From contig JANXTZ010000081.1 in assembly GCA_025352125.1 (NCBI GenBank), positions 34,297-98,296 of the forward strand: a DNA stretch of 64,000 nt, in the 5' to 3' direction. Of the stretch, positions 1 to 64,000 are shown piece after piece. The notes below the pieces were generated by a model. That model was not told the origin of the DNA, made no database searches, and saw only the letters and a program-made list of their open reading frames with translations. This DNA is from Deinococcales bacterium. GTDB taxonomy: Bacteria > Deinococcota > Deinococci > Deinococcales > JAAFIG01. A program made the translations under genes and the position numbers. How positions within the stretch are numbered: the first letter of the stretch is position 1; each line of letters opens with the position of its first letter.

Positions 1-2162
1 TTCTTAAACTCGACATCGCGGCGGCGCTCGAGGTGGCGGGCGTGGTCACGGTCATTGTTGAAAGTGATATTCCAGGCGAGAACAACACGGGCGCGGTCAA
101 ACACGACGAGCCACTGCTCTCGAGTGACGTGATGTATCACGGTCAAGCCCTGGCGTGGGTGATTGCCGAGACCGACGATGCGGCTCGAGCGGGCGCAGCA
201 AGAATTAAGCCCCAGTACGAAATCCTCGAGCCAATTTTGGGCATTCAAAACGCGATCAACGCGCATTCCTATCACACCGAACCACTGAGGATTTTGCGCG
301 GCAACCCAGACACAATTCTTGAGAAAACCACGACGCTCGAGGGCGAAATTTTGGTCGGCGGGCAAGACCATTTTTACCTCGAGACGCAAGCCAGCCTGGC
401 GTTTCTGGACGAGGACGGCTGCATGGTCGTTCATTCGAGCACCCAACACCCATCTGAAACCCAGGCGGTTGTGGCGCACGTGCTCGGTTGGGCGCGTCAC
501 AAGGTCAGTGTGCAAGCCTTGCGCATGGGTGGCGGCTTCGGTGGCAAGGAGTCCCAAGCCAATCCTTACGCGGCGCTGGCGGCACTCGCGGCGCTCAAAA
601 CCAGACGCCCCGTTCGGGTGCGACTCACCAGGCACATTGACATGCAACTGACCGGAAAGCGCCACCCGATGCTGGGCAAATACCGTGTTGGCTTTGATGT
701 GACTGGCAAACTCGAGGCGTTGCACCTCGAGATTTACGCCGACGGCGGTTGGAGTTTGGACTTGTCTGAAGCCATTGTTTCCCGCGCCATGTTTCACTGC
801 GACAACGCCTATTTTATCCCGAACCTGATGGTCAAAGGTTTTGTTTGCAAGACCAACGTCACCTCGCACACGGCGTTTCGTGGTTTTGGCGGACCGCAGG
901 GCATGGTCTTGATCGAAGACATTCTGGACAGGGTCGCTCGAGCCGTGAAAAAGCGCCCTGAAGTGGTGCGAGAACTCAATTTTTACAACGAAAATTCCCT
1001 CGATCAGCACACCACGCATTACGGGCAAACAATTTCGGACGTGCGAATCGGGAACATCTGGAACACTTTAAAAACCTCGAGCGACTTTGAAAACCGTCAA
1101 CTCGAGATTGAGAATTTTAATGCCAGTCACCCGTTCTTAAAGCGCGGCATGGCGATCACGCCCGTCAAATTTGGCATCAGTTTTACCACCACTTTTCTCA
1201 ATCAAGCTGGTGCGCTCGTGCTGATTTACAGCGACGGCAGCGTGCAAGTCAACCACGGCGGCACAGAAATGGGACAAGGTTTGCACACCAAAATCGCGCA
1301 GATTGCCGCGCAAACCCTGGGTGTCAACCTCGAGCGAATCCGCGTGATGCCGACCCGCACCGACAAAGTGCCGAACACCAGCGCCACCGCCGCCTCGAGC
1401 GGCACGGATTTGAACGGTGCAGCCGTGAAAAATGCTTGCGAAATTCTGCGCGAACGACTCGAGCACGTCGCTGCCGAAATGCTCAAATGCCCGAGCGACG
1501 AGGTGCGCTTTGAAAATGGTTTTGCGGTACACCTCAAGCAAAAACTCGAGTTTGAAAAAGTGGTCATGAAAGCCTATCTTGAACGGGTTTCGCTTTTCAG
1601 TACAGGATTTTTTCGCACGCCAGAAATTCATTACGACAAGGTTGCTGGACGCGGCGAACCGTTTCGGTACTTTGCCTGGGGCGCATCCGTCAGCGAGGTC
1701 GAGATTGATTCCTTAACCGGCATGTGGCATCTGCGCCGCAGTGATATCTTGCACGATTGCGGCGACAGCATCAACCCGCTTGTGGACCGTGGACAGGTCG
1801 AGGGCGGTTTTGTTCAAGGCATGGGCTGGCTGACGATGGAAGAACTGGTTTGGGACGACACCGGCAAGCTTCGCACCTTCGCGCCGAGCACCTACAAAAT
1901 CCCGACCCTCGCCGACATCCCACTCGAGTTTCACGTTTCACTTCTGCCTCGAGCCACGGAGGAGAAAGCCGTGTTCGGTTCCAAAGCCGTGGGCGAACCA
2001 CCGCTCATGCTCGCCATCAGCGTCAGGGAAGCGTTAAAAGACGCCATCTCGAGCTTTGGGGGGCTGGAGGTCAAGTTGGCTGCCCCAAGCACGCCAGAGG
2101 CGATTTTGGACGCGATAGAAATAGTGAAAGATGCCGCTCGAGAAATTGTGATGTCTTTGTAG
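1..2162 (+). CDS. xdhB: xanthine dehydrogenase molybdopterin-binding large subunit, 5'-truncated by window edge
   Basis: ORF 33..2162 remains open to base 3 in the same frame (LKLDIAAALEVAGVV...). It has XDH/aldehyde-oxidase family signatures (GGGFGGKE, TAFRGFGGPQG, GTEMGQGLHTK, SKAVGEPP), and xdhC lies downstream. Confidence 0.9.
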   Translation, partial: LKLDIAAALEVAGVVTVIVESDIPGENNTGAVKHDEPLLSSDVMYHGQALAWVIAETDDAARAGAARIKPQYEILEPILGIQNAINAHSYHTEPLRILRGNPDTILEKTTTLEGEILVGGQDHFYLETQASLAFLDEDGCMVVHSSTQHPSETQAVVAHVLGWARHKVSVQALRMGGGFGGKESQANPYAALAALAALKTRRPVRVRLTRHIDMQLTGKRHPMLGKYRVGFDVTGKLEALHLEIYADGGWSLDLSEAIVSRAMFHCDNAYFIPNLMVKGFVCKTNVTSHTAFRGFGGPQGMVLIEDILDRVARAVKKRPEVVRELNFYNENSLDQHTTHYGQTISDVRIGNIWNTLKTSSDFENRQLEIENFNASHPFLKRGMAITPVKFGISFTTTFLNQAGALVLIYSDGSVQVNHGGTEMGQGLHTKIAQIAAQTLGVNLERIRVMPTRTDKVPNTSATAASSGTDLNGAAVKNACEILRERLEHVAAEMLKCPSDEVRFENGFAVHLKQKLEFEKVVMKAYLERVSLFSTGFFRTPEIHYDKVAGRGEPFRYFAWGASVSEVEIDSLTGMWHLRRSDILHDCGDSINPLVDRGQVEGGFVQGMGWLTMEELVWDDTGKLRTFAPSTYKIPTLADIPLEFHVSLLPRATEEKAVFGSKAVGEPPLMLAISVREALKDAISSFGGLEVKLAAPSTPEAILDAIEIVKDAAREIVMSL

Positions 2163-2191
2163 CTACAATATGATATACTTTTTAGCGAACC

Positions 2192-2454
2192 ATGTTTGAC
2201 TGGGATGACTTCAACATTGACCACATCGCAGAGCACAACGTCAGCCCAGAAGAAGCTGAACAAAAGCCGTGCTTGACCCTGATCGGATCGTAACAGAAGC
2301 TTACAACTCAAGCAACGAAAAACGCAAAGCCATTGTCGGAAAAACCCTTGATGGACGTTATTTAACAGTTGTCTTGACTGTGCGAAATGGTTTGTTTCGG
2401 GTGATTACCGCTCGAGATTCAAACGGCACAGAAAAACGTCGGTTCAGAAGGTAA
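2192..2454 (+). pseudogene. brnT: BrnT-like (DUF497) toxin, split by a -1 frameshift
   Basis: ATG at 2192 gives MFDWDDFNIDHIAEHNVSPEEAEQK, then a stop at 2291. The rest of the family sequence (VLDPDRIVTEAYNSSNEKRKAIVGKTLDGRYLTVVLTVRNGLFRVITARDSNGTEKRRF) continues in another frame from 2269. The join lies at the A-run caaaag (2261-2266); one extra A would restore a single ORF of about 87 aa. Confidence 0.7.
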
Positions 2455-2457
2455 AAC

Positions 2458-2772
2458 ATGAAAATAAAAATCATCCAAAAGCTTGATGAAATTCCGCAAG
2501 GCATGACCGAAGCTCAGGAGCACGAATTCTGGAAAACACATGGTTTTGGTGACGCGCTGTTAAAACCATCATCAGAAGTCATTGACGACTTCGAGTTGCC
2601 AGCACCCAGACAAGCAAAAGCCAGTCACCCAACCAGTTTAAGGCTGGATGAGGACACAACAAAACGTTTGAAATACCTTGCCCACTTAAAGCACTTGCCT
2701 TATCAATCATTGCTGAAAACTTTTGTTCAGGAACGTCTTTACGAAGAAGAAAAACGCATGGGCATTGTTTGA
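2458..2772 (+). CDS. brnA: BrnA-like antitoxin (ribbon-helix-helix C-terminus)
   Basis: 104-aa ORF starting 4 nt after brnT. Its C-terminal SLRLDEDTTKRLKYLAHLKHLPYQSLLKTFVQERL matches the BrnA/CopG-type antitoxin pattern. Confidence 0.75.
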   Translation: MKIKIIQKLDEIPQGMTEAQEHEFWKTHGFGDALLKPSSEVIDDFELPAPRQAKASHPTSLRLDEDTTKRLKYLAHLKHLPYQSLLKTFVQERLYEEEKRMGIV

Positions 2773-3584
2773 CCTGGCTCGAGGCGATTTGTGCATTGCA
2801 AGAACGGGGTGAACCTTGCGTCATTGTCACAGTCGCCAGTGTTCGGGGTCACAGTCCAAGGTCGGCGGGGGCGAAAATGATCGTGGCTCGAGACTCGGTT
2901 TTTGGCAGTGTGGGCGGTGGGAATCTCGAGGCGGTGGCGGTCAAAAAAGCGAGGGTCATGCTGGAAAATGGTGCTCGGGTTCCAGAAGTTCTTGAGGTGC
3001 TGCTGACCGAAAAAGCCCAAGCCGAATTTGGGGTGCAATGCTGCGGCGGAGAGGTGGTATTGTTGTTCGAGCCGATGATTCCAGAACGATCTCAAGTGGC
3101 AATTTTTGGTGTGGGTCACGTTGGACTGGCACTCACCAAAATACTGTCGGCGTTACCGCTCGAGCTTTTACTGTCCGACTCTCGAAGTGAAATGCTGGAA
3201 GCGAACCGCTTCACGGAATTCTCGGGTGTCGCCCAGATTCGCACGTTTCGCTATCCGCACCCGTCACCAGAATTTGTCATGAATGAACTGAAACCTGGCG
3301 GGTTTGTGCTGATTTTGACGCATGACCACCGCGAAGACCTGACGATTCTCGAGACGGCACTGCACCGCGCAGACCTCAAATACATTGGTCTGATTGGCTC
3401 GAGTGCAAAATGGACGCGGTTTCAAGCGCAGCTCAAAGCCAGGGGATTTACCGATGTAGACTTGGCTCGAGTGACCACACCGATTGGTGTTGCTGGCATT
3501 CGCGGCAAGCAACCCGAAGTGATCGCCATTGCGGTTGGGGCGCAACTGTTGACGATGCTCGAGTTCGTTGAAAACCTGGGTTGA
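2769..3584 (+). CDS. xdhC: xanthine dehydrogenase accessory/maturation protein XdhC
   Basis: XdhC/CoxI-family N-terminus (CVIVTVASVRGHSPRSAGAKMIV) and a Rossmann-like C-domain (VAIFGVGHVG). The TTG start overlaps the brnA stop (TTGA). Confidence 0.85.
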   Translation: MTWLEAICALQERGEPCVIVTVASVRGHSPRSAGAKMIVARDSVFGSVGGGNLEAVAVKKARVMLENGARVPEVLEVLLTEKAQAEFGVQCCGGEVVLLFEPMIPERSQVAIFGVGHVGLALTKILSALPLELLLSDSRSEMLEANRFTEFSGVAQIRTFRYPHPSPEFVMNELKPGGFVLILTHDHREDLTILETALHRADLKYIGLIGSSAKWTRFQAQLKARGFTDVDLARVTTPIGVAGIRGKQPEVIAIAVGAQLLTMLEFVENLG

Positions 3585-3771
3585 GAGGTGCTCGAGTTAC
3601 CTTTCAAATTTAAGGATGGCATCATGAACAATCAAAACCTGCCATTTTGTGAACGGCACAACCCGCATCAATCTTGGGGTTTGGATTTGCTGCCAAATGG
3701 TTTCGTGGCACGCTGACAGGATTTAAACCCCTGCCCTCGTCGCTCGAGAATACTCATTTGGAGGTTTTTTC

Positions 3772-4869
3772 ATGTCAAACCGTTTCGCTGTCAATCCCGA
3801 TATCACCGCCGCCAGCACGCTGCCCGCCAATTTTTACAAAGATGCCAGTGTTTTTGAACTGGTGAGAGAAAAAGTTTTTGCCCGTTCCTGGCAGTTCGTT
3901 GGCGATACCGACCACCTCAAAGCCCCAGGTTCGGTTGCGCCGTTCACGCTTCTCGAGGGTTGCCTCGACGAACCCTTGCTTGCCACCAGGGACTTCAACG
4001 ACGGGCTTCACGTTTTGAGCAACGTTTGCACGCACCGCAGCATGTTGGTTGCTGAAACGGGCGGCAATGACCGCTTCCTGCGCTGTCGCTATCACGGGCG
4101 GCGTTACGGTTTGGACGGTTGCTTTCAAGCCATGCCCGAGTTCGAGCAAGCCAAAAATTTCCCCAGTCCCAGCGATAACCTGGCAAAAGTGCCGTTTGCC
4201 ACCTGGGGGAAAGGCAAATTCTTATTCTCGAGCTTAAACCCGAGCGTGAGCTTTGAAGAGGTCATGAAACCAATCAACGACCGCCTGGGGTGGTTGCCCT
4301 TGCAAGACTTCTTGCTCGAGCCTGATTACGGACGCGATTATTTGATTCAAGCCAATTGGGCGCTGTACTGCGACAATTACCTGGAAGGGTTTCATATTCC
4401 GTTCGTTCACGCCAGTTTAAATTCGTTGATCGATTACGAAAATTACAGTTCCGAAATTTTTTCGCATTGCAATTTGCAACTCGCGCCAGCCGGCAGTGAT
4501 GATCTGGTGTTTGACCTGCCAAAAGAGTCGCCAGATTACGGCAAACGAATTGCCGCGTATTATTTCTGGGTGTTTCCGAACCTGATGTTCAACTTTTACC
4601 CCTGGGGCGTCAGCATCAACGTGGTGCGCCCCTTGGGGCAGGAACTGACCAAGGTCAGTTTTATTCAGTACGTCTGGGATCACAAAAAGTACGGGCAGGG
4701 TGCGGGCGCAAGGCTAGACCGCGTCGAGCGCGAGGATGAGGTGATTGTCCAAGCCGTGCAACGCGGCGTCAAATCACGGTTTTACAACACGGGGCGTTTC
4801 AGTCCCAAACGCGAACAGGGCGTGCACCACTTTCACACGCTTCTATCAAAAGCCTTGGAACAAGATTAG
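3772..4869 (+). CDS. Rieske [2Fe-2S] non-heme iron oxygenase alpha subunit (choline-monooxygenase-like family)
   Basis: Rieske motif CTHR-x16-CRYH. GGAGG lies 8 nt upstream of the ATG. Substrate not inferable. Confidence 0.8.
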   Translation: MSNRFAVNPDITAASTLPANFYKDASVFELVREKVFARSWQFVGDTDHLKAPGSVAPFTLLEGCLDEPLLATRDFNDGLHVLSNVCTHRSMLVAETGGNDRFLRCRYHGRRYGLDGCFQAMPEFEQAKNFPSPSDNLAKVPFATWGKGKFLFSSLNPSVSFEEVMKPINDRLGWLPLQDFLLEPDYGRDYLIQANWALYCDNYLEGFHIPFVHASLNSLIDYENYSSEIFSHCNLQLAPAGSDDLVFDLPKESPDYGKRIAAYYFWVFPNLMFNFYPWGVSINVVRPLGQELTKVSFIQYVWDHKKYGQGAGARLDRVEREDEVIVQAVQRGVKSRFYNTGRFSPKREQGVHHFHTLLSKALEQD

Positions 4870-4969
4870 CGCCGCAACTCGAGCCTCAACATTGAAGATT
4901 CTTTCAGCGCGATTGCACAGGCTCGAGATTCCTAGTATTCTGAGCGGGCAATATTTCAGGAGGAATGAC

Positions 4970-5818
4970 ATGAAAACGAAAGTGTTGATGGCTTTGGGTT
5001 TGGCTGCCGTGACCGCGCTGGGTTTGGGACTCTCGAGCGCCCAGGATGCGATGGCGGCTTCAAAATACGGCAATTGCACGGTCACGGGCAAAATGGGCGA
5101 TCCTGCCAAGTTCACGCCAGCCGTGGCGGGTCAACTGACGGTTGAAGTCAACTTGCCGGCTCCAGGTTGGTACAACGGCGACACCCCAGAATTGATCAAG
5201 GACGGTGCAGAATATTGTTTGGCGGCGAACATCGCGCACCGCTTGGGACTCGAGAAACTGGTCGTGAAAAACGTGGCTTGGGACGGCTTGGTGGCGGGTC
5301 AAACCAAGGATTTCGATTTGGCACTCAGCCAGATTTCGATCACCAAAGAACGCCAAAAAGTTGTGGAATTCAGCACGCCGTACTTCACTTCTGATGCTGG
5401 CGTGATGGTCAAAAAAGGCAAGAAAATTGACGAAATGAACATCAAGGGTTTGCGTTGGGGCGTGCAACAAGGCACAACGGGCGAATCGTTCGCCACCAAA
5501 ACCTTAAAAATTGCCAAGGTCAAGGTTTTCCCCGACACCCCAAGCATGTTTGCGGCATTGCAGGCGGGTCAGATTGACCTTGCCATGACCGACACCTCGA
5601 TCTTGATGGCGCAAGCCAAGCAATCAAACGGCAAGTTTGAGGTGGTTGCCCAGTACAAAACCGGTGAGGCTTACGGCGCGTTGTTCCCCAAAGGCAATGC
5701 CAACAACAAAGCCGTCAACAAAGTCATCGAAAGCTTGATTAAGGATTCAACCGTGCGCAAGCTGGTGGCAAAATACATGAGCATCGATCCAATGTCGGTC
5801 AAATACTTCCGCCCGTAA
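4970..5818 (+). CDS. amino-acid ABC transporter substrate-binding protein
   Basis: The internal ATG at 4970 is preceded by AGGAGG and encodes a signal peptide (MKTKVLMALGLAAVTALGLGLSSAQ). Family-3 solute-binding-like sequence. The upstream part of ORF 4745.. overlaps the previous gene and looks non-coding. Confidence 0.85.
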   Translation: MKTKVLMALGLAAVTALGLGLSSAQDAMAASKYGNCTVTGKMGDPAKFTPAVAGQLTVEVNLPAPGWYNGDTPELIKDGAEYCLAANIAHRLGLEKLVVKNVAWDGLVAGQTKDFDLALSQISITKERQKVVEFSTPYFTSDAGVMVKKGKKIDEMNIKGLRWGVQQGTTGESFATKTLKIAKVKVFPDTPSMFAALQAGQIDLAMTDTSILMAQAKQSNGKFEVVAQYKTGEAYGALFPKGNANNKAVNKVIESLIKDSTVRKLVAKYMSIDPMSVKYFRP

Positions 5819-5832
5819 AAGATTGAACAGGC

Positions 5833-5866
5833 AACCCCCAACCTCAAGTTTTGGTTGGGGGTTTTG
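5833..5866 (+). terminator. intrinsic terminator/attenuator between binding-protein and permease genes
   Basis: Perfect 11-bp stem aacccccaacc / ggttgggggtt followed by TTTT. Confidence 0.7.
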
Positions 5867-5952
5867 ATGCTCGAGCTTGAGGCGTTGCCGTCCGATTCGT
5901 GGTAAAACACAATGCGACATGAAGACCCTCAAACCGAATAATCTTCAAATCA

Positions 5953-7095
5953 ATGCGGGTCACTATGAGTGACTCGGCTCGAGAATCACGTTTTCGCAAG
6001 CCATCAATTCCACCCAATGTGTTGCCGTTCTCCTTGGTGGCGGTGGTGTTGTGCGCCGCGACGGTGCTGATTTGCTGGTCTGTGCTGCAATTTTTACGCT
6101 TCACACTCGAGAAGAACAAAATCGGCTCTGGCTTGTTTGACGCGATCATGGTGCTGGTGGGTTTGATTCCGCTGGCATTGTTTGTTCCAGCCATTCGCGG
6201 CGTGCGAGAAGCCATGCAAGCCCAATCTGCGCTGCGCAGTAACGATCTGATCACCGCTCGAGTCAAAACCGCCAGCGCTCAAAGCTCGAGTTGGTTCGCG
6301 CTGGGATACGGGGTGTTTGCGGTTTTAACCGCCGTCGCCGTCTGGTTCTTGATCACCAACGATGTCGCCGTGGGCAGCACGTTCTTTAAAATGTCTCTGA
6401 TTGTCGATAAATTCGGATTGGTCTTAAAAGCCTTCACGACCAACGTGGTTATTTTTTGCATCGCCGAGGTCTTGATTCTGGTCTGGGCGCTGGTCGTGGC
6501 GATTGCCCGCATGATTCCAGGTCGGGCAGGGCAGCCGATTCGCCTGCTGGCAACCTTGTACACCGATGCCTTTCGCGGCTTGCCGAGCATCATCACGATT
6601 TACCTGGTGGGTTTTGGCTTGCCTTTAACGGGTTTGACCGACGGTTTGAGTTCTTTCTTGCAAGCCAAATTTGGCATCGATGACCTGACCACGCTCTGGG
6701 CAATTATTGCCCTGACCCTGACCTACGGCGCATACGTCGCCGAGGTCTACCGCGCCGGCATTGAAAGCATTCACCCCAGCCAGTTTGCTGCCGCGCGAAG
6801 CCTGGGGCTTTCGTTCACCCAGACCATGCGCTTTGTGATCGTGCCGCAAGCCATTCGGCGCATCATTCCGCCGCTCTTGAACGACTTTATTGGCTTGCAA
6901 AAAGACACGGCACTGGTCAACGTCATCGGCACGATTGACGCGTTCAACCAATCCAAAATGCTTGCCAGCAATTACTTCAACCTGTCCACCGTCACGATAG
7001 TCGCGTTTTTGTTCGTCATCATCACCATTCCGCAGGCGCGTTTTGTGGACAGGATGCTCGAGAATGATGCGAAAAAAACCAGGGGAGCACGATGA
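5953..7095 (+). CDS. amino-acid ABC transporter permease (His/Glu/Gln/Arg/opine family) with long N-terminal membrane extension
   Basis: Multiple TM segments and a conserved permease loop AARSLGLSFTQTMRFVIVPQAIRRIIPPL. The stop overlaps the next gene's start. Confidence 0.85.
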   Translation: MRVTMSDSARESRFRKPSIPPNVLPFSLVAVVLCAATVLICWSVLQFLRFTLEKNKIGSGLFDAIMVLVGLIPLALFVPAIRGVREAMQAQSALRSNDLITARVKTASAQSSSWFALGYGVFAVLTAVAVWFLITNDVAVGSTFFKMSLIVDKFGLVLKAFTTNVVIFCIAEVLILVWALVVAIARMIPGRAGQPIRLLATLYTDAFRGLPSIITIYLVGFGLPLTGLTDGLSSFLQAKFGIDDLTTLWAIIALTLTYGAYVAEVYRAGIESIHPSQFAAARSLGLSFTQTMRFVIVPQAIRRIIPPLLNDFIGLQKDTALVNVIGTIDAFNQSKMLASNYFNLSTVTIVAFLFVIITIPQARFVDRMLENDAKKTRGAR

Positions 7096-7835
7096 GTTTT
7101 CTCGAGATCAACGATGTGCACAAGCGTTACGGCAATGTCGAGGTGTTGCGCGGCATCAATTTGAACGTCGAGGAGCATCAGGTCGTGTGTCTGATCGGAC
7201 CTTCGGGCTGCGGTAAAAGCACGCTCTTGCGCTGCATCAACGGACTCGAGGACATCACGCTCGGCGAAATTCGGATCAACGATGACCGCGTGTCCGGTCC
7301 TGGCGTGGATGTCAACCGTTTGCGCCGCGATGTTGGGATTGTGTTTCAAAGCTTCAATTTGTTCCCGCACATGAACGTCATGGACAACCTGACGCTCGCG
7401 CCGCGACAAGTCCTCAAAATGTCCAAGTTGGAGTCCGAACAACGCGCACTCGAATTGCTGAAACGCGTCAGGATGGATCACAAGGCATTGGCGTACCCCG
7501 ACCAACTCTCGGGCGGTCAGCAACAACGCATCGCCATCGCCAGGGCTTTGGCGATGGAACCGATGGTGATGCTGCTGGACGAAATCACCTCGGCACTCGA
7601 CCCAGAACTGGTGAGTGAAGTCTTGAACATCGTGCGCGAACTGGCTCAGGAAGGCATGACCATGCTCTTGGCAACCCACGAGATGGGCTTTGCCAAGGAA
7701 GTCTCGAGCAAGGTTTGCTTTTTGTACAACGGCGTGGTGCATGAAGAGGGAGCGCCAGCCCAGATTTTCAGCGATCCGCAGAATGAACGGACGCAACAGT
7801 TTTTGAAAAGCATCATTGAAGCCGGACGGTTGTGA
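7092..7835 (+). CDS. amino-acid ABC transporter ATP-binding protein
   Basis: Walker A GPSGCGKST, ABC signature LSGGQQQR, Walker B MLLDE. Confidence 0.95.
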   Translation: MSFLEINDVHKRYGNVEVLRGINLNVEEHQVVCLIGPSGCGKSTLLRCINGLEDITLGEIRINDDRVSGPGVDVNRLRRDVGIVFQSFNLFPHMNVMDNLTLAPRQVLKMSKLESEQRALELLKRVRMDHKALAYPDQLSGGQQQRIAIARALAMEPMVMLLDEITSALDPELVSEVLNIVRELAQEGMTMLLATHEMGFAKEVSSKVCFLYNGVVHEEGAPAQIFSDPQNERTQQFLKSIIEAGRL

Positions 7836-8554
7836 ACGATACACGCCGCCTGAATTGGGATGGTTGCTCCAACACTCGAGACTTGGGTGGTTTGGCTGAA
7901 GAGGTTCGATTTGGAGCGCTCATCCGTTCAGACAACCTGTCAAAGTTGACCGAGGCAGGAATCGCGGCTGTCGAACAGGCTGGCGTGGCATTGGTGATTG
8001 ATTTGCGATCAGCCTTTGAACTCGAGATTGAAGCCAACCCCTTCGCCACTCGAGATTCAATTGATTACCGACACTTGCCATTGATGAACGATGCCGATGA
8101 AGAGGGTCTTGAACTGGTTCAAAATGCTCGAGATGCCGCTTCCATGTACGAGGTGATGCTGGAGCGTTTCAAACCGCAGATTGCCGCGATTTTGCAAGCG
8201 ATTGCGAATGCTCCCTCAGGTGCGGTGGTGGTCCATTGTCACGCTGGAAAAGACCGAACTGGTTTGGTCGTTGCATTGATGCTGGGTTTGGTGGGTGTTC
8301 GTGGTGATGTGATTGCCCAAGATTACGCCCTCAGCGATCAATACCTGCAAACCTTGTACCAAGAAATGCTCTCCAATCAACCCGATGACGAATCTCGAGC
8401 GCAATTGGCGGCACAATTGACTTCCAAACCCGAATCCATTTTGGGTGCGTTAAAATTTCTCGAGCAGAATTTTGGAAGTCTCGAGAACCACTTAAAGGCT
8501 TGTGGTTTGGACACCAGTACCTTCGAGAAACTGCGTTCAAGGTTACTCAAGTAA
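7832..8554 (+). CDS. protein-tyrosine phosphatase family protein
   Basis: CX5R active-site loop HCHAGKDRTG. The GTG start overlaps the stop of the ABC ATPase gene (GTGA). Confidence 0.8.
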   Translation: MNDTRRLNWDGCSNTRDLGGLAEEVRFGALIRSDNLSKLTEAGIAAVEQAGVALVIDLRSAFELEIEANPFATRDSIDYRHLPLMNDADEEGLELVQNARDAASMYEVMLERFKPQIAAILQAIANAPSGAVVVHCHAGKDRTGLVVALMLGLVGVRGDVIAQDYALSDQYLQTLYQEMLSNQPDDESRAQLAAQLTSKPESILGALKFLEQNFGSLENHLKACGLDTSTFEKLRSRLLK

Positions 8555-8561
8555 TCAACGC

Positions 8562-9734
8562 TCAAATCCTCCCCAGCGCCGTCTCGAGATCGCTCCAAAG
8601 ATCATTTACATCCTCGAGTCCGACATGAATCCGCACGGTGTTTTCTGGAATTCCAAAATAATCGTAAGGGTTTAACGCGCCGCGATTCAGCAAGCCCAGC
8701 GCAATCGGAAACACCAGACTTTCATGACCGCCCCAACTGACCCCGAGCTTGAAATACTCGAGCGAATTGATGAAACGCTTGATCCCTTCACGGTCTGCAT
8801 TCAGTTCAAAACTCATCAAACCAGTGATGCCGCCCAGTTTTTTGGCGAGGTCGGCTTGGGCAAAACCCTTCAAACCAGGGCAATTGACCTTGGCAACTTT
8901 CTCGTGTCGCTCGAGTTTGCCCGCAATCTCGAGCGCACTTTTTTGGTGTGCCTCGAGTCGCAAATTTAAAGTTCGCAAACCGCGCAGCAACAACCAGCCC
9001 TCAAACGGCGAGAGCTTGCCACCCAAGACGCTGTACTCGAGGCGGTTGATCTTTTCGATGTCCGCATGTGTTCCAATGGCTATCCCCGCCACCGTGTCGC
9101 TGTGCCCGCCCAAATACTTCGAGGCGCTGTGAACCACCATGTCGATGCCGTGTTCAATCGGGCGTTGGTAGAGTGGTGTCGCCCAAGAATTATCGATGAT
9201 CGTGTAGACGCCGTGCGCTCGAGCCATGTTGGCAATGGCGCTTAAATCTTGCAAGCGAAAGACCATGCTGGTCGGATTCTCGAGGTAGAGCAGTGTTGCG
9301 CCAGGTAAGGCGGTTTGAATCGCGTTTAAATCTCGTCCGTCCACAAATTCCACCGTGATGCCGTAACGCGGGGCGAGTTGGGTGAAAAACTTGAACGCAT
9401 CTGGGTAAACGCATTCGACGCACAATACCCGCGAACCCGCCTGACACCGCGCCAGAATCGCGGTGCTGATGGCTGCCATCCCGCTCGAGAAGGCACGGGC
9501 GGCTTCACCACCCTCGAGTGCCGCCACTTTGTGCTCGAAGACTTGCACGCTGGGGTTGTTGCCCCTCGAGTACATCGGGTGTCCGTCCAGACCGAGGCTG
9601 CGGAATGAATCTTCCATCTCCTCGAAGGATTCAAAAGTAAAGAGTGAGGTTTGATAAATTGGCGGCACCACCGCACCGAAGGGATACGTGTCGTCGTGGG
9701 TCAAAATGCTGGCAACTCGAGTTGATTTGGTCAC
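8562..9734 (-). CDS. PLP-dependent trans-sulfuration family enzyme (cystathionine gamma-synthase/beta-lyase/methionine gamma-lyase family)
   Basis: Cys/Met-metabolism PLP family sequence with the PLP-lysine motif SASKYLGGHSD. Confidence 0.85.
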   Translation of the reverse strand: MTKSTRVASILTHDDTYPFGAVVPPIYQTSLFTFESFEEMEDSFRSLGLDGHPMYSRGNNPSVQVFEHKVAALEGGEAARAFSSGMAAISTAILARCQAGSRVLCVECVYPDAFKFFTQLAPRYGITVEFVDGRDLNAIQTALPGATLLYLENPTSMVFRLQDLSAIANMARAHGVYTIIDNSWATPLYQRPIEHGIDMVVHSASKYLGGHSDTVAGIAIGTHADIEKINRLEYSVLGGKLSPFEGWLLLRGLRTLNLRLEAHQKSALEIAGKLERHEKVAKVNCPGLKGFAQADLAKKLGGITGLMSFELNADREGIKRFINSLEYFKLGVSWGGHESLVFPIALGLLNRGALNPYDYFGIPENTVRIHVGLEDVNDLWSDLETALGRI

Positions 9735-9746
9735 GGTGACTCCTGG

Positions 9747-10577
9747 TTAACCTTTGACTGCACCTGCGGTCAGACCCCGAATAAGATAACGTTGAATGAA
9801 ACCAAAAAAGAGGATCACGGGAATCAATGCAATCGTGCTGGCTGCCATCATCTGCCCCCAGTTGACCGCGCCTTTTTGAATGAAGGACAGCAAGCCAACC
9901 GCGAAGGTTTTCTGGCTTTCGGAATTGATGAGCATGAGCGAAAACAGCAGTTCGCTCCAAGCGCCCGTGAAGACAAACCCCAGCGTGGCGGCGACCCCAG
10001 GCAGGGTTAACGGCAGGATCACGCGCCAAAGCGCTTGAATGCGGGTGCAACCGTCGATCATGGCGGCTTCGTCGAGTTCTCGAGGGATGGCATCAAAAAA
10101 AGATTTCATCAAAAACGTGGCGAACGGCGTGTTGATGGCGGTGTAGACCACGATCAAACCCCATAAATTATCGACCAATCCAATGCCAACCAGCACCCGA
10201 AAGAGTGGCACGAGCACAATCACCAGCGGAAAAAATTGGGTCAACAACAAGATAAAAGCGATGGTGTTTTTAAACCTAAACTCGTACCTCGAGAAGGCGG
10301 CGGCGGTTAAGGACGCCAGAATCGTGGCAAAAAATGCGGTGCTGAGCGAGACGATCACGCTGTTCATAAAATAGGTCGGAAACGGCGTGTTGGCAAAAAC
10401 GTTGGTGAAATTATCAAAAGTCACCGAAGTTGGAAACGGAAGCAGTGCCTCGGAGTACAAGCTTTTGTTGGGCGTCAGGGCAATTTTCACAATCCAGTAC
10501 AAAGGAAACAAGGCAAACACCAAATACCCAGTGAGTGCCACGGCTCGAGCGCCAAGCCACAAGGGTTTGCGTTTCAA
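9747..10577 (-). CDS. carbohydrate ABC transporter permease (MalG-like)
   Basis: EAA loop EAAMIDGCTRIQALWRVILP. I place the start at the TTG overlapping the upstream gene's stop (TTGA at 10574-10577), giving MKRKPLWLGARAVA...; the longer ORF to 10862 overlaps the upstream permease. Confidence 0.8.
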   Translation of the reverse strand: MKRKPLWLGARAVALTGYLVFALFPLYWIVKIALTPNKSLYSEALLPFPTSVTFDNFTNVFANTPFPTYFMNSVIVSLSTAFFATILASLTAAAFSRYEFRFKNTIAFILLLTQFFPLVIVLVPLFRVLVGIGLVDNLWGLIVVYTAINTPFATFLMKSFFDAIPRELDEAAMIDGCTRIQALWRVILPLTLPGVAATLGFVFTGAWSELLFSLMLINSESQKTFAVGLLSFIQKGAVNWGQMMAASTIALIPVILFFGFIQRYLIRGLTAGAVKG

Positions 10578-11494
10578 GTCGTGACCTCGAGTCGGCTGCG
10601 CAGGCGCAGCATGATGACCGCGTACAAGATCAGCAACATCAGCAGAATCACGCTGATGGCGGCGGCGTAACCATAATCGAGTTTGTTGTACGCCACCGTA
10701 AAAATATAACTCGAGGTGATCTGCGTGGCATCGGCAGGACCACCTCCGGTCATGACCCAGATCAAATCCGAGAAATTGGCAATCCAGACCGTTCGCAGCA
10801 GGGCGGTAATCACAATGGTTGGAGCGATATAGGGCAGGGTGATAAAACGAAATTGCTGCCAACTGCTCGCGCCGTCCATGTCGGCAGCCTCGTACATTTC
10901 TTTGGGAATGGCGGTCAGTGTGGCGAGCAAGGTGATGGCGAAAAAAGGAATGCCAAACCAGATGTTGGCAATAATCGGACCGATGAGCGCAATGCTCGGG
11001 TCAGCCAGAATGTTATCGGCATTGGGCAGCAAACCTAGTGCCGCCGCCCAGTGTGCCAGGGGACCAATGACCGGATTGAACAACCACGACCAGGTCAAAC
11101 CCGACAAAAAAGCCGGAACAGCCCAAGGCAGAAAAACCAGTGCCTGATACAACTTTTGCCCAGGAAACGGCGTGACCAGCAAAAGAGCCAAACCCAGCCC
11201 GAACAACAACTGAAACACCAAACTCGAGAACGTCCAAACCACGGTGTTGCGCAAGCTCAACCAGAAAATTGGGTCGTTAAACGCCTTGATATAATTTTCC
11301 AAACCCGCAAAACCATGGTTGAGCGGCTCGTAGACCACAAAATGGATAAAACTGTAATAAATCCCGATCAGCACCGGCACAAACAAAGTCAAGCCCAACA
11401 ACAACAAGGTTGGACTGACGTACAGATAAGGCTCGAGCAAGACCTGCAAGGCTCGAGGTTTGGGTTGTGGGGTGCGGGTGATGGTGGTCGCCAT
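10574..11494 (-). CDS. carbohydrate ABC transporter permease (MalF-like)
   Basis: Six predicted TM segments and the EAA loop EAADMDGASSWQQFRFITLP. Confidence 0.85.
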   Translation of the reverse strand: MATTITRTPQPKPRALQVLLEPYLYVSPTLLLLGLTLFVPVLIGIYYSFIHFVVYEPLNHGFAGLENYIKAFNDPIFWLSLRNTVVWTFSSLVFQLLFGLGLALLLVTPFPGQKLYQALVFLPWAVPAFLSGLTWSWLFNPVIGPLAHWAAALGLLPNADNILADPSIALIGPIIANIWFGIPFFAITLLATLTAIPKEMYEAADMDGASSWQQFRFITLPYIAPTIVITALLRTVWIANFSDLIWVMTGGGPADATQITSSYIFTVAYNKLDYGYAAAISVILLMLLILYAVIMLRLRSRLEVTT

Positions 11495-11539
11495 TGAAAA
11501 GCCTCTTGAGGTATAAGAAAATCAGTGATTGTACTTTCT

Positions 11540-11760
11540 GCCTTCATCCCCGACCCTTCTTGCTCACAAGACAGCACCTAGCGGGCTGTTCGCGCTTCTC
11601 CCAACATCGGGAGAAGAGGGTTTTGGTTCTATCTCGAGAAACTGAAATGTTGTGTTCTCAACCCTCTCCCACAAGTGGGAGAGGGTGACGAGCCTAAGGC
11701 GAGCGCCCCAAGCCCGTCAGGTGCTGCTGTAAGGGGCAAGAAGTCGGGTGAGGGTTTCAG
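11540..11760. repeat. REP/MITE-like nested palindromic element
   Basis: Imperfect outer inverted arms of about 45 bp (11545-11588 vs 11709-11758, e.g. cagcacctagcgggct / agcccgtcaggtgctg). They enclose two perfect hairpins: cttctccc-n6-gggagaag (11595-11616) and accctctccca-n4-tgggagagggt (11661-11686). The motif tccccgacccttct is shared with the 32.7-kb copy. Confidence 0.6.
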
Positions 11761-11845
11761 GTGAGCTAAAGCAGATTATTCTTGTTTGTCAAACAATTTT
11801 TTGGTTAAGTTGCAGTATCCAAAGCACGCCCTAACTCGAGAAAAC

Positions 11846-13150
11846 TTACTTTGTCGGGTTGGCTTTCAGGTAATCCTGATTGGCTTTGGTCAGGAACGCC
11901 GCCCATTCCTTGGCGACTTGCTCGGCGGTTTTTTGCCCCAGCAGCACTTGCTGATAACCGTTCAGGGCGATGGTGGAAAAGAATTCGCCGAGTTGCGGCA
12001 GGTACAATGGGTATTGCACGGGCACGTAACGGCTGGTGTTGTTCACTTCGCTAAACCAGCCTTTGAAGACCGAATCGCTGTAGGCGGCGTCTTTGTCAGC
12101 GCCCTTGTAAATTGGCAGGATGCCGATGAAGTTTGCCCACTTCAGGTTGTTCTTTTTGGCGATCAAGAATTGCGTCAGCTTCCAGGCGGCTTCTTTGTTC
12201 TTGCCGCTCGAGAACATTGACCAGCCTGCCGTACCGTATTTGACGAAGGCTTTGCCGTTTGGTCCGACGGGCATCGGAGCAACATCAAAGTTCGCCGCGC
12301 CAAGTTGGTCGCGGATGCCCAAGAGGGCGTCTGGGTCTTGGTCGAGCATGGCGCAGTTGCTCGAGGCGAAACCGGAAACGATTTCGTTGAAGCCCCAGTT
12401 GACGCTTGCTTTTGGAGCGCCGCCAGATTTGTAGAGGTCTGCCATGAATTGAATGCCTTTGATTGCGCCCGGCGAGTCGAAGGTGCTTTTACCGTCTTTG
12501 TCGAACCAGGCGGCGCTGCCCATGAAGCCGCTCATGAACGAGAACACGCTGTCGAAGCTGCCTCGAGAACCGCGCAGGCAGTAGCCGTACTTGTTGCTGC
12601 CAGAGCTACTGATTTTGGCGGCGTATTTGGCAAAATCATTGAAGGTGCGGGGGGCAGCCTTCAAGCCTGCATCCTTAAACATGTTCTTGTTGTAAAACAT
12701 GCCGCGCACGTAAAAACCGTAGGGCAAAAAATACATGGTGTTCTTGTATGCCTTGCCGAATGAAAGCGTGGGCTTGTTGAAATCTTTGGCGTCTTTAAAG
12801 TTTTTCAGGTAGGGGTCAAGATTCTCGAGCGCCCCAAGGCTGCCGTACAAGCCCAGCCAGTTCTCGGAAATTTCGGCAACGTCTGGGGCTTGTCCGCTCT
12901 GCACCAGATTCAAAAGCTTCTGGTACGATTCCGCCCACGGCAAGGAAATCAACTCGACTTCGATACCAGGGTTGGCGGCTTTAAAATCTTTGAGAATATC
13001 GTTCAGAACCACGGTGCGAGGTTCGGCGGTTATCACTTCGACCAGACGCAATTTGATTGGCGCTTGGGCTTGACTGATGCCGACCAGACCAGCGATTCCT
13101 GCCAAGCTCAGAATTCCGGCGCTCCACTTTTTTACTTGATTCATGTTCAT
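11846..13150 (-). CDS. carbohydrate ABC transporter substrate-binding protein (family 1)
   Basis: Signal peptide after MNMNQVKKWSAGILSLAGIAGLVGISQAQA, with GAGAGG just upstream. The start is 13150 or 13144; the ORF extension to 13216 is unlikely. Confidence 0.85.
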   Translation of the reverse strand: MNMNQVKKWSAGILSLAGIAGLVGISQAQAPIKLRLVEVITAEPRTVVLNDILKDFKAANPGIEVELISLPWAESYQKLLNLVQSGQAPDVAEISENWLGLYGSLGALENLDPYLKNFKDAKDFNKPTLSFGKAYKNTMYFLPYGFYVRGMFYNKNMFKDAGLKAAPRTFNDFAKYAAKISSSGSNKYGYCLRGSRGSFDSVFSFMSGFMGSAAWFDKDGKSTFDSPGAIKGIQFMADLYKSGGAPKASVNWGFNEIVSGFASSNCAMLDQDPDALLGIRDQLGAANFDVAPMPVGPNGKAFVKYGTAGWSMFSSGKNKEAAWKLTQFLIAKKNNLKWANFIGILPIYKGADKDAAYSDSVFKGWFSEVNNTSRYVPVQYPLYLPQLGEFFSTIALNGYQQVLLGQKTAEQVAKEWAAFLTKANQDYLKANPTK

Positions 13151-13305
13151 CCTCTCTTTACTCGAGCAACAAGCGACCAGCACCATCGGTTGGAAAGAAC
13201 ACCACCTCCTCAACACAAGTCAATTCACTCAAGTTAAACCAGATCAAGCTCGAGTTTATGGATGATCAGTTTGCACCTCGAGTCTTCAAAATAGATTTCT
13301 GATTC

Positions 13306-13315
13306 GCAACGTTGC
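13306..13315. promoter_or_regulatory. candidate LacI-family operator upstream of the sugar ABC operon
   Basis: Perfect palindrome gcaacgttgc with a central CG, as in LacI/CcpA-type operators, about 155 bp upstream of the binding-protein start. Confidence 0.35.
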
Positions 13316-13489
13316 AAGGTCATGTGACAACAAGCTGATAAATGATCAACTGATCGTATACCGCACGGCATTTACGTGTCAATCAAGTGTTCAATCAAAA
13401 ATAGCGCCCATGCACCGGCATCACGAAGGTCAGTCTCGGGTTTGAAAACCATCGGGAACTTTTTCGCTTCAGCCACCGTATTGCCAATT

Positions 13490-13819
13490 ATGATTGTCAC
13501 CACCGCAAATGACCTGGCAGGCTACAAAATCACCCGTCAACTCGGAGTTGTGCGCGGCATCACCGTGCGCTCGAGAAGCGTGCTGGGCAACATCGGCGCG
13601 GGTTTTCAAGCCTTGTTCGGCGGCAACATCACGCTGTTCACCTCTTTGGCAGAAAAAGCCCGAGAGGAAGCCTACGAATTGATGGTTGACCACGCCAAGA
13701 TTCGCGGTGCAAACGCGATCATTGCCATGAGCTACGACGCGAACGAGATCATGGAGGGCATTACCGAAGTGTTGGCGTATGGCACGGCGGTGGTGGTCGA
13801 ACCCGTCAGCGTTTCCTAG
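13490..13819 (+). CDS. YbjQ/UPF0145 (DUF74) family protein
   Basis: [39 protein letters not shown]...[11 protein letters not shown] matches the YbjQ family pattern. The start is taken at the internal ATG at 13490. Confidence 0.8.
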
Positions 13820-13824
13820 TTTGA

Positions 13825-13867
13825 AATCTCGAGGATGTGAAAAATCACGTCCTCGAGATTCATTTTT
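13825..13867. terminator. bidirectional intrinsic terminator between convergent genes
   Basis: 16-bp stem (aatctcgaggatgtga / tcacgtcctcgagatt, one G-U pair), loop aaaa, then cattttt. Each arm contains CTCGAG. Confidence 0.75.
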
Positions 13868-13911
13868 GAATGCTCTGTTTAGTTTTCTGTCACCCGAGAA
13901 TACCCAATCAT

Positions 13912-14595
13912 TTATTTTTTGCAGTCGAGTTTGACGCGAATGCTGGGGTCTGGGACGCTGTAGGCAATTTTGTAATTGTCTTGCAGGTACTTTGCGGTAA
14001 AGGCATCGGGTCTGATGAACAACAATAACTTTTGTGGCTCGCCCTGAACTTGCTTGATGTTCTCGAATGTCACCTCGGACACCACGCCCGCCCCTGGTGG
14101 AATCGCGGGGTCGGTCAGGTCATTGACGTTGTACGGGTTCAGGGTGTTGCCATCATTAAATGCCAGCTTGAAGCCCTCAAAACCTGTGCCAGACAGGGCA
14201 ATCCCGTTGGCTTTGGTGCCGTTTCGGAGTTCCATTTTCAGCTTCCAACCCACCTGGTCATTCTCCTGATAGGACGCAACCGAAATCACCCGAAAACGCC
14301 AGATGCCGTTCAATAACCATTCGTTCAGGCAACCCTCGAGCGCCGCCACCTGGGTTGCGCCGCCAGCCGTTGAAGCGGTTGGTAAGGTCAAGCTCAACGT
14401 CCCAGCTTTCAAACTCGAGCGAATCCCAGAAGCTTGCAGGGCTTTTAACGGCACAAACGTTTCGCCTTTCACCACAATGGCGTTGCTCGAGAATGCTTTG
14501 TTGTTGATGACCAGTTTGTAGGCGGTCTGCGCGGTTTGCGCCAGGACGATAGAACCCAGAATAACGGCGAGAACAAGCAGCCTGTGTTTCATCAT
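13912..14595 (-). CDS. secreted hypothetical protein
   Basis: Signal peptide MMKHRLLVLAVILGSIVLAQTAQTA. The N-terminal segment (KAFSSNAIVVKGETFVPLKAL) resembles copper-amine-oxidase-N-like stalk domains. No function assigned. Confidence 0.6.
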   Translation of the reverse strand: MMKHRLLVLAVILGSIVLAQTAQTAYKLVINNKAFSSNAIVVKGETFVPLKALQASGIRSSLKAGTLSLTLPTASTAGGATQVAALEGCLNEWLLNGIWRFRVISVASYQENDQVGWKLKMELRNGTKANGIALSGTGFEGFKLAFNDGNTLNPYNVNDLTDPAIPPGAGVVSEVTFENIKQVQGEPQKLLLFIRPDAFTAKYLQDNYKIAYSVPDPSIRVKLDCKK

Positions 14596-14754
14596 TCTTT
14601 CCTTTCTAAACCAGGATGAGGTGCAGGTATTTTAGATCAAATCTTCCACCGAAATACGTCAACCGACATGCCAATGATCTGAACCAGGATTTCTGGTCTT
14701 TGCATTTGCTTCAAGGTCACGTTCGTCCCGCCCTTGGCACGTTAGACTCGAGTT

Positions 14755-15927
14755 ATGAATTTCGCGGATTTGTTCGTTCTCGCGCAACGTGGTTTGCTCC
14801 GCCGTCCGGTCAGGACGTTTCTGACGGTGCTGGGCATTGTTGTGGCGGTTGCCTCAATGGTCATTTTTTTAAGCTTGGGCGAAGGGTTTAGACGGGCGCT
14901 CGGGGCTGAAATCGGCAATGTTGGACCCGATTTGCAGGTGACCTTGGCGGGCAATGAAAGCTCGAGCGTTTTCGGCAGCCCGATTCCTGATGTGCCGCTC
15001 GAGAATGCGGCTCGGTTTGAATCTGTGGCGTCTGAACTCGGCATCAAACAGGTGATCCCGTACATTCTGACGGCTCGAGGCAGTTTTTCTGGGCAGGGCT
15101 ATTTGATCGGCGGTTATCCGTTCGAGCGCGTGCCACTATCAGACATTTACCCAAATTTGAAGTTGCTCGAGGGTCGGCTGTTCACACCAGCCGATTCTTT
15201 GGGAAATGTTGCGGTTGTTGGTGCGGCGGCGGCAAAGAATGCCAGCCTTAAACTGGGTAGCGCCCTGCGTTTAAACCGTGATGTGAGCTTTAAAGTGGTT
15301 GGGATTTTGAAAAAGGGTGATGGCTTCACCGATTCATTTATTTTCGTGCCATTTAATGCCTTGGCGAAAGGCATCGGGATTGCCAACCGTGCCACCGGAA
15401 TTGCCATCAAACTCAACGATGCCGGCGATGCCCGCAAAGTGGCGACCGCCCTGAATGCAAGATTTACAGATTTAAATGCCAAAACCCAGGGTGATGTGCT
15501 CAGTATTCTGGACAAAGCCATTGCGATTGGTGACGCGTTTCGGTTCGGCATCAGTTTGATCTCGTTGATCGTCGGTGGTCTTGCCGTGGCAAACACGGTC
15601 ATGATGGGCGTTTACGAGCGAACCCGAGAATTCGGTGTGATTCGGGCGATAGGCGCAAAACCCAGTTTTGTCTTTAGCCTGGTCGTGCTCGAGAGTATGT
15701 TGCTGGCATTGATTGGTGGCGCTGGTGGCGTGCTGGTCGGTTACTTGGGTTCGTTCGTGGTCAATTTTGCCGTGCGCGATCTGGTCAGCGTGTCCATTGC
15801 GGCGGTCACACCAAGGTTGATTTTGTTGGCGGTTGGTGTGGCGGCGGTGCTCGGCTTGTTCGCGGGTTTACTGCCCGCCAGGACTGCCAGCAGGCTGGTC
15901 ATCACCCAAGCCCTGGGAAGGAACTAA
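14755..15927 (+). CDS. ABC transporter permease, FtsX/MacB-LolE type
   Basis: N-terminal TM segment, a large periplasmic domain and a C-terminal FtsX-like 3-TM bundle. Paired with the downstream ATPase. Confidence 0.85.
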   Translation: MNFADLFVLAQRGLLRRPVRTFLTVLGIVVAVASMVIFLSLGEGFRRALGAEIGNVGPDLQVTLAGNESSSVFGSPIPDVPLENAARFESVASELGIKQVIPYILTARGSFSGQGYLIGGYPFERVPLSDIYPNLKLLEGRLFTPADSLGNVAVVGAAAAKNASLKLGSALRLNRDVSFKVVGILKKGDGFTDSFIFVPFNALAKGIGIANRATGIAIKLNDAGDARKVATALNARFTDLNAKTQGDVLSILDKAIAIGDAFRFGISLISLIVGGLAVANTVMMGVYERTREFGVIRAIGAKPSFVFSLVVLESMLLALIGGAGGVLVGYLGSFVVNFAVRDLVSVSIAAVTPRLILLAVGVAAVLGLFAGLLPARTASRLVITQALGRN

Positions 15928-15933
15928 GCACCT

Positions 15934-16617
15934 GTGAGCACCATTTTGCAAGCCAGCGATATTTCCAAAGTCTATCCGAGCGGCGAGGACACCGTGACCG
16001 CGCTCAACCACCTGTCACTCGAGTTTGACGCGGGTCGGATCACCGCCATTGTCGGTCCGAGTGGTTCGGGCAAAAGCACGCTCTTGAATTTACTGGCGGG
16101 GTTCGATGTTCCCTCGAGCGGCAATGTCACGCACAATGGCAACAGCATCACCGCCATGCCTGAGACGACCCTTGCCAGTTACCGCTTGGCGCATTTCGGT
16201 TTTATTTTTCAAAATTACAATTTGGTCAGCATTCTCAACGCCCAAGAAAACGTCGAATTGCCGCTCTCGTTGGCGAGCGTGCCACGTCTCGAGCGCACCA
16301 AACGAGCCAAAGAATTGCTGGCTCGGGTGGGACTGGGCAAACGCATCACCCACCGTCCCAATCAACTTTCTGGCGGCGAACAGCAACGCGTCGCCATCGC
16401 CAGGGCGCTTGCCACCAATCCCAGCGTGATCTTTGCCGACGAACCCACGGGCAACCTCGACAGCGCCACCGGCTCGGGGATTCTCGAGCTTCTGACCGGA
16501 CGGTCTGAGGGTTCTGAAGCCCGAACGCTTATTTTGATCACGCACGACATGGAAGTGGCTGCCAGGGCGGATAAAATTGTCAAGATTCGGGATGGACGCC
16601 TCGATTCAGGCGCTTGA
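15934..16617 (+). CDS. ABC transporter ATP-binding protein (MacB/LolD type)
   Basis: Walker [10 protein letters not shown], signature LSGGEQQR, Walker B IFADEPTG. Confidence 0.95.
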
Positions 16618-17865
16618 TTCCCGCATGGCGGCGCGAAGAATTTCGATGGTGTGAAGCACGGGCAGGTGATGCCCCAGTCGCTCGAGATGGGTTTTGAGTT
16701 GGGTCAAACATCCAATATTTCCGCTCGAGATGGCTTGTGCACCAGACTCGATCACGGCTCTGGCTTTGCGCATCCCAAGTTCCCTGGCAATTTCGGGTTG
16801 TTCAATGTTGTATGTTCCCGCCGAGCCACAACAAATTTCAGCATCGGTCAACTCGAGCAGCGTCAAATTTTCAATGCTCGAGAGTAAGCTTCTGGGTTGC
16901 ACTCGGACGCCTTGCGCATGAGCCAAATGACAGGCGTCGTGATAGGCAACTTTCAATGGATTCTCGAGTTTGAGGGGCGTGACCAAACCGAGTTCGGCTA
17001 AAAAAACGCTGACATCTTTGACCCGTGCCGCCAAGGCACTAGCCCTGATTTCTTCGGGTTCTCCCGCGAACAACAAACCGTACTCGTGAATGCCCGACCC
17101 GCAACCTGCCGCATTCGTGATGATCGCATCAACATCCTCTGGAAAAACGTTCAGATTTTTTCGGGCGAGCGCTCGAGCCTCCGATTGCTGCCCCGTGTGC
17201 ATCAGAATTGCGCCGCAACAGCCCTGGGACTTGGGTATCTCAACCTCAACCCCGTTTTTGGATAACACCTCGAGCGTCGCACGGTTGATTTCGGGCGCGA
17301 GCACCTGTTGGGCGCAACCCGCCAGCAGCGCCACCCGAGCACGTTTTTTGCCAACCGCAGGAACAAATTCTGGCAGTTCGTAAGTGCTTGGCAGCGCGTT
17401 TGGTAAAAGCTCGAGCATGGCTTGCATGGGTTTGGGTAGCAAAGTTTTGAAAGGCTTTCCAAAACGCCCCAAGCTTGCCGCCAACCGAAACCGCCTTGGG
17501 TGCGGCAAGGTGCTCGAGATCAAGATTTTCGTCAGGTTTTTCAACTCGAGTTTGTTGGTTTGATTTAACGCCCGAAACGGCGCGAGCAATTCGCCGTACT
17601 GAACCCCACTCGGGCAGGCGGTGACGCACGCCAGACAACCCAGGCAACGATCCACGTGAACACTCGCCTCCGCCATTGTCAGGTTTCCCTCGAGCACCTC
17701 TTTCATCAAGACAATTCGACCACGTGGCGAGTCCATTTCCTCGCCCAGCACACGATACGTTGGACAGGTCGGCAGACAAAAACCGCAATGTACGCAGGCT
17801 TCAACCGCCTCCGCCATTGCGGGTCCCTGAGCGCCGAATTTCTCGAGCGGGATGTCATGTTGCAT
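16606..17865 (-). CDS. glcF: glycolate oxidase iron-sulfur subunit
   Basis: Two ferredoxin-type clusters ([24 protein letters not shown]) plus cysteine-rich CCG domains. The start is chosen at [10 protein letters not shown], preceded by GGAGAGGA; the ORF extends to 17886. Confidence 0.9.
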
Positions 17866-18889
17866 TAAATTTCCTCTCCAGGTCAAAAGTGTTCAAAACC
17901 CGTTCGAGCAGCACGCCGCCGACTTGTTTTCCAAGCAACACTCGAGGGGTGTTGCCGCGCAATACCAAACCCGAAAGTTGAAGCTCGAGCAGGATCAAAT
18001 CCAGATTCTCGAGTGAATCCGTCCATTCCAGCCAAGCTAAATTGCCGCTCGAGATGTAACGCGTTCGTCCGTGTTCCAAAATTTTTGCCTCGAGTGTTGG
18101 GATTTTACTGGCGGTGAGGGGAATTTTTACCAGTGCCGCGTTTGGTACAACCCACAAAAATTCTCGAGCCTCACGCCAGATTTCAGTGTCGTCTCGCGTG
18201 ACTTGCCCTTCAATACCAACGAATTTTTGAAGGTTCTCGAGTCGGGTTTCCAGAGCATTAATCACGCCACCAATCCGAATCATCACCCGCGAGCCGAAAA
18301 CATCCAAGCATTCCAGGTCAAAGCTCGAGCCAGCCAATTTTTGCATGGTTTCCAGCGCGGTTTTCGGGGTGTCACACTCGAGTTGCAAGGTTGCCCAGGC
18401 TTTGGGCGCTGGAAAAACCTTGAAGGTCAGTTCGGTTATTACGCCAAACGTGCCCAGAGCGCCGCAATGCATTTTGGGCAGGTCAAATCCCGCAGCATTC
18501 TTCACAACCTTGCCACCGCCCCGCACAATCCCTCCCAGACCATCTATAAATTGTACCGCCAGCACAAAATCGCGCACGCCGCCAAAACGTTGCCGCCCAG
18601 AACCCGACAGACCAGCCGCCACCGTGCCGCCCAAGGTTGCGCCAGCCATCAAAAACGGTGGGTCGAACGGCAAATGCTGACCGTGCTCGGCAAGAATCTG
18701 GGCAATCTCAGAAACTCGAGTTCCCGCCAGCGCCGTGAAGGTGTACTCGCTCGGGTCGTACTCGAGCATCCCAGAAAGCTCGTGCATCTCGAGGTTTGCA
18801 ACACTGGAAAGTGCGGGTTTTGTGCCGCCGCCACGCACTTTGACAGAGGCGTTGGATTTGATGAAATCCTGAATTTCGAGAATTGTCAT
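17855..18889 (-). CDS. glcE: glycolate oxidase FAD-binding subunit
   Basis: FAD_binding_4-like domain, positioned between glcD and glcF. The start MTILEIQDF overlaps the upstream stop as ATGA. Confidence 0.85.
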
Positions 18890-19428
18890 GCCGTGTCTCC
18901 CAAAGTTCGGTACAACCGCGCCCGAACCCGATCCTCGAGCATTTCCTGCTCGAGACTCCAACCCCAAATTGGTTTGATTTGTGGGCGTTTGTGCGGTGTC
19001 AAAACCAGCAGTGTGTCCGTGATTTGCGCCAGTTGAAACATCAACATTGGTAACTTTGAAAGCTCCACCAAATGCAGCGCAAAACTACAGACAATCAGAC
19101 TGTAATTTCGTCCCTCGAGCACACCATTTGCAATGTCATCAAACGAGAATGGTTCGGCGTGTAAACCTGTGCGTTCAAAAAAAGCTTGACCTGTGTACGG
19201 GTCAATGCCCGAAACCCCTCCGCCAAGTTCTTGCAACACCAAGGTCGCCTCGCCACTGCCGCAAGCCAAATCCAGCACGTGTGAAAGTTCAAGTTTCCAC
19301 TCGAGCGACACGCGTTTCAGTAAACTTTGCAAAATGGTTTCATGCGGGTTGCGGTAACTCGAGCCAAACTGCTGGTAAAAGCCAGTGACGCCGTGTTCCT
19401 CGTAAGCGGGGCGGATGTCATCCATCAT
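18886..19428 (-). CDS. class I SAM-dependent methyltransferase
   Basis: Motif [13 protein letters not shown]. Both gene ends overlap their neighbours by 4 nt. Confidence 0.75.
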
Positions 19429-20876
19429 TCCCTCGTGATGACGCCAGCCCGCTCGAGCGGATGCGGCGCATGAGACACGAGTGCGGGCGCTTCGCCGCTC
19501 GGAAACATTTTTCCAGGGTTGCTCAACTCGAGCGGGTCAATGGAAAGCCGCAAGCGTTTCATGGCGTCAAGATCGCTGCTGGAAAACATGATCGGCATGT
19601 GCTCGCGTTTTTCGACGCCGACGCCGTGCTCGCCCGTGATACTGCCGCCAAGTTTGACGCACAACCCGAGGATTTCACCCGCCAGATGCTCGGCTTTTTC
19701 GAGCGCTCCAGGTTCGCGCCCATCAAACAAAATCAGTGGATGCAAATTGCCGTCACCCGCATGAAAAACGTTCGCCACCCGCAGCCCCGCCACGCCCGAA
19801 AGACGCTCAATTTCTTTGAGCGCCAGCCCAAGCTTGCCGCGAGGCACGACGCCATCTTGAACAATGTAATCTGGGCTTAAACGCCCGACGGCGCTGAAGG
19901 CACTCTTGCGCCCCTTCCAGATGGTCAGACGCTCGAGTTCGGATTGCGCGATTCGTACCTCATACGCCCCAGAAGCCCGAATCACCCGCTCGAGTTCTAA
20001 AAATTCGGCTTCGATGGCGCGATCTTCACCCTCGAGTTCGACAATCAACAATGCCGCCGCATCTTTGGGATACCCCGCGTGAACGGCTGCCTCTGCCGCC
20101 TGAATCGCCAAGGCGTCCATGATTTCCATTGCCCCAGGCAGCAACCCACTGGACACCACGCTGGCAACCGCCTCGCCCGCCGCCTCGAGCGAATGGTATG
20201 CCGCCAGCACCGTGCGGTAGCGCTGCGGTTTTGGCAGCAAACGCAGTGTCACCTCTAAAGCAATGCCGAACAAACCTTCACTTCCCACGAACAACCCGTG
20301 CAAATCTGCGCCAACACTTTCCAAACTCGAGCCGCCCAACGTCAGCACTTCACCGTCGGGCAAGAGCACCTTTAAACCGAGTACGTGGTTGCTGGTCATG
20401 CCGTACTTCAGACAATGCGCCCCGCCAGAATTAAACGCCACATTGCCGCCAATCGTGCAAATCTGCTGACTGGAAGGGTCGGGCGCGTAATACAACCCGA
20501 ACGGTGCGGCAGCCGTCGATACCGCCAAGTTTGTCACGCCAGGTTGCACGACCGCCACGCGCTCGAGCGGATCAAGTTTGAGGATTTTGTTTAACTTGTT
20601 TAAGGCAATCACCACGCCATCCGCCACGGGCAAACTGCCGCCCGATAAGCTTGTTCCACTGCCCCTTGCCACAAACGGAACACGGTGCTTGTGACAGATT
20701 TTGACCACCTCGATCACCTCGAGTTCGGTCTCTGGCATGACCACCGCCAATGCCCTGGCTTTAAAACTCGTCAACGCATCGGATTCATACGCTGCCAGTT
20801 GCGCGGCTTTGACCATGACTCGAGCCTCGCCCAGCACACGGCGTAAATCGGTCAGGATGGTGGCAGGTTCAGTCAT
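19425..20876 (-). CDS. glcD: glycolate oxidase subunit GlcD (FAD-linked oxidase)
   Basis: PCMH-type FAD-binding domain ([11 protein letters not shown]) plus an FAD-oxidase C-terminal domain (HAGDGNLHP). Confidence 0.9.
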
Positions 20877-20970
20877 GGTATTAAAAATATTCTACCCGAG
20901 TGCGCCGCAATACATGGTATCTCGAGTTTTGATTACGGTTTATCACCATTAAAGCAAGTAATCTGCGAAC

Positions 20971-21435
20971 GTGAACATTTCCGAACCCGTCCCCAATTTT
21001 TCTGCCAGCGGCGACAACGGGCAAATCATCAACCTCGAGCAACTTCGCGGTCAATGGGTGATTCTGTACTTTTACCCCAAAGACAGCTCGCTGGGTTGCA
21101 GCATCGAGGCGCAGCGATTCGAGCAGTTATTGCCCGAATTTACCAAACGCAAAGCCCAGGTGATCGGCGTCAGCACAGGCTCGAGCGCCTCGCAAACCAA
21201 ATTCCGTGAGAAGTGCAACCTGACCTTCCCGTTGCTGCCCGACACCGACAAAAGCATTGCCAAAGCCTACGGGGTCATCAACGGTTTTATGGCGTTGCTC
21301 GGCAATGCAGACCGCCAAACCTTTCTGATTGACCCAAACGGTAACCTCGCGCACCACTGGAAGTTTGTCAATCCGCTCAGCCACGCCACAGAGGTTCTGC
21401 AAATCCTCGAGAAACAGCAAACCGCGATGGCGTAA
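20971..21435 (+). CDS. bcp: peroxiredoxin, Bcp/AhpC-TSA family
   Basis: Motif FYPKDSSLGCSIE carrying the peroxidatic Cys. Confidence 0.85.
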   Translation: MNISEPVPNFSASGDNGQIINLEQLRGQWVILYFYPKDSSLGCSIEAQRFEQLLPEFTKRKAQVIGVSTGSSASQTKFREKCNLTFPLLPDTDKSIAKAYGVINGFMALLGNADRQTFLIDPNGNLAHHWKFVNPLSHATEVLQILEKQQTAMA

Positions 21436-21438
21436 GCT

Positions 21439-21933
21439 GTGCGCATGAACCAAGACCTGAAAATCATGTATGACCTCGTGCGTCGCACCCGCGAAGTGTT
21501 GTTCGAGTTTACCGAAAGCCTGCCAAACCAGATTTATACCCTCGAGCGACCCGATTTTGCCTACGGCAGCATTCGCAACATTCACGCCCACGTTGCCTTT
21601 TGCTACCTGGCTTGGATTGGTGTGGCACTGGGTTACAAACGCGAGGATTTGATTGTACCCGCCGAACAAATTTCGGATGCCACCGCCATGCGCGAACGGT
21701 TTGGGGTTGTGGACAAAATTGTGAACGAAGCCCTCGAGAAATTCACAACCCCAGACGAACCGCTCGAGTTTGAGCACCGTTCTGGAAACCTGAAATTAAC
21801 CCAGCGCTGGTTGCTGCTGCATCCGATCACCCACGAGTTTCACCACAAAGGGCAATTGCTGGCACTGGCACGGGTGCTCGAGCATCCATTGCCCGAAGGT
21901 GTGGACACGGATTTGGTGCTGCCGTTCGAGTGA
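21439..21933 (+). CDS. DinB-family (four-helix-bundle metalloenzyme-like) protein
   Basis: DinB-like length with histidines spaced as in the family (HAHVAF..., HPITHEFHHKGQ). Confidence 0.7.
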   Translation: MRMNQDLKIMYDLVRRTREVLFEFTESLPNQIYTLERPDFAYGSIRNIHAHVAFCYLAWIGVALGYKREDLIVPAEQISDATAMRERFGVVDKIVNEALEKFTTPDEPLEFEHRSGNLKLTQRWLLLHPITHEFHHKGQLLALARVLEHPLPEGVDTDLVLPFE

Positions 21934-22009
21934 ATTGTAGTCTCACCTTCAAAATTAAGTGATTAGAATAATGTAAAGTTGATGAGCATTTTAAAAACTT
22001 GGGGGAAAT

Positions 22010-22867
22010 ATGAAACATCAACTGCAAAAAGCGGTATTGGTCGCCATCAGTCTGTCAACATTCGCAGCCATCAGCACATTTTCTGGCACAATTGCCCTGG
22101 GAGACCAAACTAAAAACTTTGCCCTGTGCGGCATCTGCAAAGGCGCAAACCATTACGTCGGATTTGCCCGCCAAAACAACGCTCGACTGGGCACAGCGCA
22201 AGAATCAATACCCGCACAAGTGCTCCGAACCTACCCAGGCTTAAGCGATGCCAAAGAAATTCTGACCGCTCGAGGGCGTACCGCCGTTCGGGTTGAACAA
22301 GAAAATGGAAACTTCGTGATTTCCGAACACCGCCTTGAGACACTGCGCATTGGCAACCTGCGCAAATCAGAAACCATGATCGCCCAAGTCACCGACCAAA
22401 TTGGTAGTGCCGAAGCTCGAGTTCAACTCGTTTGGGGCGACACCATCAGCATTCGTTCCAAAACCCTCGCCCGTGGCACACCAGTCACCCTGACCCTCAA
22501 CCGAAGTACAGGCGGTTTTGGAAATCCTGCCAGCCAAGGCGCGTATTACAACGTTCAGAGTGAAACCTACATTGACGGTGTTGCCATCACCGACCTGGCT
22601 TTTGGCTTGAAACGCTACCCTGGCGAGGGACAAAAAGACCAAGCGACTGGTAAAGACAAACTGGATTACAAAATTCAAACCAAAGTCGGACAAACCATTC
22701 GACTCGAAGGTTCATTGGCTGTGACCGACGGTGTAAAATCGGCTTTGAAATCACAACAGATTCTGAACGGCGCGGATTCTGTCGTGTACACCATCGCCAT
22801 TGATAACGCTGATGCTTGCGGTCAATCGAGCAGTGGTCAAATGGATGCAGGAACGTGCAAACCATAA
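22010..22867 (+). CDS. secreted hypothetical protein
   Basis: Signal peptide MKHQLQKAVLVAISLSTFAAIS. No recognisable domain. Confidence 0.55.
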   Translation: MKHQLQKAVLVAISLSTFAAISTFSGTIALGDQTKNFALCGICKGANHYVGFARQNNARLGTAQESIPAQVLRTYPGLSDAKEILTARGRTAVRVEQENGNFVISEHRLETLRIGNLRKSETMIAQVTDQIGSAEARVQLVWGDTISIRSKTLARGTPVTLTLNRSTGGFGNPASQGAYYNVQSETYIDGVAITDLAFGLKRYPGEGQKDQATGKDKLDYKIQTKVGQTIRLEGSLAVTDGVKSALKSQQILNGADSVVYTIAIDNADACGQSSSGQMDAGTCKP

Positions 22868-22894
22868 AGCTTATTTAAAATCAATATGGTCTTG

Positions 22895-22926
22895 ACTGGC
22901 ATGGGCGCTCGAGTGTCCATGCCAGT
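22895..22926 (+). terminator. putative intrinsic terminator
   Basis: 10-bp perfect stem actggcatgg / ccatgccagt with a 12-nt loop containing CTCGAG. The T-tract (ttatt) is weak. Confidence 0.45.
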
Positions 22927-23067
22927 TATTGTCAGTACGGATTTGGTATTGCTGTTGGAGTGAATGGGATACTCGAGTTCGCTGCAAAAATTGCGTGATG
23001 CTGCGTTTAATGTAAAAAACCGCTTTAAGTTGGCGCGATATTAATTTGAGAAGGTGAAGTGAATCCT

Positions 23068-23832
23068 TTAATTGAATGTAGATCGCTCTGTGTCGTTGGG
23101 TTTTAATATTCCTGATTTGCTGTTCAGTTGAAGTAATTTATTCCAATTGATCTCATCATCTTTACAGTAATCAATCAGGAATTCTCGAGTAAAACGAGTG
23201 TACAATTTTGTCCGCTCCTGTTCATATTCCTCGTTATGGCGCTTGGCTTCAAAACCAACAGGTTCGATCAAATCAATGTACAGTTGTTCACTGCCAGACA
23301 AAAAATGCCAAAAGGCTTGTCCGGTTAATTTCAGGTATTCGCCATTGTTCACAGGGGCTGTTGCACCATAGCAAATTCCTAAAACAGGCTGTACCTCACC
23401 AATATTTTTTGCTTGTTTGAGTACCCTGACAGCGGTTTTAAAGTTCGTTTTTAGGGCTTTATACTGACTCGAATTGCCCCAGTTTGGACCAGATTTGATG
23501 CTGACCACGTATCTTACGCCATCCCGAGCAAATTCGAGGTCTGCTCCCGTCACACCAGATTTCAAACCATCTGAGGTTTGTTGTAACACGAAAATAGCTA
23601 AAGCCTCAAGAAAATCACCAAAATGTTTTTCTTCTGAACTCGACAAAAAAGCGTCCAGCAAACTTGAAACCAGTGTGGTTGGAGCGAGATTTTTAGCACG
23701 AAACAAGTACGGATTTTTACGCTTTAACAAACCGATCAATTTTAGTTTTTTGAGTCCCTCGAGTCGCGCATTGTGAAAAGTACTGATATGGGCATTGACG
23801 TAGAGTGCCACCTGTTCGAGATTAACTGCCAT
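23068..23832 (-). CDS. putative type II restriction endonuclease (specificity unknown)
   Basis: Co-oriented with the DNA methyltransferase, whose 3' end its start overlaps by 11 nt (ATG at 23832, preceded by GAGGAA). PD-(D/E)xK-like arrangement E...DLEF...VVSIK. AT-rich relative to its flanks. Family not assignable by eye. Confidence 0.6.
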   Translation of the reverse strand: MAVNLEQVALYVNAHISTFHNARLEGLKKLKLIGLLKRKNPYLFRAKNLAPTTLVSSLLDAFLSSSEEKHFGDFLEALAIFVLQQTSDGLKSGVTGADLEFARDGVRYVVSIKSGPNWGNSSQYKALKTNFKTAVRVLKQAKNIGEVQPVLGICYGATAPVNNGEYLKLTGQAFWHFLSGSEQLYIDLIEPVGFEAKRHNEEYEQERTKLYTRFTREFLIDYCKDDEINWNKLLQLNSKSGILKPNDTERSTFN

Positions 23833-24685
23833 GAATTTCCTCAAATAAAGGTGAAATATCGGTTTTTTCTGCATTTAGGCGTTGTTGTGCGACTTCAATG
23901 TACTCAAGTTTAAGTTCTGTACCAACATAATATCGTCCGAGGCGATGAGCGGCGATAGCGGTTGTGCCACTGCCCATGAATGGGTCCAAAACAACATCCC
24001 CTGGTGAACTAAAGAGTTTGATGAACCATTCTGGTAAACCAATGGGAAATGCGGCGCTGTGATTACGATTACCGCATTCAGTAGCCAGATGGATGACATT
24101 GGTCGGATAAACAAGATCGCGTCCAACCCAGTTTGAAATGTTTTTACCAAAACCACTGCCAACTTTGGATTCGTCGCGGCGTTTGTCAGTTTTGCTCAAA
24201 TTTTTTAAACGGCTCTCTGCCCAATCACCAACTGGAACACGGACAGCATCTTGGTTCATTTTAAACTGACGCTCTTTTGTAAAATGTAAACAACGCTCCC
24301 ACGCATCACGAAATCTATTTGACCATTTCCCTGGAAACGAATTACGCTTATGCCACATGTATTCTTCGGTCCAAAGCCAGCCTTGTTTTTTTAATTCGAG
24401 AATCAACTCGAGTACATAAGTGTGTCGTTCTCCAGCGACAACTCGTTCTTTAATATTTAAAACAAACGAACCTGTCGGTTTGAGAACACGATGTAATTCA
24501 GCCGCAATAGGCATAAACCAGGCTGCATACTCGTCGGGATGAACTCCACCGTAAGTATTTTTACGCTGATCGGCATAGGGTGGTGACGTAACGATCAAAT
24601 CTATGCTGGAATCTGGTAAATGCTGTAAAGTAGTGCAGGCATCGCCTTGAAAAATCTGGTTGTGCCAAGTGATATCAGAAGTCAT
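23822..24685 (-). CDS. beta-class N4-cytosine/N6-adenine DNA methyltransferase
   Basis: Catalytic motif IV TSPPY near the N-terminus and AdoMet motif I DPFMGSGTT near the C-terminus. This is the beta-class order of the N6_N4_Mtase family; SPPY is more typical of N4C enzymes. Confidence 0.9.
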   Translation of the reverse strand: MTSDITWHNQIFQGDACTTLQHLPDSSIDLIVTSPPYADQRKNTYGGVHPDEYAAWFMPIAAELHRVLKPTGSFVLNIKERVVAGERHTYVLELILELKKQGWLWTEEYMWHKRNSFPGKWSNRFRDAWERCLHFTKERQFKMNQDAVRVPVGDWAESRLKNLSKTDKRRDESKVGSGFGKNISNWVGRDLVYPTNVIHLATECGNRNHSAAFPIGLPEWFIKLFSSPGDVVLDPFMGSGTTAIAAHRLGRYYVGTELKLEYIEVAQQRLNAEKTDISPLFEEIHGS

Positions 24686-24739
24686 GTTTGTATTCTGCCA
24701 TGTTCGGAATGAAATGTCGCGTTACTTGAATAACCGCCG

Positions 24740-25861
24740 TTAATCCGCCGCCATCTCGAGGTCATAAACCTTCAACTCGTCATAAAACGCGTTGCGTTCC
24801 ACTGCCACACGCCCAGCTTTCTTGATCAAATCCACCATCTTCTGGGTGGTCAACCCAAGCGGGCTAACCGCGCCTGCGGCATGTGCGATGTGCTCGTCAA
24901 TGATCGTGCCGTCAATGTCGCTGACGCCCCAGTCCAGCGCGACTTGCACCAGGTCGCTCGAGATCATGACCCAGTAGCCTTTGACGTGATCAAAATTGTC
25001 CAGGTAAATCCTCGAGACTGCCAAATTGCGCAGGTCGTCAATGCCTGTCGTAAATTCGGTTTTGCCCAGGTTGAAGGCGAGTGCGTTCGCGTCGGGTTGA
25101 AACGCGAGCGGGATGAAACTGTGAAAGCCGCCCGTTTCGTCTTGCAGCGTGCGCAACCTGTCAATGTGGTCTAGCCGTTCCTCGAGCGTTTCGATGTGTC
25201 CGTAAAGCATGGTGGCGTTGGTGCGAATGCCCAAACTGTGGGCTTCTTTGTGAATTCTGAGCCAGTCATCGGCGCTAACCTTGCGTTTGGCAATCTCGAG
25301 CCGCACTCGGTCAGCAAAAATCTCTGCCCCGCCCCCTGGCATGGCGGCAAGTCCTGCGGCTTTCAGTTCGGTCAAGACCTCGAGCGTACTTTTTTTGGCA
25401 ATGTGGCTGAGGTGCTCGATTTCGGCGGCGGTGAAGGCTTTGACTTGCAAACCAGGAAATTCGGCGTTCAAAGCCCGCACCATGTCAGGGTAGTAACTCC
25501 AGGGGCGGGTCGGATGATGCCCGCTGCTCATGTGCAGTTCTTGCAAGCCTGGTTCGTACTTCTCGCGGACATGGGCGACCACATCTTCAACGCTGTAATC
25601 CCAGGCTCGAGCCTCGTTTTTGTTGGCGGCAAAGGCGCAGAACGTGCAACCGACGTAGCAAATATTGGTGAACTCGAGGCGCATGGAGTGCACAAAATAG
25701 GTTTTGTCACCGTTCTTGCGCTCGCGCACCACGTTCGCCAGCCTCGAGAGGGTGTTGAGGTCGTGCGTGTCGAATAAAACCATGCCCTCGCTAAAATTGA
25801 GGCGTTCACCCGCCATGACTTTGGCGGCGATAGGCTCGAGTTTGGGGTCCAGAATCTTCAT
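24740..25861 (-). CDS. futalosine-pathway radical SAM enzyme (MqnE/MqnC family)
   Basis: Radical-SAM cluster motif CYVGCTFCAF and overall MqnC/MqnE-like sequence. The start is taken at MKILDPKLEP. I cannot separate MqnE from MqnC by eye. Confidence 0.8.
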   Translation of the reverse strand: MKILDPKLEPIAAKVMAGERLNFSEGMVLFDTHDLNTLSRLANVVRERKNGDKTYFVHSMRLEFTNICYVGCTFCAFAANKNEARAWDYSVEDVVAHVREKYEPGLQELHMSSGHHPTRPWSYYPDMVRALNAEFPGLQVKAFTAAEIEHLSHIAKKSTLEVLTELKAAGLAAMPGGGAEIFADRVRLEIAKRKVSADDWLRIHKEAHSLGIRTNATMLYGHIETLEERLDHIDRLRTLQDETGGFHSFIPLAFQPDANALAFNLGKTEFTTGIDDLRNLAVSRIYLDNFDHVKGYWVMISSDLVQVALDWGVSDIDGTIIDEHIAHAAGAVSPLGLTTQKMVDLIKKAGRVAVERNAFYDELKVYDLEMAAD

Positions 25862-25915
25862 ATCCTCACTGTAGTCCTTCAGGCATGGGTCAGGTGTCTC
25901 GAGTAGAATGTTGAG

Positions 25916-26785
25916 GTGTCGGATTCCAACGCCCATGCCTGGTTTCAAATGCTGGTGCACCATGCCAGCGATTTGATTGTGGTGCTCGAGGAAAACGGTG
26001 TTGTTCGCTATGCAAATACTGCCAGTTTAAAACTCTTAGACCTGTCACCTGAAGCGCTTGTTGGGCAGCATTTTTGGTTTGATGTGCTGGGGTTAACGCA
26101 CCAAGACATGGAACTGGTTCAAAGCTCGAGCGAACCGTTTGAATTGCTCTTGGGTGACCGCGATCTGGTCTTGCAAGTCTCGAATTTACTGCACATTCCA
26201 GAGTTGCGCGGCGTGGTGGTCAACGTGCGTGACATGACCTACAGCAAAAACCTCGAGCGCAGTTTGCGTTACCAAGCACTTCATGATCCCCTTACGGACC
26301 TGCCAAACCGTCGTTTGTTCGAGGCGGAACTGACCCGAGCCTTGCCGCCCGAAAGTTTGCTGGCGGTGTTGTTCATTGATCTGGACGGTTTTAAGCAAGT
26401 GAATGACACATACGGTCACGATCTTGGCGATGATTTGCTGGTGCAGGTCAGCCAGAGAATGCAGTTTTGCCTGCGCGAAACCGACACTTTGGCGCGTATC
26501 GGCGGCGATGAATTCACGGTTTTACTCGACCCAATCGAGAATTTAGATGAAGCCGTGCAGGTTGCCGAACGGATTATTTCAGTGATTCAACCCGCGTTTC
26601 ATCTCGAGCAATTTGAGGTTTTTGTTGATGCCAGCATTGGTGTGGTGCTCGAGGAAGATGGCATTGGCAGCGATGAGATTGTGCACCGTGCCGATATTGC
26701 CATGTACCAAGCCAAACGCAGGGGCAGAGGGCAGGCTGTTGCGTTCAATGCGGACATGCTCACAGATACTTTTACAATCCATTGA
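25916..26785 (+). CDS. PAS-domain diguanylate cyclase (GGDEF)
   Basis: N-terminal PAS-like region. Active site RIGGDEF, with an I-site RETD five residues upstream. Confidence 0.9.
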   Translation: MSDSNAHAWFQMLVHHASDLIVVLEENGVVRYANTASLKLLDLSPEALVGQHFWFDVLGLTHQDMELVQSSSEPFELLLGDRDLVLQVSNLLHIPELRGVVVNVRDMTYSKNLERSLRYQALHDPLTDLPNRRLFEAELTRALPPESLLAVLFIDLDGFKQVNDTYGHDLGDDLLVQVSQRMQFCLRETDTLARIGGDEFTVLLDPIENLDEAVQVAERIISVIQPAFHLEQFEVFVDASIGVVLEEDGIGSDEIVHRADIAMYQAKRRGRGQAVAFNADMLTDTFTIH

Positions 26786-26798
26786 TTACACTGGCAAA

Positions 26799-27587
26799 AT
26801 GACAACGCTTTATCTTGGTACGGGCGGATTTTCCAACGAGGATTGGGTCGGGATTTTTTACGATCCAAGCCTCAAGAAAACCCAGTGGCTCGAGTTTTAC
26901 AGCCATCAGTTTAACGCCGTGGAAATCAACAGCACATTTTACGCTGTGCCAGGACAGAAAACCTTTGCCTCAATGCTCGAGCGATCTGGGGGGCGCTTGA
27001 TGTTTTGCGCCAAATTGCACCGTTCGTTCACGCACGACGTGTTCAATCCCAAGCTTGCCGCCGATCAAGCCGCCGCCGAGCGTTTCAAATTTACGGTGCA
27101 ACCGATGCTGGACGCTGGAAAACTGGGTCCGTTGCTGGCGCAATTTCCGTTTTCGTTTAAGAACACCAGCGACGCTCGAGCCTATCTGGTGAACCTTGCC
27201 GAATGGTTCGCGGGGGTGGACGTGGCGGTGGAATTTCGGCACGCCAGTTGGGACAAGGACATTGTTTATCAATTTCTGGCTGACATCGGCTTGCATCCCG
27301 TCAGCGTCGATTTGCCCGCGCTCGAGGGTTTACCCGCGCCCGTCATGCGCCGTGACAAACTGGCGTACTTGCGCCTGCATGGGCGCAACCGCGCGAACTG
27401 GTTTGACGGTAAAGATGCCGCCGAGCGTCACGATTATTTGTACACGCCAAATGAACTTGAACCGTGGGTGAAGGCGTTAAAAGCGTCCAAAGTCGAGAAT
27501 GCGTTTGTTTTCCTTGAGAACACCACGCGTGGGCAGGGATTGACAAATGCTCGAGAATTCAGGGAGTTGTGGGAAGCTCAACAATGA
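26799..27587 (+). CDS. DUF72 (YecE-like) family protein
   Basis: MTTLYLGTGGFSNEDWVGIFYDP...FNAVEINSTFYA is the typical DUF72 N-terminus. The start is at ATG 26799; the longer ORF from 26613 overlaps the GGDEF gene. Confidence 0.85.
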   Translation: MTTLYLGTGGFSNEDWVGIFYDPSLKKTQWLEFYSHQFNAVEINSTFYAVPGQKTFASMLERSGGRLMFCAKLHRSFTHDVFNPKLAADQAAAERFKFTVQPMLDAGKLGPLLAQFPFSFKNTSDARAYLVNLAEWFAGVDVAVEFRHASWDKDIVYQFLADIGLHPVSVDLPALEGLPAPVMRRDKLAYLRLHGRNRANWFDGKDAAERHDYLYTPNELEPWVKALKASKVENAFVFLENTTRGQGLTNAREFRELWEAQQ

Positions 27588-27885
27588 CAACTATCGTAGC
27601 CAACCGCGTTCAGAACGTCGTGTATCTTCAACAGAAGCCACTTCGATAACATCTTCTGGTAGTGGCTTACTTTAGAATGTTTTTTCAGCAATATCCAAAT
27701 TATACCGATACACAAACAACTTCAACCTTGCCACATGCAAATCCCAACACTTCGAGAAACTCAACGTCTTACGCACAAACTGCCCGTTACGCCTCGAGTG
27801 TTATCACCACACGCAACCCAACCCTGGGCGGGATGCTTACGGCGCACTGCCGTATGACTTTGAACTTGGAGCTTGCAGAGAATTC

Positions 27886-28041
27886 GTGACCAACCTGCCG
27901 AGTGAAGATTTAATCCAGCAAACTGCGTATTACATTTGGTTGCGAAACGGACGCCCCGAAGACCGCGAACTCGAGCATTGGAATGAGGCATTTGTTAGTT
28001 TGTGTGTCAGTTCTGGACGAATCCCAAACACTATAAAATAG
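27886..28041 (+). CDS. small DUF2934-like protein (51 aa)
   Basis: Not in the ORF track because it is shorter than 60 aa. GTG start. The sequence AYYIWLRNGRPEDRELEHWNEA matches the DUF2934 pattern AYxxWxxxGRPxGxxxxxWxxAE. Confidence 0.5.
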   Translation: MTNLPSEDLIQQTAYYIWLRNGRPEDRELEHWNEAFVSLCVSSGRIPNTIK

Positions 28042-28057
28042 CGAATGCAAGTTCATT

Positions 28058-28579
28058 GTGAACATAAAGCAGAATGGGGTGGTTATGCTACCGCTAGACG
28101 ATGATCGATGGCAGCAATTGACAACGTTTTTTAAAGAACCGAAAGACATTCCAAAAATTCTTGAAGAATGGTTAGCATCTGTTGGGTTCGACCAAAACGA
28201 AGCCAAGATTTACTATGACATTTTGTTCGATATTTTTTTACATCAAACGACAATCACAAATGTAGCATTTGCCATCGTACCATGGCTCTTACATGTTTGC
28301 AGAACGCGTGATACAAGATTGCGAGCTACGTACTTGACGGATATTGCTCTGGTAGAAGCGAACAGACTCACCCACGGTGTCTACTACAACCGTGAAGGCA
28401 CTGAAAAATACCCAAATTGGTTAATGTCTGACTACATGCAGGCAATCGCAGAAGCTTGTACTTTTGTAGATGATGTTATTGAAGCAGAACTCGATGAAGA
28501 TAGAAAACAACTCTTGGTTGCCATGAAACCTGCATTGTTTGGAAATCCTGAGTTGGCATGGTCACAGTGGTATCCATAG
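28058..28579 (+). CDS. hypothetical protein (orphan, AT-rich)
   Basis: 173-aa ORF in AT-rich DNA that contains no CTCGAG at all. No domain recognised. Confidence 0.5.
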   Translation: MNIKQNGVVMLPLDDDRWQQLTTFFKEPKDIPKILEEWLASVGFDQNEAKIYYDILFDIFLHQTTITNVAFAIVPWLLHVCRTRDTRLRATYLTDIALVEANRLTHGVYYNREGTEKYPNWLMSDYMQAIAEACTFVDDVIEAELDEDRKQLLVAMKPALFGNPELAWSQWYP

Positions 28580-28647
28580 AACTCGAAAATAAAAGATTTC
28601 AGATTAAACTTTGGAATTCACCAAGTTTTAAACATCTGCATACCCGC

Positions 28648-29868
28648 TCAATCCAAAAACAATGACACAACCTCACCAAACGGGAAACCCTCAATCGCCA
28701 AACCTCCAGGCGTGACCACCCATAACACGGGCAGTTTGGGAGGCTCGAGTGGAAAATCACCAAAACCGTCAGTCAAGTACACGATCACACCGTGCTCGAG
28801 TTCCACCAGGTCAGGTTTGATGGCTTCAAAAAATGGTCTGAAATCCGTGCCGCCACCGCCTTGGGGCGCGGGAATGTCGCCGTCCACCTCGAGCGCGAAT
28901 GGTCCGTAGGCGGTTGCGTCGGCGTAGTAGAGGGTGCAGCACACGTGCGGGTACGCCCGAAGGATGCCACGCACCTCTGAAAGTAACGCTGTGATTTGCG
29001 GTTCGTCGATTGAACCGCTGGTGTCCACGCACAAGAACACCTGCAAGCTCATGCCCGACAGACTCTCGAGGTAGTACCCGCGTCCGATCATGCGGCGGTC
29101 AAATTCTTCAAAATCGGTGGGCGTGTGCGACAGGTAACGCCACAAGGTGCTGCGCCAGTCGAGGCGTGAAGGCTCGAGGCTGCCGAACTCGCGGGTTAAC
29201 CCTGCCGGAAGCTTGCCCTGATTTGAACCCCTGGCGACGCTGGCGGCTTGCGCCATCGCCTTGCGCCAGTGCGCCTCGAGCGCCTTGCGTTGTTCCTGGG
29301 AAAGTTGCCCGCCAGGACTGCCCGCTTTGGCATCCCCTTCTTTTGAACCATCCCTGCCCTCACTCGCAGGCTCGAGCAAATCTGGATGCTCGAGTTGATG
29401 CTTTTCCTGGTCTTCGGCTTGCTTGGCTAAAATAGCGTAAGCCTCTTCGGCGCTGTGATGCTCGAGATCGGTGTCGCGGATCGTGTTTTCTGGAAGTTCA
29501 AAACCGTTCTGCCAGAGCACACCATTGACAACAATATCGGCGGCAATGTTCCAGCCTTTGGGGTTGCGGGTGCTGCGCCTTGAAACGTGAAGCAGCGCGG
29601 CGTGCAAAACTTCATGCAACATCACGGCATCAATTTGAATTGGTGACAGGCTCGAGATGAATGCAGGGTTGTAAATCACGTCGCGTCCGTCGGTGGCGGC
29701 GGTGGGCAGGTCAAAACTGGCTTTGAACCCCGCGTACAACGCCAGGGTCGCAAAAAATGGGGATCGCATTCGCAGGCGCAGCAACGAACCGCTGACCAAT
29801 TTTTCAGTTTTCGCAACAAGCTCGAGCTGCATTTGGGGCGTTAAAGCTGGAGATTCTGGACTGCTCAT
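28648..29868 (-). CDS. predicted zinc-metallopeptidase + von Willebrand factor A domain protein (DUF2201/COG3864-like)
   Basis: HExxH motif (MLHEVLHAALLH) in the N-terminal half and the MIDAS motif DTSGS in the C-terminal VWA-like half. The start ATG at 29868 overlaps the upstream stop as ATGA. Confidence 0.8.
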   Translation of the reverse strand: MSSPESPALTPQMQLELVAKTEKLVSGSLLRLRMRSPFFATLALYAGFKASFDLPTAATDGRDVIYNPAFISSLSPIQIDAVMLHEVLHAALLHVSRRSTRNPKGWNIAADIVVNGVLWQNGFELPENTIRDTDLEHHSAEEAYAILAKQAEDQEKHQLEHPDLLEPASEGRDGSKEGDAKAGSPGGQLSQEQRKALEAHWRKAMAQAASVARGSNQGKLPAGLTREFGSLEPSRLDWRSTLWRYLSHTPTDFEEFDRRMIGRGYYLESLSGMSLQVFLCVDTSGSIDEPQITALLSEVRGILRAYPHVCCTLYYADATAYGPFALEVDGDIPAPQGGGGTDFRPFFEAIKPDLVELEHGVIVYLTDGFGDFPLEPPKLPVLWVVTPGGLAIEGFPFGEVVSLFLD

Positions 29869-32633
29869 GGTTGAACCTTGAGTGCGGCGGAACGTACCAG
29901 AATGTTGGCATCTTGACACAAAATTTCCCGAGCTTCACTGGGCAAATTGCTGTTCAGGCACAAGGCGATTCTTTCGGCGGGATGCGCGGCGAACAGATGG
30001 CGGTGTTTGCGAAGCTCCAAGACTGGCACCAGTTCACTCTCGAGCGCCAGAACGCGGTTGAAGACTTGCATGGAGCGCAAACCTTGACGAACACAGGCGC
30101 GGCGCAACTGGTGGCGCGTCTCAAATTCCAGGTTTTGATTTTCCAGCGCCGTCAAACGCACGCTCGAGTCTGGATGCGCAATCAATTGCAACAACACTTC
30201 GTTGCTGGTGCTCGAGTTTCGCGCCAGCGCCCGCAGCACGTCCAGATCGGTGTCCCCAGCCAGTTGTTCAAGCACCGTGCGTTCGAGTTTTGGATTGCTG
30301 GCGGCAGCCTCACGCAGACGCCAGTGTTCGCGCCAACCGAGTTGCTCGAGCAGTTTGGTCGTGACGTTCGGGTGTTTGGCAATCCAGGCATGAGCCGTGG
30401 ATACGGTGGCAAGTTCCTCGAGTTCTGCGGCGTTTAAAGTCGGGTCGAGGCTTTGAAGGCGCTCAAATTTCTTTGCCACCTGATGCGGCAAGTTTGGATG
30501 CTCGAGGGCAAGTTCGCGGATTTCAGCTTCGGAGTCACAGCACAACAATTGCAGTGCCTCGAGCGGTGGGTTCTGACGCCTCGCAACAGCAAGACGAACG
30601 CTGCCAGTCTCGTCGCAAGCCAATTTGCACAGCATGGTGCGGCTCGAGTTTGGATTGCTCGCCGCCGAGGTCCGCACGTCCGAATCACCGTCCAAGCACA
30701 ACCGCGCCAACGCCATTCCAGAGGTGAAAGGATGCGCTGCAACCTCTTGACGAATCCGCCACTCGGCGTCCCTTGCGAGTTGTGAAAGAATCAAGTTTGG
30801 AATCTCGAGCACAGGTTTTTCTTGCCAGAACCGCACCGTGATTTCGTGCATCTCACCAGACTCGAGTTCAACCTTTTGACGCGTTTTTGAACTTGTCACC
30901 AACCGTTCAACCTTAAGTTTGGCGTGTGTGTTGGCTGATTCTTCAAACCAACCACGGTAAAACCCGAGCAGATTTTGAGCACTGAGTGAATCGGTTTGGC
31001 TTGGTTCGGCGAGATGCAATGCCGCTCGAGCTGCCATGCGCACGTCATTGTCGCTGTCCTCGAGGAAGGATTTTAAGATCGTGAGCTTGGTGTGTTGGTG
31101 CTGCGCCACGGCTTGGCGCACCGCCCAGTGATCGTCTTGGGCGAGCAACTCGAGCGAGGCGGTAGAGATTCGAGGATTCTGAGCCGCACTTTTACGAATC
31201 TCGAATTGTTCGTCTCCACAGAACTTCTCGAGCAAATCTGCCGCAAGGTTCGGGTGCTGTGCAACTGCCTGGCGCACGTCCGAATCCGAATCGAGCGCCA
31301 GCATCTCGAGTTGCGCCGCATTTAAATTTGGATTGTGCGCCGCCGCCACGCGGTCGTGCCAGTTCTCACCCGTCAGATACGGCTCCAAAACCTCATTTGT
31401 CAAGTTTGGATGCTTTAACGCGAGTTGCCGCGACCAGCCGCCGCGTTTGCAAAATTTTTGCAGCACCTCGAGCGGCACGGCTTGATCGCCATGCTCAACT
31501 TTCTCGAGCAAAGCATTCCAGGTTGCATCAGAATTTGGATTGGACTTCACCGCGAGCCGCACCTCTTCGATCTCGTCACCGAGTAAAAATTCCAGGGTCA
31601 ACGTTGAAGTGCTCCAATGCTGCGCAACCACCATGCGCACATCTTTGTCCTCGTCGGCTGCGAGTTGCTCGAGCAACCTGGCATCAAGGGTTGAATTAAA
31701 TGCCAGCGCCTGCCGCACCCGCCAATCTGAATGCGTGGTCAGTGATGCAAGTCTTGCCAGATCAACACTTGGATTGCGAGCCAAGCAAGTCAAAGCTTGC
31801 ACGCCAGCCGTCTCGAGCAATTCCAAATCCAAACTGTTCAAAATTTGAATATTTTCAACCCGCAACAATCTCTCAAGTGTCACTGTATCAATGTTCGGGT
31901 TGCCTCGAGCCGCAGCACGAACTTCATCGTCATCATCAAAGCACAAATGAAATATCAAACCCTGATCCAAACTGCTTTTGGCGAGCATCAAACGAAGTTG
32001 CGTGTCATCATCCAAACTCAAACCCTCGAGCAACCAATCTGGTACCAAACCGAGCGCCACCGCGTCCTTTAAGTGCTCCGCATCATGCTCGAGCGACGGC
32101 AGCAAGTCACGCAAGGTCTGGATTGCACTGCCAAACGCCAGCTTGTTCGGATGGTTGACATGCCCACGCGCCAGAAATGCCAGCATTGAGAATTCTGTAC
32201 TGCCAGGATGGCTTGAATCGGGAATTTCAAACTCGAGCTTCAAGCGTTGCTCCAAAGCCTCGAGCATTTCTGAGGTCAATTGCGGATTTTGCAGCGCCCT
32301 CACCTTCGCATCGTGATCGCCCCAAGTGAACACCCAATCCAACCAAGCGAGCGGCACTTGAGCAGACCTCACAAAACTCAACCTGGCAAACGCAGGTAAT
32401 TCCGCCAAAAAATTCGGATTCTCGAGAATCAAAAAATCGAGCACCGAATTCCCCAGCACCGCATCCGCATCACGCACCGCAAGCCGCCACAAGACCGTTG
32501 AGGGCGTGTTCGGATTGCCCGCCACGGCATGTTTAAGCGCCTGCGAACCACTCGAAGCCAGACGTTCCAAACGAATTGGCGTCGTTGTCGGGTCGGATGC
32601 CTCGAGCAAAAATTGTGTGGATTGATCGGTCAT
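29865..32633 (-). CDS. 922-aa leucine-rich-repeat-variant (LRV)/HEAT-like solenoid protein
   Basis: More than 20 repeats of about 26 aa of the form D-x-D-x-x-VR-x-AVA-x-NPN-x-x-x-x-x-L-x-x-LA, e.g. DSDSDVRQAVAQHPNLAADLLEKFCG / DEQFEIRKSAAQNPRISTASLELLAQ / DDHWAVRQAVAQHQHTKLTILKSFLE. Confidence 0.8.
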   Translation of the reverse strand: MTDQSTQFLLEASDPTTTPIRLERLASSGSQALKHAVAGNPNTPSTVLWRLAVRDADAVLGNSVLDFLILENPNFLAELPAFARLSFVRSAQVPLAWLDWVFTWGDHDAKVRALQNPQLTSEMLEALEQRLKLEFEIPDSSHPGSTEFSMLAFLARGHVNHPNKLAFGSAIQTLRDLLPSLEHDAEHLKDAVALGLVPDWLLEGLSLDDDTQLRLMLAKSSLDQGLIFHLCFDDDDEVRAAARGNPNIDTVTLERLLRVENIQILNSLDLELLETAGVQALTCLARNPSVDLARLASLTTHSDWRVRQALAFNSTLDARLLEQLAADEDKDVRMVVAQHWSTSTLTLEFLLGDEIEEVRLAVKSNPNSDATWNALLEKVEHGDQAVPLEVLQKFCKRGGWSRQLALKHPNLTNEVLEPYLTGENWHDRVAAAHNPNLNAAQLEMLALDSDSDVRQAVAQHPNLAADLLEKFCGDEQFEIRKSAAQNPRISTASLELLAQDDHWAVRQAVAQHQHTKLTILKSFLEDSDNDVRMAARAALHLAEPSQTDSLSAQNLLGFYRGWFEESANTHAKLKVERLVTSSKTRQKVELESGEMHEITVRFWQEKPVLEIPNLILSQLARDAEWRIRQEVAAHPFTSGMALARLCLDGDSDVRTSAASNPNSSRTMLCKLACDETGSVRLAVARRQNPPLEALQLLCCDSEAEIRELALEHPNLPHQVAKKFERLQSLDPTLNAAELEELATVSTAHAWIAKHPNVTTKLLEQLGWREHWRLREAAASNPKLERTVLEQLAGDTDLDVLRALARNSSTSNEVLLQLIAHPDSSVRLTALENQNLEFETRHQLRRACVRQGLRSMQVFNRVLALESELVPVLELRKHRHLFAAHPAERIALCLNSNLPSEAREILCQDANILVRSAALKVQP

Positions 32634-32704
32634 GAAAACCCTTCAAAACTCGAGATACAGTGTTACGGATTGATGAAAGTTTAAACCCAAAAGACGATTT
32701 GTGA

Positions 32705-32785
32705 TACACGAAAAAGAGCGATTACTTCACCCTCGTCCCCGACCCTTCTCCCGCAGGCGGGAGAAGGGAGCTTTGCTCTTTTACA
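32705..32785. repeat. REP-like palindromic element (same family as 11540-11760)
   Basis: Hairpin cccttctccc-n6-gggagaaggg (32743-32768), preceded by the shared motif tccccgacccttct and bracketed by aaaagagc / gctctttt. Confidence 0.6.
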
Positions 32786-32829
32786 CGTGTGGCTCGAAAC
32801 TTGGTTTTTGCGAATTGCCAACCGCTTTG

Positions 32830-33858
32830 CTAAATTCCCACCAACGCCCGAAATTCTTTTAAAAACCCTTGAATGCTCGAGTCGGTTAACGCCAAGGTCG
32901 TGAATGCCCCCAGTTGACCTCGGGTGCGAAGTTTGGGAAAGCAATCGACGGCAAACAAATTCAACCATTCGTGACCCGCCACGCTCGAGAGCCAGCGCAT
33001 GGCGTGAAAGGCGTGTTCGCCAGTTTCGACCCTCGAGATCAAACCGATGACGGTGGCGTACCTGGCGCTGGGTTCGCTTGGGAATTCGGCGGCTTGGTAA
33101 TTGCCCTCTAAAATCTGCTCCAGGGCTGGCAGTGCCGCGTAGACCTCACAAAAGGCATCAAATTCGGCTTGCGCCCCAGCGCCGACCACGGGCGCAATCT
33201 CGAGTCCGGCTTTTAAGAGTTTGGACGCCATTTCCCAACTGCGTGGGCTTGCCCAGGCTGGGTGCTTGGAATCCATCGCGTGCAAGAGGTTTGGGCGGAA
33301 CGACAAGAACGCCAGGATTTGCTCGTGTAAATTTCGCTCGAGTCCGTAACGTTTGAAACTTTCCAAATCACTTTCCACCTCGAGATGCAAGAACCTGTTG
33401 GCGAGCGGCGCGGGCATGTCAAAAACGCTGGCGCGGTCCTCTTTGCGGTTGCCTGCCGCCCAGACAAACCAGCCATCCGGCAGGACATACGAGCCAACCT
33501 TACGATCCAAGATCAATTGTTGCGCCATGCCCTGCATGGTCGGCGGAGCCATGTTCAACTCGTCCAAAAACAGCACGCCCTGCCCAGATTGCGGCAGAAA
33601 CTCGGGCGGAAACCACCTCGAGACACCATTTTCTGGCACGGGCAGCCCGCGCAAATCTGTCGGCGCAAGCTGCGAGAGGCGCACGTCAACAAACTCGAGG
33701 TTTCTGGCGTTCGCCACCTGGGCAACCACGCTGGACTTGCCAACGCCAGGTGCGCCCCACAACATCACCGAAATTTTGATGTCGTGAGAGACGAGTGAAG
33801 ACAGGTAATCAAACAAGGCATTTGGGGTCACGCGGTCACTGTAGAACAACCATTGCAA
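32830..33858 (-). CDS. AAA+ ATPase, MoxR/AAA_5 type
   Basis: Walker A GAPGVGKSS and Walker B VLFLDELN. Single AAA+ module of about 340 aa, of the kind usually partnered with VWA proteins. Confidence 0.85.
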   Translation of the reverse strand: MQWLFYSDRVTPNALFDYLSSLVSHDIKISVMLWGAPGVGKSSVVAQVANARNLEFVDVRLSQLAPTDLRGLPVPENGVSRWFPPEFLPQSGQGVLFLDELNMAPPTMQGMAQQLILDRKVGSYVLPDGWFVWAAGNRKEDRASVFDMPAPLANRFLHLEVESDLESFKRYGLERNLHEQILAFLSFRPNLLHAMDSKHPAWASPRSWEMASKLLKAGLEIAPVVGAGAQAEFDAFCEVYAALPALEQILEGNYQAAEFPSEPSARYATVIGLISRVETGEHAFHAMRWLSSVAGHEWLNLFAVDCFPKLRTRGQLGAFTTLALTDSSIQGFLKEFRALVGI

Positions 33859-33906
33859 AGCTTTGTTACGCGCATGACATTGGGGGGAGTCAAGTTAAAG
33901 GAAAGC

Positions 33907-34164
33907 TTAAGACGTGGTCTGATTTAAGTCCAAAAATTCCATTGCCGCCCCAACCTTGATTTCTGGCACAAACAAGTCAACATCGCCCTGGTACATGCCG
34001 GTTTCAATCTCGAGCACGTTGCTGCCCTCCACCCACCCATAAGGGGTGCGCAGGACGCTCTCAATGCCTTCACCCTCGAGGTCGCGCCGCCAGGATTCGG
34101 CAATCATGCGGGGCAAGGATTTGATGCACACCCAAGTATCGCCGGCGTATCTGGCAGAGGTCAT
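33907..34164 (-). CDS. small hypothetical protein (possibly DUF2007-like)
   Basis: 85-aa ORF immediately upstream of the AAA+ gene and co-oriented with it. The domain call is weak. Confidence 0.45.
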   Translation of the reverse strand: MTSARYAGDTWVCIKSLPRMIAESWRRDLEGEGIESVLRTPYGWVEGSNVLEIETGMYQGDVDLFVPEIKVGAAMEFLDLNQTTS

Positions 34165-34251
34165 GCAGGTATCATACGCTCGAGGGGTTTAAGTTCATTA
34201 CAGGTGCTCGAGTCTGGGCGTGGTTACCCACCTACGACGTAAACTACAGGC

Positions 34252-34698
34252 ATGAACCAAGTCTTTTCACTCTCGAGCCTGCTGGTCATGCCGTTCTGGT
34301 TTTTGATGATTTTCTTGCCGCGCTGGAAATACACCAAAACCATCATTGCCTCGCCTTACATCATCGTGCCCGCCGCGCTGTTGTATGCCTTGTTAATCAT
34401 TCCCAACATTGGCAGCACCTTCATGTTGCTGCTCAACCCAAACCTGGATGGTATCTCAAAACTGCTCGGCTCGAGTTCGGGGGCGACCATCGCTTGGGTT
34501 CATTTTCTGGCGTTCGATTTGTTCGTGGGGCGTTATGCCTACCTCGAGTCGCAAAAACGCAACCTCAACCCAATCTTGATGGGCTTGGTGCTGTTTTCAA
34601 TTTTGATGTACGGACCGCTTGGCGCACTGATTTTTGTGACACTCAGGGCATTGTCAAAACCAGAACTGAACAAGCATCAAAGCCAGCTCGAATTTTAA
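34252..34698 (+). CDS. DUF4281 (ABA4-like) membrane protein
   Basis: Four TM segments. The N-terminus LLVMPFWFLMIFLPRW and the segment WVHFLAFDLFVGRY are typical of DUF4281. Confidence 0.7.
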   Translation: MNQVFSLSSLLVMPFWFLMIFLPRWKYTKTIIASPYIIVPAALLYALLIIPNIGSTFMLLLNPNLDGISKLLGSSSGATIAWVHFLAFDLFVGRYAYLESQKRNLNPILMGLVLFSILMYGPLGALIFVTLRALSKPELNKHQSQLEF

Positions 34699-35762
34699 TT
34701 TTTCACCTTCACCGCTGAAGGCTGGGTTTTGGGAACGTCGGTGCTCGAGCGCACGATCAATTTTGGAACAATGACCTGCATTCTGGGGGCAAGTTCGGGT
34801 TTTTCGATCAAGGCAATCAATTGCTCCAGGCAGCGTTGTCCCAGGCTGGCAAAATCTTGCTCGATGGTGGTCAGCGGTGGCTCGAAAAAAGCGGTTTCGG
34901 GCATGTTGTCAAAGCCGACAACCGAGACATCTTCTGGAATGCGCAGACCGTGTTCATGCAGGGCGCGAAGTGCGCCAAGCGCCATCTGATCGTTGCCCAC
35001 CAATAACCCGGTGAACTTGTGATGCTCGAGCAGTTGCTTGGTGACTTGATAACCGCTGCCTGCACTCCAATTGCCTGCAACATCTTGAACTGGCTCGAGT
35101 TTGGCGTTGTGCAGGGCGGTGCGCCAACCTTTGTTGCGCAACTTGGCGTCGTACCAGGTTTGGGGTCCGCTCAAGAGTGCAATTTTGCGGTGTCCCAAGG
35201 CAATCAGATGCTCGGCGCTCAGCCGTCCGCCAGCGAATTGATCGATGGCGCTAAAAGGATGTTTGGCGCTGGTTTCGGCGTCGATCAGCACAAAAGGTAA
35301 ATTCTTGTACAGGTTGTCCAGACTGGCGGTTTCGACCTCGAGTAAGGGTGCGACAATCAGCAAGCCCCCGACGTTTTGACGGCGCAAGGTTTTGATGGCA
35401 TCGGTCAGCTCCGAAATCGATAAGGCTGCGAGGTTGGCATACGATAAACCGTAACCGCGTCCTCGGGCGGCTTGTTCAATGCTGGCGACCATTTGTGATG
35501 GTCCGTAAAAAGCTGTTCCAAAACTGATGATGCCCAAGGTGGTGGAGCGTTGCGAGACCAGGCTTCGGGCTGCGCCGTTGGGGTGGTAATTGAAGACCCG
35601 AATGGCATTCTCAACCCGAACTCGAGTGGCGGCTTTCACCGCAGGATGTTCGTTAATGACCCTGGAAACAGTTTGATACGACACGCCCGCATGGCTTGCC
35701 ACGTCTTTGATGGTGGCGGGTTTGCCAAGGGTTTTTGGATTTGGTTTCAAAACACGACTCAA
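34695..35762 (-). CDS. LacI-family transcriptional regulator
   Basis: HTH motif ATIKDVASHAGVSYQTVSRVIN plus a periplasmic-binding-protein-like sugar-binding core. The start is uncertain: I prefer the TTG at 35762 after GGAG; the ORF extends to 35822. Confidence 0.85.
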   Translation of the reverse strand: MSRVLKPNPKTLGKPATIKDVASHAGVSYQTVSRVINEHPAVKAATRVRVENAIRVFNYHPNGAARSLVSQRSTTLGIISFGTAFYGPSQMVASIEQAARGRGYGLSYANLAALSISELTDAIKTLRRQNVGGLLIVAPLLEVETASLDNLYKNLPFVLIDAETSAKHPFSAIDQFAGGRLSAEHLIALGHRKIALLSGPQTWYDAKLRNKGWRTALHNAKLEPVQDVAGNWSAGSGYQVTKQLLEHHKFTGLLVGNDQMALGALRALHEHGLRIPEDVSVVGFDNMPETAFFEPPLTTIEQDFASLGQRCLEQLIALIEKPELAPRMQVIVPKLIVRSSTDVPKTQPSAVKVKN

Positions 35763-35809
35763 AGTAACTCCGTCACAGATCAATGTCTGGTTTTGCCAAC
35801 AGCATTGCA

Positions 35810-35823
35810 TGTGAACGATCAAT
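35810..35823. promoter_or_regulatory. candidate LacI operator O2 (autoregulatory position)
   Basis: tgtgaacgatcaat matches 12 of 14 positions of the reverse complement of the site at 35980-35993. Confidence 0.45.
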
Positions 35824-35979
35824 AAATCAAATTAGCCGTCATGCACAGAGCCATTTCCTCAATTTTAAATCTTGAAACTTTTTGAGGGTTTCAAAGACAT
35901 CTGGAGTCTGATAAAACCAGTGCCATTTTTGTCGTTTGGGGCGCAAGATTTTTTGACTATTGACAGGAGAATAAATTCG

Positions 35980-35993
35980 GTGTTAGCGTTGTG
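35980..35993. promoter_or_regulatory. candidate LacI operator O1 upstream of the ytfQ-like operon
   Basis: tgtgatcgttcaca is a 14-bp near-palindrome with a central CG. The -35-like ttgact/ttgaca lie at 35944-35956. Confidence 0.5.
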
Positions 35994-36198
35994 ATCGTTC
36001 ACAAAACAGCGCAATATCGAACTGCCTTCGAGATGGATTTCTTGGCTTGTGCTGTTCCCAACCTGAACGAATGTCAGACATTACGGAGGTCAGCCTGACT
36101 GGGATTTTGGAAAGCTCGAGCCAGATTTTTTAAACTCGAGTCTGAAACATGGTGATGACTGATTTCATTTTCGTGATGTTATTTTACAAGGAGAAATT

Positions 36199-37161
36199 AT
36201 GAAACGTTTTATTCCGATAGCGCTGGCTGCCCTTGCCTTCTCTGCCCTCGCCGCAGACGCTGGTTTGCCCAAATTGGCGAAAAAAGCCACGTATAAAATT
36301 GGGTTTGCCCAAACCGAAACCAACAACCCCTGGCGTTTGGCGTTGACCGCCAGTATGCAGGGTGAAGCCAAAAAACGCGGTTGGAAACTTGTTTACACCA
36401 ACGGCAACGGCTCTGCCGCCAAGCAAGTCTCGGATGTCGATTCTTTGATCGCCCAAAAAGTTGATGCCATTTTCCTCTCGCCGCGCGAAGAAAAACCGCT
36501 CGCTCCAGCGGTTTTAAAAGCCAAAAAAGCCGGTATTCCAGTGTTTGTGATTGACCGCAACGTTGATCAGAGCATCGCCAAAGCCGGTCGTGATTATGTG
36601 ACTTTTATTGGTTCTGACTTTATCCTCGAGGGTCAACGCGCCGCCGACTGGCTCATAAAAGCCACCAAAGGCACCGCCAAAATCATCGAACTCGAGGGTA
36701 GCCTCGGCTCGAGTCCAGCCAATGATCGCAAAACAGGTTTTGATGAGCGCATCAAAGGCACGCCAGGTCTGGAGATTGTTGCCTCGCAAACGGGTAATTT
36801 TACCCGCGATGAGGGTCGTCAGGTGATGGAAGCCCTTCTTCAAGCCCACCCCGATGTCACGGCTGTTTACGCCCACAACGACGAGATGGCGCTCGGAGCA
36901 ATCACCGCTTTGGAGGCGGCTGGCAAGGTTCCTGGCAAGGATGTGATTATCGTCTCGATTGACGGCGAAAAAGATGCCCTGCAAGCCATTATCGATGGCA
37001 AACTGGGCGCAACCGTCGAATGCAATCCGCGCTTTGGTCCCAAAGCCATGACCGCGATGGTCGATTACGCCAACGGCAAGAAAATTGCGATCAAGCTGAC
37101 CAATGATGACCGTTTCTTTGACATCAGCAACGCCAAAGCATCGCTCGCCAGTTCGTACTAA
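36199..37161 (+). CDS. sugar ABC transporter substrate-binding protein (YtfQ/RbsB-like)
   Basis: Signal peptide MKRFIPIALAALAFSALAA, AAGGAG ribosome-binding site, family-2 periplasmic binding-protein sequence. Confidence 0.85.
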   Translation: MKRFIPIALAALAFSALAADAGLPKLAKKATYKIGFAQTETNNPWRLALTASMQGEAKKRGWKLVYTNGNGSAAKQVSDVDSLIAQKVDAIFLSPREEKPLAPAVLKAKKAGIPVFVIDRNVDQSIAKAGRDYVTFIGSDFILEGQRAADWLIKATKGTAKIIELEGSLGSSPANDRKTGFDERIKGTPGLEIVASQTGNFTRDEGRQVMEALLQAHPDVTAVYAHNDEMALGAITALEAAGKVPGKDVIIVSIDGEKDALQAIIDGKLGATVECNPRFGPKAMTAMVDYANGKKIAIKLTNDDRFFDISNAKASLASSY

Positions 37162-37287
37162 ATTTTTAAAAGTGAGCGTTGAGGTTGTCCTCAACGCTCA
37201 CTTTTTATCGAATCTCAACTCAGGCAATCAAAAATATTTTGCGGTAGTCTATAAATCTCGAGAATGTATTTTTAAAAGGATTTCACG

Positions 37288-38847
37288 ATGCGATCAGAAT
37301 TGTTGCTCGAGATGCGAGACATCACCAAAACGTTCCCTGGCGTGCGGGCGTTGACCAATGCCAGTTTGAGGGTTGGCTCCGGCGAGGTTCATGCGTTGAT
37401 TGGGCAGAACGGGGCTGGGAAATCGACGCTGATCAAAATCTTGACCGGCGCGTACCGCCGTGATTCGGGCAGCGTGGTCTTTGCGGGCGCGAGCGTCGAT
37501 TTTCGGTCGCCGCAGGCGGCACAAATTGGTGGGGTCAGCACGATTTATCAGGAAGTCAATTTGGTTTTGTACCGCAGCGTGGCAGAAAATATTTTTATGG
37601 GTCGTGAACCCAAACGCTTTGGTCTGATCGACTGGAAACGCATGAATCAAGAGGCGAAGGTCTTGCTCGAGCGTTTCAACATTTTCATTGATGTCACCCA
37701 GCCTCTGGGTTCGTACAACATTGCGATTCAGCAAATGACCGCCATCGCTCGGGCGGTGTCGGTCAAAGCCAAATTGGTGGTCATGGACGAACCCACCTCG
37801 AGCCTCGATGATGCCGAGGTGGAGGTGCTGTTTGATGTGATTCGGCAACTGAAAGCCAGTGGCGTGTCGGTGATTTTTGTCTCGCACAGGCTGGACGAGT
37901 TGTACGCGGTCTGCGATTTTGTCACGATCATGCGCGATGGTCAAACGGTGCTCGAATCACCAATCAAAGACATTGGTAAGCTCGAGTTGGTGGCGAAGAT
38001 GTTAAACCGTGATCTCAGTGACGTGCAAAGCTCTGGGCAGACTGGTTTTACCGCCCGAACCAGGAATGCCAGTGACGGGGCATTGCGGCTTGAAGCCAGC
38101 GATTTGCAACGTGGTCGGGCGCTGCGCGGCGTCAGTTTGAGCATCCATGAGGGTGAAATAGTCGGTCTGGCGGGTTTGCTCGGCAGTGGACGCACCGAAA
38201 CGGCTCGGGCGTTGTTCGGCGCGGATCAATTGAGCAGTGGACAGGTTGCCTTTGATGGGCGGCAAAAACAATTTAAAACCCCTGGCGATGCCATACAGGC
38301 AGGCATTGGTCTATGCTCCGAAGACCGCAAACTCGAGGGGATCATTCCGTATTTGAGTGTTCGGGAAAATCTGACCCTGGCGTTGCTGCCGCAACTCGCC
38401 AAAAATGGTGTGGTGGACCGGGCGCGGCAAGCCGAAATCGTCAATCGTTTTATCACGCGCATGGGCATTAAAACCGCAGGCGCAGACCAACCCATCCGCG
38501 AGCTTTCTGGAGGCAATCAACAAAAAGTGCTCCTGGCGCGTTGGATGTGCCTGAATCCAAAACTTTTGATTTTGGACGAACCCACCCGGGGCGTGGACGT
38601 GGGCGCGAAAGCCGAAATCCAAAGCCTGATCCAAGAACTGGCGATGGACGGTTTGAGCGTGCTGATGATTTCCAGCGAACTCGAGGAACTTTTTGAGGGT
38701 TCTGACCGTGTGGTGGTGCTGCGTGACGGTCAAAGTGTTGCCACGTTAACGCACGACCAGATCAGTCAAGAATCCATCATGCAAGCGATGGCGCACGGCG
38801 CAACCATCAATGCTGGAACAGGGGTGAACCTTGAAAGCGCCCTCTGA
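37288..38847 (+). CDS. sugar ABC transporter ATP-binding protein, duplicated ATPase (YtfR/RbsA-like)
   Basis: Two ABC cassettes: GQNGAGKST...MDEPTSSLD and LSGGNQQK...LDEPTRGVD. Confidence 0.9.
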   Translation: MRSELLLEMRDITKTFPGVRALTNASLRVGSGEVHALIGQNGAGKSTLIKILTGAYRRDSGSVVFAGASVDFRSPQAAQIGGVSTIYQEVNLVLYRSVAENIFMGREPKRFGLIDWKRMNQEAKVLLERFNIFIDVTQPLGSYNIAIQQMTAIARAVSVKAKLVVMDEPTSSLDDAEVEVLFDVIRQLKASGVSVIFVSHRLDELYAVCDFVTIMRDGQTVLESPIKDIGKLELVAKMLNRDLSDVQSSGQTGFTARTRNASDGALRLEASDLQRGRALRGVSLSIHEGEIVGLAGLLGSGRTETARALFGADQLSSGQVAFDGRQKQFKTPGDAIQAGIGLCSEDRKLEGIIPYLSVRENLTLALLPQLAKNGVVDRARQAEIVNRFITRMGIKTAGADQPIRELSGGNQQKVLLARWMCLNPKLLILDEPTRGVDVGAKAEIQSLIQELAMDGLSVLMISSELEELFEGSDRVVVLRDGQSVATLTHDQISQESIMQAMAHGATINAGTGVNLESAL

Positions 38848-39829
38848 CACCGCGCCAGTCCTTGGACAAAGGGTGGCTCGAGCCAGCAGCCGTGAAGGAT
38901 TTGGTCAAAAATACGGTGCGCTGCTGGCACTGGCGGCTTTGATCGTGTTCAACATGATTTTCACACGCTATTTTTTGAACCTTCAGACCTTGTACGTCAA
39001 TTTTACCCAGGTCGCAACCATTGTGATCGTGGCGACGGGCATGACCTTGGTGATTGCCACGGGCGGCATTGATCTTTCGGTCGGTTCACTCATGGCAATC
39101 TCAGGGGCGCTCGCGCCAATGCTTTTTTTGAACGAATCTTTGCCGCCCATTTTGGGTGTCGCGCTGGCATTTGTTTTGCCCGTCCTGACCGCAGGTGCGT
39201 TTGGTCTGTTCAACGGTTTTTTGATCACCCGTTACGCGATTCAACCCATCATTGCCACACTGGTCTTGTTCATTGCCGGACGCGGGATTGCTCAGGTGGT
39301 CACCAACGGCAATTTAACAACCTTCAGCAACATGACGTTTCAATTTATTGGACGCGGCAGACCGCTTGGGTTGCCATTTCAAGTGCTGCTGATGTTCGCC
39401 CTGGTCGCCCTGATTGCCTGGGTCATCCGAGCCACCATTTTTGGACGTTACGTGCTGGCAATTGGCGGCAACGAAGCCGCCGCCAAGCTCTCGGGTGTTC
39501 CCGTGTCTCGAGTCAAACTGGCGGTTTACGGCATCAGTGGTTTGCTTTCGGGTTTGGCGGGTTTGATCGTGATTGCCATCAATTCCTCATCGGACGCCAA
39601 CCAGGTCGGTCTGAACATGGAACTCGACGCCATCGCCGCCGTTGCCGTGGGTGGCACGGCTTTGACTGGAGGCAAAGTCAACGTCTTTGGCACGTTGATC
39701 GGGGCATTGATTATTCAACTCATTCGTTACACACTCCTGGCAAAAGGCGTGCCCGACGCCGTGGCATTGATTGTCAAAGCGGTCATCATTATTCTGGCGG
39801 TGTATTCGCAGCGGGTGCGGCAATCTTAG
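38831..39829 (+). CDS. sugar ABC transporter permease (YtfT/RbsC-like)
   Basis: BPD_transp_2-type polytopic permease. TTG start overlaps the ATPase gene's 3' end. Confidence 0.85.
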   Translation: MKAPSDTAPVLGQRVARASSREGFGQKYGALLALAALIVFNMIFTRYFLNLQTLYVNFTQVATIVIVATGMTLVIATGGIDLSVGSLMAISGALAPMLFLNESLPPILGVALAFVLPVLTAGAFGLFNGFLITRYAIQPIIATLVLFIAGRGIAQVVTNGNLTTFSNMTFQFIGRGRPLGLPFQVLLMFALVALIAWVIRATIFGRYVLAIGGNEAAAKLSGVPVSRVKLAVYGISGLLSGLAGLIVIAINSSSDANQVGLNMELDAIAAVAVGGTALTGGKVNVFGTLIGALIIQLIRYTLLAKGVPDAVALIVKAVIIILAVYSQRVRQS

Positions 39830-39870
39830 GTGCAGCCCTCGAGCCAAAAACTCGAGTTTGAAAGGGTAAT

Positions 39871-40854
39871 GTGGCGCAAAAAGCACTGATTCAAAAACCA
39901 AATTTATTCTTGGCGTTTGTCCAACAGCAGGGCGCGTTGCTGGCATTTGTGGCGTTGTTGATCTTTGGCGCGTTGCGTTACGAAGGTTTTTTCGCCGTGT
40001 ACAACTTTGCCGAATTGCTTCGTTACAACTCAATGTTTGGACTGGTCGCCCTGGGCATGACTTTTGTGATCATGACCGGCGGTATTGATTTGAGTGTCGG
40101 CAGCGTTGCCGCGCTGACCAGCGTGCTCGCGGCGCAGCTCAGCCCGCACGGCTTGTGGATTGCACTGTTCTTGCCCGTGCTGGCAGGCATGGTCCTGGGA
40201 TTTGTCAATGGCTTGCTGATCGCCAAACTGAAAATCTTGCCCTTCATTGCCACCCTGGCGGCGCTCCTGGCGGCTCGGGGTTTGGCTTTTCTGGCTGCCA
40301 ACAATCAATCGGTTTCGGTGGCAACCGACACAGGTTTCACCGATTTTGGACAGGGCAACATTCTGGGCGTTCCAACCCCTGCGCTGTTGATGTTCGCAGC
40401 CTTTTTGATTGGCGTGCTGGTGTTGCGCTTCTCGAGCTTTGGACGGCACGTGCTGGCAATTGGTGGCAACGAAGAGGCTTCACGTCTCATGGGTTTGTCC
40501 GTCGATCAGATCAAAATTGGTGTTTACACCCTGTCTGGTGCGCTGGCAGGCTTGGCGGGCGTGATTCTGGCATCAGAATTTGGTGCGGGGCAACCCACCG
40601 AAGGTTCTGGCTGGGAACTCGCCGCGATTGCTTCGGTGGTGGTTGGCGGCACGTTGCTGACTGGCGGCAAGGGTTCGGTTGGCACGACTTTGGTTGGCGT
40701 TCTGTTGCTGGGTTTGATTTTCAACGTTTTAAATTTCGAGAATGGTTACGGTTTGATCAGCCTGAGTTCGTACTGGCAATCGGTTATTCGGGGCGGATTT
40801 TTGTTGGTGGTGGTGATCTTGCAAACGCGTTTGACAAAAGGACAAAAAATATAA
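39871..40854 (+). CDS. sugar ABC transporter permease (YjfF/RbsC-like)
   Basis: Second paralogous permease (TGGIDLSVGS motif). Completes the ytfQRT-yjfF-like gene order. Confidence 0.85.
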   Translation: MAQKALIQKPNLFLAFVQQQGALLAFVALLIFGALRYEGFFAVYNFAELLRYNSMFGLVALGMTFVIMTGGIDLSVGSVAALTSVLAAQLSPHGLWIALFLPVLAGMVLGFVNGLLIAKLKILPFIATLAALLAARGLAFLAANNQSVSVATDTGFTDFGQGNILGVPTPALLMFAAFLIGVLVLRFSSFGRHVLAIGGNEEASRLMGLSVDQIKIGVYTLSGALAGLAGVILASEFGAGQPTEGSGWELAAIASVVVGGTLLTGGKGSVGTTLVGVLLLGLIFNVLNFENGYGLISLSSYWQSVIRGGFLLVVVILQTRLTKGQKI

Positions 40855-40950
40855 AACCTTTTCATCATGTTTTCAATACGCTCGAGCCATGCTTTCCCGA
40901 CCAGAAAATTTTGTACACTACCCTGCGATGAGCATGTACGTTAACTCGCA

Positions 40951-43395
40951 TCAACTCGAGGCTTTTCGCTTCACCCCGCGTACCGCTTCGGCGGTCAGTG
41001 GATTTTCTGCCCACGAATGCTTGGGGTAACGCCGCTTGAGTTCTTGACGCACACCAGGGTAAGTGTTCTGCCAGAAACTTTGTAAGTCCCCAGTCACTTG
41101 CACGGGTCGGTAGGCGGGTGAAAGCAAGTGCATCAAAACCTTAACGCGTCCGTCATTCACGCTGGGCGTACTGATCCAACCAAACACCTCTTGCAAGCGC
41201 ACGGCAAGCACGGGCGCACTGCCGTCAGTGGCGTACTCGAGTTTGATTCTCGAGCCGCTGGGAACGTCGAGTTTGCTTGGTGCGAGTCGCTCGAGTTGCT
41301 GGTTTTGCTGCCAGGTCAGGATCGAATGTAGGGCATTCTCGAGATTGATTTTTTTGAAATCCTCCCGACTGCGCACGCCGCTCAAGAACGGTGCGAGCCA
41401 CAACTCTAGCGTCTCGAGCAGTGCAGTACCGCTGACATCGGGCAGGTCGTGTCCCCAAACCTTTAAGCTCGAGATTCTGGCTTGCCATTGCAGTGCGCCC
41501 TCAGTCCAGTTCAAAAGTTTTAAGCCCTCGAGCCTCACGGCTTTGCACAAGGCTTGAACTCGAGTTTCGATTGGCACGTCTTTTAACGCCCGAGTCTCGA
41601 GCATGATCTCTCCCACTTTTTGCTCGCGCTGCGCCAGCAAAACGCCATTTCTCGAGTCCCAAGCCACAACGTCGCGCTCGATTGGCGTTAAGTCTCTGGT
41701 GTCAAGCGATGCCGCCAAGTACACGCGACCCTCGTCTGTGCCTGCGTCCATGTGCGCGACGGCAAGCCAAGTCTCACCCGATAGCAGGTCGTGCTGGGGC
41801 AATTTGATGCCGCGCCCGTTTGCCAGTTTGTAACGTTCTCGACTGGCGTCGCGGCGCTGGGCGATGCGTTCGGGATAGGCGAGCGCGATCAGTCGTCCGA
41901 CGGTGTGGGCGGGAACCTGACGGCTCGAGGCATTTGGCAATTTGGCGCGGTACGATGCCGCCAGTTGGTCAAGGCGTTTTAAGACCGTCATGTCTGCACC
42001 GCTCGAGCCTTGTTTTGCACGCCAAGCATTCAGGGCATTCAAACGCAATTCGGCATCCACACCAGAATCTCTGGGCAGTGGGTCGCGTTCCTCGAGCAGC
42101 GCGGCGAGGTCGCTTGCCAGGTTGCCAAATCCCAAACGGTGACCGTTGATCAGCAAATGTGCCAGCCTTGGGTGCGTGCCCAGGGCGTGCATGGCTCGCC
42201 CGTGCGCGGTGATGGCACCCTGCGCCGTTGCGTTCAAATCCTCGAGCAATGTCTTGGCTTGCATCAGTGCGCCAATGGGCGGGGCTGTCAGCCATTGCAA
42301 ATCTCCCGAACCCCAGGCGGCAACCTCGAGCGCCAGGGGGGCAAGGTCAGCCTCGAGGATTTCGGGGTTGCGTTGCCGGTTCAGGCTGGCGTGTATGGCA
42401 GCCGTCCAGAGGCGGTAGCAAATTCCTGGCGCGACCCGTCCAGCCCGTCCGGCGCGTTGGTCGGCACTGTCAACAGTGATTCGGCTTGTCTCGAGGCGGG
42501 TAAAACCCGTGCCCGCATCAAACTTTGATCCTCGAGCCAGACCGCTGTCAATCACCACGCGCACGCCCTCGATGGTCAGGCTGGTTTCGGCAATGTTGGT
42601 GGCAAGCACCACGCGACGTTCATGCCCTGGCAAAATCGCAGCCTGTTGCGCCTCAAGCGGCAAATCGCCGTACAGTGGACGCACACCAACACCCTCGAGG
42701 TCACTCAAACCATCCTCGATGCGTTTAATTTCTGATGCTCCAGGCAAGAACACGAGAATGTCACCTGCGTGCGCCTCGAGCGCAAGACGAATTGTTCTGA
42801 GCACCGATCTTAAAACATCATCTGACTCTCGAGATTCGTACTTAATCTCGACTGGAAAAGCCCGTCCAACACTTGAGATCACGGGTGCGTTCAAAAGACC
42901 CGAGAGTTGTTCGGCGTCAAGCGTGGCACTCATGATGAGCACCCGCAAATCCTCGCGCAAAACAGTTTGGACCTCCCGCACCAATGCCAGCGCGGTATCG
43001 GCGTGCAAGCTGCGTTCGTGAAATTCGTCAAAGATCACCAAACCCACATCCTCGAGCGTCGGGTCAGTTTGCACGCGGCGCGTCAAAATGCCTTCAGTCA
43101 CCACCTCGAGCCGTGTGATGCCGCTGGTTTTTCGCTCGAGTCGCACCTGATAACCCACCGTCTGCCCCACCATTTGACCCAGTTGTGCCGCCATTCTCGC
43201 CGCCACCGCGCGAGCCGCCAGACGACGCGGTTGCAGCATGATGATCTTTTGATTCGCCAACCAAGATTCTTTCAGCAACTCGAGCGGCACAACCGTGCTT
43301 TTGCCCGCACCTGGGGGCGCGGTCAGAATCACAATGCGGTTCGTCTCGAGCTTGGCACGCAATTCGGGCATGATCTCGAGCACGGGAAGGGACAC
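40951..43395 (-). CDS. hrpB: ATP-dependent RNA helicase HrpB
   Basis: Walker A APPGAGKST, DEAH-type box FDEFHERS, HA2/OB and HrpB C-terminal regions. The GTG start at 43395 gives MSLPVLEIMPEL, analogous to E. coli MSSLPV. Confidence 0.9.
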   Translation of the reverse strand: MSLPVLEIMPELRAKLETNRIVILTAPPGAGKSTVVPLELLKESWLANQKIIMLQPRRLAARAVAARMAAQLGQMVGQTVGYQVRLERKTSGITRLEVVTEGILTRRVQTDPTLEDVGLVIFDEFHERSLHADTALALVREVQTVLREDLRVLIMSATLDAEQLSGLLNAPVISSVGRAFPVEIKYESRESDDVLRSVLRTIRLALEAHAGDILVFLPGASEIKRIEDGLSDLEGVGVRPLYGDLPLEAQQAAILPGHERRVVLATNIAETSLTIEGVRVVIDSGLARGSKFDAGTGFTRLETSRITVDSADQRAGRAGRVAPGICYRLWTAAIHASLNRQRNPEILEADLAPLALEVAAWGSGDLQWLTAPPIGALMQAKTLLEDLNATAQGAITAHGRAMHALGTHPRLAHLLINGHRLGFGNLASDLAALLEERDPLPRDSGVDAELRLNALNAWRAKQGSSGADMTVLKRLDQLAASYRAKLPNASSRQVPAHTVGRLIALAYPERIAQRRDASRERYKLANGRGIKLPQHDLLSGETWLAVAHMDAGTDEGRVYLAASLDTRDLTPIERDVVAWDSRNGVLLAQREQKVGEIMLETRALKDVPIETRVQALCKAVRLEGLKLLNWTEGALQWQARISSLKVWGHDLPDVSGTALLETLELWLAPFLSGVRSREDFKKINLENALHSILTWQQNQQLERLAPSKLDVPSGSRIKLEYATDGSAPVLAVRLQEVFGWISTPSVNDGRVKVLMHLLSPAYRPVQVTGDLQSFWQNTYPGVRQELKRRYPKHSWAENPLTAEAVRGVKRKASS

Positions 43396-43715
43396 GGCGC
43401 GATTGTATGACAGTTGATGCGCAATCCCAAATCTCGGGTTTTTAACAAAATTCAGGGACTCGTGCCACACGAACCCGAGTGCATAATCTTGACGAATAAC
43501 GAACACCGTGCCATTCTTTGAAAATCAGCGCCTGCAAAAGGCGCGTTTTTTGTTGTTTGCTTGTGAATTTTCAATCTTACCAATGATTTTCAAATGGTAT
43601 TTCTTCCCAACTTCGAGCCTTATTGCCCGGCAATCAATGTCCCTCGAAGGTCAATTCATCCTGCTTGATCGTCAAAAGTTGACTCAGGCGGGTCAAACCT
43701 GTCAAACTACACATT

Positions 43716-44534
43716 GTGATGATGAAACGTGCTCTCAAGGGATTGGCGCTGGCAGCAATGGTTGGGCTGGGTGTCAGCATCGGTGTTGACTTTCAACCTG
43801 TGCAATGGGGTGCGGTTGGACTGCGCATCGACCCAATTGACAAGACCACCTCGGCTTTCAAAATTGTGGGAGCCGACAACGTTGTCAAGCGAACCATCGT
43901 CGGGCAAGACTTCCAAGCCTACTTTGTCGAAATGACTGGACAACAACCCGAAGAACTCTGGGTTCGTGCCTTCACCCAAAAAGGCGGTGCCGCCACCGAT
44001 TACTTTTTCACCCTCGAGGGGGGCTTGCGCAACATCGGCGTGATCGACGGCAAGGGCTCGGGCGTCACGGCGCTCGAGGATTTGGACGAGGACGGCAAAG
44101 CCGAAGTCGTGATGTTCGGCACGCCTTTGACCTTCATGCTCGGCTTGAAGCAATCGCAAAGCCCGTTCTTGACCAGCATTCTGAGTTGGGACAAACTCCG
44201 TTTTTATGACGCCACCGCCAAATTTCCCAAACGCGTGCGCACCACCATTTTGTTTCACTTTTACGATTTTCTGCGTGCGGTCGAGCAAAACGATGTCGAA
44301 GCCCAAAAAGCTTCAGCGCTCGGTTATTACGCCAATTCCTTGCAAATCGGTGAGGGTCGAATCGCCAAAGCCTGGTTGATGCGCAACGCACCAAAAGACT
44401 TGCGCCGTTGGTTACTCGACAACGAATCACGCATGGTCAACACGTTTTACACCTACCCTGGCTGCCGTGTGACGATCACCCAAACTCGAGAGTTGCCAAT
44501 TGACTTCCCATCTTGTACCAAAGAGGGTCGTTAA
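43716..44534 (+). CDS. secreted hypothetical protein
   Basis: Signal peptide MMMKRALKGLALAAMVGLGVSIG, followed by a strong terminator. The antisense ORF has junk-like composition. Confidence 0.6.
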   Translation: MMMKRALKGLALAAMVGLGVSIGVDFQPVQWGAVGLRIDPIDKTTSAFKIVGADNVVKRTIVGQDFQAYFVEMTGQQPEELWVRAFTQKGGAATDYFFTLEGGLRNIGVIDGKGSGVTALEDLDEDGKAEVVMFGTPLTFMLGLKQSQSPFLTSILSWDKLRFYDATAKFPKRVRTTILFHFYDFLRAVEQNDVEAQKASALGYYANSLQIGEGRIAKAWLMRNAPKDLRRWLLDNESRMVNTFYTYPGCRVTITQTRELPIDFPSCTKEGR

Positions 44535-44557
44535 GTTTTCCTCAGGTTTTAAAATCG

Positions 44558-44590
44558 AAACCGCCAACCTTAACAAGTTGGCGGTTTTTT
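44558..44590 (+). terminator. intrinsic terminator
   Basis: Stem aaaccgccaac / gttggcggttt with an 8-nt loop, followed by a T6 tract. Confidence 0.85.
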
Positions 44591-44651
44591 GTGGGTCGAA
44601 CAACAAGATCGAACGGCAGGCACAGCAAGCAAGGCGCTGCTTGCTGCGCCC

Positions 44652-45383
44652 CTACTTGCGGCTCGAGGTGACGGTGTGAATCAAGATCGCGGCGGCAACG
44701 CTGGCATTCAAACTTTTCACTTTGCCTTTTAAGGGAATGCTCACCAGTTCATCGCATTTTTCGCGCACCAGCCTGCGCAAGCCGTCGCCCTCAGAACCGA
44801 TCACCAGCGCCAGAGGTCGGTTGTAATCGAGTTGCTCGAGTTGCGCGGTTGCCTCTCCCGCCGCGCCGTAAACCCAGATGCCGTCTTCTTTGAGTTCATC
44901 GATTAAACGCGGCAAGTTCTTTACCTGAACCACTGGAAGGTGCGCCGTTGCGCCCGCCGCCGTTTTCACCACGACGGGTGAGAGCGGTGCACTGCGGCGC
45001 TCCTCAATGACCACACCGTGCGCCCCGAGCGCTTCGGCGCTGCGGATGATCGCCCCGAAATTGTGCGGGTCGGTGATGCCGTCCAAAAGCACCAAGAACA
45101 AATCCTCTTTCCGACTGGCGGCAAGCTCGAGCGCGTCGTCAAGTTCGGCAAAATCCGTGTCGGGAATCTCGGCAATCACGCCCTGATGGTTGGTGGTCTT
45201 CACCGCACGGTCGAGTTCGATGCGGGCATACCACTCGAGTTCCACCCCGTTTTCAAAGGCGGCAGCCTCGAGTTCTTTGGTAAATTTGGCTTCGATGCCG
45301 TTTGCCACGAACAAGCGTTCGACCTGGTTGTCGCGCAGTGCCTCGAGTACAGGGTTTCGACCATAAATTAGCATGACGGGCAT
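44652..45383 (-). CDS. rlmB: 23S rRNA (guanosine-2'-O-)-methyltransferase RlmB (SpoU/TrmH family)
   Basis: N-terminal substrate-binding domain (IYGRNPVLEAL) plus a SpoU methylase domain (ITDPHNFGAIIRSA, GSEGDGLR, LNASVAAAI). Confidence 0.85.
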   Translation of the reverse strand: MPVMLIYGRNPVLEALRDNQVERLFVANGIEAKFTKELEAAAFENGVELEWYARIELDRAVKTTNHQGVIAEIPDTDFAELDDALELAASRKEDLFLVLLDGITDPHNFGAIIRSAEALGAHGVVIEERRSAPLSPVVVKTAAGATAHLPVVQVKNLPRLIDELKEDGIWVYGAAGEATAQLEQLDYNRPLALVIGSEGDGLRRLVREKCDELVSIPLKGKVKSLNASVAAAILIHTVTSSRK

Positions 45384-45405
45384 TGTACGCCCGTCATGCT
45401 AATTT
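45365..45405 (-). promoter_or_regulatory. 17-bp perfect hairpin sequestering the rlmB start codon and codons 1-6
   Basis: Arms aaattagcatgacgggc (45365-45381) and gcccgtcatgctaattt (45389-45405) with a 7-nt loop. The ATG (45383-45381) straddles the loop/stem junction. Confidence 0.6.
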
Positions 45406-45459
45406 TAAAACTCGAGATACCAAAAATCTTTGACGCGGTAAGGACGAGACGCGTTTCGC

Positions 45460-46542
45460 CTAGCGCACTGCAATCTCGCCAATCGTTTCGCCAGTCGCGG
45501 CATTCACCACACGAACACTGGCAAACCTCGAGCCACCCGAAATCTGGATGCTCGAAAATGGGCTGGTGAGGACTTGGGTGGTGATTGCTCCCGCGTTTGG
45601 TTGCCTGACGTTGGCGCTGACCACCAGGGTTTGTCCCTCGAGTTTGGCATTTGCCAGCACGATGCTGTACCCGCCGGTTGACCGTTGCCCCAGGAAAACG
45701 CTCAACACTTTGGTGCGTCCAAAATCGATGCTTGGCGCACTCGGCACGGGCACAAAATTGCCGTTCATGATGTTCCAGGTTTCATTAAAGCTTTGTTGGT
45801 TGCTGTCCAAGCGCACCAGGCTCGAGGTGCCACCATACGTCGAGTTCGTGCCAGTCAGTAAGGCTTTCAGCTCGAGCGGTTGGTTGTTGGCGAAACCACC
45901 CAGAAGATCAACTGGAACGTCCACCTGCACGTACAGGGCGGTCAGGTCGTAACGGTCTGGGCGAGGGTCGAGCTTGGCAACATCGTCTGGAATGTTGGGG
46001 AAGGTCAGCAAACCGATTGCCAGGGCTTTATTCTTGTACTTGATTTGCAAGTAACCCGCGAGGGCATCGGCTTCGGGGTCTGAAAGTTTGCCAATCCCGC
46101 GCAAGCCCTGACGCTCGAGTTTTGGCAGGCGCAATTTGGTGTTCCCTTCAAGGCTACCACCGACATCAAACCAGGTTTTGCCGTCAAAGTACACGACTTT
46201 TTCGACCGCTTCGCGGGTCAGGACGCTCAGTTCGTTTGAAAGTGGGATCGTGGCGAGGGCAAAAATCTCTCGAGAGGCTCTGGGCACCAGTTGCAGGGTC
46301 GGTTTGCCGTCCACTGCCAAAGCCCCTGGTACGGCAAATGCACCCACCACCGCATCATTGGTGAGGGTGTGCTTGACCTCGTCGAGGGTCGTGTGCCGTC
46401 CCTCCTTGGCTTCGCCGTAAAAAATCAGATGGCGTTCCTGAATGCCGTACAAAATCACATCGGAGACGTTGTATTTTGCGGGAAACATTGAGCAGGCATT
46501 TCCAAACAAGGTCAGAACGATGGCAAGAATTGAGAGTCGCAT
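45460..46542 (-). CDS. hypothetical lipoprotein (possible PrcB-like C-terminal domain)
   Basis: Lipobox-like signal MRLSILAIVLTLFGNAC. The C-terminal GGYSIVLANAKLEGQTLVVSANVRQPNAG...TSPFSSIQI resembles PrcB_C. The domain call is weak. Confidence 0.55.
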   Translation of the reverse strand: MRLSILAIVLTLFGNACSMFPAKYNVSDVILYGIQERHLIFYGEAKEGRHTTLDEVKHTLTNDAVVGAFAVPGALAVDGKPTLQLVPRASREIFALATIPLSNELSVLTREAVEKVVYFDGKTWFDVGGSLEGNTKLRLPKLERQGLRGIGKLSDPEADALAGYLQIKYKNKALAIGLLTFPNIPDDVAKLDPRPDRYDLTALYVQVDVPVDLLGGFANNQPLELKALLTGTNSTYGGTSSLVRLDSNQQSFNETWNIMNGNFVPVPSAPSIDFGRTKVLSVFLGQRSTGGYSIVLANAKLEGQTLVVSANVRQPNAGAITTQVLTSPFSSIQISGGSRFASVRVVNAATGETIGEIAVR

Positions 46543-46597
46543 ACGTTACACTTTAGCCCAGGTTGTGATGAGGCTGTGAACCTCGAGTGAAGGAAAG

Positions 46598-47302
46598 TTA
46601 AGAAGTCATGACCCGAGTGGCAAATTGTAACAGGCGTTTTGCACGGTCCCAGCGTCCGAGTTTGACGATGCGCCAAACCCATTCAATCTTGAGCCTGATC
46701 GTCCAATCTGGGGCGCGTTCAACCGTTCCCGCCAAGACATCGATGGTGCCACCCACCGAAATACTGATTCGAGCGGGTTTAAATTCAAAGTTAAACAATT
46801 CCTGGCGCGGTGCGCCCAGACCCGTCAACAGCAAATCGGCTCGAGATTCCCGAATTTTTTGAGCGATGGCGGTGCGTTCCTGGGCTTTAAAATAGCCGTC
46901 TTGAACGCCAGCGATTTGAATGCCGTACCTTGCGGCGCAGTTTTTGGCGGCGATTTCTGCCACACCTGGTTTTGCCCCCAGAAAGTAGACCCGCAAGTTT
47001 TGCCCCTCGAGTTTCATCAGGTCTTGCACGATGTCAACGCCCGTCGCACGACCCGCAATCGTTTTGCCGGCACGTTTTGCCGCCCAGAGCATTCCAACCC
47101 CGTCGGGCGTGCTCAAATCCACACCCAGAATCGCCTCGCGCAATTTGGCATCGGTTTGGGCTTGAACACAAATTTCTGGATTCAAGGTAATCACGGTGCG
47201 TCTGGAATCTTTGTCCTTGAGCCATTCGCGCAGAATCTCGAGGGTCACTGGTAAATTTACCAAATCGAGTGGGAGTTTAAGGATGTTGATTCGCTCTGTC
47301 AT
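46598..47302 (-). CDS. WecB/TagA/CpsF-family glycosyltransferase
   Basis: Family pattern: LNPEICVQAQTD, TPDGVGMLWAAK, VYFLGAKPGVAE, GVQDGYF. Confidence 0.85.
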   Translation of the reverse strand: MTERINILKLPLDLVNLPVTLEILREWLKDKDSRRTVITLNPEICVQAQTDAKLREAILGVDLSTPDGVGMLWAAKRAGKTIAGRATGVDIVQDLMKLEGQNLRVYFLGAKPGVAEIAAKNCAARYGIQIAGVQDGYFKAQERTAIAQKIRESRADLLLTGLGAPRQELFNFEFKPARISISVGGTIDVLAGTVERAPDWTIRLKIEWVWRIVKLGRWDRAKRLLQFATRVMTS

Positions 47303-47382
47303 GACTCGAGTTTACTATGGGATTTACAGGCGCTCGAGCGTCCGATTGGCGTGGGTTATGATTGAATTCACAAGGAGAAAAA

Positions 47383-47934
47383 ATGTCATTTCAAGCGTAT
47401 TTGGACACTGTGAAAGCCAAAACGGGCAAAACCCCCAGTGATTTCGCCAAACTTGCCAGCGATAAAGGACTGACCAAACACGGTGAGCTGGTCGCGTGGC
47501 TCAAAAGCGAGTTTGAACTCGGGCATGGTCACGCCAACGCCATCGTGAATGTGCTCTTAAAATCCGAATCTCGAGCCGCCAACCCCGACGAAAAACTCGA
47601 GAAGCTGTTCTCGGGCAAGAAAGCGGTCTGGCTCGAGCCTGTGAAAGGATTGATCTCGAGGATTGGGGAATTTGGCACGGGCATTGAAGCCCTTCCCAAC
47701 GAAACTTACGTCAATATTTTGGTCGGTAAGAAAAAAATGGCAATTGTCCAACCCGCCAGCACGGAGCGGCTTGATATCGGCATCAAAATCAAAGGTGTAA
47801 CGCCAGAAGGTCGGCTCGAGGCAGCAGGCAGTTGGAACAACATGGTCACGCACCGCGTGCGCATTGCTGACGCCAAAGAAATTGATGCCCAACTTCTAGG
47901 TTGGCTCGAGCAAGCTTACAATCTTGCAAAATAA
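47383..47934 (+). CDS. DUF4287/DUF5655-type protein
   Basis: AAGGAG ribosome-binding site. The N-terminus MSFQAYLDTVKAKTGKTPSDFAKLA...GHGHANAIV is typical of DUF4287. Confidence 0.6.
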   Translation: MSFQAYLDTVKAKTGKTPSDFAKLASDKGLTKHGELVAWLKSEFELGHGHANAIVNVLLKSESRAANPDEKLEKLFSGKKAVWLEPVKGLISRIGEFGTGIEALPNETYVNILVGKKKMAIVQPASTERLDIGIKIKGVTPEGRLEAAGSWNNMVTHRVRIADAKEIDAQLLGWLEQAYNLAK

Positions 47935-48062
47935 CCAGGCTCGAGTATCCTAAAAGTTGTAGGATGCGCCGTGCACACTAAAGTGCGTGACAGACGGTGC
48001 GCACGGCACACCCCACTCAATTTCACTTTCTGAAATCCAATACCGAATCTCGAGTCACAGCA

Positions 48063-48818
48063 TTAACGGTTCAAATTCTCAAAGCGGTAAATGTTACTTG
48101 GTTGCCAGGGAATCACTTCACGCAGCACAGGCACGGCGTTGGTCTGTGAAATCAAGCTCGAGAAGGCAATGTCTTCATGAAGATTGAGTTTTTGCAGCAA
48201 TTGCCCTGGTGCGCTCAAAACCAGTGCCTCTTGCGGGTCTGGGAAGGCGCGAAGCAAATGCACTGCCAGTTGTGAGGCGTGTTGATGCTCGAGCTTGCCA
48301 ATGTTTTTGGCATTAAAATTGCGTTCGATGCGTTTTGCCAAGAAACCAGCCGTAAGCGTGTCGTCCAGTCCCTCGAGTCCCTCTTGACCCGCGCAGACAA
48401 TCGCAATTTCTTCGAGGTTATTTTGCAGGGCTATCTCGAGCGCGGCGTCTGAAACGGCTTGGGCGTTGTAAAACGAACCGAACAAGACCGTGTGGGCGCT
48501 GGCGACGATTGGCAGGGTTTTGGGTCCATTTTGGGTGGTCATGACGGCGGTTTTGTCAGTAAAATCAAATTTTGCCAGGTCGGCGGGGCTGGCACCGTAA
48601 TTGAAACCCTCGGGTGGCAAACCGTCGCGTTCGCCGAGCAGCAAGTGGTTGCCCTGGGCGGCATATTCTCTGGCGGCACGCAGGCTGGCGGTGATGAACA
48701 GTTCCCTCAAGCCTTTTTCGAACAACAACGGCGTGGTGGTCGTGGCACGCAAGACATCGACAACAATCACAACGCCTTGGTATGGACCTCGTGGAATTAA
48801 ATCTACTTTCAGGTGCAT
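48063..48818 (-). CDS. 2-phosphosulfolactate phosphatase (ComB) family protein
   Basis: Motif VVIVVDVLRATTT. The start is taken at MHLKVDLIP; the ORF extends to 48905. Confidence 0.75.
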   Translation of the reverse strand: MHLKVDLIPRGPYQGVVIVVDVLRATTTTPLLFEKGLRELFITASLRAAREYAAQGNHLLLGERDGLPPEGFNYGASPADLAKFDFTDKTAVMTTQNGPKTLPIVASAHTVLFGSFYNAQAVSDAALEIALQNNLEEIAIVCAGQEGLEGLDDTLTAGFLAKRIERNFNAKNIGKLEHQHASQLAVHLLRAFPDPQEALVLSAPGQLLQKLNLHEDIAFSSLISQTNAVPVLREVIPWQPSNIYRFENLNR

Positions 48819-49056
48819 CTTGTTCCTTAAATCTCGAGGAGGATGGTTGGGTGTGGGTTGGTGGAAATAAGCGGTCATCAATTTAATCTCTAAGGGTGAA
48901 GTCAACTGTGCGAAAGTCTAGCATGACTTTGATACCAAAAAATAATCGTTGCGTTGTCAGGTTCACAGTTTTGAGGGTTTCGTTACGGAACCCGAGTTTG
49001 ACATAGTAGTGCTGGAAACGCTGTGATTGGGCTTTAAACCGTAGAATCTCGCCATC

Positions 49057-50640
49057 ATGTCCAAGCCGACGTTCATCAATCCTGTCCAAGCCGTGCCAAA
49101 GTCTTGGCTTGACGCGTTTCAACATGGGACATTGAAAGACTTTCACCGCCTGTCGGCAGACGACACCAGCGCAGCCCTGGCAACCGAAAGCAATGTTGAC
49201 CGCATTGATCTCGAGCGATGTATCGGGATGTATTTGAAACGTTTGAATGCACCAAAAGCGAGCCTGAGTAACGCCAAACGGATCGCGCATCCAAACTCGA
49301 GGGTGGTCATGACGGGGCAGCAGGCGGGGTTGCTGCTTGGTTCTGCCTACACGATTTCCAAAGCCGTCAATGCCATTTTGCTGGCAAGGGAACTTGATAC
49401 CCAAGACCGTCCCGTGATTCCAGTGTTTTGGGTGGCAAGTCAAGACCATGATGTCAATGAGGTTGCCAGCACGCACTTTCTCGGTTTGGACGAGGCATTG
49501 TACAGCCTCAAGTTGGATTTGCCGCAAAACCAGGCAATCGCTCGGATCAAACTTCGAGACGAATGGTTGACTCAAACCTTAAGTTTTTTGAACCAGATTC
49601 CAGCGACGCCCGAGTTTAAAACTTGGATTGCCAATGAGGTCAAAGCCGCGTTTGAAACCTCGAGCAACTTCGCGGATTGGTTTGCGGGGATTCTATTGCG
49701 CCTGCTGGGCGATCAGGGTTTGGTACTGTTTGACCCGATGGATGCGAATCTCGCACCGCTTTTTAAGGCGCAAATCAAGCATGAACTGTCCGCGCCGCTC
49801 GCCTCGAGTGTCGCCATCGAAACCGCCGCCAAAAAGCTCGAGCGCCTTGGGTTTAACCCGCAACTGCGTCGCGCGGAAGGTTCAACCAACTTGTTTCTCG
49901 AGGGCGACGACGGTCTGCGAAGGTTACTTAAATTTGATGGCGCTGGCTTCACGGCAGACCGCCATTATTCGTATGGCGACCTCGAAGCCATTCTCGAGCA
50001 AGACCCAGCCCGCATCACACCCGCCGCAGGACTGCGCCCGATCTTGCAAGACGCGGTGCTGCCAAACGCGATCAACGTGCTTGGACCTGGCGAACTGGCG
50101 TACCACCTCGAGTTGAACGGCGTCTACGAACTTCACGGCATCAAACAACCCTTGCTGCATCCACGCATGGGCATCACGATGCTCGAGCCGCCAATCAAAC
50201 GCATCCTGGCAAAGTACAGTTTGAGCGCCGCCGAGTACCAAAAAAATGGGACTGAGGTCTTAAAGCAAAAACTGTTTGCCCAAACCAGTGCCAATATGAG
50301 CATCCAGACCGAAATGGCGAACATCATGGCGTCGTTTGAGCGAATGGAAGCCGAGTTGCTGGCGTTTGAACCAGCGTTTGCCAAAAACGTCTGGCGCTCC
50401 AAAGCCACCGTGCGTTTTCAAATCGAGAACAACCTGCCTCGCAAACTGGCAGCCGCTTACGCGAGGGTTGATACAGACGTGCAAAATCAGTTTTTGCGAC
50501 TCGAGAAACACTTGATGCCCAACCAGCAACCCCAAGAACGCTATATCAGTTTCTTGTCGCACCTGGTCAAATTTGGACCCGTTTTGCTCGAGCGAATTCT
50601 AAAACTTTCGGCTCGCGGGGCGCACTGGCTCGAGGTTTAA
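49057..50640 (+). CDS. bshC: bacillithiol biosynthesis cysteine-adding enzyme BshC
   Basis: About 530 aa with the BshC hallmark TGQQAGLLLGSAYTISKAVNAILLAREL. Confidence 0.8.
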   Translation: MSKPTFINPVQAVPKSWLDAFQHGTLKDFHRLSADDTSAALATESNVDRIDLERCIGMYLKRLNAPKASLSNAKRIAHPNSRVVMTGQQAGLLLGSAYTISKAVNAILLARELDTQDRPVIPVFWVASQDHDVNEVASTHFLGLDEALYSLKLDLPQNQAIARIKLRDEWLTQTLSFLNQIPATPEFKTWIANEVKAAFETSSNFADWFAGILLRLLGDQGLVLFDPMDANLAPLFKAQIKHELSAPLASSVAIETAAKKLERLGFNPQLRRAEGSTNLFLEGDDGLRRLLKFDGAGFTADRHYSYGDLEAILEQDPARITPAAGLRPILQDAVLPNAINVLGPGELAYHLELNGVYELHGIKQPLLHPRMGITMLEPPIKRILAKYSLSAAEYQKNGTEVLKQKLFAQTSANMSIQTEMANIMASFERMEAELLAFEPAFAKNVWRSKATVRFQIENNLPRKLAAAYARVDTDVQNQFLRLEKHLMPNQQPQERYISFLSHLVKFGPVLLERILKLSARGAHWLEV

Positions 50641-50700
50641 GCGCGAATCGAGTTTGTTTTTTGAATTTACCGCTATCCTTGAGGCATTCAAGGAGGCAAT

Positions 50701-52317
50701 ATGAAACACCGGTTGCTGATTTTAACGGCGCTGATTTTAACGGCGCTGATTCTGGGCGTTGCCGTTGCGCAAAATTTGAGTGGGACTTGGGTTGCAAAGC
50801 TGCAAAACGGCTCAATACTGACGCTGGTCTTGCAAGAAATGGACGGGCAAATTCAGGGAACACTGACGGGAAACGGCGTGACCTTGCAACTCGAGGGGGA
50901 TTCAAACGGGGTCAGCGCCGAGGGGACAATCTCGAGCCAGACCGAACAAGCCGTGTTTCAATTGACCTTACTCAGCAACACTTTGACCTTGGTGATTTCC
51001 GAGATTGACCCGAACACGGGTGAAGCCAACCAAAGTACCGCCCAGACCTTTTTATTTAGCCGCAATTCCAGCTCGAGCAACCAAACTCCAGGCAAGCCTA
51101 CCCCAAACAACACCGTTGTCCCCAACCCAAACCTGCCAGACCCACTGCTCGGACGGTTTGTTGGAAAGGACATGACGCTCGAGGTGCTGGGTGGCAATGG
51201 CAGTTACAAGGGCGCGATCACGCTTGCCAAACAAAAATACGCCATGACAGGACAGGGCGGCAATGGCGTTTTGCGTGGGCAATTTGTGGCAAAAGGCAGC
51301 ACGTTTTTGTTCGAGGCTCGAGTCAAGCAAAACAACATGACCGTGTTGTTGAACGGCAAAACGTATGCGCTGAGCCGTCAGGCTGTCCAAAATCCCAACG
51401 CGAGCACCAAACCAGGCGTCAGCACGCCAGCACCAAGCACCCCAAGCTCGAGCTTACCTGAATCCAGCAAAGCTGAACTGCGCGAACAAGCCCAGTACAA
51501 AGCCGGAACGCGGGTCAACTCGAGCCAGCACGGGGTGTCGTTTGTCGTGCCGCAAGGTTTTAAGGGGGCGACCACCCAAGGCATCACGGTGCTGGGCAAC
51601 GGACGCACCGATGCGAGCGGAATTAACATTTTGATTTTTCCATTTGTTGGCGCAAACCTTGAGGACGTTTACGCCTTGATGTCAAAACCGATTGATTACG
51701 GACAACTCAGCTTCAGCCCGACGGACAGCGGAAGTGGCAATGCCAACCGCGTGATGTTTCATTACTCGAGCAACGCGTCCAACGCCGTGGGCGTGTCGGT
51801 GCTGGGAAAAGGCAATGGCTTGAGTTTTCAAGTGATCGGGTTTGCCAGCAACGCAGCCCTCGAGCCATTGGCAATGGCGAACGCCAGCAAATTCTCGGGT
51901 GCCAGTCTGAACAACACGCTTCAAACCATTCGGGCGGGATTCTCGGGCAAGTATTTGTTTGCCTATTTATACAGCGGCACAACAAGCAACACCGGCAGTT
52001 TCTCGAGCGAATCCAAACGCCAATGGGATTTGTGCGGCAACGGGCGTTACTTTTTTGAGGGCAAGAGCGAAAGTGCTTTCAATGTGCAATTGCCAAACGG
52101 TGGCGACACGACGGGTTCGGCGGGCGGCGCAAGCCAAAATCAGGATGGCTCGAATGGACGTTGGGAAATCTTGATTGTGGGGAACGGCGTGGCATTGATT
52201 CTATTCAAGGACGACCAGACTGTGGAACTTCATTTGTTAAGCAATTTAGACCGCAAAATACCGTTTTTGAATGGCAAGGAGCTTGGAAGTTTTGGCGCAA
52301 GCAACAAATGCCGCTAG
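50701..52317 (+). CDS. secreted hypothetical protein (538 aa)
   Basis: AAGGAGG ribosome-binding site, a signal peptide carrying an internal LILTA duplication, and low-complexity S/N/P linkers. No domain recognised. Confidence 0.6.
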   Translation: MKHRLLILTALILTALILGVAVAQNLSGTWVAKLQNGSILTLVLQEMDGQIQGTLTGNGVTLQLEGDSNGVSAEGTISSQTEQAVFQLTLLSNTLTLVISEIDPNTGEANQSTAQTFLFSRNSSSSNQTPGKPTPNNTVVPNPNLPDPLLGRFVGKDMTLEVLGGNGSYKGAITLAKQKYAMTGQGGNGVLRGQFVAKGSTFLFEARVKQNNMTVLLNGKTYALSRQAVQNPNASTKPGVSTPAPSTPSSSLPESSKAELREQAQYKAGTRVNSSQHGVSFVVPQGFKGATTQGITVLGNGRTDASGINILIFPFVGANLEDVYALMSKPIDYGQLSFSPTDSGSGNANRVMFHYSSNASNAVGVSVLGKGNGLSFQVIGFASNAALEPLAMANASKFSGASLNNTLQTIRAGFSGKYLFAYLYSGTTSNTGSFSSESKRQWDLCGNGRYFFEGKSESAFNVQLPNGGDTTGSAGGASQNQDGSNGRWEILIVGNGVALILFKDDQTVELHLLSNLDRKIPFLNGKELGSFGASNKCR

Positions 52318-52474
52318 ACACATCAAAGCTCGAGTTTCATGATCCTCATGATATGCGTCAGAATTCTGTCAGAGTTGCTGTCCTAAACTAAAGCAGTTCG
52401 GGGTCACTCTGCCTCGAATAAGGACTCAACTGTGACTCAAGGATTTCAAACCCAACGGAACAGCGGACGCGCCG

Positions 52475-54199
52475 ATGCTTGAAAACACGCTCCTTTTTGG
52501 CGTGATCGCCTTGATTCTGGCGTTGTTGCTCTCGAGCTTGCTGGCACATTCCAGGGCATCAACCCGTAAACAAGTGATCGACGCCACGCAAGCCGCCAAG
52601 GCGCTCTCGGACTTTAACCGTGCCCTCATCCACGAAACCAGCCTGCCGGTGGTGCTGGACCGAATCACCAGCGCCTTGACTGGAAATTTGGGTTTCAATA
52701 AAGCCAGAATGCACCTGCTTGACGGTGTTTCACGCGAGATGCGAGCGCCATCGGGCGAAACCTCGAGCGACCCAGAACGAATTGCTTTGATGCGTGAGGC
52801 ATTGTTTGCCCCGCCGGAGGGCATGGAAGTCCCGGGCGTGATCGTGCTGCCAATTCTTGCCGCCACCAAGGCAGGCTCGAACGCACGCTGCTGGCTCGAG
52901 CCAGAGAGCAAATGTAAGCTGACCCCAAAAATAACCAAGTCTGAGCGCTTCAACACCTGCCTCTCCTGCGAGCATTTTGCCGCATTCGGCGTGCTCGAAC
53001 TCGAGTATCAAGGCAAACGTCACGACATCGCCAGCCTGACCGATTACGTCCGCGCCAGCTCACTCGCCGTCTCGAACACCCGCATGTACCAGAGCGAACA
53101 GCAAGCCCGTCAACTTGCCGAACAACGCCTGGAGCGCGAACTCAAATTAAAATCCGAAAACACCCAACTGCTCGAATCGCTCGAGGGTGAACGCGCCAGG
53201 TTGGACGCGACCATCGAACACCTGTCGGAGGGCATCGTGCTCCTGGAAGACGACCAAGCCCAAGCCAACGCGGTGGCTCGAGCCTGGCTGGGACTGCCCA
53301 AAGATTTCAGGGTGCAAGATTTGCCGACCCAGTTACGCGCCACCCTCGCGCCCGGGCATTCGGATTTGGTCATCAACAACACGCACCTGCAAGTGATTAT
53401 CAGCCGTCAAGAAAACCGTACCGTCCTGGTCTTGCGCGACCTGGAACGCTTCGGCGCAATCGAGCGCACCAAAGCCGAGCTGCTCAGCCGCGTCTCACAC
53501 GAACTGAAAACCCCGCTGACCAGCATTCAGGGATTCACCAGTTTGCTGATTTCAGGCGGCGCGGGGGAGCTGACCGACGACCAGTACGAGTTTTTGACCA
53601 CCACCTACAATGCCAGCAAAAACCTCGAGCAGACCGTGCAAAACCTGATGGACGCCTCCAAACTCGAGGCAGGACTGTTCGAGATCAACTGCAAACCAAC
53701 CCGCCCCAACTTTGAAGCCATGCTCGAGCGCTTTGTGCAACGCGCCGACGAACAGGGCATTTTCATGGACGTTCATCTGGTGACCTTGCCGGTCGTGAAT
53801 GTGGACGCCATGCGCCTCGAGTTGGTGCTGGCAAACCTGCTCTCGAATGCTTTACGATTCACCAGCAAGGGTGGCCGCATTGGCGTCACCACCAGCCTTG
53901 AAGCCGGAAACCTGCAAGTCAGCGTGACCGACAACGGTATTGGCATGAGCGATTACCAACTGGCGCACCTGTTTGAACGCACCAGTTCGGGTTTGCAAAC
54001 CGTTGAGAATGGTCACAACCTCGAAGGCATTGGACTGTCATTGTACGTCAGCAAAGCCATCATCAACGCCCACGGGGGCGAAATCACGGCAAGCAGTCAA
54101 CCAGGCATTCAAACCCAGTTGCAATTTCGCGTGCCGCTCGAGCAACCATTTGAGTTGACACTGGCGCGTGAAGACAAAACACCGACCTTGGTGGGCTAA
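52475..54199 (+). CDS. sensor histidine kinase
   Basis: N-terminal TM segment, GAF/PAS-like middle region, H-box SRVSHELKTPLTSI, and HATPase N/G boxes (LSNALRFT, DNGIGM, GIGLSL). Confidence 0.9.
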   Translation: MLENTLLFGVIALILALLLSSLLAHSRASTRKQVIDATQAAKALSDFNRALIHETSLPVVLDRITSALTGNLGFNKARMHLLDGVSREMRAPSGETSSDPERIALMREALFAPPEGMEVPGVIVLPILAATKAGSNARCWLEPESKCKLTPKITKSERFNTCLSCEHFAAFGVLELEYQGKRHDIASLTDYVRASSLAVSNTRMYQSEQQARQLAEQRLERELKLKSENTQLLESLEGERARLDATIEHLSEGIVLLEDDQAQANAVARAWLGLPKDFRVQDLPTQLRATLAPGHSDLVINNTHLQVIISRQENRTVLVLRDLERFGAIERTKAELLSRVSHELKTPLTSIQGFTSLLISGGAGELTDDQYEFLTTTYNASKNLEQTVQNLMDASKLEAGLFEINCKPTRPNFEAMLERFVQRADEQGIFMDVHLVTLPVVNVDAMRLELVLANLLSNALRFTSKGGRIGVTTSLEAGNLQVSVTDNGIGMSDYQLAHLFERTSSGLQTVENGHNLEGIGLSLYVSKAIINAHGGEITASSQPGIQTQLQFRVPLEQPFELTLAREDKTPTLVG

Positions 54200-54243
54200 G
54201 GGTTGGTGCACCAAAAAATCAAATTTAGGGCTTCTGGCAATTC

Positions 54244-54468
54244 TTACTTGGTAATGACCTCTTTGATAATTCTTGGACGTGCCTGACGCATTCCCAGGAA
54301 AAATCCCAGGATCAAACCCAGCAGCAACGGAATGCCAATCAAAATACCAAAATTCATGACAAACGACGGGTAATTGAAAAACGACACCACCGCCGTACTC
54401 TGCGAGAGCACCAACACCACGGCGACCAGAACCACAAGACCAATTAAAATCCAGCGAAAGTTTCCCAT
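54244..54468 (-). CDS. LapA/DUF1049-like small membrane protein
   Basis: 74 aa with two TM helices, of LapA-domain size and topology. Confidence 0.55.
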   Translation of the reverse strand: MGNFRWILIGLVVLVAVVLVLSQSTAVVSFFNYPSFVMNFGILIGIPLLLGLILGFFLGMRQARPRIIKEVITK

Positions 54469-54554
54469 AATCCCAGTATACGCGGTCTGGGTTGCTCGAG
54501 TTCCCAGCGAAACTCACAATAAGCAAGAGTCGGCAGTTGAACTGGCTTGAGACA

Positions 54555-55196
54555 TTACTTCAACAGGTTTGTGTACGCAAAATCGAGCACCAGACCCAAA
54601 AACTGCCCAACGGGTTGCTGCAACAAGATCAGTACAAAAAACGCCAGATAACCGCTTCGGGGCAAGAAATGCCGCAAGCTTGCACCCATTGACCCAGGAA
54701 TGATTGCCGCCAGAAAGTGCGCCCCGTCGAGCGGTGGAATCGGCAAGAGGTTAAAGACCGCCAGAATCACATTTAAGCGAAACAAGGTCAGCAAGGCATC
54801 AACAATCCAGGCGGGCGCATTGCCACCAATCAAACTGTTCCCGACCACATGAACATCCGACAGACGCAATGCCAGCGTGGCAACCAGCACCAACGTCAAA
54901 TTCATCAAAATTCCGGCGCTCGAGACGAGGGCTTCACCGAGCAAGCCGTGACGGTACAATTCTGGGCGGGTGCGCACCTGTCCCAGAAAGCCAAACCCGA
55001 TCAACAAGAACATGATAAAACCGATCCAGTTGAGGTAATACAGGGGATTCCAAACGAATTTTCCGTTTTTGGTCGGGGTCAAATCGCCCTCAAAAATCGC
55101 GGCGAGCGCATGACCGTATTCATGAACGGTGACTGAAACCAGCAAGACCAGAAAATAGCTGAACGCCTCGAGCGGCGGCAAACCTTGCAAACCCAT
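54555..55196 (-). CDS. site-2 protease (peptidase M50) family protein
   Basis: HExxH motif (VHEYGHALAA) plus the second metal-ligand motif NLLPIPPLDG. Confidence 0.85.
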   Translation of the reverse strand: MGLQGLPPLEAFSYFLVLLVSVTVHEYGHALAAIFEGDLTPTKNGKFVWNPLYYLNWIGFIMFLLIGFGFLGQVRTRPELYRHGLLGEALVSSAGILMNLTLVLVATLALRLSDVHVVGNSLIGGNAPAWIVDALLTLFRLNVILAVFNLLPIPPLDGAHFLAAIIPGSMGASLRHFLPRSGYLAFFVLILLQQPVGQFLGLVLDFAYTNLLK

Positions 55197-55858
55197 TACA
55201 TCAAACCAATGGCTTGCAAGACCGCCACAATCAGCGAAATGATCGCGCCCGAAATGGCTCGGGTAATGCCCAAGTACGAGAGCACCAGAAAAATAATCAT
55301 AAAACCAAAGGGCGTGCTGTTGGTAAATTGTTCGATTTGATCCATCACACGGTTGATTTCACGGTTTCCAAAAGCCCGTACCACCCGAGCGCCGTCCAGG
55401 GGCGGCACTGGGAAGATAAACAAGGCTGCCAAACTGATCACGTTGCCCGCGCCAGAAAAGAAACCAGAAGCAATCGCCTGGCTGCTTTCACCCACGAACT
55501 TATTGAGCAACGCCCCGACCAGAATCAAGACAAAAGCCCAGACCACCAAACTGAACGGACCGAGCAACCAGATCAACACCTCCGAACTCGAGCGACCGCG
55601 AAGGTTGTACGACTTTAAAGGAATGGTGTTTGGAATGGCGAAACCAAAAATCGCCAGCCAGATCAAATAAATGGGGTTGAGGTGCGCCCTGGGTTCCGTG
55701 CTGGTAAAGCCCTGATTTTTGGCGGTATCATCGCCCAAACTCGAGGCGACCAGGGCTTGTACGACGTTGTGAAGCACCAGACCAAACGCCATTGCCGCGA
55801 GCGCCATCAGGTAGGTTAATGGACTGGTGAACAGTTCTTGAATGAAAATGGAAAACAT
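55196..55858 (-). CDS. M50-like paralog with degenerate active site
   Basis: Same architecture and the FPVPPLDG motif, but HExxH is replaced by LHNVVQALVA. Its stop overlaps the downstream start (TAATG). Confidence 0.75.
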   Translation of the reverse strand: MFSIFIQELFTSPLTYLMALAAMAFGLVLHNVVQALVASSLGDDTAKNQGFTSTEPRAHLNPIYLIWLAIFGFAIPNTIPLKSYNLRGRSSSEVLIWLLGPFSLVVWAFVLILVGALLNKFVGESSQAIASGFFSGAGNVISLAALFIFPVPPLDGARVVRAFGNREINRVMDQIEQFTNSTPFGFMIIFLVLSYLGITRAISGAIISLIVAVLQAIGLM

Positions 55859-55938
55859 GTGTCAGTTTACGATGCAAACGCCCAAGAAAAGGAGAGCTAC
55901 CCCCTTTTGCGGGCAGCCCTCAGCTCGAGATGAACAAA

Positions 55939-57699
55939 TTACGGCACGGGCAAGAAAGTTGGCGCAATACCAATTCGCACACTGGGCAGGCGTTGAAGCA
56001 CAATTTTTGGGTCGTTGGGCACATCGGCATCCGAACCAATCAGCACGAGTTGAGCGGGCTGAAGGGCAGTGCCAAGGCTTGTGGCTCGAGTAAGCGCCGC
56101 CGTGGTGGTCTCATTGAGTCCTCGAGCAAATTGCAGGGTGGGGTCTTGCGTGACCAGAAAGTTGAGGCTGAAACGGTACGGTTTTGGACAACCAGCCGGA
56201 TTTGGGCAGCTTGGGTTGGTGGCAAACGGGAATGTCCGTGGAAGTTTTGTACCGATGGTGACGTAGGTTTTGCCAGAGGCAGGCAAGACCCGGGTTTTGT
56301 TGATGTCTTTGGCGACAAACCCGTAATCGAGCACGCTGTCATTTGCGCCCAGGACGCCTGCGGTTCTGGCATTTTGTTCCAGGGTACCGTCGTACAAGCC
56401 CGAGTAGGCTTGAAAATCGCTGGCAATTGGGTCGGGTTGTGGCGAACTGATCAATTTTGTGCCGTGGATGGGCAGCAAGCTTTGTAAAACACCAGTGTTG
56501 GTGATTGCCAGGCTGTTAAAGTCAAACATGCTGTTCACGCCCATGCCGCTGGCGTTGGTTTGCTGATTGACGGCGCGAAGGGTCAGATTGGAAAAATTAT
56601 TCGTGTTACTCAAATTACTGACTTCAAATGTCATGGTCAAGTAGCGAAAACCGCCGCCAATGTCATCAATGTCCGAATACGACAAGGGTTTGAAGGCAAA
56701 GGTGTTGCTCGAGTCGTTGGTCGTTGCGGTTTTGGTCGTGTTCCACTCGAGGTTGACCGACCCCAGAACGCTGGGAATGGCGCTTGGAATGCTGGTCAGG
56801 TACGAAAGCGGCGCGGAACTGCCGCCGGTCACCCGAGCGCCAACCAAGTTGATTCGGTTGGCGGCAACCAAGGTCGAATTGGGAAATGCTCGGACGTTCG
56901 CAGTGCCTATGGCTGTGGCTCGAGCCAGGGCGGCACTGCCATTGATGGGTTCTTCGAGGCTTTGCACCACCTGAGTGTTGTCATTTTGCGCGACAATAAA
57001 AGTCATGACAAACCGAGTGCCCGAACTGACATCGGCGGACGCTGGCAGGCGCATACTGAGCGCGACTTGACCCGTTGCGCCATTGGCGATGGTGCGGTTG
57101 TGGCTGACGGCGCTTGCCCTGGCGACAAAACCGTACTCGAGGCTGTACTCGCCAGCACCGATGAGGCTGGCGCTCAAGGCGCTGCTGGTGAAGGCAACGC
57201 TTTCGGCAGGTGTATACACTTGCAAATCCGAGTGAAATTCGCTGACCAGATCGCTGCCGTTTGTGCCTTGGGCAGGTTTGACACTGTTGACATCGCTATT
57301 GCTGGGCATACCGCCAAAGGTGTTGATGCTTTTTAAAGCGCTGGCATTGACATTGCCCGTTTTGGCATACGCCACGAGGCTGAGGTTGGTCAGGCTAGCT
57401 CCAGAATTGTTGGTGATGTTGTAGACCGCCGTCAGGGTGCGTTGCGTCGGGCTGACCCCGAGGTCATCGAGCACCACAAAACTTTTGGGCGTGGCGCTGA
57501 TGCTCGAGTCCGGTTTTGGCGTCAAGGTTCTGGTGGTTGGAAAAAACCGTGCGGTGTTGCGCGATAAATCAGTGCCGAAATTGACCTCGAGCGTGCCAAG
57601 AAATCTGGGGGCTGCGAACGGCGCGGGGGTGGTGTTGCAAGCCACCAACAGGGTCGTTGAACTCAGGGTGGTCAGCAAGATTCGGCTCGTGTGATTCAC
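55939..57699 (-). CDS. large T/S/N/A-rich surface lipoprotein, function unknown
   Basis: Lipobox LLVAC after an N-terminal hydrophobic segment. Beta-rich, low-charge composition. Confidence 0.6.
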   Translation of the reverse strand: MNHTSRILLTTLSSTTLLVACNTTPAPFAAPRFLGTLEVNFGTDLSRNTARFFPTTRTLTPKPDSSISATPKSFVVLDDLGVSPTQRTLTAVYNITNNSGASLTNLSLVAYAKTGNVNASALKSINTFGGMPSNSDVNSVKPAQGTNGSDLVSEFHSDLQVYTPAESVAFTSSALSASLIGAGEYSLEYGFVARASAVSHNRTIANGATGQVALSMRLPASADVSSGTRFVMTFIVAQNDNTQVVQSLEEPINGSAALARATAIGTANVRAFPNSTLVAANRINLVGARVTGGSSAPLSYLTSIPSAIPSVLGSVNLEWNTTKTATTNDSSNTFAFKPLSYSDIDDIGGGFRYLTMTFEVSNLSNTNNFSNLTLRAVNQQTNASGMGVNSMFDFNSLAITNTGVLQSLLPIHGTKLISSPQPDPIASDFQAYSGLYDGTLEQNARTAGVLGANDSVLDYGFVAKDINKTRVLPASGKTYVTIGTKLPRTFPFATNPSCPNPAGCPKPYRFSLNFLVTQDPTLQFARGLNETTTAALTRATSLGTALQPAQLVLIGSDADVPNDPKIVLQRLPSVRIGIAPTFLPVP

Positions 57700-57823
57700 A
57701 TTTTGAAGTTTAGCACGCGAGTTCCAGAATTAGACCACAAATTATTAAAGTATTATTTGCCCAAGGCGTTTCAAGCAAACTCGAGCGACACAAAGATTCT
57801 CGCCAAACCCACTCGAGGATTTA

Positions 57824-57887
57824 AACATCACGGCGCTCGAACATCACAGCGCTCGAACATCACGGCGCTCAAACATCACGGCGCAGC
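57824..57887. repeat. 16-nt tandem repeat, 4 copies
   Basis: Copies are aacatcacggcgctcg / aacatcacagcgctcg / aacatcacggcgctca / aacatcacggcgcagc. Copies 3-4 overlap the last codons and the stop of the MFS gene. Confidence 0.85.
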
Positions 57888-59155
57888 TTGCCCGCCAAAA
57901 ACCAGGTTCCAACATACGCCATTGCACCGATCACAAACACAAGCTGGTAATTAAAGGCATCCGCCAGTTTTCCACCAAGCACTGGCATGAACACCGCAAT
58001 GCCGACCAAAGTGTTGACTGTACCGATATAACGCCCTCTGGCTTGGGGATTGGCGACACCCAAAATATGGTTGGCATTGCCAAGGTTCAGACCCGCCTGC
58101 GCGACAGCGGACAGCACAAACACCAGCGCGTACCAGTCGCCTGCGCCTTTGGGCATCAAAAGCGCCGTGACCAGTGCCGCGATGGAAAATCCAAGCGCGT
58201 AACGAATGATTCGCCTCGAGCCAAAATGGCTTGCCACCACCGACCAGACCCAATTCGAGAGCGGGGCGACAATGCCAACGACGATCAAAAAATTACCAAT
58301 GCTGGCTTTGGGCAGACCAATCACACGCAACGCATAAACTGTAAAGAACGGGTCAGCGAGGCTGGAGAGGGCAGTCGCAACGCGGTACATGACGTAAGCC
58401 CTGAAGCCAGGGTCGGACATGATCGTGTTTGGGATGGCTCTGACCTCATCCCTGAACCTCGAGGGGTCTTGCGGTGGGTCTGGTGGCTCAATGGTCAAGC
58501 CGTAGACGTTCCAGCCAAGCGTGAAGACCAGTGCGCCCAAGGCAAAAATAAGGGTGTAATCGAACGGAAAAACCAAACTCGAGGCGAGAATGCTTTTCAC
58601 CAGAAATCCTGCCAGCAACGCCAGCAGACCGCCCCAGAGGTTGCGAATCCCAAAAAACCTCGAGCGCTCGGCGGCAGGGATGGTTTTGGCAGCCACCTCG
58701 AACCAGGGCAGTCCACTGACGCCAGATGCCAGGGAATTGATCAACAAGCCCAGCAAGAACATCACCAGTAAAAGCGTGTGATTGTTAGAGAAAATCACGC
58801 TCGAGAGCACAATGAAAATCATGCTGGCAGTCCGAGCAAAAGCGGTTTTTTGATAGATGACTATTTTGCGCGGCAAATGCCTGATCTTGCTGGCGACCAA
58901 CAATTGCGGCAGCAACCAACCGCCAACGGTAATGGCGGGCAATGCCCCGATCACGCTGTTGCTCGCGCCCAAACTGGCGGCGAAACTCGAGAGGACAATG
59001 GATTGATTGAAAAAACCGTCACCCATCGACACAAACCAACCGTTCAAAACACCGTACAGGTAATTGCGATTCCAACCAAACAGACGCTCGAGTCTGACAA
59101 AAATTGACTCGAGCAGGTTTGAGGCAGGTTTCATGCCGAGATCATAACGCGCCAT
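57869..59155 (-). CDS. MFS transporter
   Basis: 12-TM-like hydropathy and MFS-like loops. Confidence 0.8.
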   Translation of the reverse strand: MARYDLGMKPASNLLESIFVRLERLFGWNRNYLYGVLNGWFVSMGDGFFNQSIVLSSFAASLGASNSVIGALPAITVGGWLLPQLLVASKIRHLPRKIVIYQKTAFARTASMIFIVLSSVIFSNNHTLLLVMFLLGLLINSLASGVSGLPWFEVAAKTIPAAERSRFFGIRNLWGGLLALLAGFLVKSILASSLVFPFDYTLIFALGALVFTLGWNVYGLTIEPPDPPQDPSRFRDEVRAIPNTIMSDPGFRAYVMYRVATALSSLADPFFTVYALRVIGLPKASIGNFLIVVGIVAPLSNWVWSVVASHFGSRRIIRYALGFSIAALVTALLMPKGAGDWYALVFVLSAVAQAGLNLGNANHILGVANPQARGRYIGTVNTLVGIAVFMPVLGGKLADAFNYQLVFVIGAMAYVGTWFLAGKLRRDV

Positions 59156-59239
59156 TTTGAGCGAATCTCTGAGCGAAGCCTTAAAGAACGGTCATTTTGC
59201 ACGCACACCCCAGAATGAACGCGGTATAGTTGTACGAAG

Positions 59240-59893
59240 ATGACTGCCGCTGACCCACGTCCAACTGTGCTGATTGTTGAGGATGACACCTCATTGCAAA
59301 GTGTGCTCGAGGCACTGCTCGGGCGAGATTATCGACTGAGCATTGTCGGTGATGGCAAAGAGGCACTGGAACATTTGCAGTGGGACACGCCAAACCTGGT
59401 CATTTTGGATGTCACGATACCGCACGTGGACGGTTTGGACATCTGCTCGAGAATCAAACGCATCAAACGCTTCCGCGACACCCGTGTGATCGTCATGACC
59501 GCCAGCATGGACGAGCGTACCCACGACGCGGCAAACCTTGCCAAAGCCGATGCTTTTGTCAGCAAACCCATTGTCAACGAACAATTTCGTCATTTGGTGC
59601 GCGAGTTATTAAACAAAGCCGACGCGCCAAAGTCATTCACCGATTCGGCTTTTACCGGCAGCCTCGCCGATGCCAGCGCAGACCGTACACCGCCAAGCTT
59701 GAGCAAAACAACCTCTGAAACGCTGATCGCAAAAAATCCCAGCGGGATCATCAAAGCCGAATTTGACGAGGCTGAATACGTGGCAAAACCTGTAGAGACC
59801 GCGAACGCCCATGCCAATTTGTTTGAAGAATGGGACGACTCGAGCAAGGATGACACCGGTCAAAACGCTTCCAAAAACAATTCCAACTTTTAA
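59240..59893 (+). CDS. response-regulator receiver protein with disordered C-terminal tail
   Basis: REC domain (VLIVEDD, phospho-acceptor in LVILDVTIP, SKP). No recognisable output domain. Confidence 0.85.
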   Translation: MTAADPRPTVLIVEDDTSLQSVLEALLGRDYRLSIVGDGKEALEHLQWDTPNLVILDVTIPHVDGLDICSRIKRIKRFRDTRVIVMTASMDERTHDAANLAKADAFVSKPIVNEQFRHLVRELLNKADAPKSFTDSAFTGSLADASADRTPPSLSKTTSETLIAKNPSGIIKAEFDEAEYVAKPVETANAHANLFEEWDDSSKDDTGQNASKNNSNF

Positions 59894-60510
59894 TGCCGCC
59901 CGAATTGCTGGGTTTGAGTTTGGGCTTGGCGGCAGGCATCAGCCCAGGACCGCTGCTCAGTCTGGTCATGCGTACCAGCCTCGAGCGTGGCTTTTGGGCG
60001 GGCGTTCGGGTGGCACTCTCACCGCTTTTGACCGACGCTCCAATCATTGCCCTGTGTTTGATGATTGTAAACGCTTTGCCTACCAGTTTTGCCGCCCTGC
60101 TGGGTTTGATCGGCGGGGCGTTCGTGATTTACCTTGGCATTGAAGGCATCAAAACCGCTGGGCATGCCAGCCTCGAGCAGCCTGAACCTGTCAAACAATC
60201 CCAAGATTTTTTGCGCGGCGCACTGGTCAACATTCTCAGTCCACACCCGTGGTTGTTCTGGCTTGGGATTGGCGCTCCGACCTTGCACAATGCCTACCAA
60301 ATGGGTGCAATACACGCCGTTGGGTTTTTATTCGGGTTTTTTAGCTTGCTGATCGGCATGAAAATCGGTCTGGCATTTTTAATCTCGAGCGGCAAACGGT
60401 TCTTAACCCCAAAATCTTACAAAGCCGCATTGTACTTCTCGAGCATTTTAATGTTTCTGGCAGGCTTTGTTTTGATGCTCGAGACGTTGCGTAACCTGTT
60501 TAACATCTGA
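59893..60510 (+). CDS. LysE/RhtB-family amino-acid exporter
   Basis: Six-TM protein of about 205 aa with the N-terminal GISPGP motif. Confidence 0.8.
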   Translation: MPPELLGLSLGLAAGISPGPLLSLVMRTSLERGFWAGVRVALSPLLTDAPIIALCLMIVNALPTSFAALLGLIGGAFVIYLGIEGIKTAGHASLEQPEPVKQSQDFLRGALVNILSPHPWLFWLGIGAPTLHNAYQMGAIHAVGFLFGFFSLLIGMKIGLAFLISSGKRFLTPKSYKAALYFSSILMFLAGFVLMLETLRNLFNI

Positions 60511-60530
60511 CTCGAGTTGTCCTTTTTGCC

Positions 60531-60574
60531 TGTGGATAAGCTGTGGACAAGTGCTGTGGATAACCTGTGGATAA
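60531..60574 (-). promoter_or_regulatory. cluster of four co-oriented DnaA boxes
   Basis: tgtggataa (60531), tgtggacaa (60542), tgtggataa (60555) and tgtggataa (60566). These are the reverse complement of TTATCCACA: three perfect, one with a single mismatch. Confidence 0.7.
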
Positions 60575-60575
60575 C

Positions 60576-60610
60576 AAAAAAAGCATCTCGAGTATTGAGG
60601 CTCGAGATGC
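60576..60610 (-). terminator. intrinsic terminator of bamA (also closes the convergent lysE-like gene)
   Basis: 10-bp perfect stem gcatctcgag / ctcgagatgc with an 8-nt loop. A7 on the plus strand gives U7 on the bamA transcript. Confidence 0.85.
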
Positions 60611-60638
60611 CAATTGCTATTTGCTATGCGCTATTTGC

Positions 60639-63287
60639 TTAGAACGGAAAGCCCAACCTGAAGTGAAACTTGCCACCTGGATTCCAGGGACTAAACGCGT
60701 AATCAAGTCGAATGGCGGGCAGTTGGAACGAACCAAAACCCAGATTGATCTGAACGCCCAAACCAAAACCAAATTGCAAACCCTCAGGAATGGCAACACC
60801 ACTGCGTGAAGCGCGGAACTCCACCCCAGGACCGCCGCCCCAAGCGTTACCGAAATCCAGGAAGGCAATGCCCAACAAACCGTAGGTGAACGAGGTTTGC
60901 AAACCGAAATCGTAACGAAGCTCGAGCGATCCCGTGTAAAACAACTGCCCACGAAGGTCGTTAAAATCGTAACCGCGCAGGGTGTAATCCTCAAGTTGCG
61001 AACTGCCACCGATGCGGAACAAACGGTTGGCGGGCGCATCACCGACAATAAAGCCCGTGTTGAACCTAAACGCGAGGGCGAATTTGCGATCATCGCCGAT
61101 GTTAAAATTACCGTTTTGATCCCAACCAAAACCCAAGTAGGTGCGGAAACCAACCGTGGTTTGCTCCCACGACAAAGGTTTTTCGGTGCCTGAACCAATG
61201 CCTGCCGTGCCAAAACCGTAACCGACTGTGCCAGTGACCAACACGCCTTGGGTTGGGAAATCTTGACGGTTTTTGGTGCTGAACTGACCCGCAACCTGGG
61301 TGAAAACCGTCAGGTTATCTGGTGCATTTACTTTGAGTACGTTTGGATCGACATTCACCTGGTCGGCTTGATATGGCAAGGTCGGATTTGTCGCGCCAGG
61401 CAATTTGGTGTCGTCTTTCTCGAGATAATTGGATTCGTAACTGAAATCAAAACTGACCCGAACACTAAAATTTTCACCGACCGGTCTTGACACGCTCAAT
61501 CCAAATCCTGTGGAACGCCCAGAGTACAATCGTGCCGAATTTTTGGTCGAATCTGTAACGACGTAATTTGGAATCGGGTTTCCCGCACTGACGCTGGTTG
61601 AAATGCTGAACGTCACCTCGGTGCGCGTCTGGCGGAAGTCCAGAAAGTCAATGTCCAACCACGGAATGGTGTATGACAAGCCACCCGAGAAATTTTGACC
61701 TGCATTGTTTGGACCACCCTGAATACCCAGGTTGATACGGTGATTCTGACCCCACAGGTTTTGCTCGGTGACGCTCAGTTGCCCCGCAAAACCATCCAGG
61801 GTGCTGTAGGTGATGCCAGGCACAATGTTGCCCGACGATCCCTCCTCGAGTCCCAAGACCAAAATGATCTCGTAAGGCTTGCTGGGATCAGGGATTTTCA
61901 CGCCCACCTGCAAATCTTTTAACAAACCCAGTTGTTGAATGCGTCCAAAACTGGCTCGCAACGCCGTGATGTTGAACAAACCACCCACTTTGGGCAATTC
62001 GCGGGTGATGACACGGTTGTCGGTACGGTGGTACCCGCGCCAGTTGATCTCAAAACCGATCAGCTTTTGTTCCTGAATACTCACGGTGTAAATGCCGTCG
62101 CTGAAACCAAATTTGGGTTCTGGCACAATCCCGTAACCCGCCTCCTGGTACACGTCGTTGATCGCCGAGAAGTCCTCTTCGGCAAGTTTGGGGTTGTAGG
62201 TATCACCAATTTTTTGCTTGAACCGCGCCAGCAAGACGCTGCTGGGTACAGCCGTGTTGCCCTGAATGTTGATGCTGGTGATTGGACCCGCCGCCGCATC
62301 CTCGAGCGTCAGGGTCACGATCAGGGTGTCCTCGCCTGCGGGTTCGATCTTGACCCCGATTTGCTTGTCACGACCTTTGGCGAGACGTCCAATGTCTTTT
62401 AAAAGCGTGTCGTAATTGAAAAAATCACCCGTTTTGAGGCTGAGTTCGTCTGGATTCACACCGAGCGCGGTGGCGTCAACGGCGGCAATCTTGTACTCGA
62501 TAATTCGAATGGTCAACACGCCGTCAACCAGTTTGCTGAGTTCAAAACTCGGACCGCTGTAACGGTAACCCAAGGCAGTGTATTTGGCTCGGACGGCTTG
62601 GGCGGCGCTTTGGTAGACATCGGCTTTGAACGCCCCACCGTCAACCATCGACTTGTACAACGCCTTGATGTCGGCGACGGGCACAAGGGTCGCGCCGACC
62701 ACCTCGACTGACTTGATGCTGGCGGATTCGGTGACGTTAAAGGTCACGGTTTGCTTGCCGTCTTTGATCTCACCAAGCTCGAGTTTGACTTCAGGCTCGA
62801 AGGGCAACACCTGACGGTAGGCTTGCCCAACGGCGGCGGCAGCCTCTTTGAGCTTGGTTTCGTTGATGGTCACCCCGATGCCAATGTTGAAGTTCTTATC
62901 CAGGAATTCGACCAGTTGCGCACTTGGCACAATCGCATTGCCGGTAAAGATCACCTCGCCGATGACGGGGTTGGATTCGACGGCAATCACCACCACATTG
63001 CGAGAATCCCGAACCTCAAGTGTGACCTTGACGGTTTTAAAGAACCCGAGCGCCAGCAACTGATTCTGAATCTCTTCGACTTTGACATTTTCAATTGGAT
63101 CACCGACAGAAATGTCGATGGTGACTTTGACCAGACCTTTGATCGTGTCGTCATCCGTGCCGGTCACGATGATCTCATCGATAGAACCTGTCGGCACGGG
63201 TTGGCTTTGAGCGAATGCCGTACCCAGGCTCGAGGTCAACCCGAACCAGCACAGCAAGAGGGCAGCGATATGACGGATTTTAGGCAT
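60639..63287 (-). CDS. bamA: outer-membrane protein assembly factor, Omp85/BamA family
   Basis: Signal peptide MPKIRHIAALLLCWFGLTSSLGTAFAQ after GGAGGA. Multiple POTRA-like repeats, a C-terminal D15 beta-barrel, and a terminal ...FRLGFPF. Confidence 0.85.
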   Translation of the reverse strand: MPKIRHIAALLLCWFGLTSSLGTAFAQSQPVPTGSIDEIIVTGTDDDTIKGLVKVTIDISVGDPIENVKVEEIQNQLLALGFFKTVKVTLEVRDSRNVVVIAVESNPVIGEVIFTGNAIVPSAQLVEFLDKNFNIGIGVTINETKLKEAAAAVGQAYRQVLPFEPEVKLELGEIKDGKQTVTFNVTESASIKSVEVVGATLVPVADIKALYKSMVDGGAFKADVYQSAAQAVRAKYTALGYRYSGPSFELSKLVDGVLTIRIIEYKIAAVDATALGVNPDELSLKTGDFFNYDTLLKDIGRLAKGRDKQIGVKIEPAGEDTLIVTLTLEDAAAGPITSINIQGNTAVPSSVLLARFKQKIGDTYNPKLAEEDFSAINDVYQEAGYGIVPEPKFGFSDGIYTVSIQEQKLIGFEINWRGYHRTDNRVITRELPKVGGLFNITALRASFGRIQQLGLLKDLQVGVKIPDPSKPYEIILVLGLEEGSSGNIVPGITYSTLDGFAGQLSVTEQNLWGQNHRINLGIQGGPNNAGQNFSGGLSYTIPWLDIDFLDFRQTRTEVTFSISTSVSAGNPIPNYVVTDSTKNSARLYSGRSTGFGLSVSRPVGENFSVRVSFDFSYESNYLEKDDTKLPGATNPTLPYQADQVNVDPNVLKVNAPDNLTVFTQVAGQFSTKNRQDFPTQGVLVTGTVGYGFGTAGIGSGTEKPLSWEQTTVGFRTYLGFGWDQNGNFNIGDDRKFALAFRFNTGFIVGDAPANRLFRIGGSSQLEDYTLRGYDFNDLRGQLFYTGSLELRYDFGLQTSFTYGLLGIAFLDFGNAWGGGPGVEFRASRSGVAIPEGLQFGFGLGVQINLGFGSFQLPAIRLDYAFSPWNPGGKFHFRLGFPF

Positions 63288-63689
63288 TGATTGACATCCT
63301 CCAACGTGTCGCGCCACAAAATCAATTCTGTGGTTCGCGTTGCTCGAGCGTCCCCGAGCGGGTACCATAAAACCATAAATACTGAGCGCATAAAACATTT
63401 TGTGAAATTGCTTGGATTCATCAAGTTCTTTACCGGTGAGATGTTTCCAAGTTTCCATTCACGGGTTCAGGCGAGAAGAATCAAAATCAATCCACTGGAA
63501 TTCCTTTAAAAGTGTCGCCCATTCCCGTATTGGAGCGGTGAAGCACCCGTGAGAACCCTGATTTGAAACTTAAGCAACCCTTAACCCTGTGCTGCTCGAG
63601 TTTTAGCAGTTTGATGTTAACTGGTTTTGTGATACAAAAGCGACTTTTGGCAATACAAGACGCCCTGCGCCTGGGCTAAGATGTGACCC

Positions 63690-64000
63690 ATGAGTGAAAT
63701 TGCCACCAGAATTGCCTCGAGTTTGCAGGCGGCTCGAGCCACCACAGACTTTGAACCCGAAATTGCCATCATCTTGGGATCGGGACTTGGACCGCTCGCC
63801 GAAGACATTGACACCAAAATGGGCGCGACCATCGCTTACGCCGACCTGCCAGGTTTTCCAGTGTCCACCGCGCCAGGACACGCCGGAAAAGCCGTGCTCG
63901 GAACGCTCGAGAATAAGCGCGTGATCGCCTTTCAGGGGCGGGTGCACCTGTACGAGGGTTACAACGCCAAAGAGGTCGTGATGCCTGTTTCCTTGGCACA
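63690..64000 (+). CDS. punA: purine nucleoside phosphorylase (PunA type), 3'-truncated by window edge
   Basis: My own translation from ATG 63690 gives MSEIATRIASSLQAARATTDFEPEIAIILGSGLGPLAEDIDTKMGATIAYADLPGFPVSTAPGHAGKAVLGTLENKRVIAFQGRVHLYEGY, the PNP family-2 signature. The ORF is open to the window end, so it is absent from the ORF track. Confidence 0.85.
   Translation, partial: MSEIATRIASSLQAARATTDFEPEIAIILGSGLGPLAEDIDTKMGATIAYADLPGFPVSTAPGHAGKAVLGTLENKRVIAFQGRVHLYEGYNAKEVVMPVSLA

Follow-up and report, generated by a model that had tools for sequence, protein, structure and literature searches.

Hyper-abundance of the palindrome CTCGAG in a deep Deinococcales clade, best read as an analogue of cyanobacterial HIP1

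Abundance and placement of CTCGAG

How does CTCGAG, the recognition word of XhoI, come to run opposite, by more than one order of magnitude, to the restriction-site avoidance that is the usual fate of palindromes? The question arises from a 64-kb stretch of Deinococcales DNA (the window), in which such avoidance is itself strongly expressed: GGCC occurs once against ~310 copies expected, RGGNCCY once against 78, and GGCGCC and GCGCGC not at all.

An exact count gives 395 copies of CTCGAG in the window, corresponding to 6.2 per kb and 3.7% of all bases. Markov models of order 0, 1 and 2 predict 17.4, 10.8 and 24.3 copies, respectively, and dinucleotide-preserving shuffles contained 11.07 +/- 3.54 with a maximum of 20, an enrichment of ~36-fold (z ~108) with observed/expected ratios of 16-37 overall. 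A sequence-only reading of the window had described a hyper-iterated palindrome, and the full count bears this out, as it does the partial counts of 23 (positions 1-3000), 29 (16621-19440) and 26 (29865-32633), which were exact. Comparable enrichment of unrelated hexamers, named there as grounds for doubt, was looked for and none exceeded ~3-fold: the runner-up palindromic hexamer has 46 copies and, with the motif masked, every other hexamer in the window is at most 3.3-fold enriched. A maximal-order Markov check gave a ratio of 1.18, formally the value near 1 that had been named against the claim, but the test is uninformative for so dominant a word because the 5-mers CTCGA and TCGAG are nearly all the motif itself. 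Of 615 TCGA tetramers in the window 395 lie in CTCGAG, and the odds ratio linking the preceding C to the following G, given this core, is ~11 (arithmetic on the counts). Nor is the word absent from the reads, as Logan assemblies of two separate runs (SRR20627842 and SRR23617199) match window positions 32736-48847, 1820-7034 and 1-14869 at 100% identity.

Sites occupy coding and non-coding DNA of the window at similar density (6.1 and 6.9 per kb), with the 344 coding sites divided 204/55/85 among phases 0, 1 and 2. All three phases are exemplified on the + strand by CTC-GAG (Leu-Glu) at 27..32 in the gene for xanthine dehydrogenase XdhB, GCT-CGA-GCG (Ala-Arg-Ala, phase 1) at 184..189 and xxC-TCG-AGx (phase 2) at 119..124, each correctly phased in the sequence-only reading. 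That reading had also placed sites in genes of both strands, in intergenic DNA and in terminators, all of which holds, the last through a single terminator-like hairpin 3' of BamA (60582..60611, - strand) with CTCGAG in both arms (GGCATCTCGAGCCTCAATACTCGAGATGCT followed by a T-run); the other such hairpins found in the window lack the motif. The flanks, said to vary freely, are nearly free: from -6 to +6 no base exceeds 42%, the strongest preferences being A at -3 (42%), C at +1 (40%) and G at -1 (39%), and the flank base frequencies contain no palindromic extension. The unit is the bare hexamer, and the force that maintains it reads the exact 6-bp duplex. One-off variants, previously noted as recurrent, are indeed present, but at 0.2-2.0 times expectation they are not enriched as a class and are therefore unremarkable in themselves; the T-containing variants CTTGAG/CTCAAG (n=37) and TTCGAG/CTCGAA (n=60) stand at 1.2 and 1.66 times expectation. 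Among Leu-Glu dipeptides of the window that are not spelled CTCGAG, CTT is ~3-fold over-used, which fits decayed sites.

The gene for an LRV/HEAT-repeat protein (29865..32633, - strand) holds 26 sites (9.4 per kb), and islands of low GC3 are poor in them. One such island (23068..24685, - strand; GC3 0.35-0.39), with three sites in 1.6 kb, carries genes for a restriction endonuclease of the EcoO109I family and an N4/N6 DNA methyltransferase, and serves as an internal control, its apparently recently acquired DNA being as yet unfilled.

Conservation in the clade and effect on proteins

The trait extends to seven other species, found in NCBI, ENA, JGI and Logan assemblies, which carry 4.6-7.6 CTCGAG per kb and belong to a deep Deinococcales clade spanning BamA identities down to 48% and GC contents of 46-60%. 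The enrichment is lacking in the classic Deinococcus plasmids, namely those of D. radiodurans, D. deserti, D. psychrotolerans and KNUC1210. In four comparisons of rising divergence, sites and other hexamers were conserved at 84 and 47%, 80 and 45% (both at ~86% nucleotide identity), 81 and 27% (at 79%) and 60 and 23%, respectively, and two BamA sites are common to six of seven species, including relatives only ~50% identical. This is the above-background conservation between related genomes that Xu et al. 2018 use as a criterion for such words, and sites, once made, are kept by a selection-like force. Changes polarised on the two youngest branches comprise eight losses and 0-1 gains, a pattern that fits purifying retention of old sites and shows no ongoing creation. 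Of the seven single-base losses that were polarised, five replace the inner CpG cytosine by T (C>T), which hints at m5C, though the sample is small. Conservation and saturation are alike compatible with true selection or strong conversion bias, between which they cannot separate.

The consequences for proteins are substantial. Within the window CTCGAG fills 73% of potential Leu-Glu contexts, 50% of x-Ser-[Ser/Arg] and 41% of [SPTA]-Arg-[VADEG], and across all clade members 57-86% of Leu-Glu dipeptides are spelled this way versus the 5-14% predicted from codon usage. Leu-Glu is the top dipeptide, over-represented 2.27-fold, whereas the reversed Glu-Leu is not enriched (123 versus 281). The gene for the HrpB helicase (40951..43506, - strand), with 28 sites at 11 per kb, illustrates how such dipeptides are gained: HrpB contains 21 Leu-Glu here and 21-24 in the clade; 79 homologues from outside it average 8.8. 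At least 11 of its 19 CTCGAG-encoded Leu-Glu positions are LA, FE, IE, LQ, LK or similar in outgroups, and these sites were therefore made by amino-acid changes. Thus, as the sequence-only reading had envisaged, sites have synonymous as well as non-synonymous origins: they form in place by point substitution, silently if the protein permits and by altering the amino acid otherwise, and in non-coding DNA as well.

Spacing and interference between sites

Sites in the window are spaced more evenly than random, with a mean of 162 bp, a minimum of 13 bp and a maximum of 774 bp between site starts, the last a site-free gap at 27976..28743 that includes an ORF of low GC3 without family match (28058-28579). 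Gaps shorter than 13 bp number none against 28 expected in the window, and four against ~80 in eight clade loci. Pooled occupancy of potential sites rises with distance to the nearest site, from 7% at 6-12 bp (p = 7e-28) through 41% at 13-20 bp (p = 9e-7) and 55% at 21-40 bp (p = 1e-3) to 64-68% beyond 40 bp. Eleven Leu-Glu dipeptides of the window have a site no more than 12 bp away, and not one of them is spelled CTCGAG; an example is an adjacent Leu-Glu pair in the GlcD gene (19989..20000, - strand), where the + strand reads CTCGAG and then, 6 bp away, TTAGAA. A second site within 12 bp thus abolishes the force, which is weakened out to ~40 bp. It follows that even coverage, at ~1 site per 100-200 bp, is favoured rather than sheer number. 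This interference is a new result, and the parts of the HIP1 papers covered here do not report it for HIP1.

Relation to HIP1 and competing explanations

To our knowledge, HIP1 (GCGATCGC) has gone unexplained for ~30 years and has been studied within cyanobacteria only. CTCGAG is best read as a lineage-wide 'highly iterated palindrome' (HIP) of the Deinococcales clade, functionally analogous to HIP1 and a second, independent case of the phenomenon, and full-text literature searches returned no described CTCGAG equivalent, consistent with what had been supposed. In its broad sense (Elhai 2015) a HIP exceeds the expectation of low-order Markov models at least ~15-fold, stands out from the other words of its length and is dispersed in any phase and in non-coding DNA with no longer repeat around it; CTCGAG has all of these properties, which supports the proposal of a HIP-type palindrome outside cyanobacteria. 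Both words are short, GC-rich and hyper-abundant throughout a lineage, in coding and non-coding DNA, outside longer repeats and conserved above background (PMC4390886, PMC5861425). The differences are equally clear, as CTCGAG is another word, of 6 bp, without a GATC core and in another phylum. HIP1 proper or a CGATCG/GATC derivative is rejected on the word itself, CGATCG having no copy in the window. At ~6,200 per Mb CTCGAG is 2-20 times denser than HIP1 (300-2,700), while its observed/expected ratio of 16-37 compares with 55-228 (Elhai) or 15-300 (Xu). HIP1 has a known cognate methyltransferase, that of CTCGAG being a candidate by analogy, and shows a 10-90 kb periodicity, a scale to be set against a 64-kb window and related loci of at most 23 kb here. 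Closer in format are the alternate HIPs of cyanobacteria, GGCGCC in Calothrix PCC 7103, GCsGC in Cyanothece PCC 7822 and rCCGGy in Oscillatoria PCC 10802, five- or six-base restriction-type palindromes enriched >15-fold, each of which co-occurs with its own methyltransferase of the same specificity (PMC4390886). In contrast to the clade-wide CTCGAG, they are sporadic single-genome cases and, according to Elhai, possible by-products.

Conservation, clade-wide persistence and short-range interference narrow the mechanism without settling it. We give a probability of about one half to CTCGAG being a clade-wide HIP-type mark that is favoured for even coverage, read by a dimeric site-specific protein and probably linked to methylation. 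HIP1 and the alternate HIPs suggest, by analogy, that the motif would most likely be read by an orphan DNA methyltransferase, along with whatever recognises the mark it leaves. Such a mark would label resident DNA for a DNA transaction, candidates being strand or self discrimination in mismatch repair, recombination and natural transformation, and alleles with a well-spaced site would be preferentially retained. The conservation of HIP1 has been interpreted as selection (PMC5861425), and methylated HIP1 raises transformation >100-fold (bioRxiv 10.1101/2024.09.10.611283). In ~200 kb of clade DNA no gene for a CTCGAG methyltransferase, XhoI-type nuclease, Vsr or MutH-like protein was seen, and the sole methyltransferase there pairs with an EcoO109I-family nuclease, which counts against the methylation link; we infer the mechanism, as the search covered this ~200 kb rather than whole genomes. 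Also against such a mark, interference over ~40 bp is far shorter than the ~1 kb of methyl-directed mismatch repair in Elhai's model. A narrower and more tentative formulation is that of a second independent HIP system whose spacing rule (no sites within 12 bp, graded to ~40 bp) amounts to a genome-wide coverage code with a dimeric protein as its reader, which might serve methyl-directed strand or self recognition in repair, recombination or transformation.

The foremost competitor, although in our view unlikely, is an uptake-type molecular drive, in which the competence machinery would prefer CTCGAG-bearing DNA and recombination would spread site-bearing alleles with no benefit to the cell. 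That a DNA motif can be strong enough to reshape proteins is known from drive by uptake sequences, and the effect of CTCGAG on the proteome is similar in kind. The USS of Pasteurellaceae (Haemophilus) and DUS of Neisseriaceae (Neisseria), for which preferential uptake has been demonstrated, are likewise lineage-specific words over-represented in genes and terminators, fairly evenly spaced, peptide-altering and carried by naturally competent groups. Spacing more even than random would suit a receptor for which sites nearer than its footprint add nothing, the one hairpin with a site per arm resembles DUS pairs, HIP1 is now argued to work in transformation, and Deinococcus is naturally transformable (PMC7314969, PMC11784314). 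However, USS and DUS are asymmetric, non-palindromic words of 9-12 bp at ~1 per kb, often in inverted pairs at terminators, and CTCGAG, a palindrome of 6 bp that occurs at 6.2 per kb, lacks an extended consensus and is paired in one hairpin, is not of their format. Any fragment >1 kb would already hold multiple sites, leaving a small marginal gain in uptake, just one of the terminator-like hairpins found carries the motif, and the literature found reports no uptake specificity in Deinococcus.

Somewhat less probable again is that the sites are a by-product without function, left by biased repair acting as a ratchet that turns near-cognate words into CTCGAG. E. coli offers methylated palindromes with frequencies shaped by repair, GATC (Dam/MutH) and CCWGG (Dcm/Vsr), and GATC at ~4 per kb is similar in density to CTCGAG at 6 per kb; however, GATC is a 4-mer near chance, and the Dcm/Vsr effect on CCWGG is <2-fold with CTWGG depleted, as opposed to 36-fold with undepleted T-variants for CTCGAG. 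The ratchet could be very-short-patch repair with an m5C CTCGAG methyltransferase, an enzyme that occurs in Halorubrum (PMC8112702), or the methyl-directed mismatch-repair ratchet of Elhai, whose model predicts saturation at high density, a form of interference (PMC4390886). The preference for G at -1 and C at +1 and the C>T losses, the latter a small sample, point in this direction, but since these flanks reach only 39-40% Elhai's 'G-meC' ratchet is not reproduced, and the Dcm/Vsr type is rejected as its T-containing deamination products are not depleted. A hard 12-bp exclusion with a 40-bp gradient mismatches a repair range of ~1 kb, non-coding density is no greater than coding despite weaker constraint, and by-product HIPs are sporadic according to Elhai (PMC4390886), whereas CTCGAG spans a deep clade and a 14-point shift in GC.

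An abundant nucleoid-associated or chromosome-organising protein, with sites selected for compaction or architecture independently of methylation, is improbable. We know of no candidate, which counts against it, and known nucleoid proteins accept degenerate sites, whereas one-off variants are not enriched here. A palindromic hexamer would nonetheless fit a dimeric binder, exclusion below 13 bp with a gradient to ~40 bp resembles a steric footprint plus bending or oligomerisation, density is even across coding and non-coding sequence, and for HIP1 a role in the nucleoid was put forward by Xu et al. (PMC5861425). A Chi-type recombination hotspot, which needs an asymmetric word with orientation bias, is rejected, as CTCGAG is its own reverse complement and cannot carry orientation. 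Codon usage, dipeptide preference or protein-level selection for Leu-Glu is refuted although 59% of coding sites lie in the Leu-Glu phase: the driver acts on DNA, as had been proposed, because non-coding density is equal, three phases encoding unrelated peptides are used and Leu-Glu is spelled far above codon usage, while Glu-Leu lacks enrichment and occupancy varies with distance to the nearest site, unpredicted at the protein level. Also refuted, with nothing found in favour, is an assembly or synthetic artefact, or a dispersed repeat, MITE (REP, Correia and similar) or mobile element, given the matching contigs of two runs, the seven other species, near-random flanks with no conserved sequence beyond the core word, the absence of motif-bearing tandem arrays from the window and the orthologous positions in diverged genomes.

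With an independent case, the two phyla can be compared for genes that accompany hyper-iteration in each. The bacteria concerned, heterotrophs related to a naturally transformable model genus, may prove easier experimental hosts, and whether an XhoI site is methylated can be read from a simple digest. Any proposed mechanism must reproduce two quantitative features, the interference rule and the Leu-Glu excess. The motif also offers a strong barcode for metagenome binning of the clade, and calls for caution with codon-usage, dipeptide statistics and dN/dS-type selection tests in its genomes. If the coverage-code formulation is true, convergence with HIP1 would point to a general kind of genome marking in bacteria that has escaped recognition until now, and the mark would belong to relatives of radiation-resistant, naturally competent bacteria.

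Abundance of the hexamer and its spread across the clade

CTCGAG occurs exactly 395 times in the 64,000-bp window (52.9% GC), against 17.4, 10.8 and 24.3 copies expected under Markov models of order 0, 1 and 2, respectively, and 11.07 +/- 3.54 (maximum 20) in dinucleotide-preserving shuffles; the three regional counts made by hand in the sequence-only reading were exact on recount. It outnumbers every other hexamer, the runner-up palindromic hexamer reaching 46 copies, and once it is masked no other hexamer exceeds 3.3-fold. The maximal-order Markov check that the same reading had proposed returned a ratio of 1.18, near 1, yet this does not refute the enrichment because 395 of the 615 TCGA tetramers lie in CTCGAG and the 5-mers behind the expectation are themselves made by the motif. 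Such a model is circular when one word dominates, and lower-order models and shuffles replaced it. The exact hexamer is what is recognised. Given a TCGA core, a preceding C and a following G tend to occur together (odds ratio about 11, our own arithmetic on window counts). The flanks of the hexamer in the window are nearly free (highest base frequency 42%), and a search there for a palindromic 8-mer extension found none, GCTCGAGC with 53 copies being no more frequent than flank frequencies predict; thus, the unit is the bare hexamer. Mobile repeats were excluded as a source of the excess, and tRNA and Rfam scans of the window returned zero RNA genes.

Artefact was likewise excluded. Assembly error, the reservation attached to the initial observation, is contradicted by Logan assemblies from two different sequencing runs that are 100% identical to the window, at 32736-48847 (L081) and 1820-7034 (L217) from SRR20627842 and at 1-14869 (L216) from SRR23617199; the last extends 6.2 kb upstream of the window, with 6.7 sites/kb there. 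The organism belongs to Deinococcota by its gene content, which includes a Deinococcus-type BamA and BshC among others. In a related Deinococcales MAG (L001), whose HrpB is 87% identical, there are 170 sites in 22.5 kb, and a graded series of BamA homologues leads outward through loci with 92% (L082; GC 51.5%, 5.4 sites/kb), 83% (L083; 51.9%, 7.6), 77% (L084; 45.9%, 4.6), 55% (L086; 60.0%, 5.0), 50% (L088; 54.4%, 5.4) and 48% (L089; 47.1%, 4.8) BamA identity to the window. CTCGAG is the top hexamer in every fetched clade locus, and the trait is persistent across the clade.

Comparisons outside the clade gave low values. A search of genome contigs with HrpB yielded L001 as the single close relative, together with 79 distant homologues that carry mainly Bacteroidota or Pseudomonadota labels. 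The distant set was poorly suited to clade mapping and served as composition controls and HrpB outgroups; these unrelated loci have a median of 0.09 CTCGAG/kb. CTCGAG is at or below expectation, with 0-0.17 sites/kb, on plasmid segments of D. radiodurans, D. deserti, D. psychrotolerans and Deinococcus sp. KNUC1210, and stands at 1.7-fold on T. thermophilus pTT27. With the relatives rich and the outside comparisons low, the hyper-iteration is specific to one deep branch and is not general to the phylum. A milder enrichment occurs in Thermaceae: in both Allomeiothermus silvanus plasmid pMESIL01 (positions 1-50000, 3.6-fold) and a 6-kb Meiothermus MAG contig (5.9-fold), CTCGAG has the highest observed/expected ratio among palindromes. 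Either codon usage or the trait itself in weak form could explain this enrichment.

Action on DNA and interference between neighbouring sites

The proposal that the driver acts on DNA rather than on protein is borne out by several measures. Site density is 6.1/kb in coding and 6.9/kb in non-coding DNA of the window (5.9 and 6.9/kb pooled over the clade), and that coding DNA is as dense as non-coding argues for a set-point over an open-ended ratchet. All three codon phases are used (204, 55 and 85 coding sites in the window). Occupancy, the share of synonymously permitted places actually spelled CTCGAG, is 73% in Leu-Glu, 50% in x-Ser-[Ser/Arg] and 41% in [SPTA]-Arg-[VADEG] contexts; for Leu-Glu it is 57-86% in every clade member, against 5-14% predicted by codon usage and 3-6% in classic Deinococcus. 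Protein-level causes of the excess were thus excluded.

The driver is strong enough to alter proteins. Leu-Glu is the most over-represented dipeptide, with 281 observed against 124 expected, while the reversed Glu-Leu occurs 123 times. HrpB has 21 Leu-Glu in the window and 24 in L001, against a mean of 8.8 in the 79 homologues with equal Leu and Glu content. At no fewer than 11 of its 19 CTCGAG-encoded positions the outgroup residues are LA, FE, IE, LQ, LK, LH or KE, so the non-synonymous origin of sites, raised earlier as a question for ortholog alignment, is now documented. Sites arise in place through substitution, and alignment with the outgroups indicates that in HrpB one residue pre-existed and a change in its neighbour completed the site.

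In L001 a second HrpB-like helicase gene lies at about 900-3300, upstream of the HrpB orthologue, with collinear BLAST matches at 68-69% identity to the window HrpB and the window lacks such a gene at the equivalent position; the second gene accounts for part of the secondary BLAST matches of the HrpB region, the remainder being off-register, and no tandem repeats were found in that region. Two short tandem arrays lie in intergenic DNA of the window, one at 57824-57884 (16 bp x 3.8 copies, AACATCACGGCGCTCG) that overlaps an MFS transporter gene at its start, and another at 60530-60574 (11 bp x 3.9 copies, CTGTGGATAAG), adjoining the BamA terminator.

A new finding of this analysis is that neighbouring sites interfere with one another. 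Gaps shorter than 13 bp are absent from the window (28 expected) and number four across eight clade loci (about 80 expected), and none of the 11 Leu-Glu pairs within 12 bp of a window site is spelled CTCGAG. We then related occupancy to distance at synonymous potential sites in all phases, pooled over seven clade loci, with Fisher tests against the class lying more than 40 bp from the nearest site. Occupancy is 64-68% in that reference class, 55% at 21-40 bp (p = 1e-3), 41% at 13-20 bp (p = 9e-7) and only 7% (6/86) at 6-12 bp (p = 7e-28); differences in density between regions would work against this trend, which makes the test conservative. The force that favours sites is therefore switched off by a site at close range and remains reduced up to about 40 bp. 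A steric footprint with diminishing returns would give such interference, whereas independent per-site mutation bias would not.

Short-range exclusion is absent from five high-GC IMG/VR contigs (L210, L193, L123, L100 and L107) that carry 3-5.5 CTCGAG/kb, 10-20 times expectation, values biased upward by the choice of contigs with clustered sites; in L210, subject to the same bias, 83% of Leu-Glu is CTCGAG against 11% from codon usage. The viral scan required three sites within 80 bp, and the matches listed were mostly high-GC contigs, none with a clade-like tetranucleotide signature.

Retention of sites and avoidance of other words

A selection-like force retains the sites. In syntenic alignments, the share of window sites intact in a relative exceeds that of control hexamers in L001 (84% against 47%), L082 (80% against 45%), L083 (81% against 27%) and L084 (60% against 23%). 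Two BamA sites are common to six of seven species, including relatives at about 50% protein identity; since occupancy is so high, part of the sharing may reflect convergence where Leu-Glu is conserved. On the two youngest branches, with L083 as outgroup, there are eight losses against 0-1 gains, which fits purifying retention with transient recent losses; the within-species comparison of L086 with L087 contains only 12 SNPs. Among the single-base losses, C>T at the inner cytosine of the CpG accounts for five of seven; this small sample hints weakly at cytosine methylation. Recent-looking DNA is poor in sites, namely the low-GC3 ORFs at window positions 2458-2772, 23068-24685 and 28058-28579. 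The first, a CopG-type antitoxin ORF (PF12441; GC3 0.42, zero CTCGAG) between xanthine dehydrogenase genes, looks recently acquired.

The low-GC3 island at 23068-24685, on the minus strand, encodes a type II restriction-modification pair, an EcoO109I-family nuclease (PF14511, E = 1e-70) and an N4/N6 methyltransferase with an SPPY motif (PF01555). The EcoO109I recognition word, RGGNCCY, has a single copy in the window (78 expected), as has GGCC, at 53873 (about 310 expected). GGCC is almost absent also from L001, L082, L083, L084 and L089, but not throughout the clade, as 89 copies are present in L086 and 58 in L088. Its avoidance is hence more recent than the CTCGAG trait and varies more. Many further palindromes of the restriction type are absent or almost absent as well, an unusually broad restriction avoidance throughout the window: GGCGCC (0 against 47 expected), GCGCGC (0 against 26), CCGCGG (0 against 22), CGATCG and TCGCGA (0 against 20 each) and GCATGC (1 against 17) by Markov expectation, and GRGCYC (1 against 78), CCSGG (12 against 166), TTCGAA (2 against 30) and CTAG (14 against 248) by base composition. 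Strong depletion also affects some non-palindromic words in the window: CACACA with its complement occurs 3 times (45 expected), and GGAG 64 and CTCC 80 times (about 280 each expected). In contrast to these, AAAA, TTTT, CAAA and TTTG-type runs are about 3-fold over-represented.

Candidate mechanisms and relation to known iterated palindromes

Enrichment, dispersion and conservation are testable properties that CTCGAG shares with highly iterated palindromes (HIPs) in general, and clade-wide persistence is common to it and the cyanobacterial HIP1. It is not HIP1, whose CGATCG is absent from the window. Full-text literature searches gave no account of hyper-iterated CTCGAG, nor of a HIP in any member of Deinococcota; Elhai's survey, in its accessible text, covers cyanobacteria only (PMC4390886).

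We infer that the motif would be read by a dimeric CTCGAG-specific protein. In the accessible text of that survey, HIP1 and each alternate HIP have a methyltransferase of matching specificity (PMC4390886), and by this analogy the system is most likely methyltransferase-linked, the mark probably serving a DNA transaction. For HIP1, transformation is >100-fold higher when the motif is methylated (bioRxiv 10.1101/2024.09.10.611283), and a phylogenetic-profile study correlates its abundance with DNA-uptake genes (bioRxiv 10.64898/2026.06.24.733823). A methyltransferase motif scan of about 185 kb of clade DNA detected only the restriction-modification island enzyme, and the roughly 200 kb of clade DNA inspected in all contained no recognisable CTCGAG methyltransferase.

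Among the live rivals, CTCGAG could be the binding site of a nucleoid protein. It could also be sustained purely by drive as an uptake sequence; known uptake sequences are unlike CTCGAG in their length, symmetry and density. A functionless repair ratchet is a third live rival; Elhai's G-meC form of it was not reproduced, with G at -1 and C at +1 each present at no more than about 40% of sites. Vsr-type repair is disfavoured, its signature being absent from the window, where T-variants of CTCGAG are not depleted.

The CTCGAG trait of this Deinococcales branch is an independent system for the long-standing open HIP problem, and its interference rule and proteome footprint place new quantitative constraints on that problem.

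Follow-up and report, generated by a model that had tools for sequence, protein, structure and literature searches.

A compact restriction–modification module, probably of GGWCC type, in a strain-variable slot of a CTCGAG-rich Deinococcales genome

Within the 64,000-nucleotide stretch of Deinococcales DNA analysed here (called the window), we consider it very probable that the segment from 22966 to 24744 is a compact type IIP restriction–modification (R-M) module composed of a leader, a DNA methyltransferase (MTase) gene, and a coupled endonuclease gene. The module is probably of GGWCC type, appears to have been acquired at the level of the strain, and seems to be partly adapted to its present genome. 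Its parts are the following.

22966-23067, no strand assigned: unique DNA on the module side, downstream of the endonuclease gene, forming the left edge of the R-M-specific segment.
23068-23832, minus strand: predicted type IIP restriction endonuclease of the PmeII/EcoO109I family, 254 aa, with a match to Pfam RE_EcoO109I.
23822-24685, minus strand: predicted beta-class amino-DNA MTase, 287 aa, with a match to Pfam N6_N4_Mtase.
24686-24744, minus strand: leader that travels with the module, of which 58 nt are 84% identical upstream of the MTase gene at two other loci, L036 and L037.

The MTase matches Pfam N6_N4_Mtase (PF01555) with E = 3.8e-47 and 161.5 bits (cutoff 26.7) and MTase_II in PADLOC (1e-53). 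Its motifs stand in the beta-class order, with TSPPY (motif IV, approximately residues 33-37) N-terminal and DPFMGSGTT (motif I, approximately residues 233-241) C-terminal. The best match in the PDB is M.PvuII, an N4-cytosine MTase (1.8e-33, residues 8-269). The N6-adenine enzymes MboIIA, RsrI, and CcrM are also among the PDB matches, and the source annotations of homologs are split between adenine-specific and cytosine-N4-specific. Given TSPPY and the identity of the nearest relative, N4-cytosine is predicted to be the most likely product of methylation. M.PvuII and the MTase described here share the Pfam family, the placement of motif IV before motif I, and an S-P-P-Y/F motif IV, but they differ in the target-recognition region and in the partner endonuclease. 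M.PvuII acts at CAGCTG and is accompanied by R.PvuII and a C protein, whereas the module contains no C protein. The gene had been described previously as the sole DNA methyltransferase in the window, and this agrees with a six-frame motif scan of the 64 kb. A second candidate, the ORF at 17855-18967, whose DPPF matches the pattern [DNS]PP[YFW], was rejected as an FAD-binding glycolate-oxidase subunit.

The endonuclease matches Pfam RE_EcoO109I (PF14511) over profile positions 2-198 of 198 (E = 1.1e-70, 237.9 bits, cutoff 22.5), and its homologs carry the NCBI label “PmeII family.” Some of these homologs are co-matched by PF09520 (RE_TdeIII); searches of NCBIfam and PADLOC gave no match for the endonuclease itself. 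Gene callers place the start at 23832 on metagenome contigs of identical sequence, and the homologs span 245-254 aa; an alternative in-frame ATG is present upstream at 23874. When an AF2 model (pLDDT 84.6) was submitted to Foldseek, the only strong match was EcoO109I (1wtd/1wte; E = 8e-8, probability 1.00, TM 0.60-0.64), with the next match at E = 0.015 and AvaII absent from the top 50. Because PDB sequence searches with the single sequence and with a 24-member profile returned nothing up to E = 10, the relationship to EcoO109I is one of fold only: the predicted fold agrees with that of EcoO109I over the full length at a TM of about 0.6, but identity is 15-18% and there is no match at the level of sequence.

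All family-invariant residues are retained in the endonuclease, including E67, E68, D98, and K113. The helix-borne E67/E68, D98, and the K113 of an x-x-K element are spaced like E123, D147, and K163 of AvaII (PMC7337904), and the (D/E)XK position reads S-I-K. AvaII (G^GWCC) and EcoO109I (RG^GNCCY) have a common catalytic core and DNA-binding mode (PMC7337904), and the specificity of PmeII is GGWCC (PMC8112702). We propose that the enzyme encoded here is a PD-(D/E)XK endonuclease whose likeliest site is GGWCC or another GGNCC core, and that it would leave 3-nt 5′ overhangs. PmeII and AvaII are partnered by m5C MTases (PMC8112702), whereas the partner here is a beta-class N4/N6 enzyme.

The two genes are co-oriented and overlap by exactly 11 nt (ATGGCAGTTAA), such that the endonuclease start lies over the MTase stop, and a Shine-Dalgarno-like GAGGAA is found upstream. 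With both ORFs on the minus strand and matching N6_N4_Mtase and RE_EcoO109I, the earlier reading of this locus as a type II R-M pair that overlaps by 11 nt, and whose MTase is of the beta class, is upheld. The MTase would shield host sites while the endonuclease would cut unmodified incoming DNA, and the M-first order together with the overlap would favour methylation before restriction. Both genes are under purifying selection, with a low dN/dS for the MTase (0.02; 0.019 against the L036 copy) and for the endonuclease (0.06, with a range of 0.06-0.13). Together with the intact invariant residues, these values give indirect support to the two enzymes acting at one short palindromic site.

Directly before the MTase ATG, the leader carries a conserved ACATGGCAGAATACAAAC. 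Since a -10-like CAGAAT is located about 7 nt upstream, the module mRNA may be leaderless. A consensus scan for sigma-70 promoters and for terminators detected no promoter at the leader and gave nothing useful around the module. Beyond the leader, the flanks of L036 and L037 are unrelated to the window.

The module lies between two core genes, together with a second variable element. The features of this slot are listed below.

21439-21933, plus strand: DinB family core gene, the left anchor of the slot, recognised by Pfam DinB and synteny.
21907-21944, plus strand: direct repeat copy 1, the true 3′ end of the DinB gene; 38 nt, 79% identical to copy 2.
22010-22867, plus strand: apparently lineage-restricted protein of 285 aa with a signal-peptide-like N terminus, in a separate variable cassette.
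22937-22974, plus strand: direct repeat copy 2, which bounds this cassette; the R-M-specific DNA begins right after it.
24740-25936, minus strand: radical-SAM MqnE/CofH-like core gene (Pfam Radical_SAM and CofH_C), whose stop codon is the right boundary of the slot.

The MqnE gene is 85-98% identical in 16 loci from Deinococcales MAGs. In the five close relatives, which were sampled around this locus (L003, L004, L005, L014, and L017), the identity of the MqnE flank is 95-98%, and at this locus the R-M pair is absent from the slot in all five. On the right, sequence shared with all relatives begins again at 24740-24742, exactly where the MqnE gene has its stop codon, and on the left the match to L005 runs out at 22965; by these ends the R-M-specific segment spans 22966-24739 (1,774 bp), or reaches 24744 when the leader is included. 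The slot of each close relative holds a different AT-rich cargo (GC 0.39-0.44). Because the pair is missing from all five relatives, homology breaks at the MqnE stop, and the cargo differs from one relative to the next, we conclude that the pair is an accessory insert. The preliminary description had proposed that the pair was acquired horizontally. Comparison of synteny in related strains supports this, with the insert present here and absent from the five other loci, and the signs of a horizontally acquired islet (presence/absence polymorphism, conserved flanks with exact boundaries, and odd composition) are all found.

No integrase or transposase ORF is present in 21900-24800, where the sole repeat is the duplication of the DinB 3′ end. 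The module is therefore likely to have entered by replacement, via the conserved flanks, and in this strain it appears to sit in a recombination-prone MqnE-DinB slot.

The orphan gene at 22010-22867 had been suggested to belong to the same insert. This does not hold, as the gene is found without the R-M pair in L005 (89% aa identity) and L014, and it resides in a separate cassette of 1,030 bp, at whose edges a degenerate repeat of the DinB 3′ end is found. It is absent from L003, L004, and L017. By eye, the likeness of the repeat extends to about 70 nt, and the duplicated DinB fragment is also present in L005 and L017. The orphan has no match in Pfam, NCBIfam, or PADLOC; with 12 homologs at 60-92% identity, it seems to belong to a family restricted to the lineage.

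The composition of the pair sets it apart from its surroundings. The GC content of 23068-24685 is 0.422 compared to 0.529 for the window, which is within the lowest 0.4% of windows of the same size. GC3 is 0.36-0.40 in the R-M genes versus roughly 0.6-0.7 in core genes, and leucine codon usage is of the AT type, with TTA and TTG making up 58%. The previous impression that the pair is richer in AT than its flanks is thus confirmed. The window contains a second AT-rich stretch at 27656-28647, which is not classed as an island, since none of the relatives is syntenic beyond 27655.

It might be argued that an ancestor already had the pair at this locus and that the relatives lost it, with the AT-richness and low CTCGAG content of the pair resulting from selection or gene-specific constraints. 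R-M genes are AT-rich in general, and the CTCGAG density of core genes itself varies, from 1.0 to 12.6 sites per kb. Against this, every one of the five relatives carries unrelated cargo that begins just as abruptly at the MqnE stop, and the same module is found at other loci in L036, L037, and L039. Moreover, a gene long resident in this genome would not show so large a gap in GC3, and in L036 and L039 the GC of the module agrees with that of its flanks. We regard ancestry at the locus as highly improbable and favour acquisition by the strain.

CTCGAG is hyper-abundant throughout the window, with 395 sites versus about 11 expected and a mean of 6.2 per kb. A density of 8-10 per kb had been given for neighbouring core genes, which is somewhat high, since the flanks of the pair average 7.2 per kb. 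The pair itself has exactly three sites. The count reported earlier and the first two positions were correct, and the third position (24406) was off by one.

23184-23189, unstranded: CTCGAG site 1, endonuclease gene, frame 1 (ACT CGA GAA, Thr-Arg-Glu); absent in L036, L037, and L039.
23758-23763, unstranded: CTCGAG site 2, endonuclease gene, frame 0, Leu24-Glu25; CTTGAG in L036 and L037, CTCGAG in L039.
24407-24412, unstranded: CTCGAG site 3, MTase gene, frame 0, Leu92-Glu93; TTGGAA in the L039 copy.

Three or fewer sites occur in only 1.4% of windows of this size, and the pair is indeed poor in CTCGAG relative to its host. It is nevertheless still above random, as had been claimed, because composition alone predicts about 0.27 sites (Poisson P = 0.003). 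The wide range of densities among core genes arises because density follows Leu-Glu content, and raw CTCGAG density is therefore a weak marker of foreignness. We dropped it as a stand-alone score and replaced it with the fraction of Leu-Glu pairs that are encoded by CTCGAG. By this measure, two of seven Leu-Glu dipeptides in the pair use CTCGAG compared to 200 of 270 elsewhere in the window (Fisher p = 0.017). Low GC alone does not account for the scarcity of CTCGAG, as some of the other slot cargo has 6.8-8.6 sites per kb at a GC of 0.42-0.44; overall, the cargo in relatives ranges from 1.9 to 8.6 per kb at the same GC.

These codon pairs also bear on how long the module has been in contact with CTCGAG-rich genomes. 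One possibility is that the pair was newly imported from beyond the clade, in which case its CTCGAG sites would be due to chance or would be first gains, and their density would date the transfer directly. The GC of 0.42 and the leucine codon usage, both sharply unlike the host, fit such an origin, as does the 73-75% identity of the MTase to Chloroflexi proteins. However, the closest copies of the module (96%, 81%, and 67% nucleotide identity) are all on CTCGAG-rich contigs, at other loci, and all seven Leu-Glu pairs are either CTCGAG or one transition away from it, compared to 5 of 21 in the other-phylum copies that serve as the outgroup (p = 0.0007). In addition, CTC accounts for 71% of leucine codons before glutamate but only 14% of other leucine codons within the R-M genes, and three sites exceed the chance expectation. 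A fresh import from outside the clade is thus improbable, and we prefer a module that already circulated among CTCGAG-rich genomes before it entered this locus. The preliminary description called the acquisition recent; this is correct for the locus, but not for the clade.

Other copies of the module are consistent with this history. L036, L037, L038, and L039 are different loci on CTCGAG-rich contigs whose flanks lack GGCC. The pairing is retained at no fewer than eight other loci, and the M-then-R layout recurs at unrelated loci in different hosts and on plasmids. Across copies from CTCGAG-rich hosts, 10 of 22 Leu-Glu pairs are CTCGAG versus none of 21 in other-phylum copies. Between copies, CTCGAG occupies different conserved Leu-Glu positions, and the alternative states are single synonymous changes apart. 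Judged from these comparisons, CTCGAG turnover in the module genes proceeds by in-situ substitution.

The MTase is 67-75% identical to enzymes from Chloroflexi and from gammaproteobacterial plasmids, where the partner belongs to the same endonuclease family. Small mobilizable gammaproteobacterial plasmids (for example NZ_CP030758.1 and NZ_AP022470.1) carry the genes in the same order and with the same overlap, at 67-68% identity for the MTase and 44-46% for the endonuclease, but those copies lie beside mobilization genes, whereas the copy in the window is chromosomal and has no mobility genes nearby. The module very probably circulates horizontally among Chloroflexi, other phyla, and such plasmids, and also within the CTCGAG-rich Deinococcales clade at different loci. 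Its low GC and low CTCGAG probably represent incomplete adaptation to this genome, in which a DNA-level drive toward CTCGAG is already at work on the Leu-Glu codon pairs of the module.

A link between the MTase and CTCGAG had been raised as well. In its strongest form, this proposal holds that CTCGAG, or the TCGA at its core, is the recognition site of the MTase and that the enzyme causes the genome-wide excess, for example via methylation-linked biased mismatch repair. The gene is the only DNA MTase found in the window, and a Thermus beta-class enzyme that we take to be TCGA-specific (PDB 2zie) is among its PDB relatives (2.7e-21). Adenine methylation has been reported for XhoI-type enzymes, but TSPPY and the similarity to M.PvuII point to cytosine-N4 rather than adenine methylation. 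Neither protein has an XhoI-family match in Pfam, and characterised members of the partner endonuclease family cut GGWCC or RGGNCCY. There is a parallel in the cyanobacterial HIP1 motif, which is associated with MTases that recognise the HIP1 core (PMC4390886).

The distribution of the motif argues strongly against the proposal. A 22-fold excess of CTCGAG is seen in 16 related Deinococcales loci, including the five syntenic ones without the pair, and the relatives' loci that lack the pair have the same 6-7 sites per kb. In contrast, four other-phylum hosts of the module have no excess (14 sites versus 21-42 expected in 77 kb). The module is strain-variable while the motif is clade-wide. A causal role of this kind is extremely improbable, and the suggested link is not supported. 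Since the MTase is very unlikely to be the cause of the CTCGAG signal, the driver (such as biased repair or a solitary MTase specific for CTCGAG) should be sought elsewhere in the genome.

A GGWCC-type specificity remains our preferred assignment, and site frequencies offer circumstantial evidence on this point. Across the clade, GGWCC reaches 0.24-0.38 of its expected frequency, with none at all in two relatives, and other hosts of the module have 0.34-0.57 of the expected number. GGSCC, GGCC, and CCWGG are likewise depleted, and GGWCC depletion in the window is no stronger than in relatives whose loci lack the pair. The depletion is thus non-specific and no stronger where the pair resides, and for this reason GGWCC avoidance is circumstantial with regard to specificity. 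The R-M genes also contain three GGWCC sites of their own.

The R-M pair itself is routine, as its module family has thousands of members across phyla. Its value lies in a natural experiment, in which the same conserved genes can be compared inside and outside CTCGAG-rich genomes. This comparison shows that synonymous point substitutions at Leu-Glu pairs create the CTCGAG of the clade in place, newly arrived DNA included, and this behaviour parallels the one proposed for HIP1 (GCGATCGC). In cyanobacteria, xenologs are recognised by a shortage of HIP1 together with unusual codon usage, and the idea that the motif builds up the longer DNA has been resident is explicit in PMC3025956. Each of the two motifs is a hyper-abundant palindrome generated in place by substitution. 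They differ in sequence and in phylum (Deinococcota here), and CTCGAG, unlike HIP1, is carried overwhelmingly by Leu-Glu codon pairs and has no associated MTase identified. Our literature searches found no published description of CTCGAG hyper-abundance.

The earlier suggestion that CTCGAG density could serve as an amelioration clock is borne out in that sites have accumulated in situ in these genes. The idea is not new, having been applied to HIP1 (PMC3025956), and here the clock is noisy, since the density of a gene follows its Leu-Glu content and slot cargo differs several-fold in density at the same GC. The state of the Leu-Glu codon pairs (CTCGAG, one change away, or further) might be calibrated, because the same module occurs in hosts with and without the CTCGAG drive.

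Methylation of the m4C type at GGWCC has been detected in marine metaepigenomes, with no matching MTase in REBASE in 2022 (PMC8919816). We tentatively put forward, as an idea we think somewhat unlikely, that this module is the enzyme pair behind that modification and that its Leu-Glu codon state can be calibrated both as a gauge of residence time and as a measure of the rate of CTCGAG drive in the clade. On a practical level, a strain-variable restriction activity, probably of GGWCC type, would be useful to take into account for genetics in these uncultured glacier-stream Deinococcales.

The region 23068-24685 is filled by two minus-strand ORFs in the same orientation. These encode a methyltransferase (MTase) and an endonuclease, and the preliminary description of the ORFs, the beta-class motifs and the 11-nt overlap is correct. 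The features are as follows:

23822-24685, minus strand: MTase, upstream ORF, 287 aa; Pfam N6_N4_Mtase (3.8e-47)
23068-23832, minus strand: endonuclease, downstream ORF, 254 aa; Pfam RE_EcoO109I (1.1e-70, full model covered)
22966-24739, no strand: R-M-specific segment, from homology boundaries in five relatives

The MTase carries TSPPY and then DPFMGSGTT, the motif order of the beta class, and is classed by PADLOC as a type II MTase. Its nearest solved structure is M.PvuII, an N4-cytosine enzyme (1.8e-33, residues 8-269). In two identical metagenome contigs, gene callers place the endonuclease start at 23832. From this start, which is preceded by GAGGAA, the gene shares exactly 11 nt (ATGGCAGTTAA) with the end of the MTase gene. 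Purifying selection is strong on both genes (dN/dS 0.019 for the MTase and 0.058 for the endonuclease).

Comparison of module copies revealed that 58 nt located 5′ of the MTase gene move together with the module. The leader (24686-24744, minus strand), which is kept in copies L036, L037 and L039, has ACATGGCAGAATACAAAC immediately before the ATG. It includes a −10-like hexamer about 7 nt 5′ of the MTase start codon (CAGAAT; CATAAT in L039) and no apparent Shine-Dalgarno element before that start, which suggests that the MTase mRNA may be leaderless. In L044 (10875-11607), an outgroup host from another phylum, the endonuclease is broken into two ORFs (112 and 121 aa) and the MTase is intact, a case of endonuclease decay that leaves an orphan MTase.

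The proposal that the pair was horizontally acquired is borne out at this locus. The pair is missing from all five of the closest relatives (L003, L004, L005, L014 and L017), which share the MqnE-like gene (24740-25936, minus strand) and the DinB gene (21439-21933, plus strand) on either side. On the right, the break in nucleotide homology coincides exactly with the MqnE stop codon (24740-24742). The break on the left falls on the DinB stop (about 21937) for L003, L004 and L017, at 22965 for L005 and at 22882, the contig end, for L014. Given these sharp boundaries and the absence from relatives, we delimit the R-M-specific segment as 22966-24739, strain-specific cargo in a hypervariable slot. 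Neither the segment nor the slot has an integrase or transposase.

The slot cargo is AT-rich (GC 0.39-0.44) and different in each of the five relatives, and includes ORFs of no known function and one large ORF without placement. By eye, slot ORFs in L004 (10716-11207), L005 (7149-7496) and L017 (1660-2326) resemble DUF433 antitoxins, and an adjacent ORF in L017 resembles a DUF5615 PIN-type toxin. Addiction and defence modules seem to gather in this slot.

The orphan gene at 22010-22867 (plus strand) had been considered a possible part of the same insert. However, it occurs without R-M genes in L005 and L014, and a degenerate direct repeat formed by the DinB 3′ end (21907-21944 versus 22937-22974, 79% identity) marks its two edges; it is a separate cassette. 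It has just 12 homologs (60-92% identity) in a database of 5.8 billion proteins, and no domains. Just 3′ of its stop, within the duplicated DinB 3′-end copy, a near-perfect hairpin (22895-22926, 16+16 nt, 88% complementary) is centred on the CTCGAG at 22908 and may serve as a terminator.

The R-M genes are AT-rich and CTCGAG-poor, as first noticed. Their GC content (0.422, versus a window mean of 0.529) is in the lowest 0.4% among windows of equal size, and three or fewer CTCGAG sites are found in just 1.4% of such windows. The three sites are at 23184, 23758 and 24407, the last of which had been placed one nucleotide off, at 24406. This count is nevertheless above random expectation, as had been stated (about 0.27 from composition, P = 0.003). 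The window as a whole holds 395 sites, compared to about 11 expected from dinucleotide shuffles.

Raw CTCGAG density is a noisy measure. The majority of sites in coding regions (202 of 337) fall in frame on Leu-Glu pairs, and core genes therefore vary from 1.0 to 12.6 per kb. A composition-independent measure is the fraction of Leu-Glu pairs written as CTCGAG, which is 2/7 in the R-M genes versus 203/270 in core genes (Fisher p = 0.017). Apart from the R-M region, 1.6-kb windows with three or fewer sites are confined to 60600-61600, within the core gene for a 939-aa POTRA-domain outer-membrane protein (60639-63458) of normal GC. The scarcity of sites in this gene comes from its low number of Leu-Glu dipeptides, five of the seven being CTCGAG. 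A second AT-rich stretch (27656-28647, GC 0.427, two CTCGAG) adjoins the longest CTCGAG-free run of the window (27970-28744) and includes a 173-aa ORF (28058-28579) that has no match in Pfam or PADLOC. Synteny with all relatives ends at its edge, at 27655.

Both the MTase (about 70-75% identity) and the endonuclease (about 52-64%) have homologs numbering in the thousands, with hosts in Chloroflexi, Thermomicrobiales, Ktedonobacteria, Planctomycetes and Bacteroidota. The M-then-R architecture is seen again at unrelated loci, including small mobilizable gammaproteobacterial plasmids (MTase 67-68% and endonuclease 44-46% identical). The nearest module copies at the nucleotide level are L038 (96%), L036 and L037 (81%), and L039 (67%). 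Their loci differ from that of the window, but the contigs, with 4-6 CTCGAG per kb in flanks devoid of GGCC, represent genomes like that of the window. The copies in L036 and L039 match the GC of their own flanks, unlike the window copy, which fits a recent arrival of the latter from a clade member of lower GC.

The chief value of the module is as a natural experiment on the CTCGAG drive of this clade. In a codon-level alignment of module copies, CTCGAG sites are at mostly different positions; where one copy has a site, a single synonymous change at a conserved Leu-Glu pair (CTT/CTC, GAA/GAG) separates it from the others.

State of Leu-Glu pairs in module copies
Outgroup hosts, four copies: CTCGAG 0/21; one change away 5; two or more changes away 16
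CTCGAG-rich hosts, three copies: CTCGAG 10/22; one change away 7; further away 5
Window copy alone: CTCGAG 2/7; one change away 5; further away 0

Both the clade copies (Fisher p = 0.0005) and the window copy (p = 0.0007) differ from the outgroup copies. Thus, CTCGAG has been gained in situ in acquired genes, as anticipated in the preliminary description, and the module has a past inside the CTCGAG-rich clade, being new only to this locus. The suggested recent acquisition holds for this locus, but not in the sense of a fresh import. The accompanying idea of an amelioration clock, in which motif density tracks residence, was published earlier for HIP1 (PMC3025956), and raw density is noisy here.

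The CTCGAG drive acts at the DNA level and is context-specific. In window coding regions, the CTC share of Leu codons rises from 14% overall to 80% before Glu, and that of GAG from 37% to 84% after Leu. The excess also reshapes proteins, with the Leu-Glu dipeptide enriched 2.3-fold (270 versus 119 expected). All 16 loci from uncultured Deinococcales MAGs, gathered via the flanking radical-SAM MqnE-like gene (85-98% identity), are CTCGAG-rich (4.2-6.95 per kb, GC 0.46-0.62); by isolate names, they appear to derive mostly from glacier-fed streams. The pooled count in these loci is 1158 versus 53 expected. A literature search for CTCGAG hyper-abundance found no description of it.

A link between the MTase and CTCGAG, which had been raised earlier, is not supported. 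Four module hosts from other phyla have 14 CTCGAG sites versus 21-42 expected, neither protein has an XhoI-type family match in Pfam, and the motif is clade-wide whereas the module varies by strain. Several findings point to a different site. The Pfam family of the endonuclease is named after EcoO109I, which recognizes RGGNCCY. Sequence profiles of the endonuclease gave no match in the PDB, but for its AlphaFold model (pLDDT 84.6) EcoO109I is the sole strong match (E = 8e-8, TM 0.60-0.64, 15-18% identity). Residues E67/E68, D98 and K113, invariant in the family, agree with the AvaII/EcoO109I active-site layout; AvaII (GGWCC) and EcoO109I share a catalytic core and DNA-binding mode (PMC7337904). 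Moreover, endonuclease homologs are named “PmeII family” by NCBI, and PmeII recognizes GGWCC (PMC8112702). On these grounds, we infer that the site is most likely GGWCC or a GGNCC-core relative, with m4C protection. In marine metaepigenomes, m4C modification of GGWCC has been described for which no MTase was known (PMC8919816).

GGWCC is depleted in the window (observed/expected 0.38), in the clade (0.24-0.36) and in other module hosts (0.34-0.57). As other GC-rich palindromes are likewise rarer than expected, this supports the predicted site only circumstantially. The R-M genes themselves carry three of the 41 GGWCC sites in the window (23486, 23983 and 24368), or 1.9 per kb versus 0.6 per kb elsewhere. 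Four lie in each of the L036 and L037 copies, and none in their flanks.

Several palindromes are under extreme avoidance in the window. GGCC occurs once (at 53873) versus about 348 expected from a Markov model, and there are no occurrences of CCGCGG (22.5 expected), CGATCG (19.9), CGTACG (10.8), CTGCAG (7.2) or AGATCT (5.4), nor of CAGCTG, GTCGAC, GGATCC or TGGCCA. GGCC is absent from the closer relatives or limited to one or two occurrences, and is much higher in the related loci L006-L010, which suggests restriction pressure specific to the strain group. In L010 (JANYHH010000112.1, 21 kb), GGWCC is absent versus 26-67 expected and CCWGG occurs once versus 38-67 expected; GGWCC is also absent from the 8.4 kb of L007. 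These two probably carry GGWCC- and CCWGG-specific systems, or feel long-term pressure from such systems.

Follow-up and report, generated by a model that had tools for sequence, protein, structure and literature searches.

A conserved array of paired DnaA boxes beside the bamA terminator in uncultured Deinococcales, probably a DnaA-binding element outside the origin

Clusters of DnaA boxes that lie outside the replication origin govern the availability of the initiator in Escherichia coli and Bacillus subtilis, and they have been characterised in very few phyla. In E. coli the datA locus promotes the hydrolysis of DnaA-ATP. The core of the DARS loci depends on head-to-head contact, for which boxes I and II are oriented oppositely. 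Box 2 of datA overlaps the glyVXY terminator, and transcription through datA interferes with its function (PMC10950094). In B. subtilis the stable binding of DnaA in vivo tracks the density of boxes times their affinity; all of the bound regions (8/8) had an A above 0.3, with a maximum of 1.64 (Ishikawa 2007, PMC2533591). Deletion of six B. subtilis clusters resulted in early initiation, an effect which depends on their proximity to oriC (Okumura 2012, PMC3245932).

ChIP-seq in E. coli found DnaA at 'double DnaA boxes', that is two boxes in the same orientation 2-3 bp apart (Stringer, Fitzgerald and Wade 2024, PMC11317965). When either half was mutated, or a 3-bp gap was widened to 4 bp, the binding was greatly reduced, and many isolated consensus boxes were unbound in the same data (PMC11317965). 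At oriC, tandem boxes no more than 3 bp apart together with DnaA-trios make up the basal unwinding system, BUS (Pelliciari 2021, PMC8287927). The DnaA protein of Deinococcus radiodurans was found in EMSA to bind TTATCCACA better than variant boxes, and to bind more tightly with more boxes (PMC7988490). No description of a non-origin DnaA-box element in this phylum, or in the lineage studied here, was found in the literature searched.

Here we describe a small cluster of DnaA boxes from a Deinococcales bacterium. The whole stretch of DNA that was analysed, 64 kb long, is called the window, and all coordinates below refer to it unless a related locus is named. The features of the cluster and its neighbours are:

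60531-60574, minus strand: the whole cluster, two head-to-tail double DnaA boxes with 2-bp gaps and 4 bp between the pairs
60531-60539, minus strand: DnaA box 1, perfect, TGTGGATAA as written and TTATCCACA on the minus strand; the half of double box A that is nearer to the LysE gene
60542-60550, minus strand: DnaA box 2, one mismatch, TGTGGACAA as written and TTGTCCACA on the minus strand; the other half of double box A
60555-60563, minus strand: DnaA box 3, perfect, TGTGGATAA as written and TTATCCACA on the minus strand; half of double box B
60566-60574, minus strand: DnaA box 4, perfect, TGTGGATAA as written and TTATCCACA on the minus strand; half of double box B; a single base separates it from the bamA T-run
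59240-59893, plus strand: response-regulator gene, whose stop overlaps the LysE start and which reads towards the cluster
59893-60510, plus strand: LysE-family transporter gene (Pfam PF01810), with its stop codon 20 bp from the first box
60576-60611, minus strand: intrinsic terminator of bamA, an 11-pair hairpin (60582-60611) followed by a run of seven T, from terminator scan and fold
60639-63458, minus strand: bamA, Omp85 family, Deinococcus type, 939 aa, with POTRA domains; its 3' end faces the cluster

Both reading of the sequence and a pattern search identified TGTGGATAA as the perfect complement of TTATCCACA, and the four boxes share a single orientation throughout the 44 bp of the array. 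Their starts are spaced by 11, 13 and 11 bp, leaving gaps of 2, 4 and 2 bp. The initial annotation had described three perfect boxes and one with a single mismatch in the same orientation and with this spacing, which was confirmed, and it had held that such a cluster is not due to chance. This also stood. In 64 kb about 0.5 perfect 9-mers are expected on both strands by simple arithmetic, while three were present, every one of them inside the cluster; a Poisson estimate for such a clustering of boxes was approximately 1e-7, and the boxes are conserved among relatives (see below). When one mismatch was allowed, seven boxes were seen in the whole window against 9.4 expected from shuffled sequences, so there is no overall enrichment, and four of these seven fall inside the 44 bp. 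The value of A as defined by Ishikawa was 3.55 for the cluster, compared with the threshold of 0.3; the runner-up in the window had 0.01.

The pairs of the cluster were the only good double boxes in the window. The sole other site resembling a double box, TCGTTCACAattTTGTCCACA at 21708-21728 on the minus strand, has four mismatches in total and a 3-bp gap. It is at chance level, as about one such site is found per shuffled window, and it was rejected.

The cluster sits in a 3'-3' gap of 128 bp, with the stop of the LysE-family gene on one side and the bamA terminator on the other. Along the gap there are 20 bp, the four boxes, one base, seven A, the 11-pair hairpin at 60582-60611, 27 bp and the bamA stop. 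The PF01810 match, the POTRA domains, the best NCBIfam match of the bamA product (the Deinococcus-type BamA model NF058613, E = 4.8e-200) and the terminator scan together bore out the earlier placement of the boxes between a LysE-like gene and bamA, beside the bamA terminator. Since the stop of the response-regulator gene overlaps the LysE start, the two genes probably form one operon; the same gene pair is also found in the relatives L009, L011 and L014-L016. The response regulator comprises a receiver domain at residues 10-120, followed by an unassigned C-terminal part of approx. 95 aa.

The bamA terminator folded with -24.9 kcal/mol (z = -4.6) and ends one base from the nearest DnaA box. 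A terminator scan of the gap identified a terminator-like site on the minus strand only. On the plus strand neither the sequence nor the scan gave a U-tract after a hairpin, and therefore the LysE operon lacks an intrinsic terminator of its own. The stem of the bamA terminator is built on two copies of CTCGAG, in the window (60582-60611) as well as in the homologous hairpins of L001-L016. Outside this core the stem varies on both sides (GCATCTCGAG/CTCGAGATGC, GCGCCTCGAG/CTCGAGGCGC, GTGTCTCGAG/CTCGAGACAC), so that the stem is kept among the relatives while the loop varies freely.

DnaA acts as a transcription factor at the E. coli double boxes and at several B. subtilis clusters, and the boxes could in principle regulate a promoter, for example that of an unannotated small RNA or antisense transcript, as DnaA does at dnaA, nrdA and sda. 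Both flanking genes end at the gap, however, so that neither has its promoter there, and the 128 bp are filled by the boxes and the terminator. A promoter scan detected no sigma-70-like promoter in or near the gap, and Rfam gave no match in 59000-62000 even at E values up to 1. Thus the boxes are not located at, or just upstream of, a detectable promoter, and we consider a role of this kind very unlikely.

Bacterial origins, like the BUS, are built around tandem DnaA boxes of consensus sequence, and the cluster could accordingly belong to an origin of replication, be it oriC or a secondary one. Apart from the boxes themselves, none of the origin features looked for was found. Pfam searches with essentially all sizeable ORFs of the window returned metabolic, transport, signalling and restriction-modification genes, and neither dnaA nor dnaN within the approx. 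60 kb to the left of the cluster. In the close relative L002 neither gene was found within approx. 10 kb beyond bamA, i.e. approx. 13 kb from the cluster. When the window and the 19 related loci were scanned in six frames for the signature and Walker A motifs of DnaA, nothing was detected. The lowest GC content of any 40-bp segment within 400 bp on either side was 35%, hence there is no AT-rich stretch, and no GC-skew switch is present in the window. DnaA-trios, which are phased as NAN/T, were absent as well: after the last box on the TTATCCACA strand follows GGCAAAAAGGACAAC, which has no T in its first 15 nt. In addition, the non-coding gap is just 128 bp, the flanking genes converge instead of diverging, and three relatives have only two boxes.

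With the BUS of oriC the cluster thus shares a tandem box pair no more than 3 bp apart, but it lacks DnaA-trios and an AT-rich unwinding element, and it is not in a dnaA/dnaN neighbourhood. Taking the window and the fetched parts of the relatives together, dnaA, dnaN, an AT-rich element, trios and a skew switch were all missing, which places the cluster outside oriC. The initial annotation had stated that no dnaA, dnaN or unwinding element lies in the window, and this was borne out by the Pfam searches, the motif scan, the GC minimum and the skew. Its preference for a non-origin DnaA-binding cluster over oriC gained support from the absence of origin features and from the purifying selection on the boxes. 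We regard an origin at this position as scarcely credible.

Relatives were collected with the two flanking proteins. A search with BamA returned five species-representative MAGs named 'Deinococcales bacterium' at 88-92% identity and a sixth at 51%. A protein search with LysE returned 13 closely grouped protein clusters with identities of 73-100%, after which the identity dropped to 54% or less. Contigs were fetched for several of the LysE clusters, and the loci of the relatives were numbered L001-L019 (L001-L005 are JAYVRX010000041.1, CAXTTL010000028.1, JANLWR010000698.1, JAYTKL010000155.1 and JANMUC010000656.1, respectively). A scan of a metagenome contig collection with an alignment of the BamA C-terminus detected no relative; as the peptides used for the search are present in JGI contigs of this lineage, the collection itself does not contain the lineage.

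The cluster was present at the same spot and in the same orientation in all 14 loci that have the LysE-bamA arrangement (L001-L005 and L008-L016; LysE identity 73-92%, BamA 88-92%). Eleven of them carry four boxes and three carry two (L001, L008 and L009), L008 and L009 being the most divergent of the 14. No further perfect box was found beyond this locus in approx. 180 kb of DNA from the lineage, window included. At L006, where BamA is 51% identical, the boxes are absent, and so they are at L017-L019, where LysE is 51-54% identical and the gene context is different. This absence from the next more distant relatives indicates that the cluster is a young, lineage-specific feature.

Alignment of the gap from 15 loci (the window and the 14 relatives) gave 12 distinct sequences, among them nine distinct four-box sequences. 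Box 1 was invariant in all 12 (pi = 0) and box 3 in all nine four-box sequences. In box 4 one of nine columns varied among the four-box relatives, and box 2 drifts between TTATCCACA, TTGTCCACA and TTGCCCACA (pi = 0.08). The surrounding positions were far more variable, with pi = 0.28 for the 2-bp spacers, 0.64 for the middle spacer, 0.54 for the terminator loop and 0.52 for the stretch from the terminator to the bamA stop. Among the four-box loci 3 of 36 box columns were variable compared with 49 of 63 other intergenic columns, for which the Fisher p = 7e-12 is indicative only, because the sequences share a tree. We concluded from the alignment that the boxes are under strong purifying selection.

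The spacing adds to this. Within a pair the box starts are 11 bp apart in every pair of all 15 loci, while between the pairs the distance is 13-14 bp, and therefore the conserved unit is the box pair with 2 bp in between. The boxes had earlier been called helically phased, which holds only roughly; more exactly, there are two pairs, each with a 2-bp gap that never changes, and between them a gap of 4-5 bp that varies among relatives. The four-box form has the appearance of a tandemly duplicated two-box unit of 24-25 bp, and the two-box state of L001 that of a secondary deletion.

Such a history, together with a box number that varies from two to four, would also fit a neutral by-product, for example the recent tandem duplication of a box pair that arose by chance; alternatively the sites could be the target of another protein. 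Against these explanations, the boxes have stayed perfect while the adjacent spacers and flanks diverged to pi = 0.3-0.6, the 2-bp gap is invariant, and the motif matches the universal DnaA consensus exactly, the one preferred by the D. radiodurans protein. We therefore hold either of these explanations to be distinctly unlikely.

In two of the relatives, L012 (888-1369) and L013 (747-951), no relation to the other loci is left past the bamA terminator, and the end of bamA lies approx. 400 bp further off, which points to DNA having been inserted between terminator and gene. Both loci still carry the DnaA boxes and the terminator.

Several other features of the window were recorded. Three sizeable ORFs (586, 220 and 538 aa), located in 55196-57699 on the minus strand and 50701-52317 on the plus strand, had no Pfam match at E of 0.001 or below; the 586-aa ORF is conserved beside an MFS transporter gene in L014, where it was called as a gene of 583 aa. 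A type II restriction-modification pair at 23068-24685 on the minus strand consists of an EcoO109I-family endonuclease (PF14511, E = 1e-70) and an N6/N4 DNA methylase (PF01555). It lies inside a stretch of low GC content at approx. 22000-25000, and as the GC content there is 44-46% compared with approx. 53% elsewhere, the region is probably a horizontally acquired island.

The palindrome CTCGAG is over-abundant in the window. It was counted 395 times in 64 kb, i.e. approx. once per 160 bp, against 11 expected from dinucleotide shuffles. No other hexamer is as frequent in the window, and its count is 22.7 times over the expectation from base composition. Each of the three reading frames contains it (179 times as CTC-GAG, 42 and 71 times in the other two), as does intergenic DNA, and its flanks show a slight preference for G/C. 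In the restriction-modification region it is sparse, with a gap of 649 bp at 23758-24407. Its density was similar in all of the related loci, at 4.5-9.5 per kb; in L006 and L017-L019, which are more distant and have a GC content of 58-63%, it was 3.4-8 per kb. This abundance resembles that of HIP1, the highly iterated palindrome of cyanobacteria; the literature searched yielded no paper that treats CTCGAG as a palindrome of this kind.

The main rival explanation for the boxes arises from their position relative to the two transcription units. DnaA bound to the boxes might act as a roadblock or terminator, so that polymerase coming from the response-regulator/LysE operon would be halted short of antisense transcription of bamA. 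The bound protein might strengthen the terminator of bamA, too, and read-through would then be tied to the level of DnaA. The only terminator-like structure in the gap is that of bamA on the minus strand, and the plus strand has no U-tract after a hairpin. In each of the aligned syntenic loci the boxes are found after the LysE stop and ahead of the bamA terminator, in constant orientation, and in the window the nearest box is 1 bp from the T-run. The boxes are thus downstream of an operon that has no terminator, a position compatible with an asnC-type roadblock. Reported precedents are the arrest of elongating polymerase by DnaA at its box in asnC and the damping of read-through by DnaA at box 2 of datA (PMC10950094, PMC11317965).

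Other observations speak against such a roadblock. The distance between boxes and terminator is not fixed among the relatives, ranging from 1 nt in the window over approx. 10 nt in L008 to approx. 45 nt in L009. The E. coli ChIP-seq study saw no DnaA at the classic guaB site (PMC11317965), which makes the generality of the effect doubtful. Furthermore, perfect consensus in three or four boxes exceeds what a leaky roadblock would appear to need. We consider the roadblock unlikely, if still the alternative to be taken most seriously.

The explanation we favour on balance is that of a non-origin, high-affinity docking or titration element for DnaA, lineage-specific and maintained by selection, which would be similar to the B. 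subtilis clusters (DBCs) and loosely similar to datA. It builds on what was established here, namely the anatomy of the array, its uniqueness within 64 kb, its conservation under selection and its lack of origin features. From the consensus of the boxes and the published work on D. radiodurans DnaA, we infer that the cluster very probably binds DnaA. The A of 3.55, the double-box rule of E. coli and the D. radiodurans binding data combined suggest that each box pair would hold a DnaA dimer, which would place about four protomers on the four-box form. The gap of 4-5 bp between the pairs would probably make them two adjacent units and not one continuous filament.

The position may be explained in the same terms. 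As datA lies after a terminator and is disturbed by transcription running through it, a quiet convergent gap is a sensible place for docking or titration. Just past the bamA terminator RNA polymerase would be least likely to sweep DnaA off its sites. An element of this kind would buffer the amount of free initiator, and it might in this way affect initiator availability. There are points against the docking or titration element, too. There would be room for few DnaA molecules on four sites, or on the two of L001, L008 and L009; the B. subtilis clusters act when they are close to oriC; and the relatives one step further away lack the cluster. A transcriptional role fits equally well with the constant orientation and with the place between an operon without terminator and a terminator.

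A more far-reaching version can be formulated, in which the cluster would be either a DnaA-gated barrier between the convergent units or a minimal, IHF-independent counterpart of datA in a phylum for which none has been described. We see this as rather improbable. If the barrier were true, the occupancy by DnaA, which varies with the cell cycle and the growth rate, would set both the antisense read-through into bamA and the efficiency of bamA termination, and outer-membrane biogenesis would be coupled to the status of replication. The cluster is small, unusually regular, clean and well conserved within a clade of uncultured Deinococcales. It is hence a compact object on which to test whether the 'double box' rule of E. 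coli holds in Deinococcota, and whether such clusters act on replication or on the neighbouring transcription.

Among the known systems, DARS1 and DARS2 are small non-origin clusters of three or four boxes as well, but they need the opposed boxes I and II, whereas the four boxes found here all point in the same direction. Like datA the cluster is a non-origin group of boxes directly after an intrinsic terminator; datA, however, needs an IHF site between its boxes, is larger and has its boxes otherwise arranged. When we searched approx. 200 bp on either side for the IHF consensus TAANNNNTTGATW with at most one mismatch, the one match was to the boxes themselves, and an IHF site of the datA type is thus absent. 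The block of transcription by DnaA that Schaefer and Messer described for asnC and guaB (1988, 1989, as cited in PMC10950094 and PMC11317965) likewise involves boxes at or beyond the end of a transcription unit, next to a terminator. Those sites are single boxes, and their occupancy in vivo has been questioned (PMC11317965).

With the E. coli double box the cluster agrees in the same orientation of the two halves and in their gap, which is 2 bp in every pair of the 15 loci. The E. coli sites usually have one consensus half and lie mostly upstream of the genes they regulate, while in the cluster both halves are consensus or near to it, the unit is doubled, and it is located downstream of both neighbouring genes.

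The initial annotation had drawn analogies to datA, DARS and the B. subtilis DBCs. The analogy to DARS did not hold for want of opposed boxes, that to datA failed at the IHF site, and the B. subtilis DBCs fit best. Like them, the cluster is short and intergenic, consists of at least four closely packed high-affinity boxes (with A above 0.3) and lies away from the origin. Some DBCs, e.g. the one after gcp, are also located downstream of genes and conserved among relatives, as is the cluster. It differs from them in that it belongs to another phylum and to an uncultured lineage, is known here from its sequence, and is both smaller (44 bp) and more regular, with two exact double boxes in one orientation. 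A known class is thereby extended to a new lineage, which would not surprise a specialist and leaves the current understanding unchanged.
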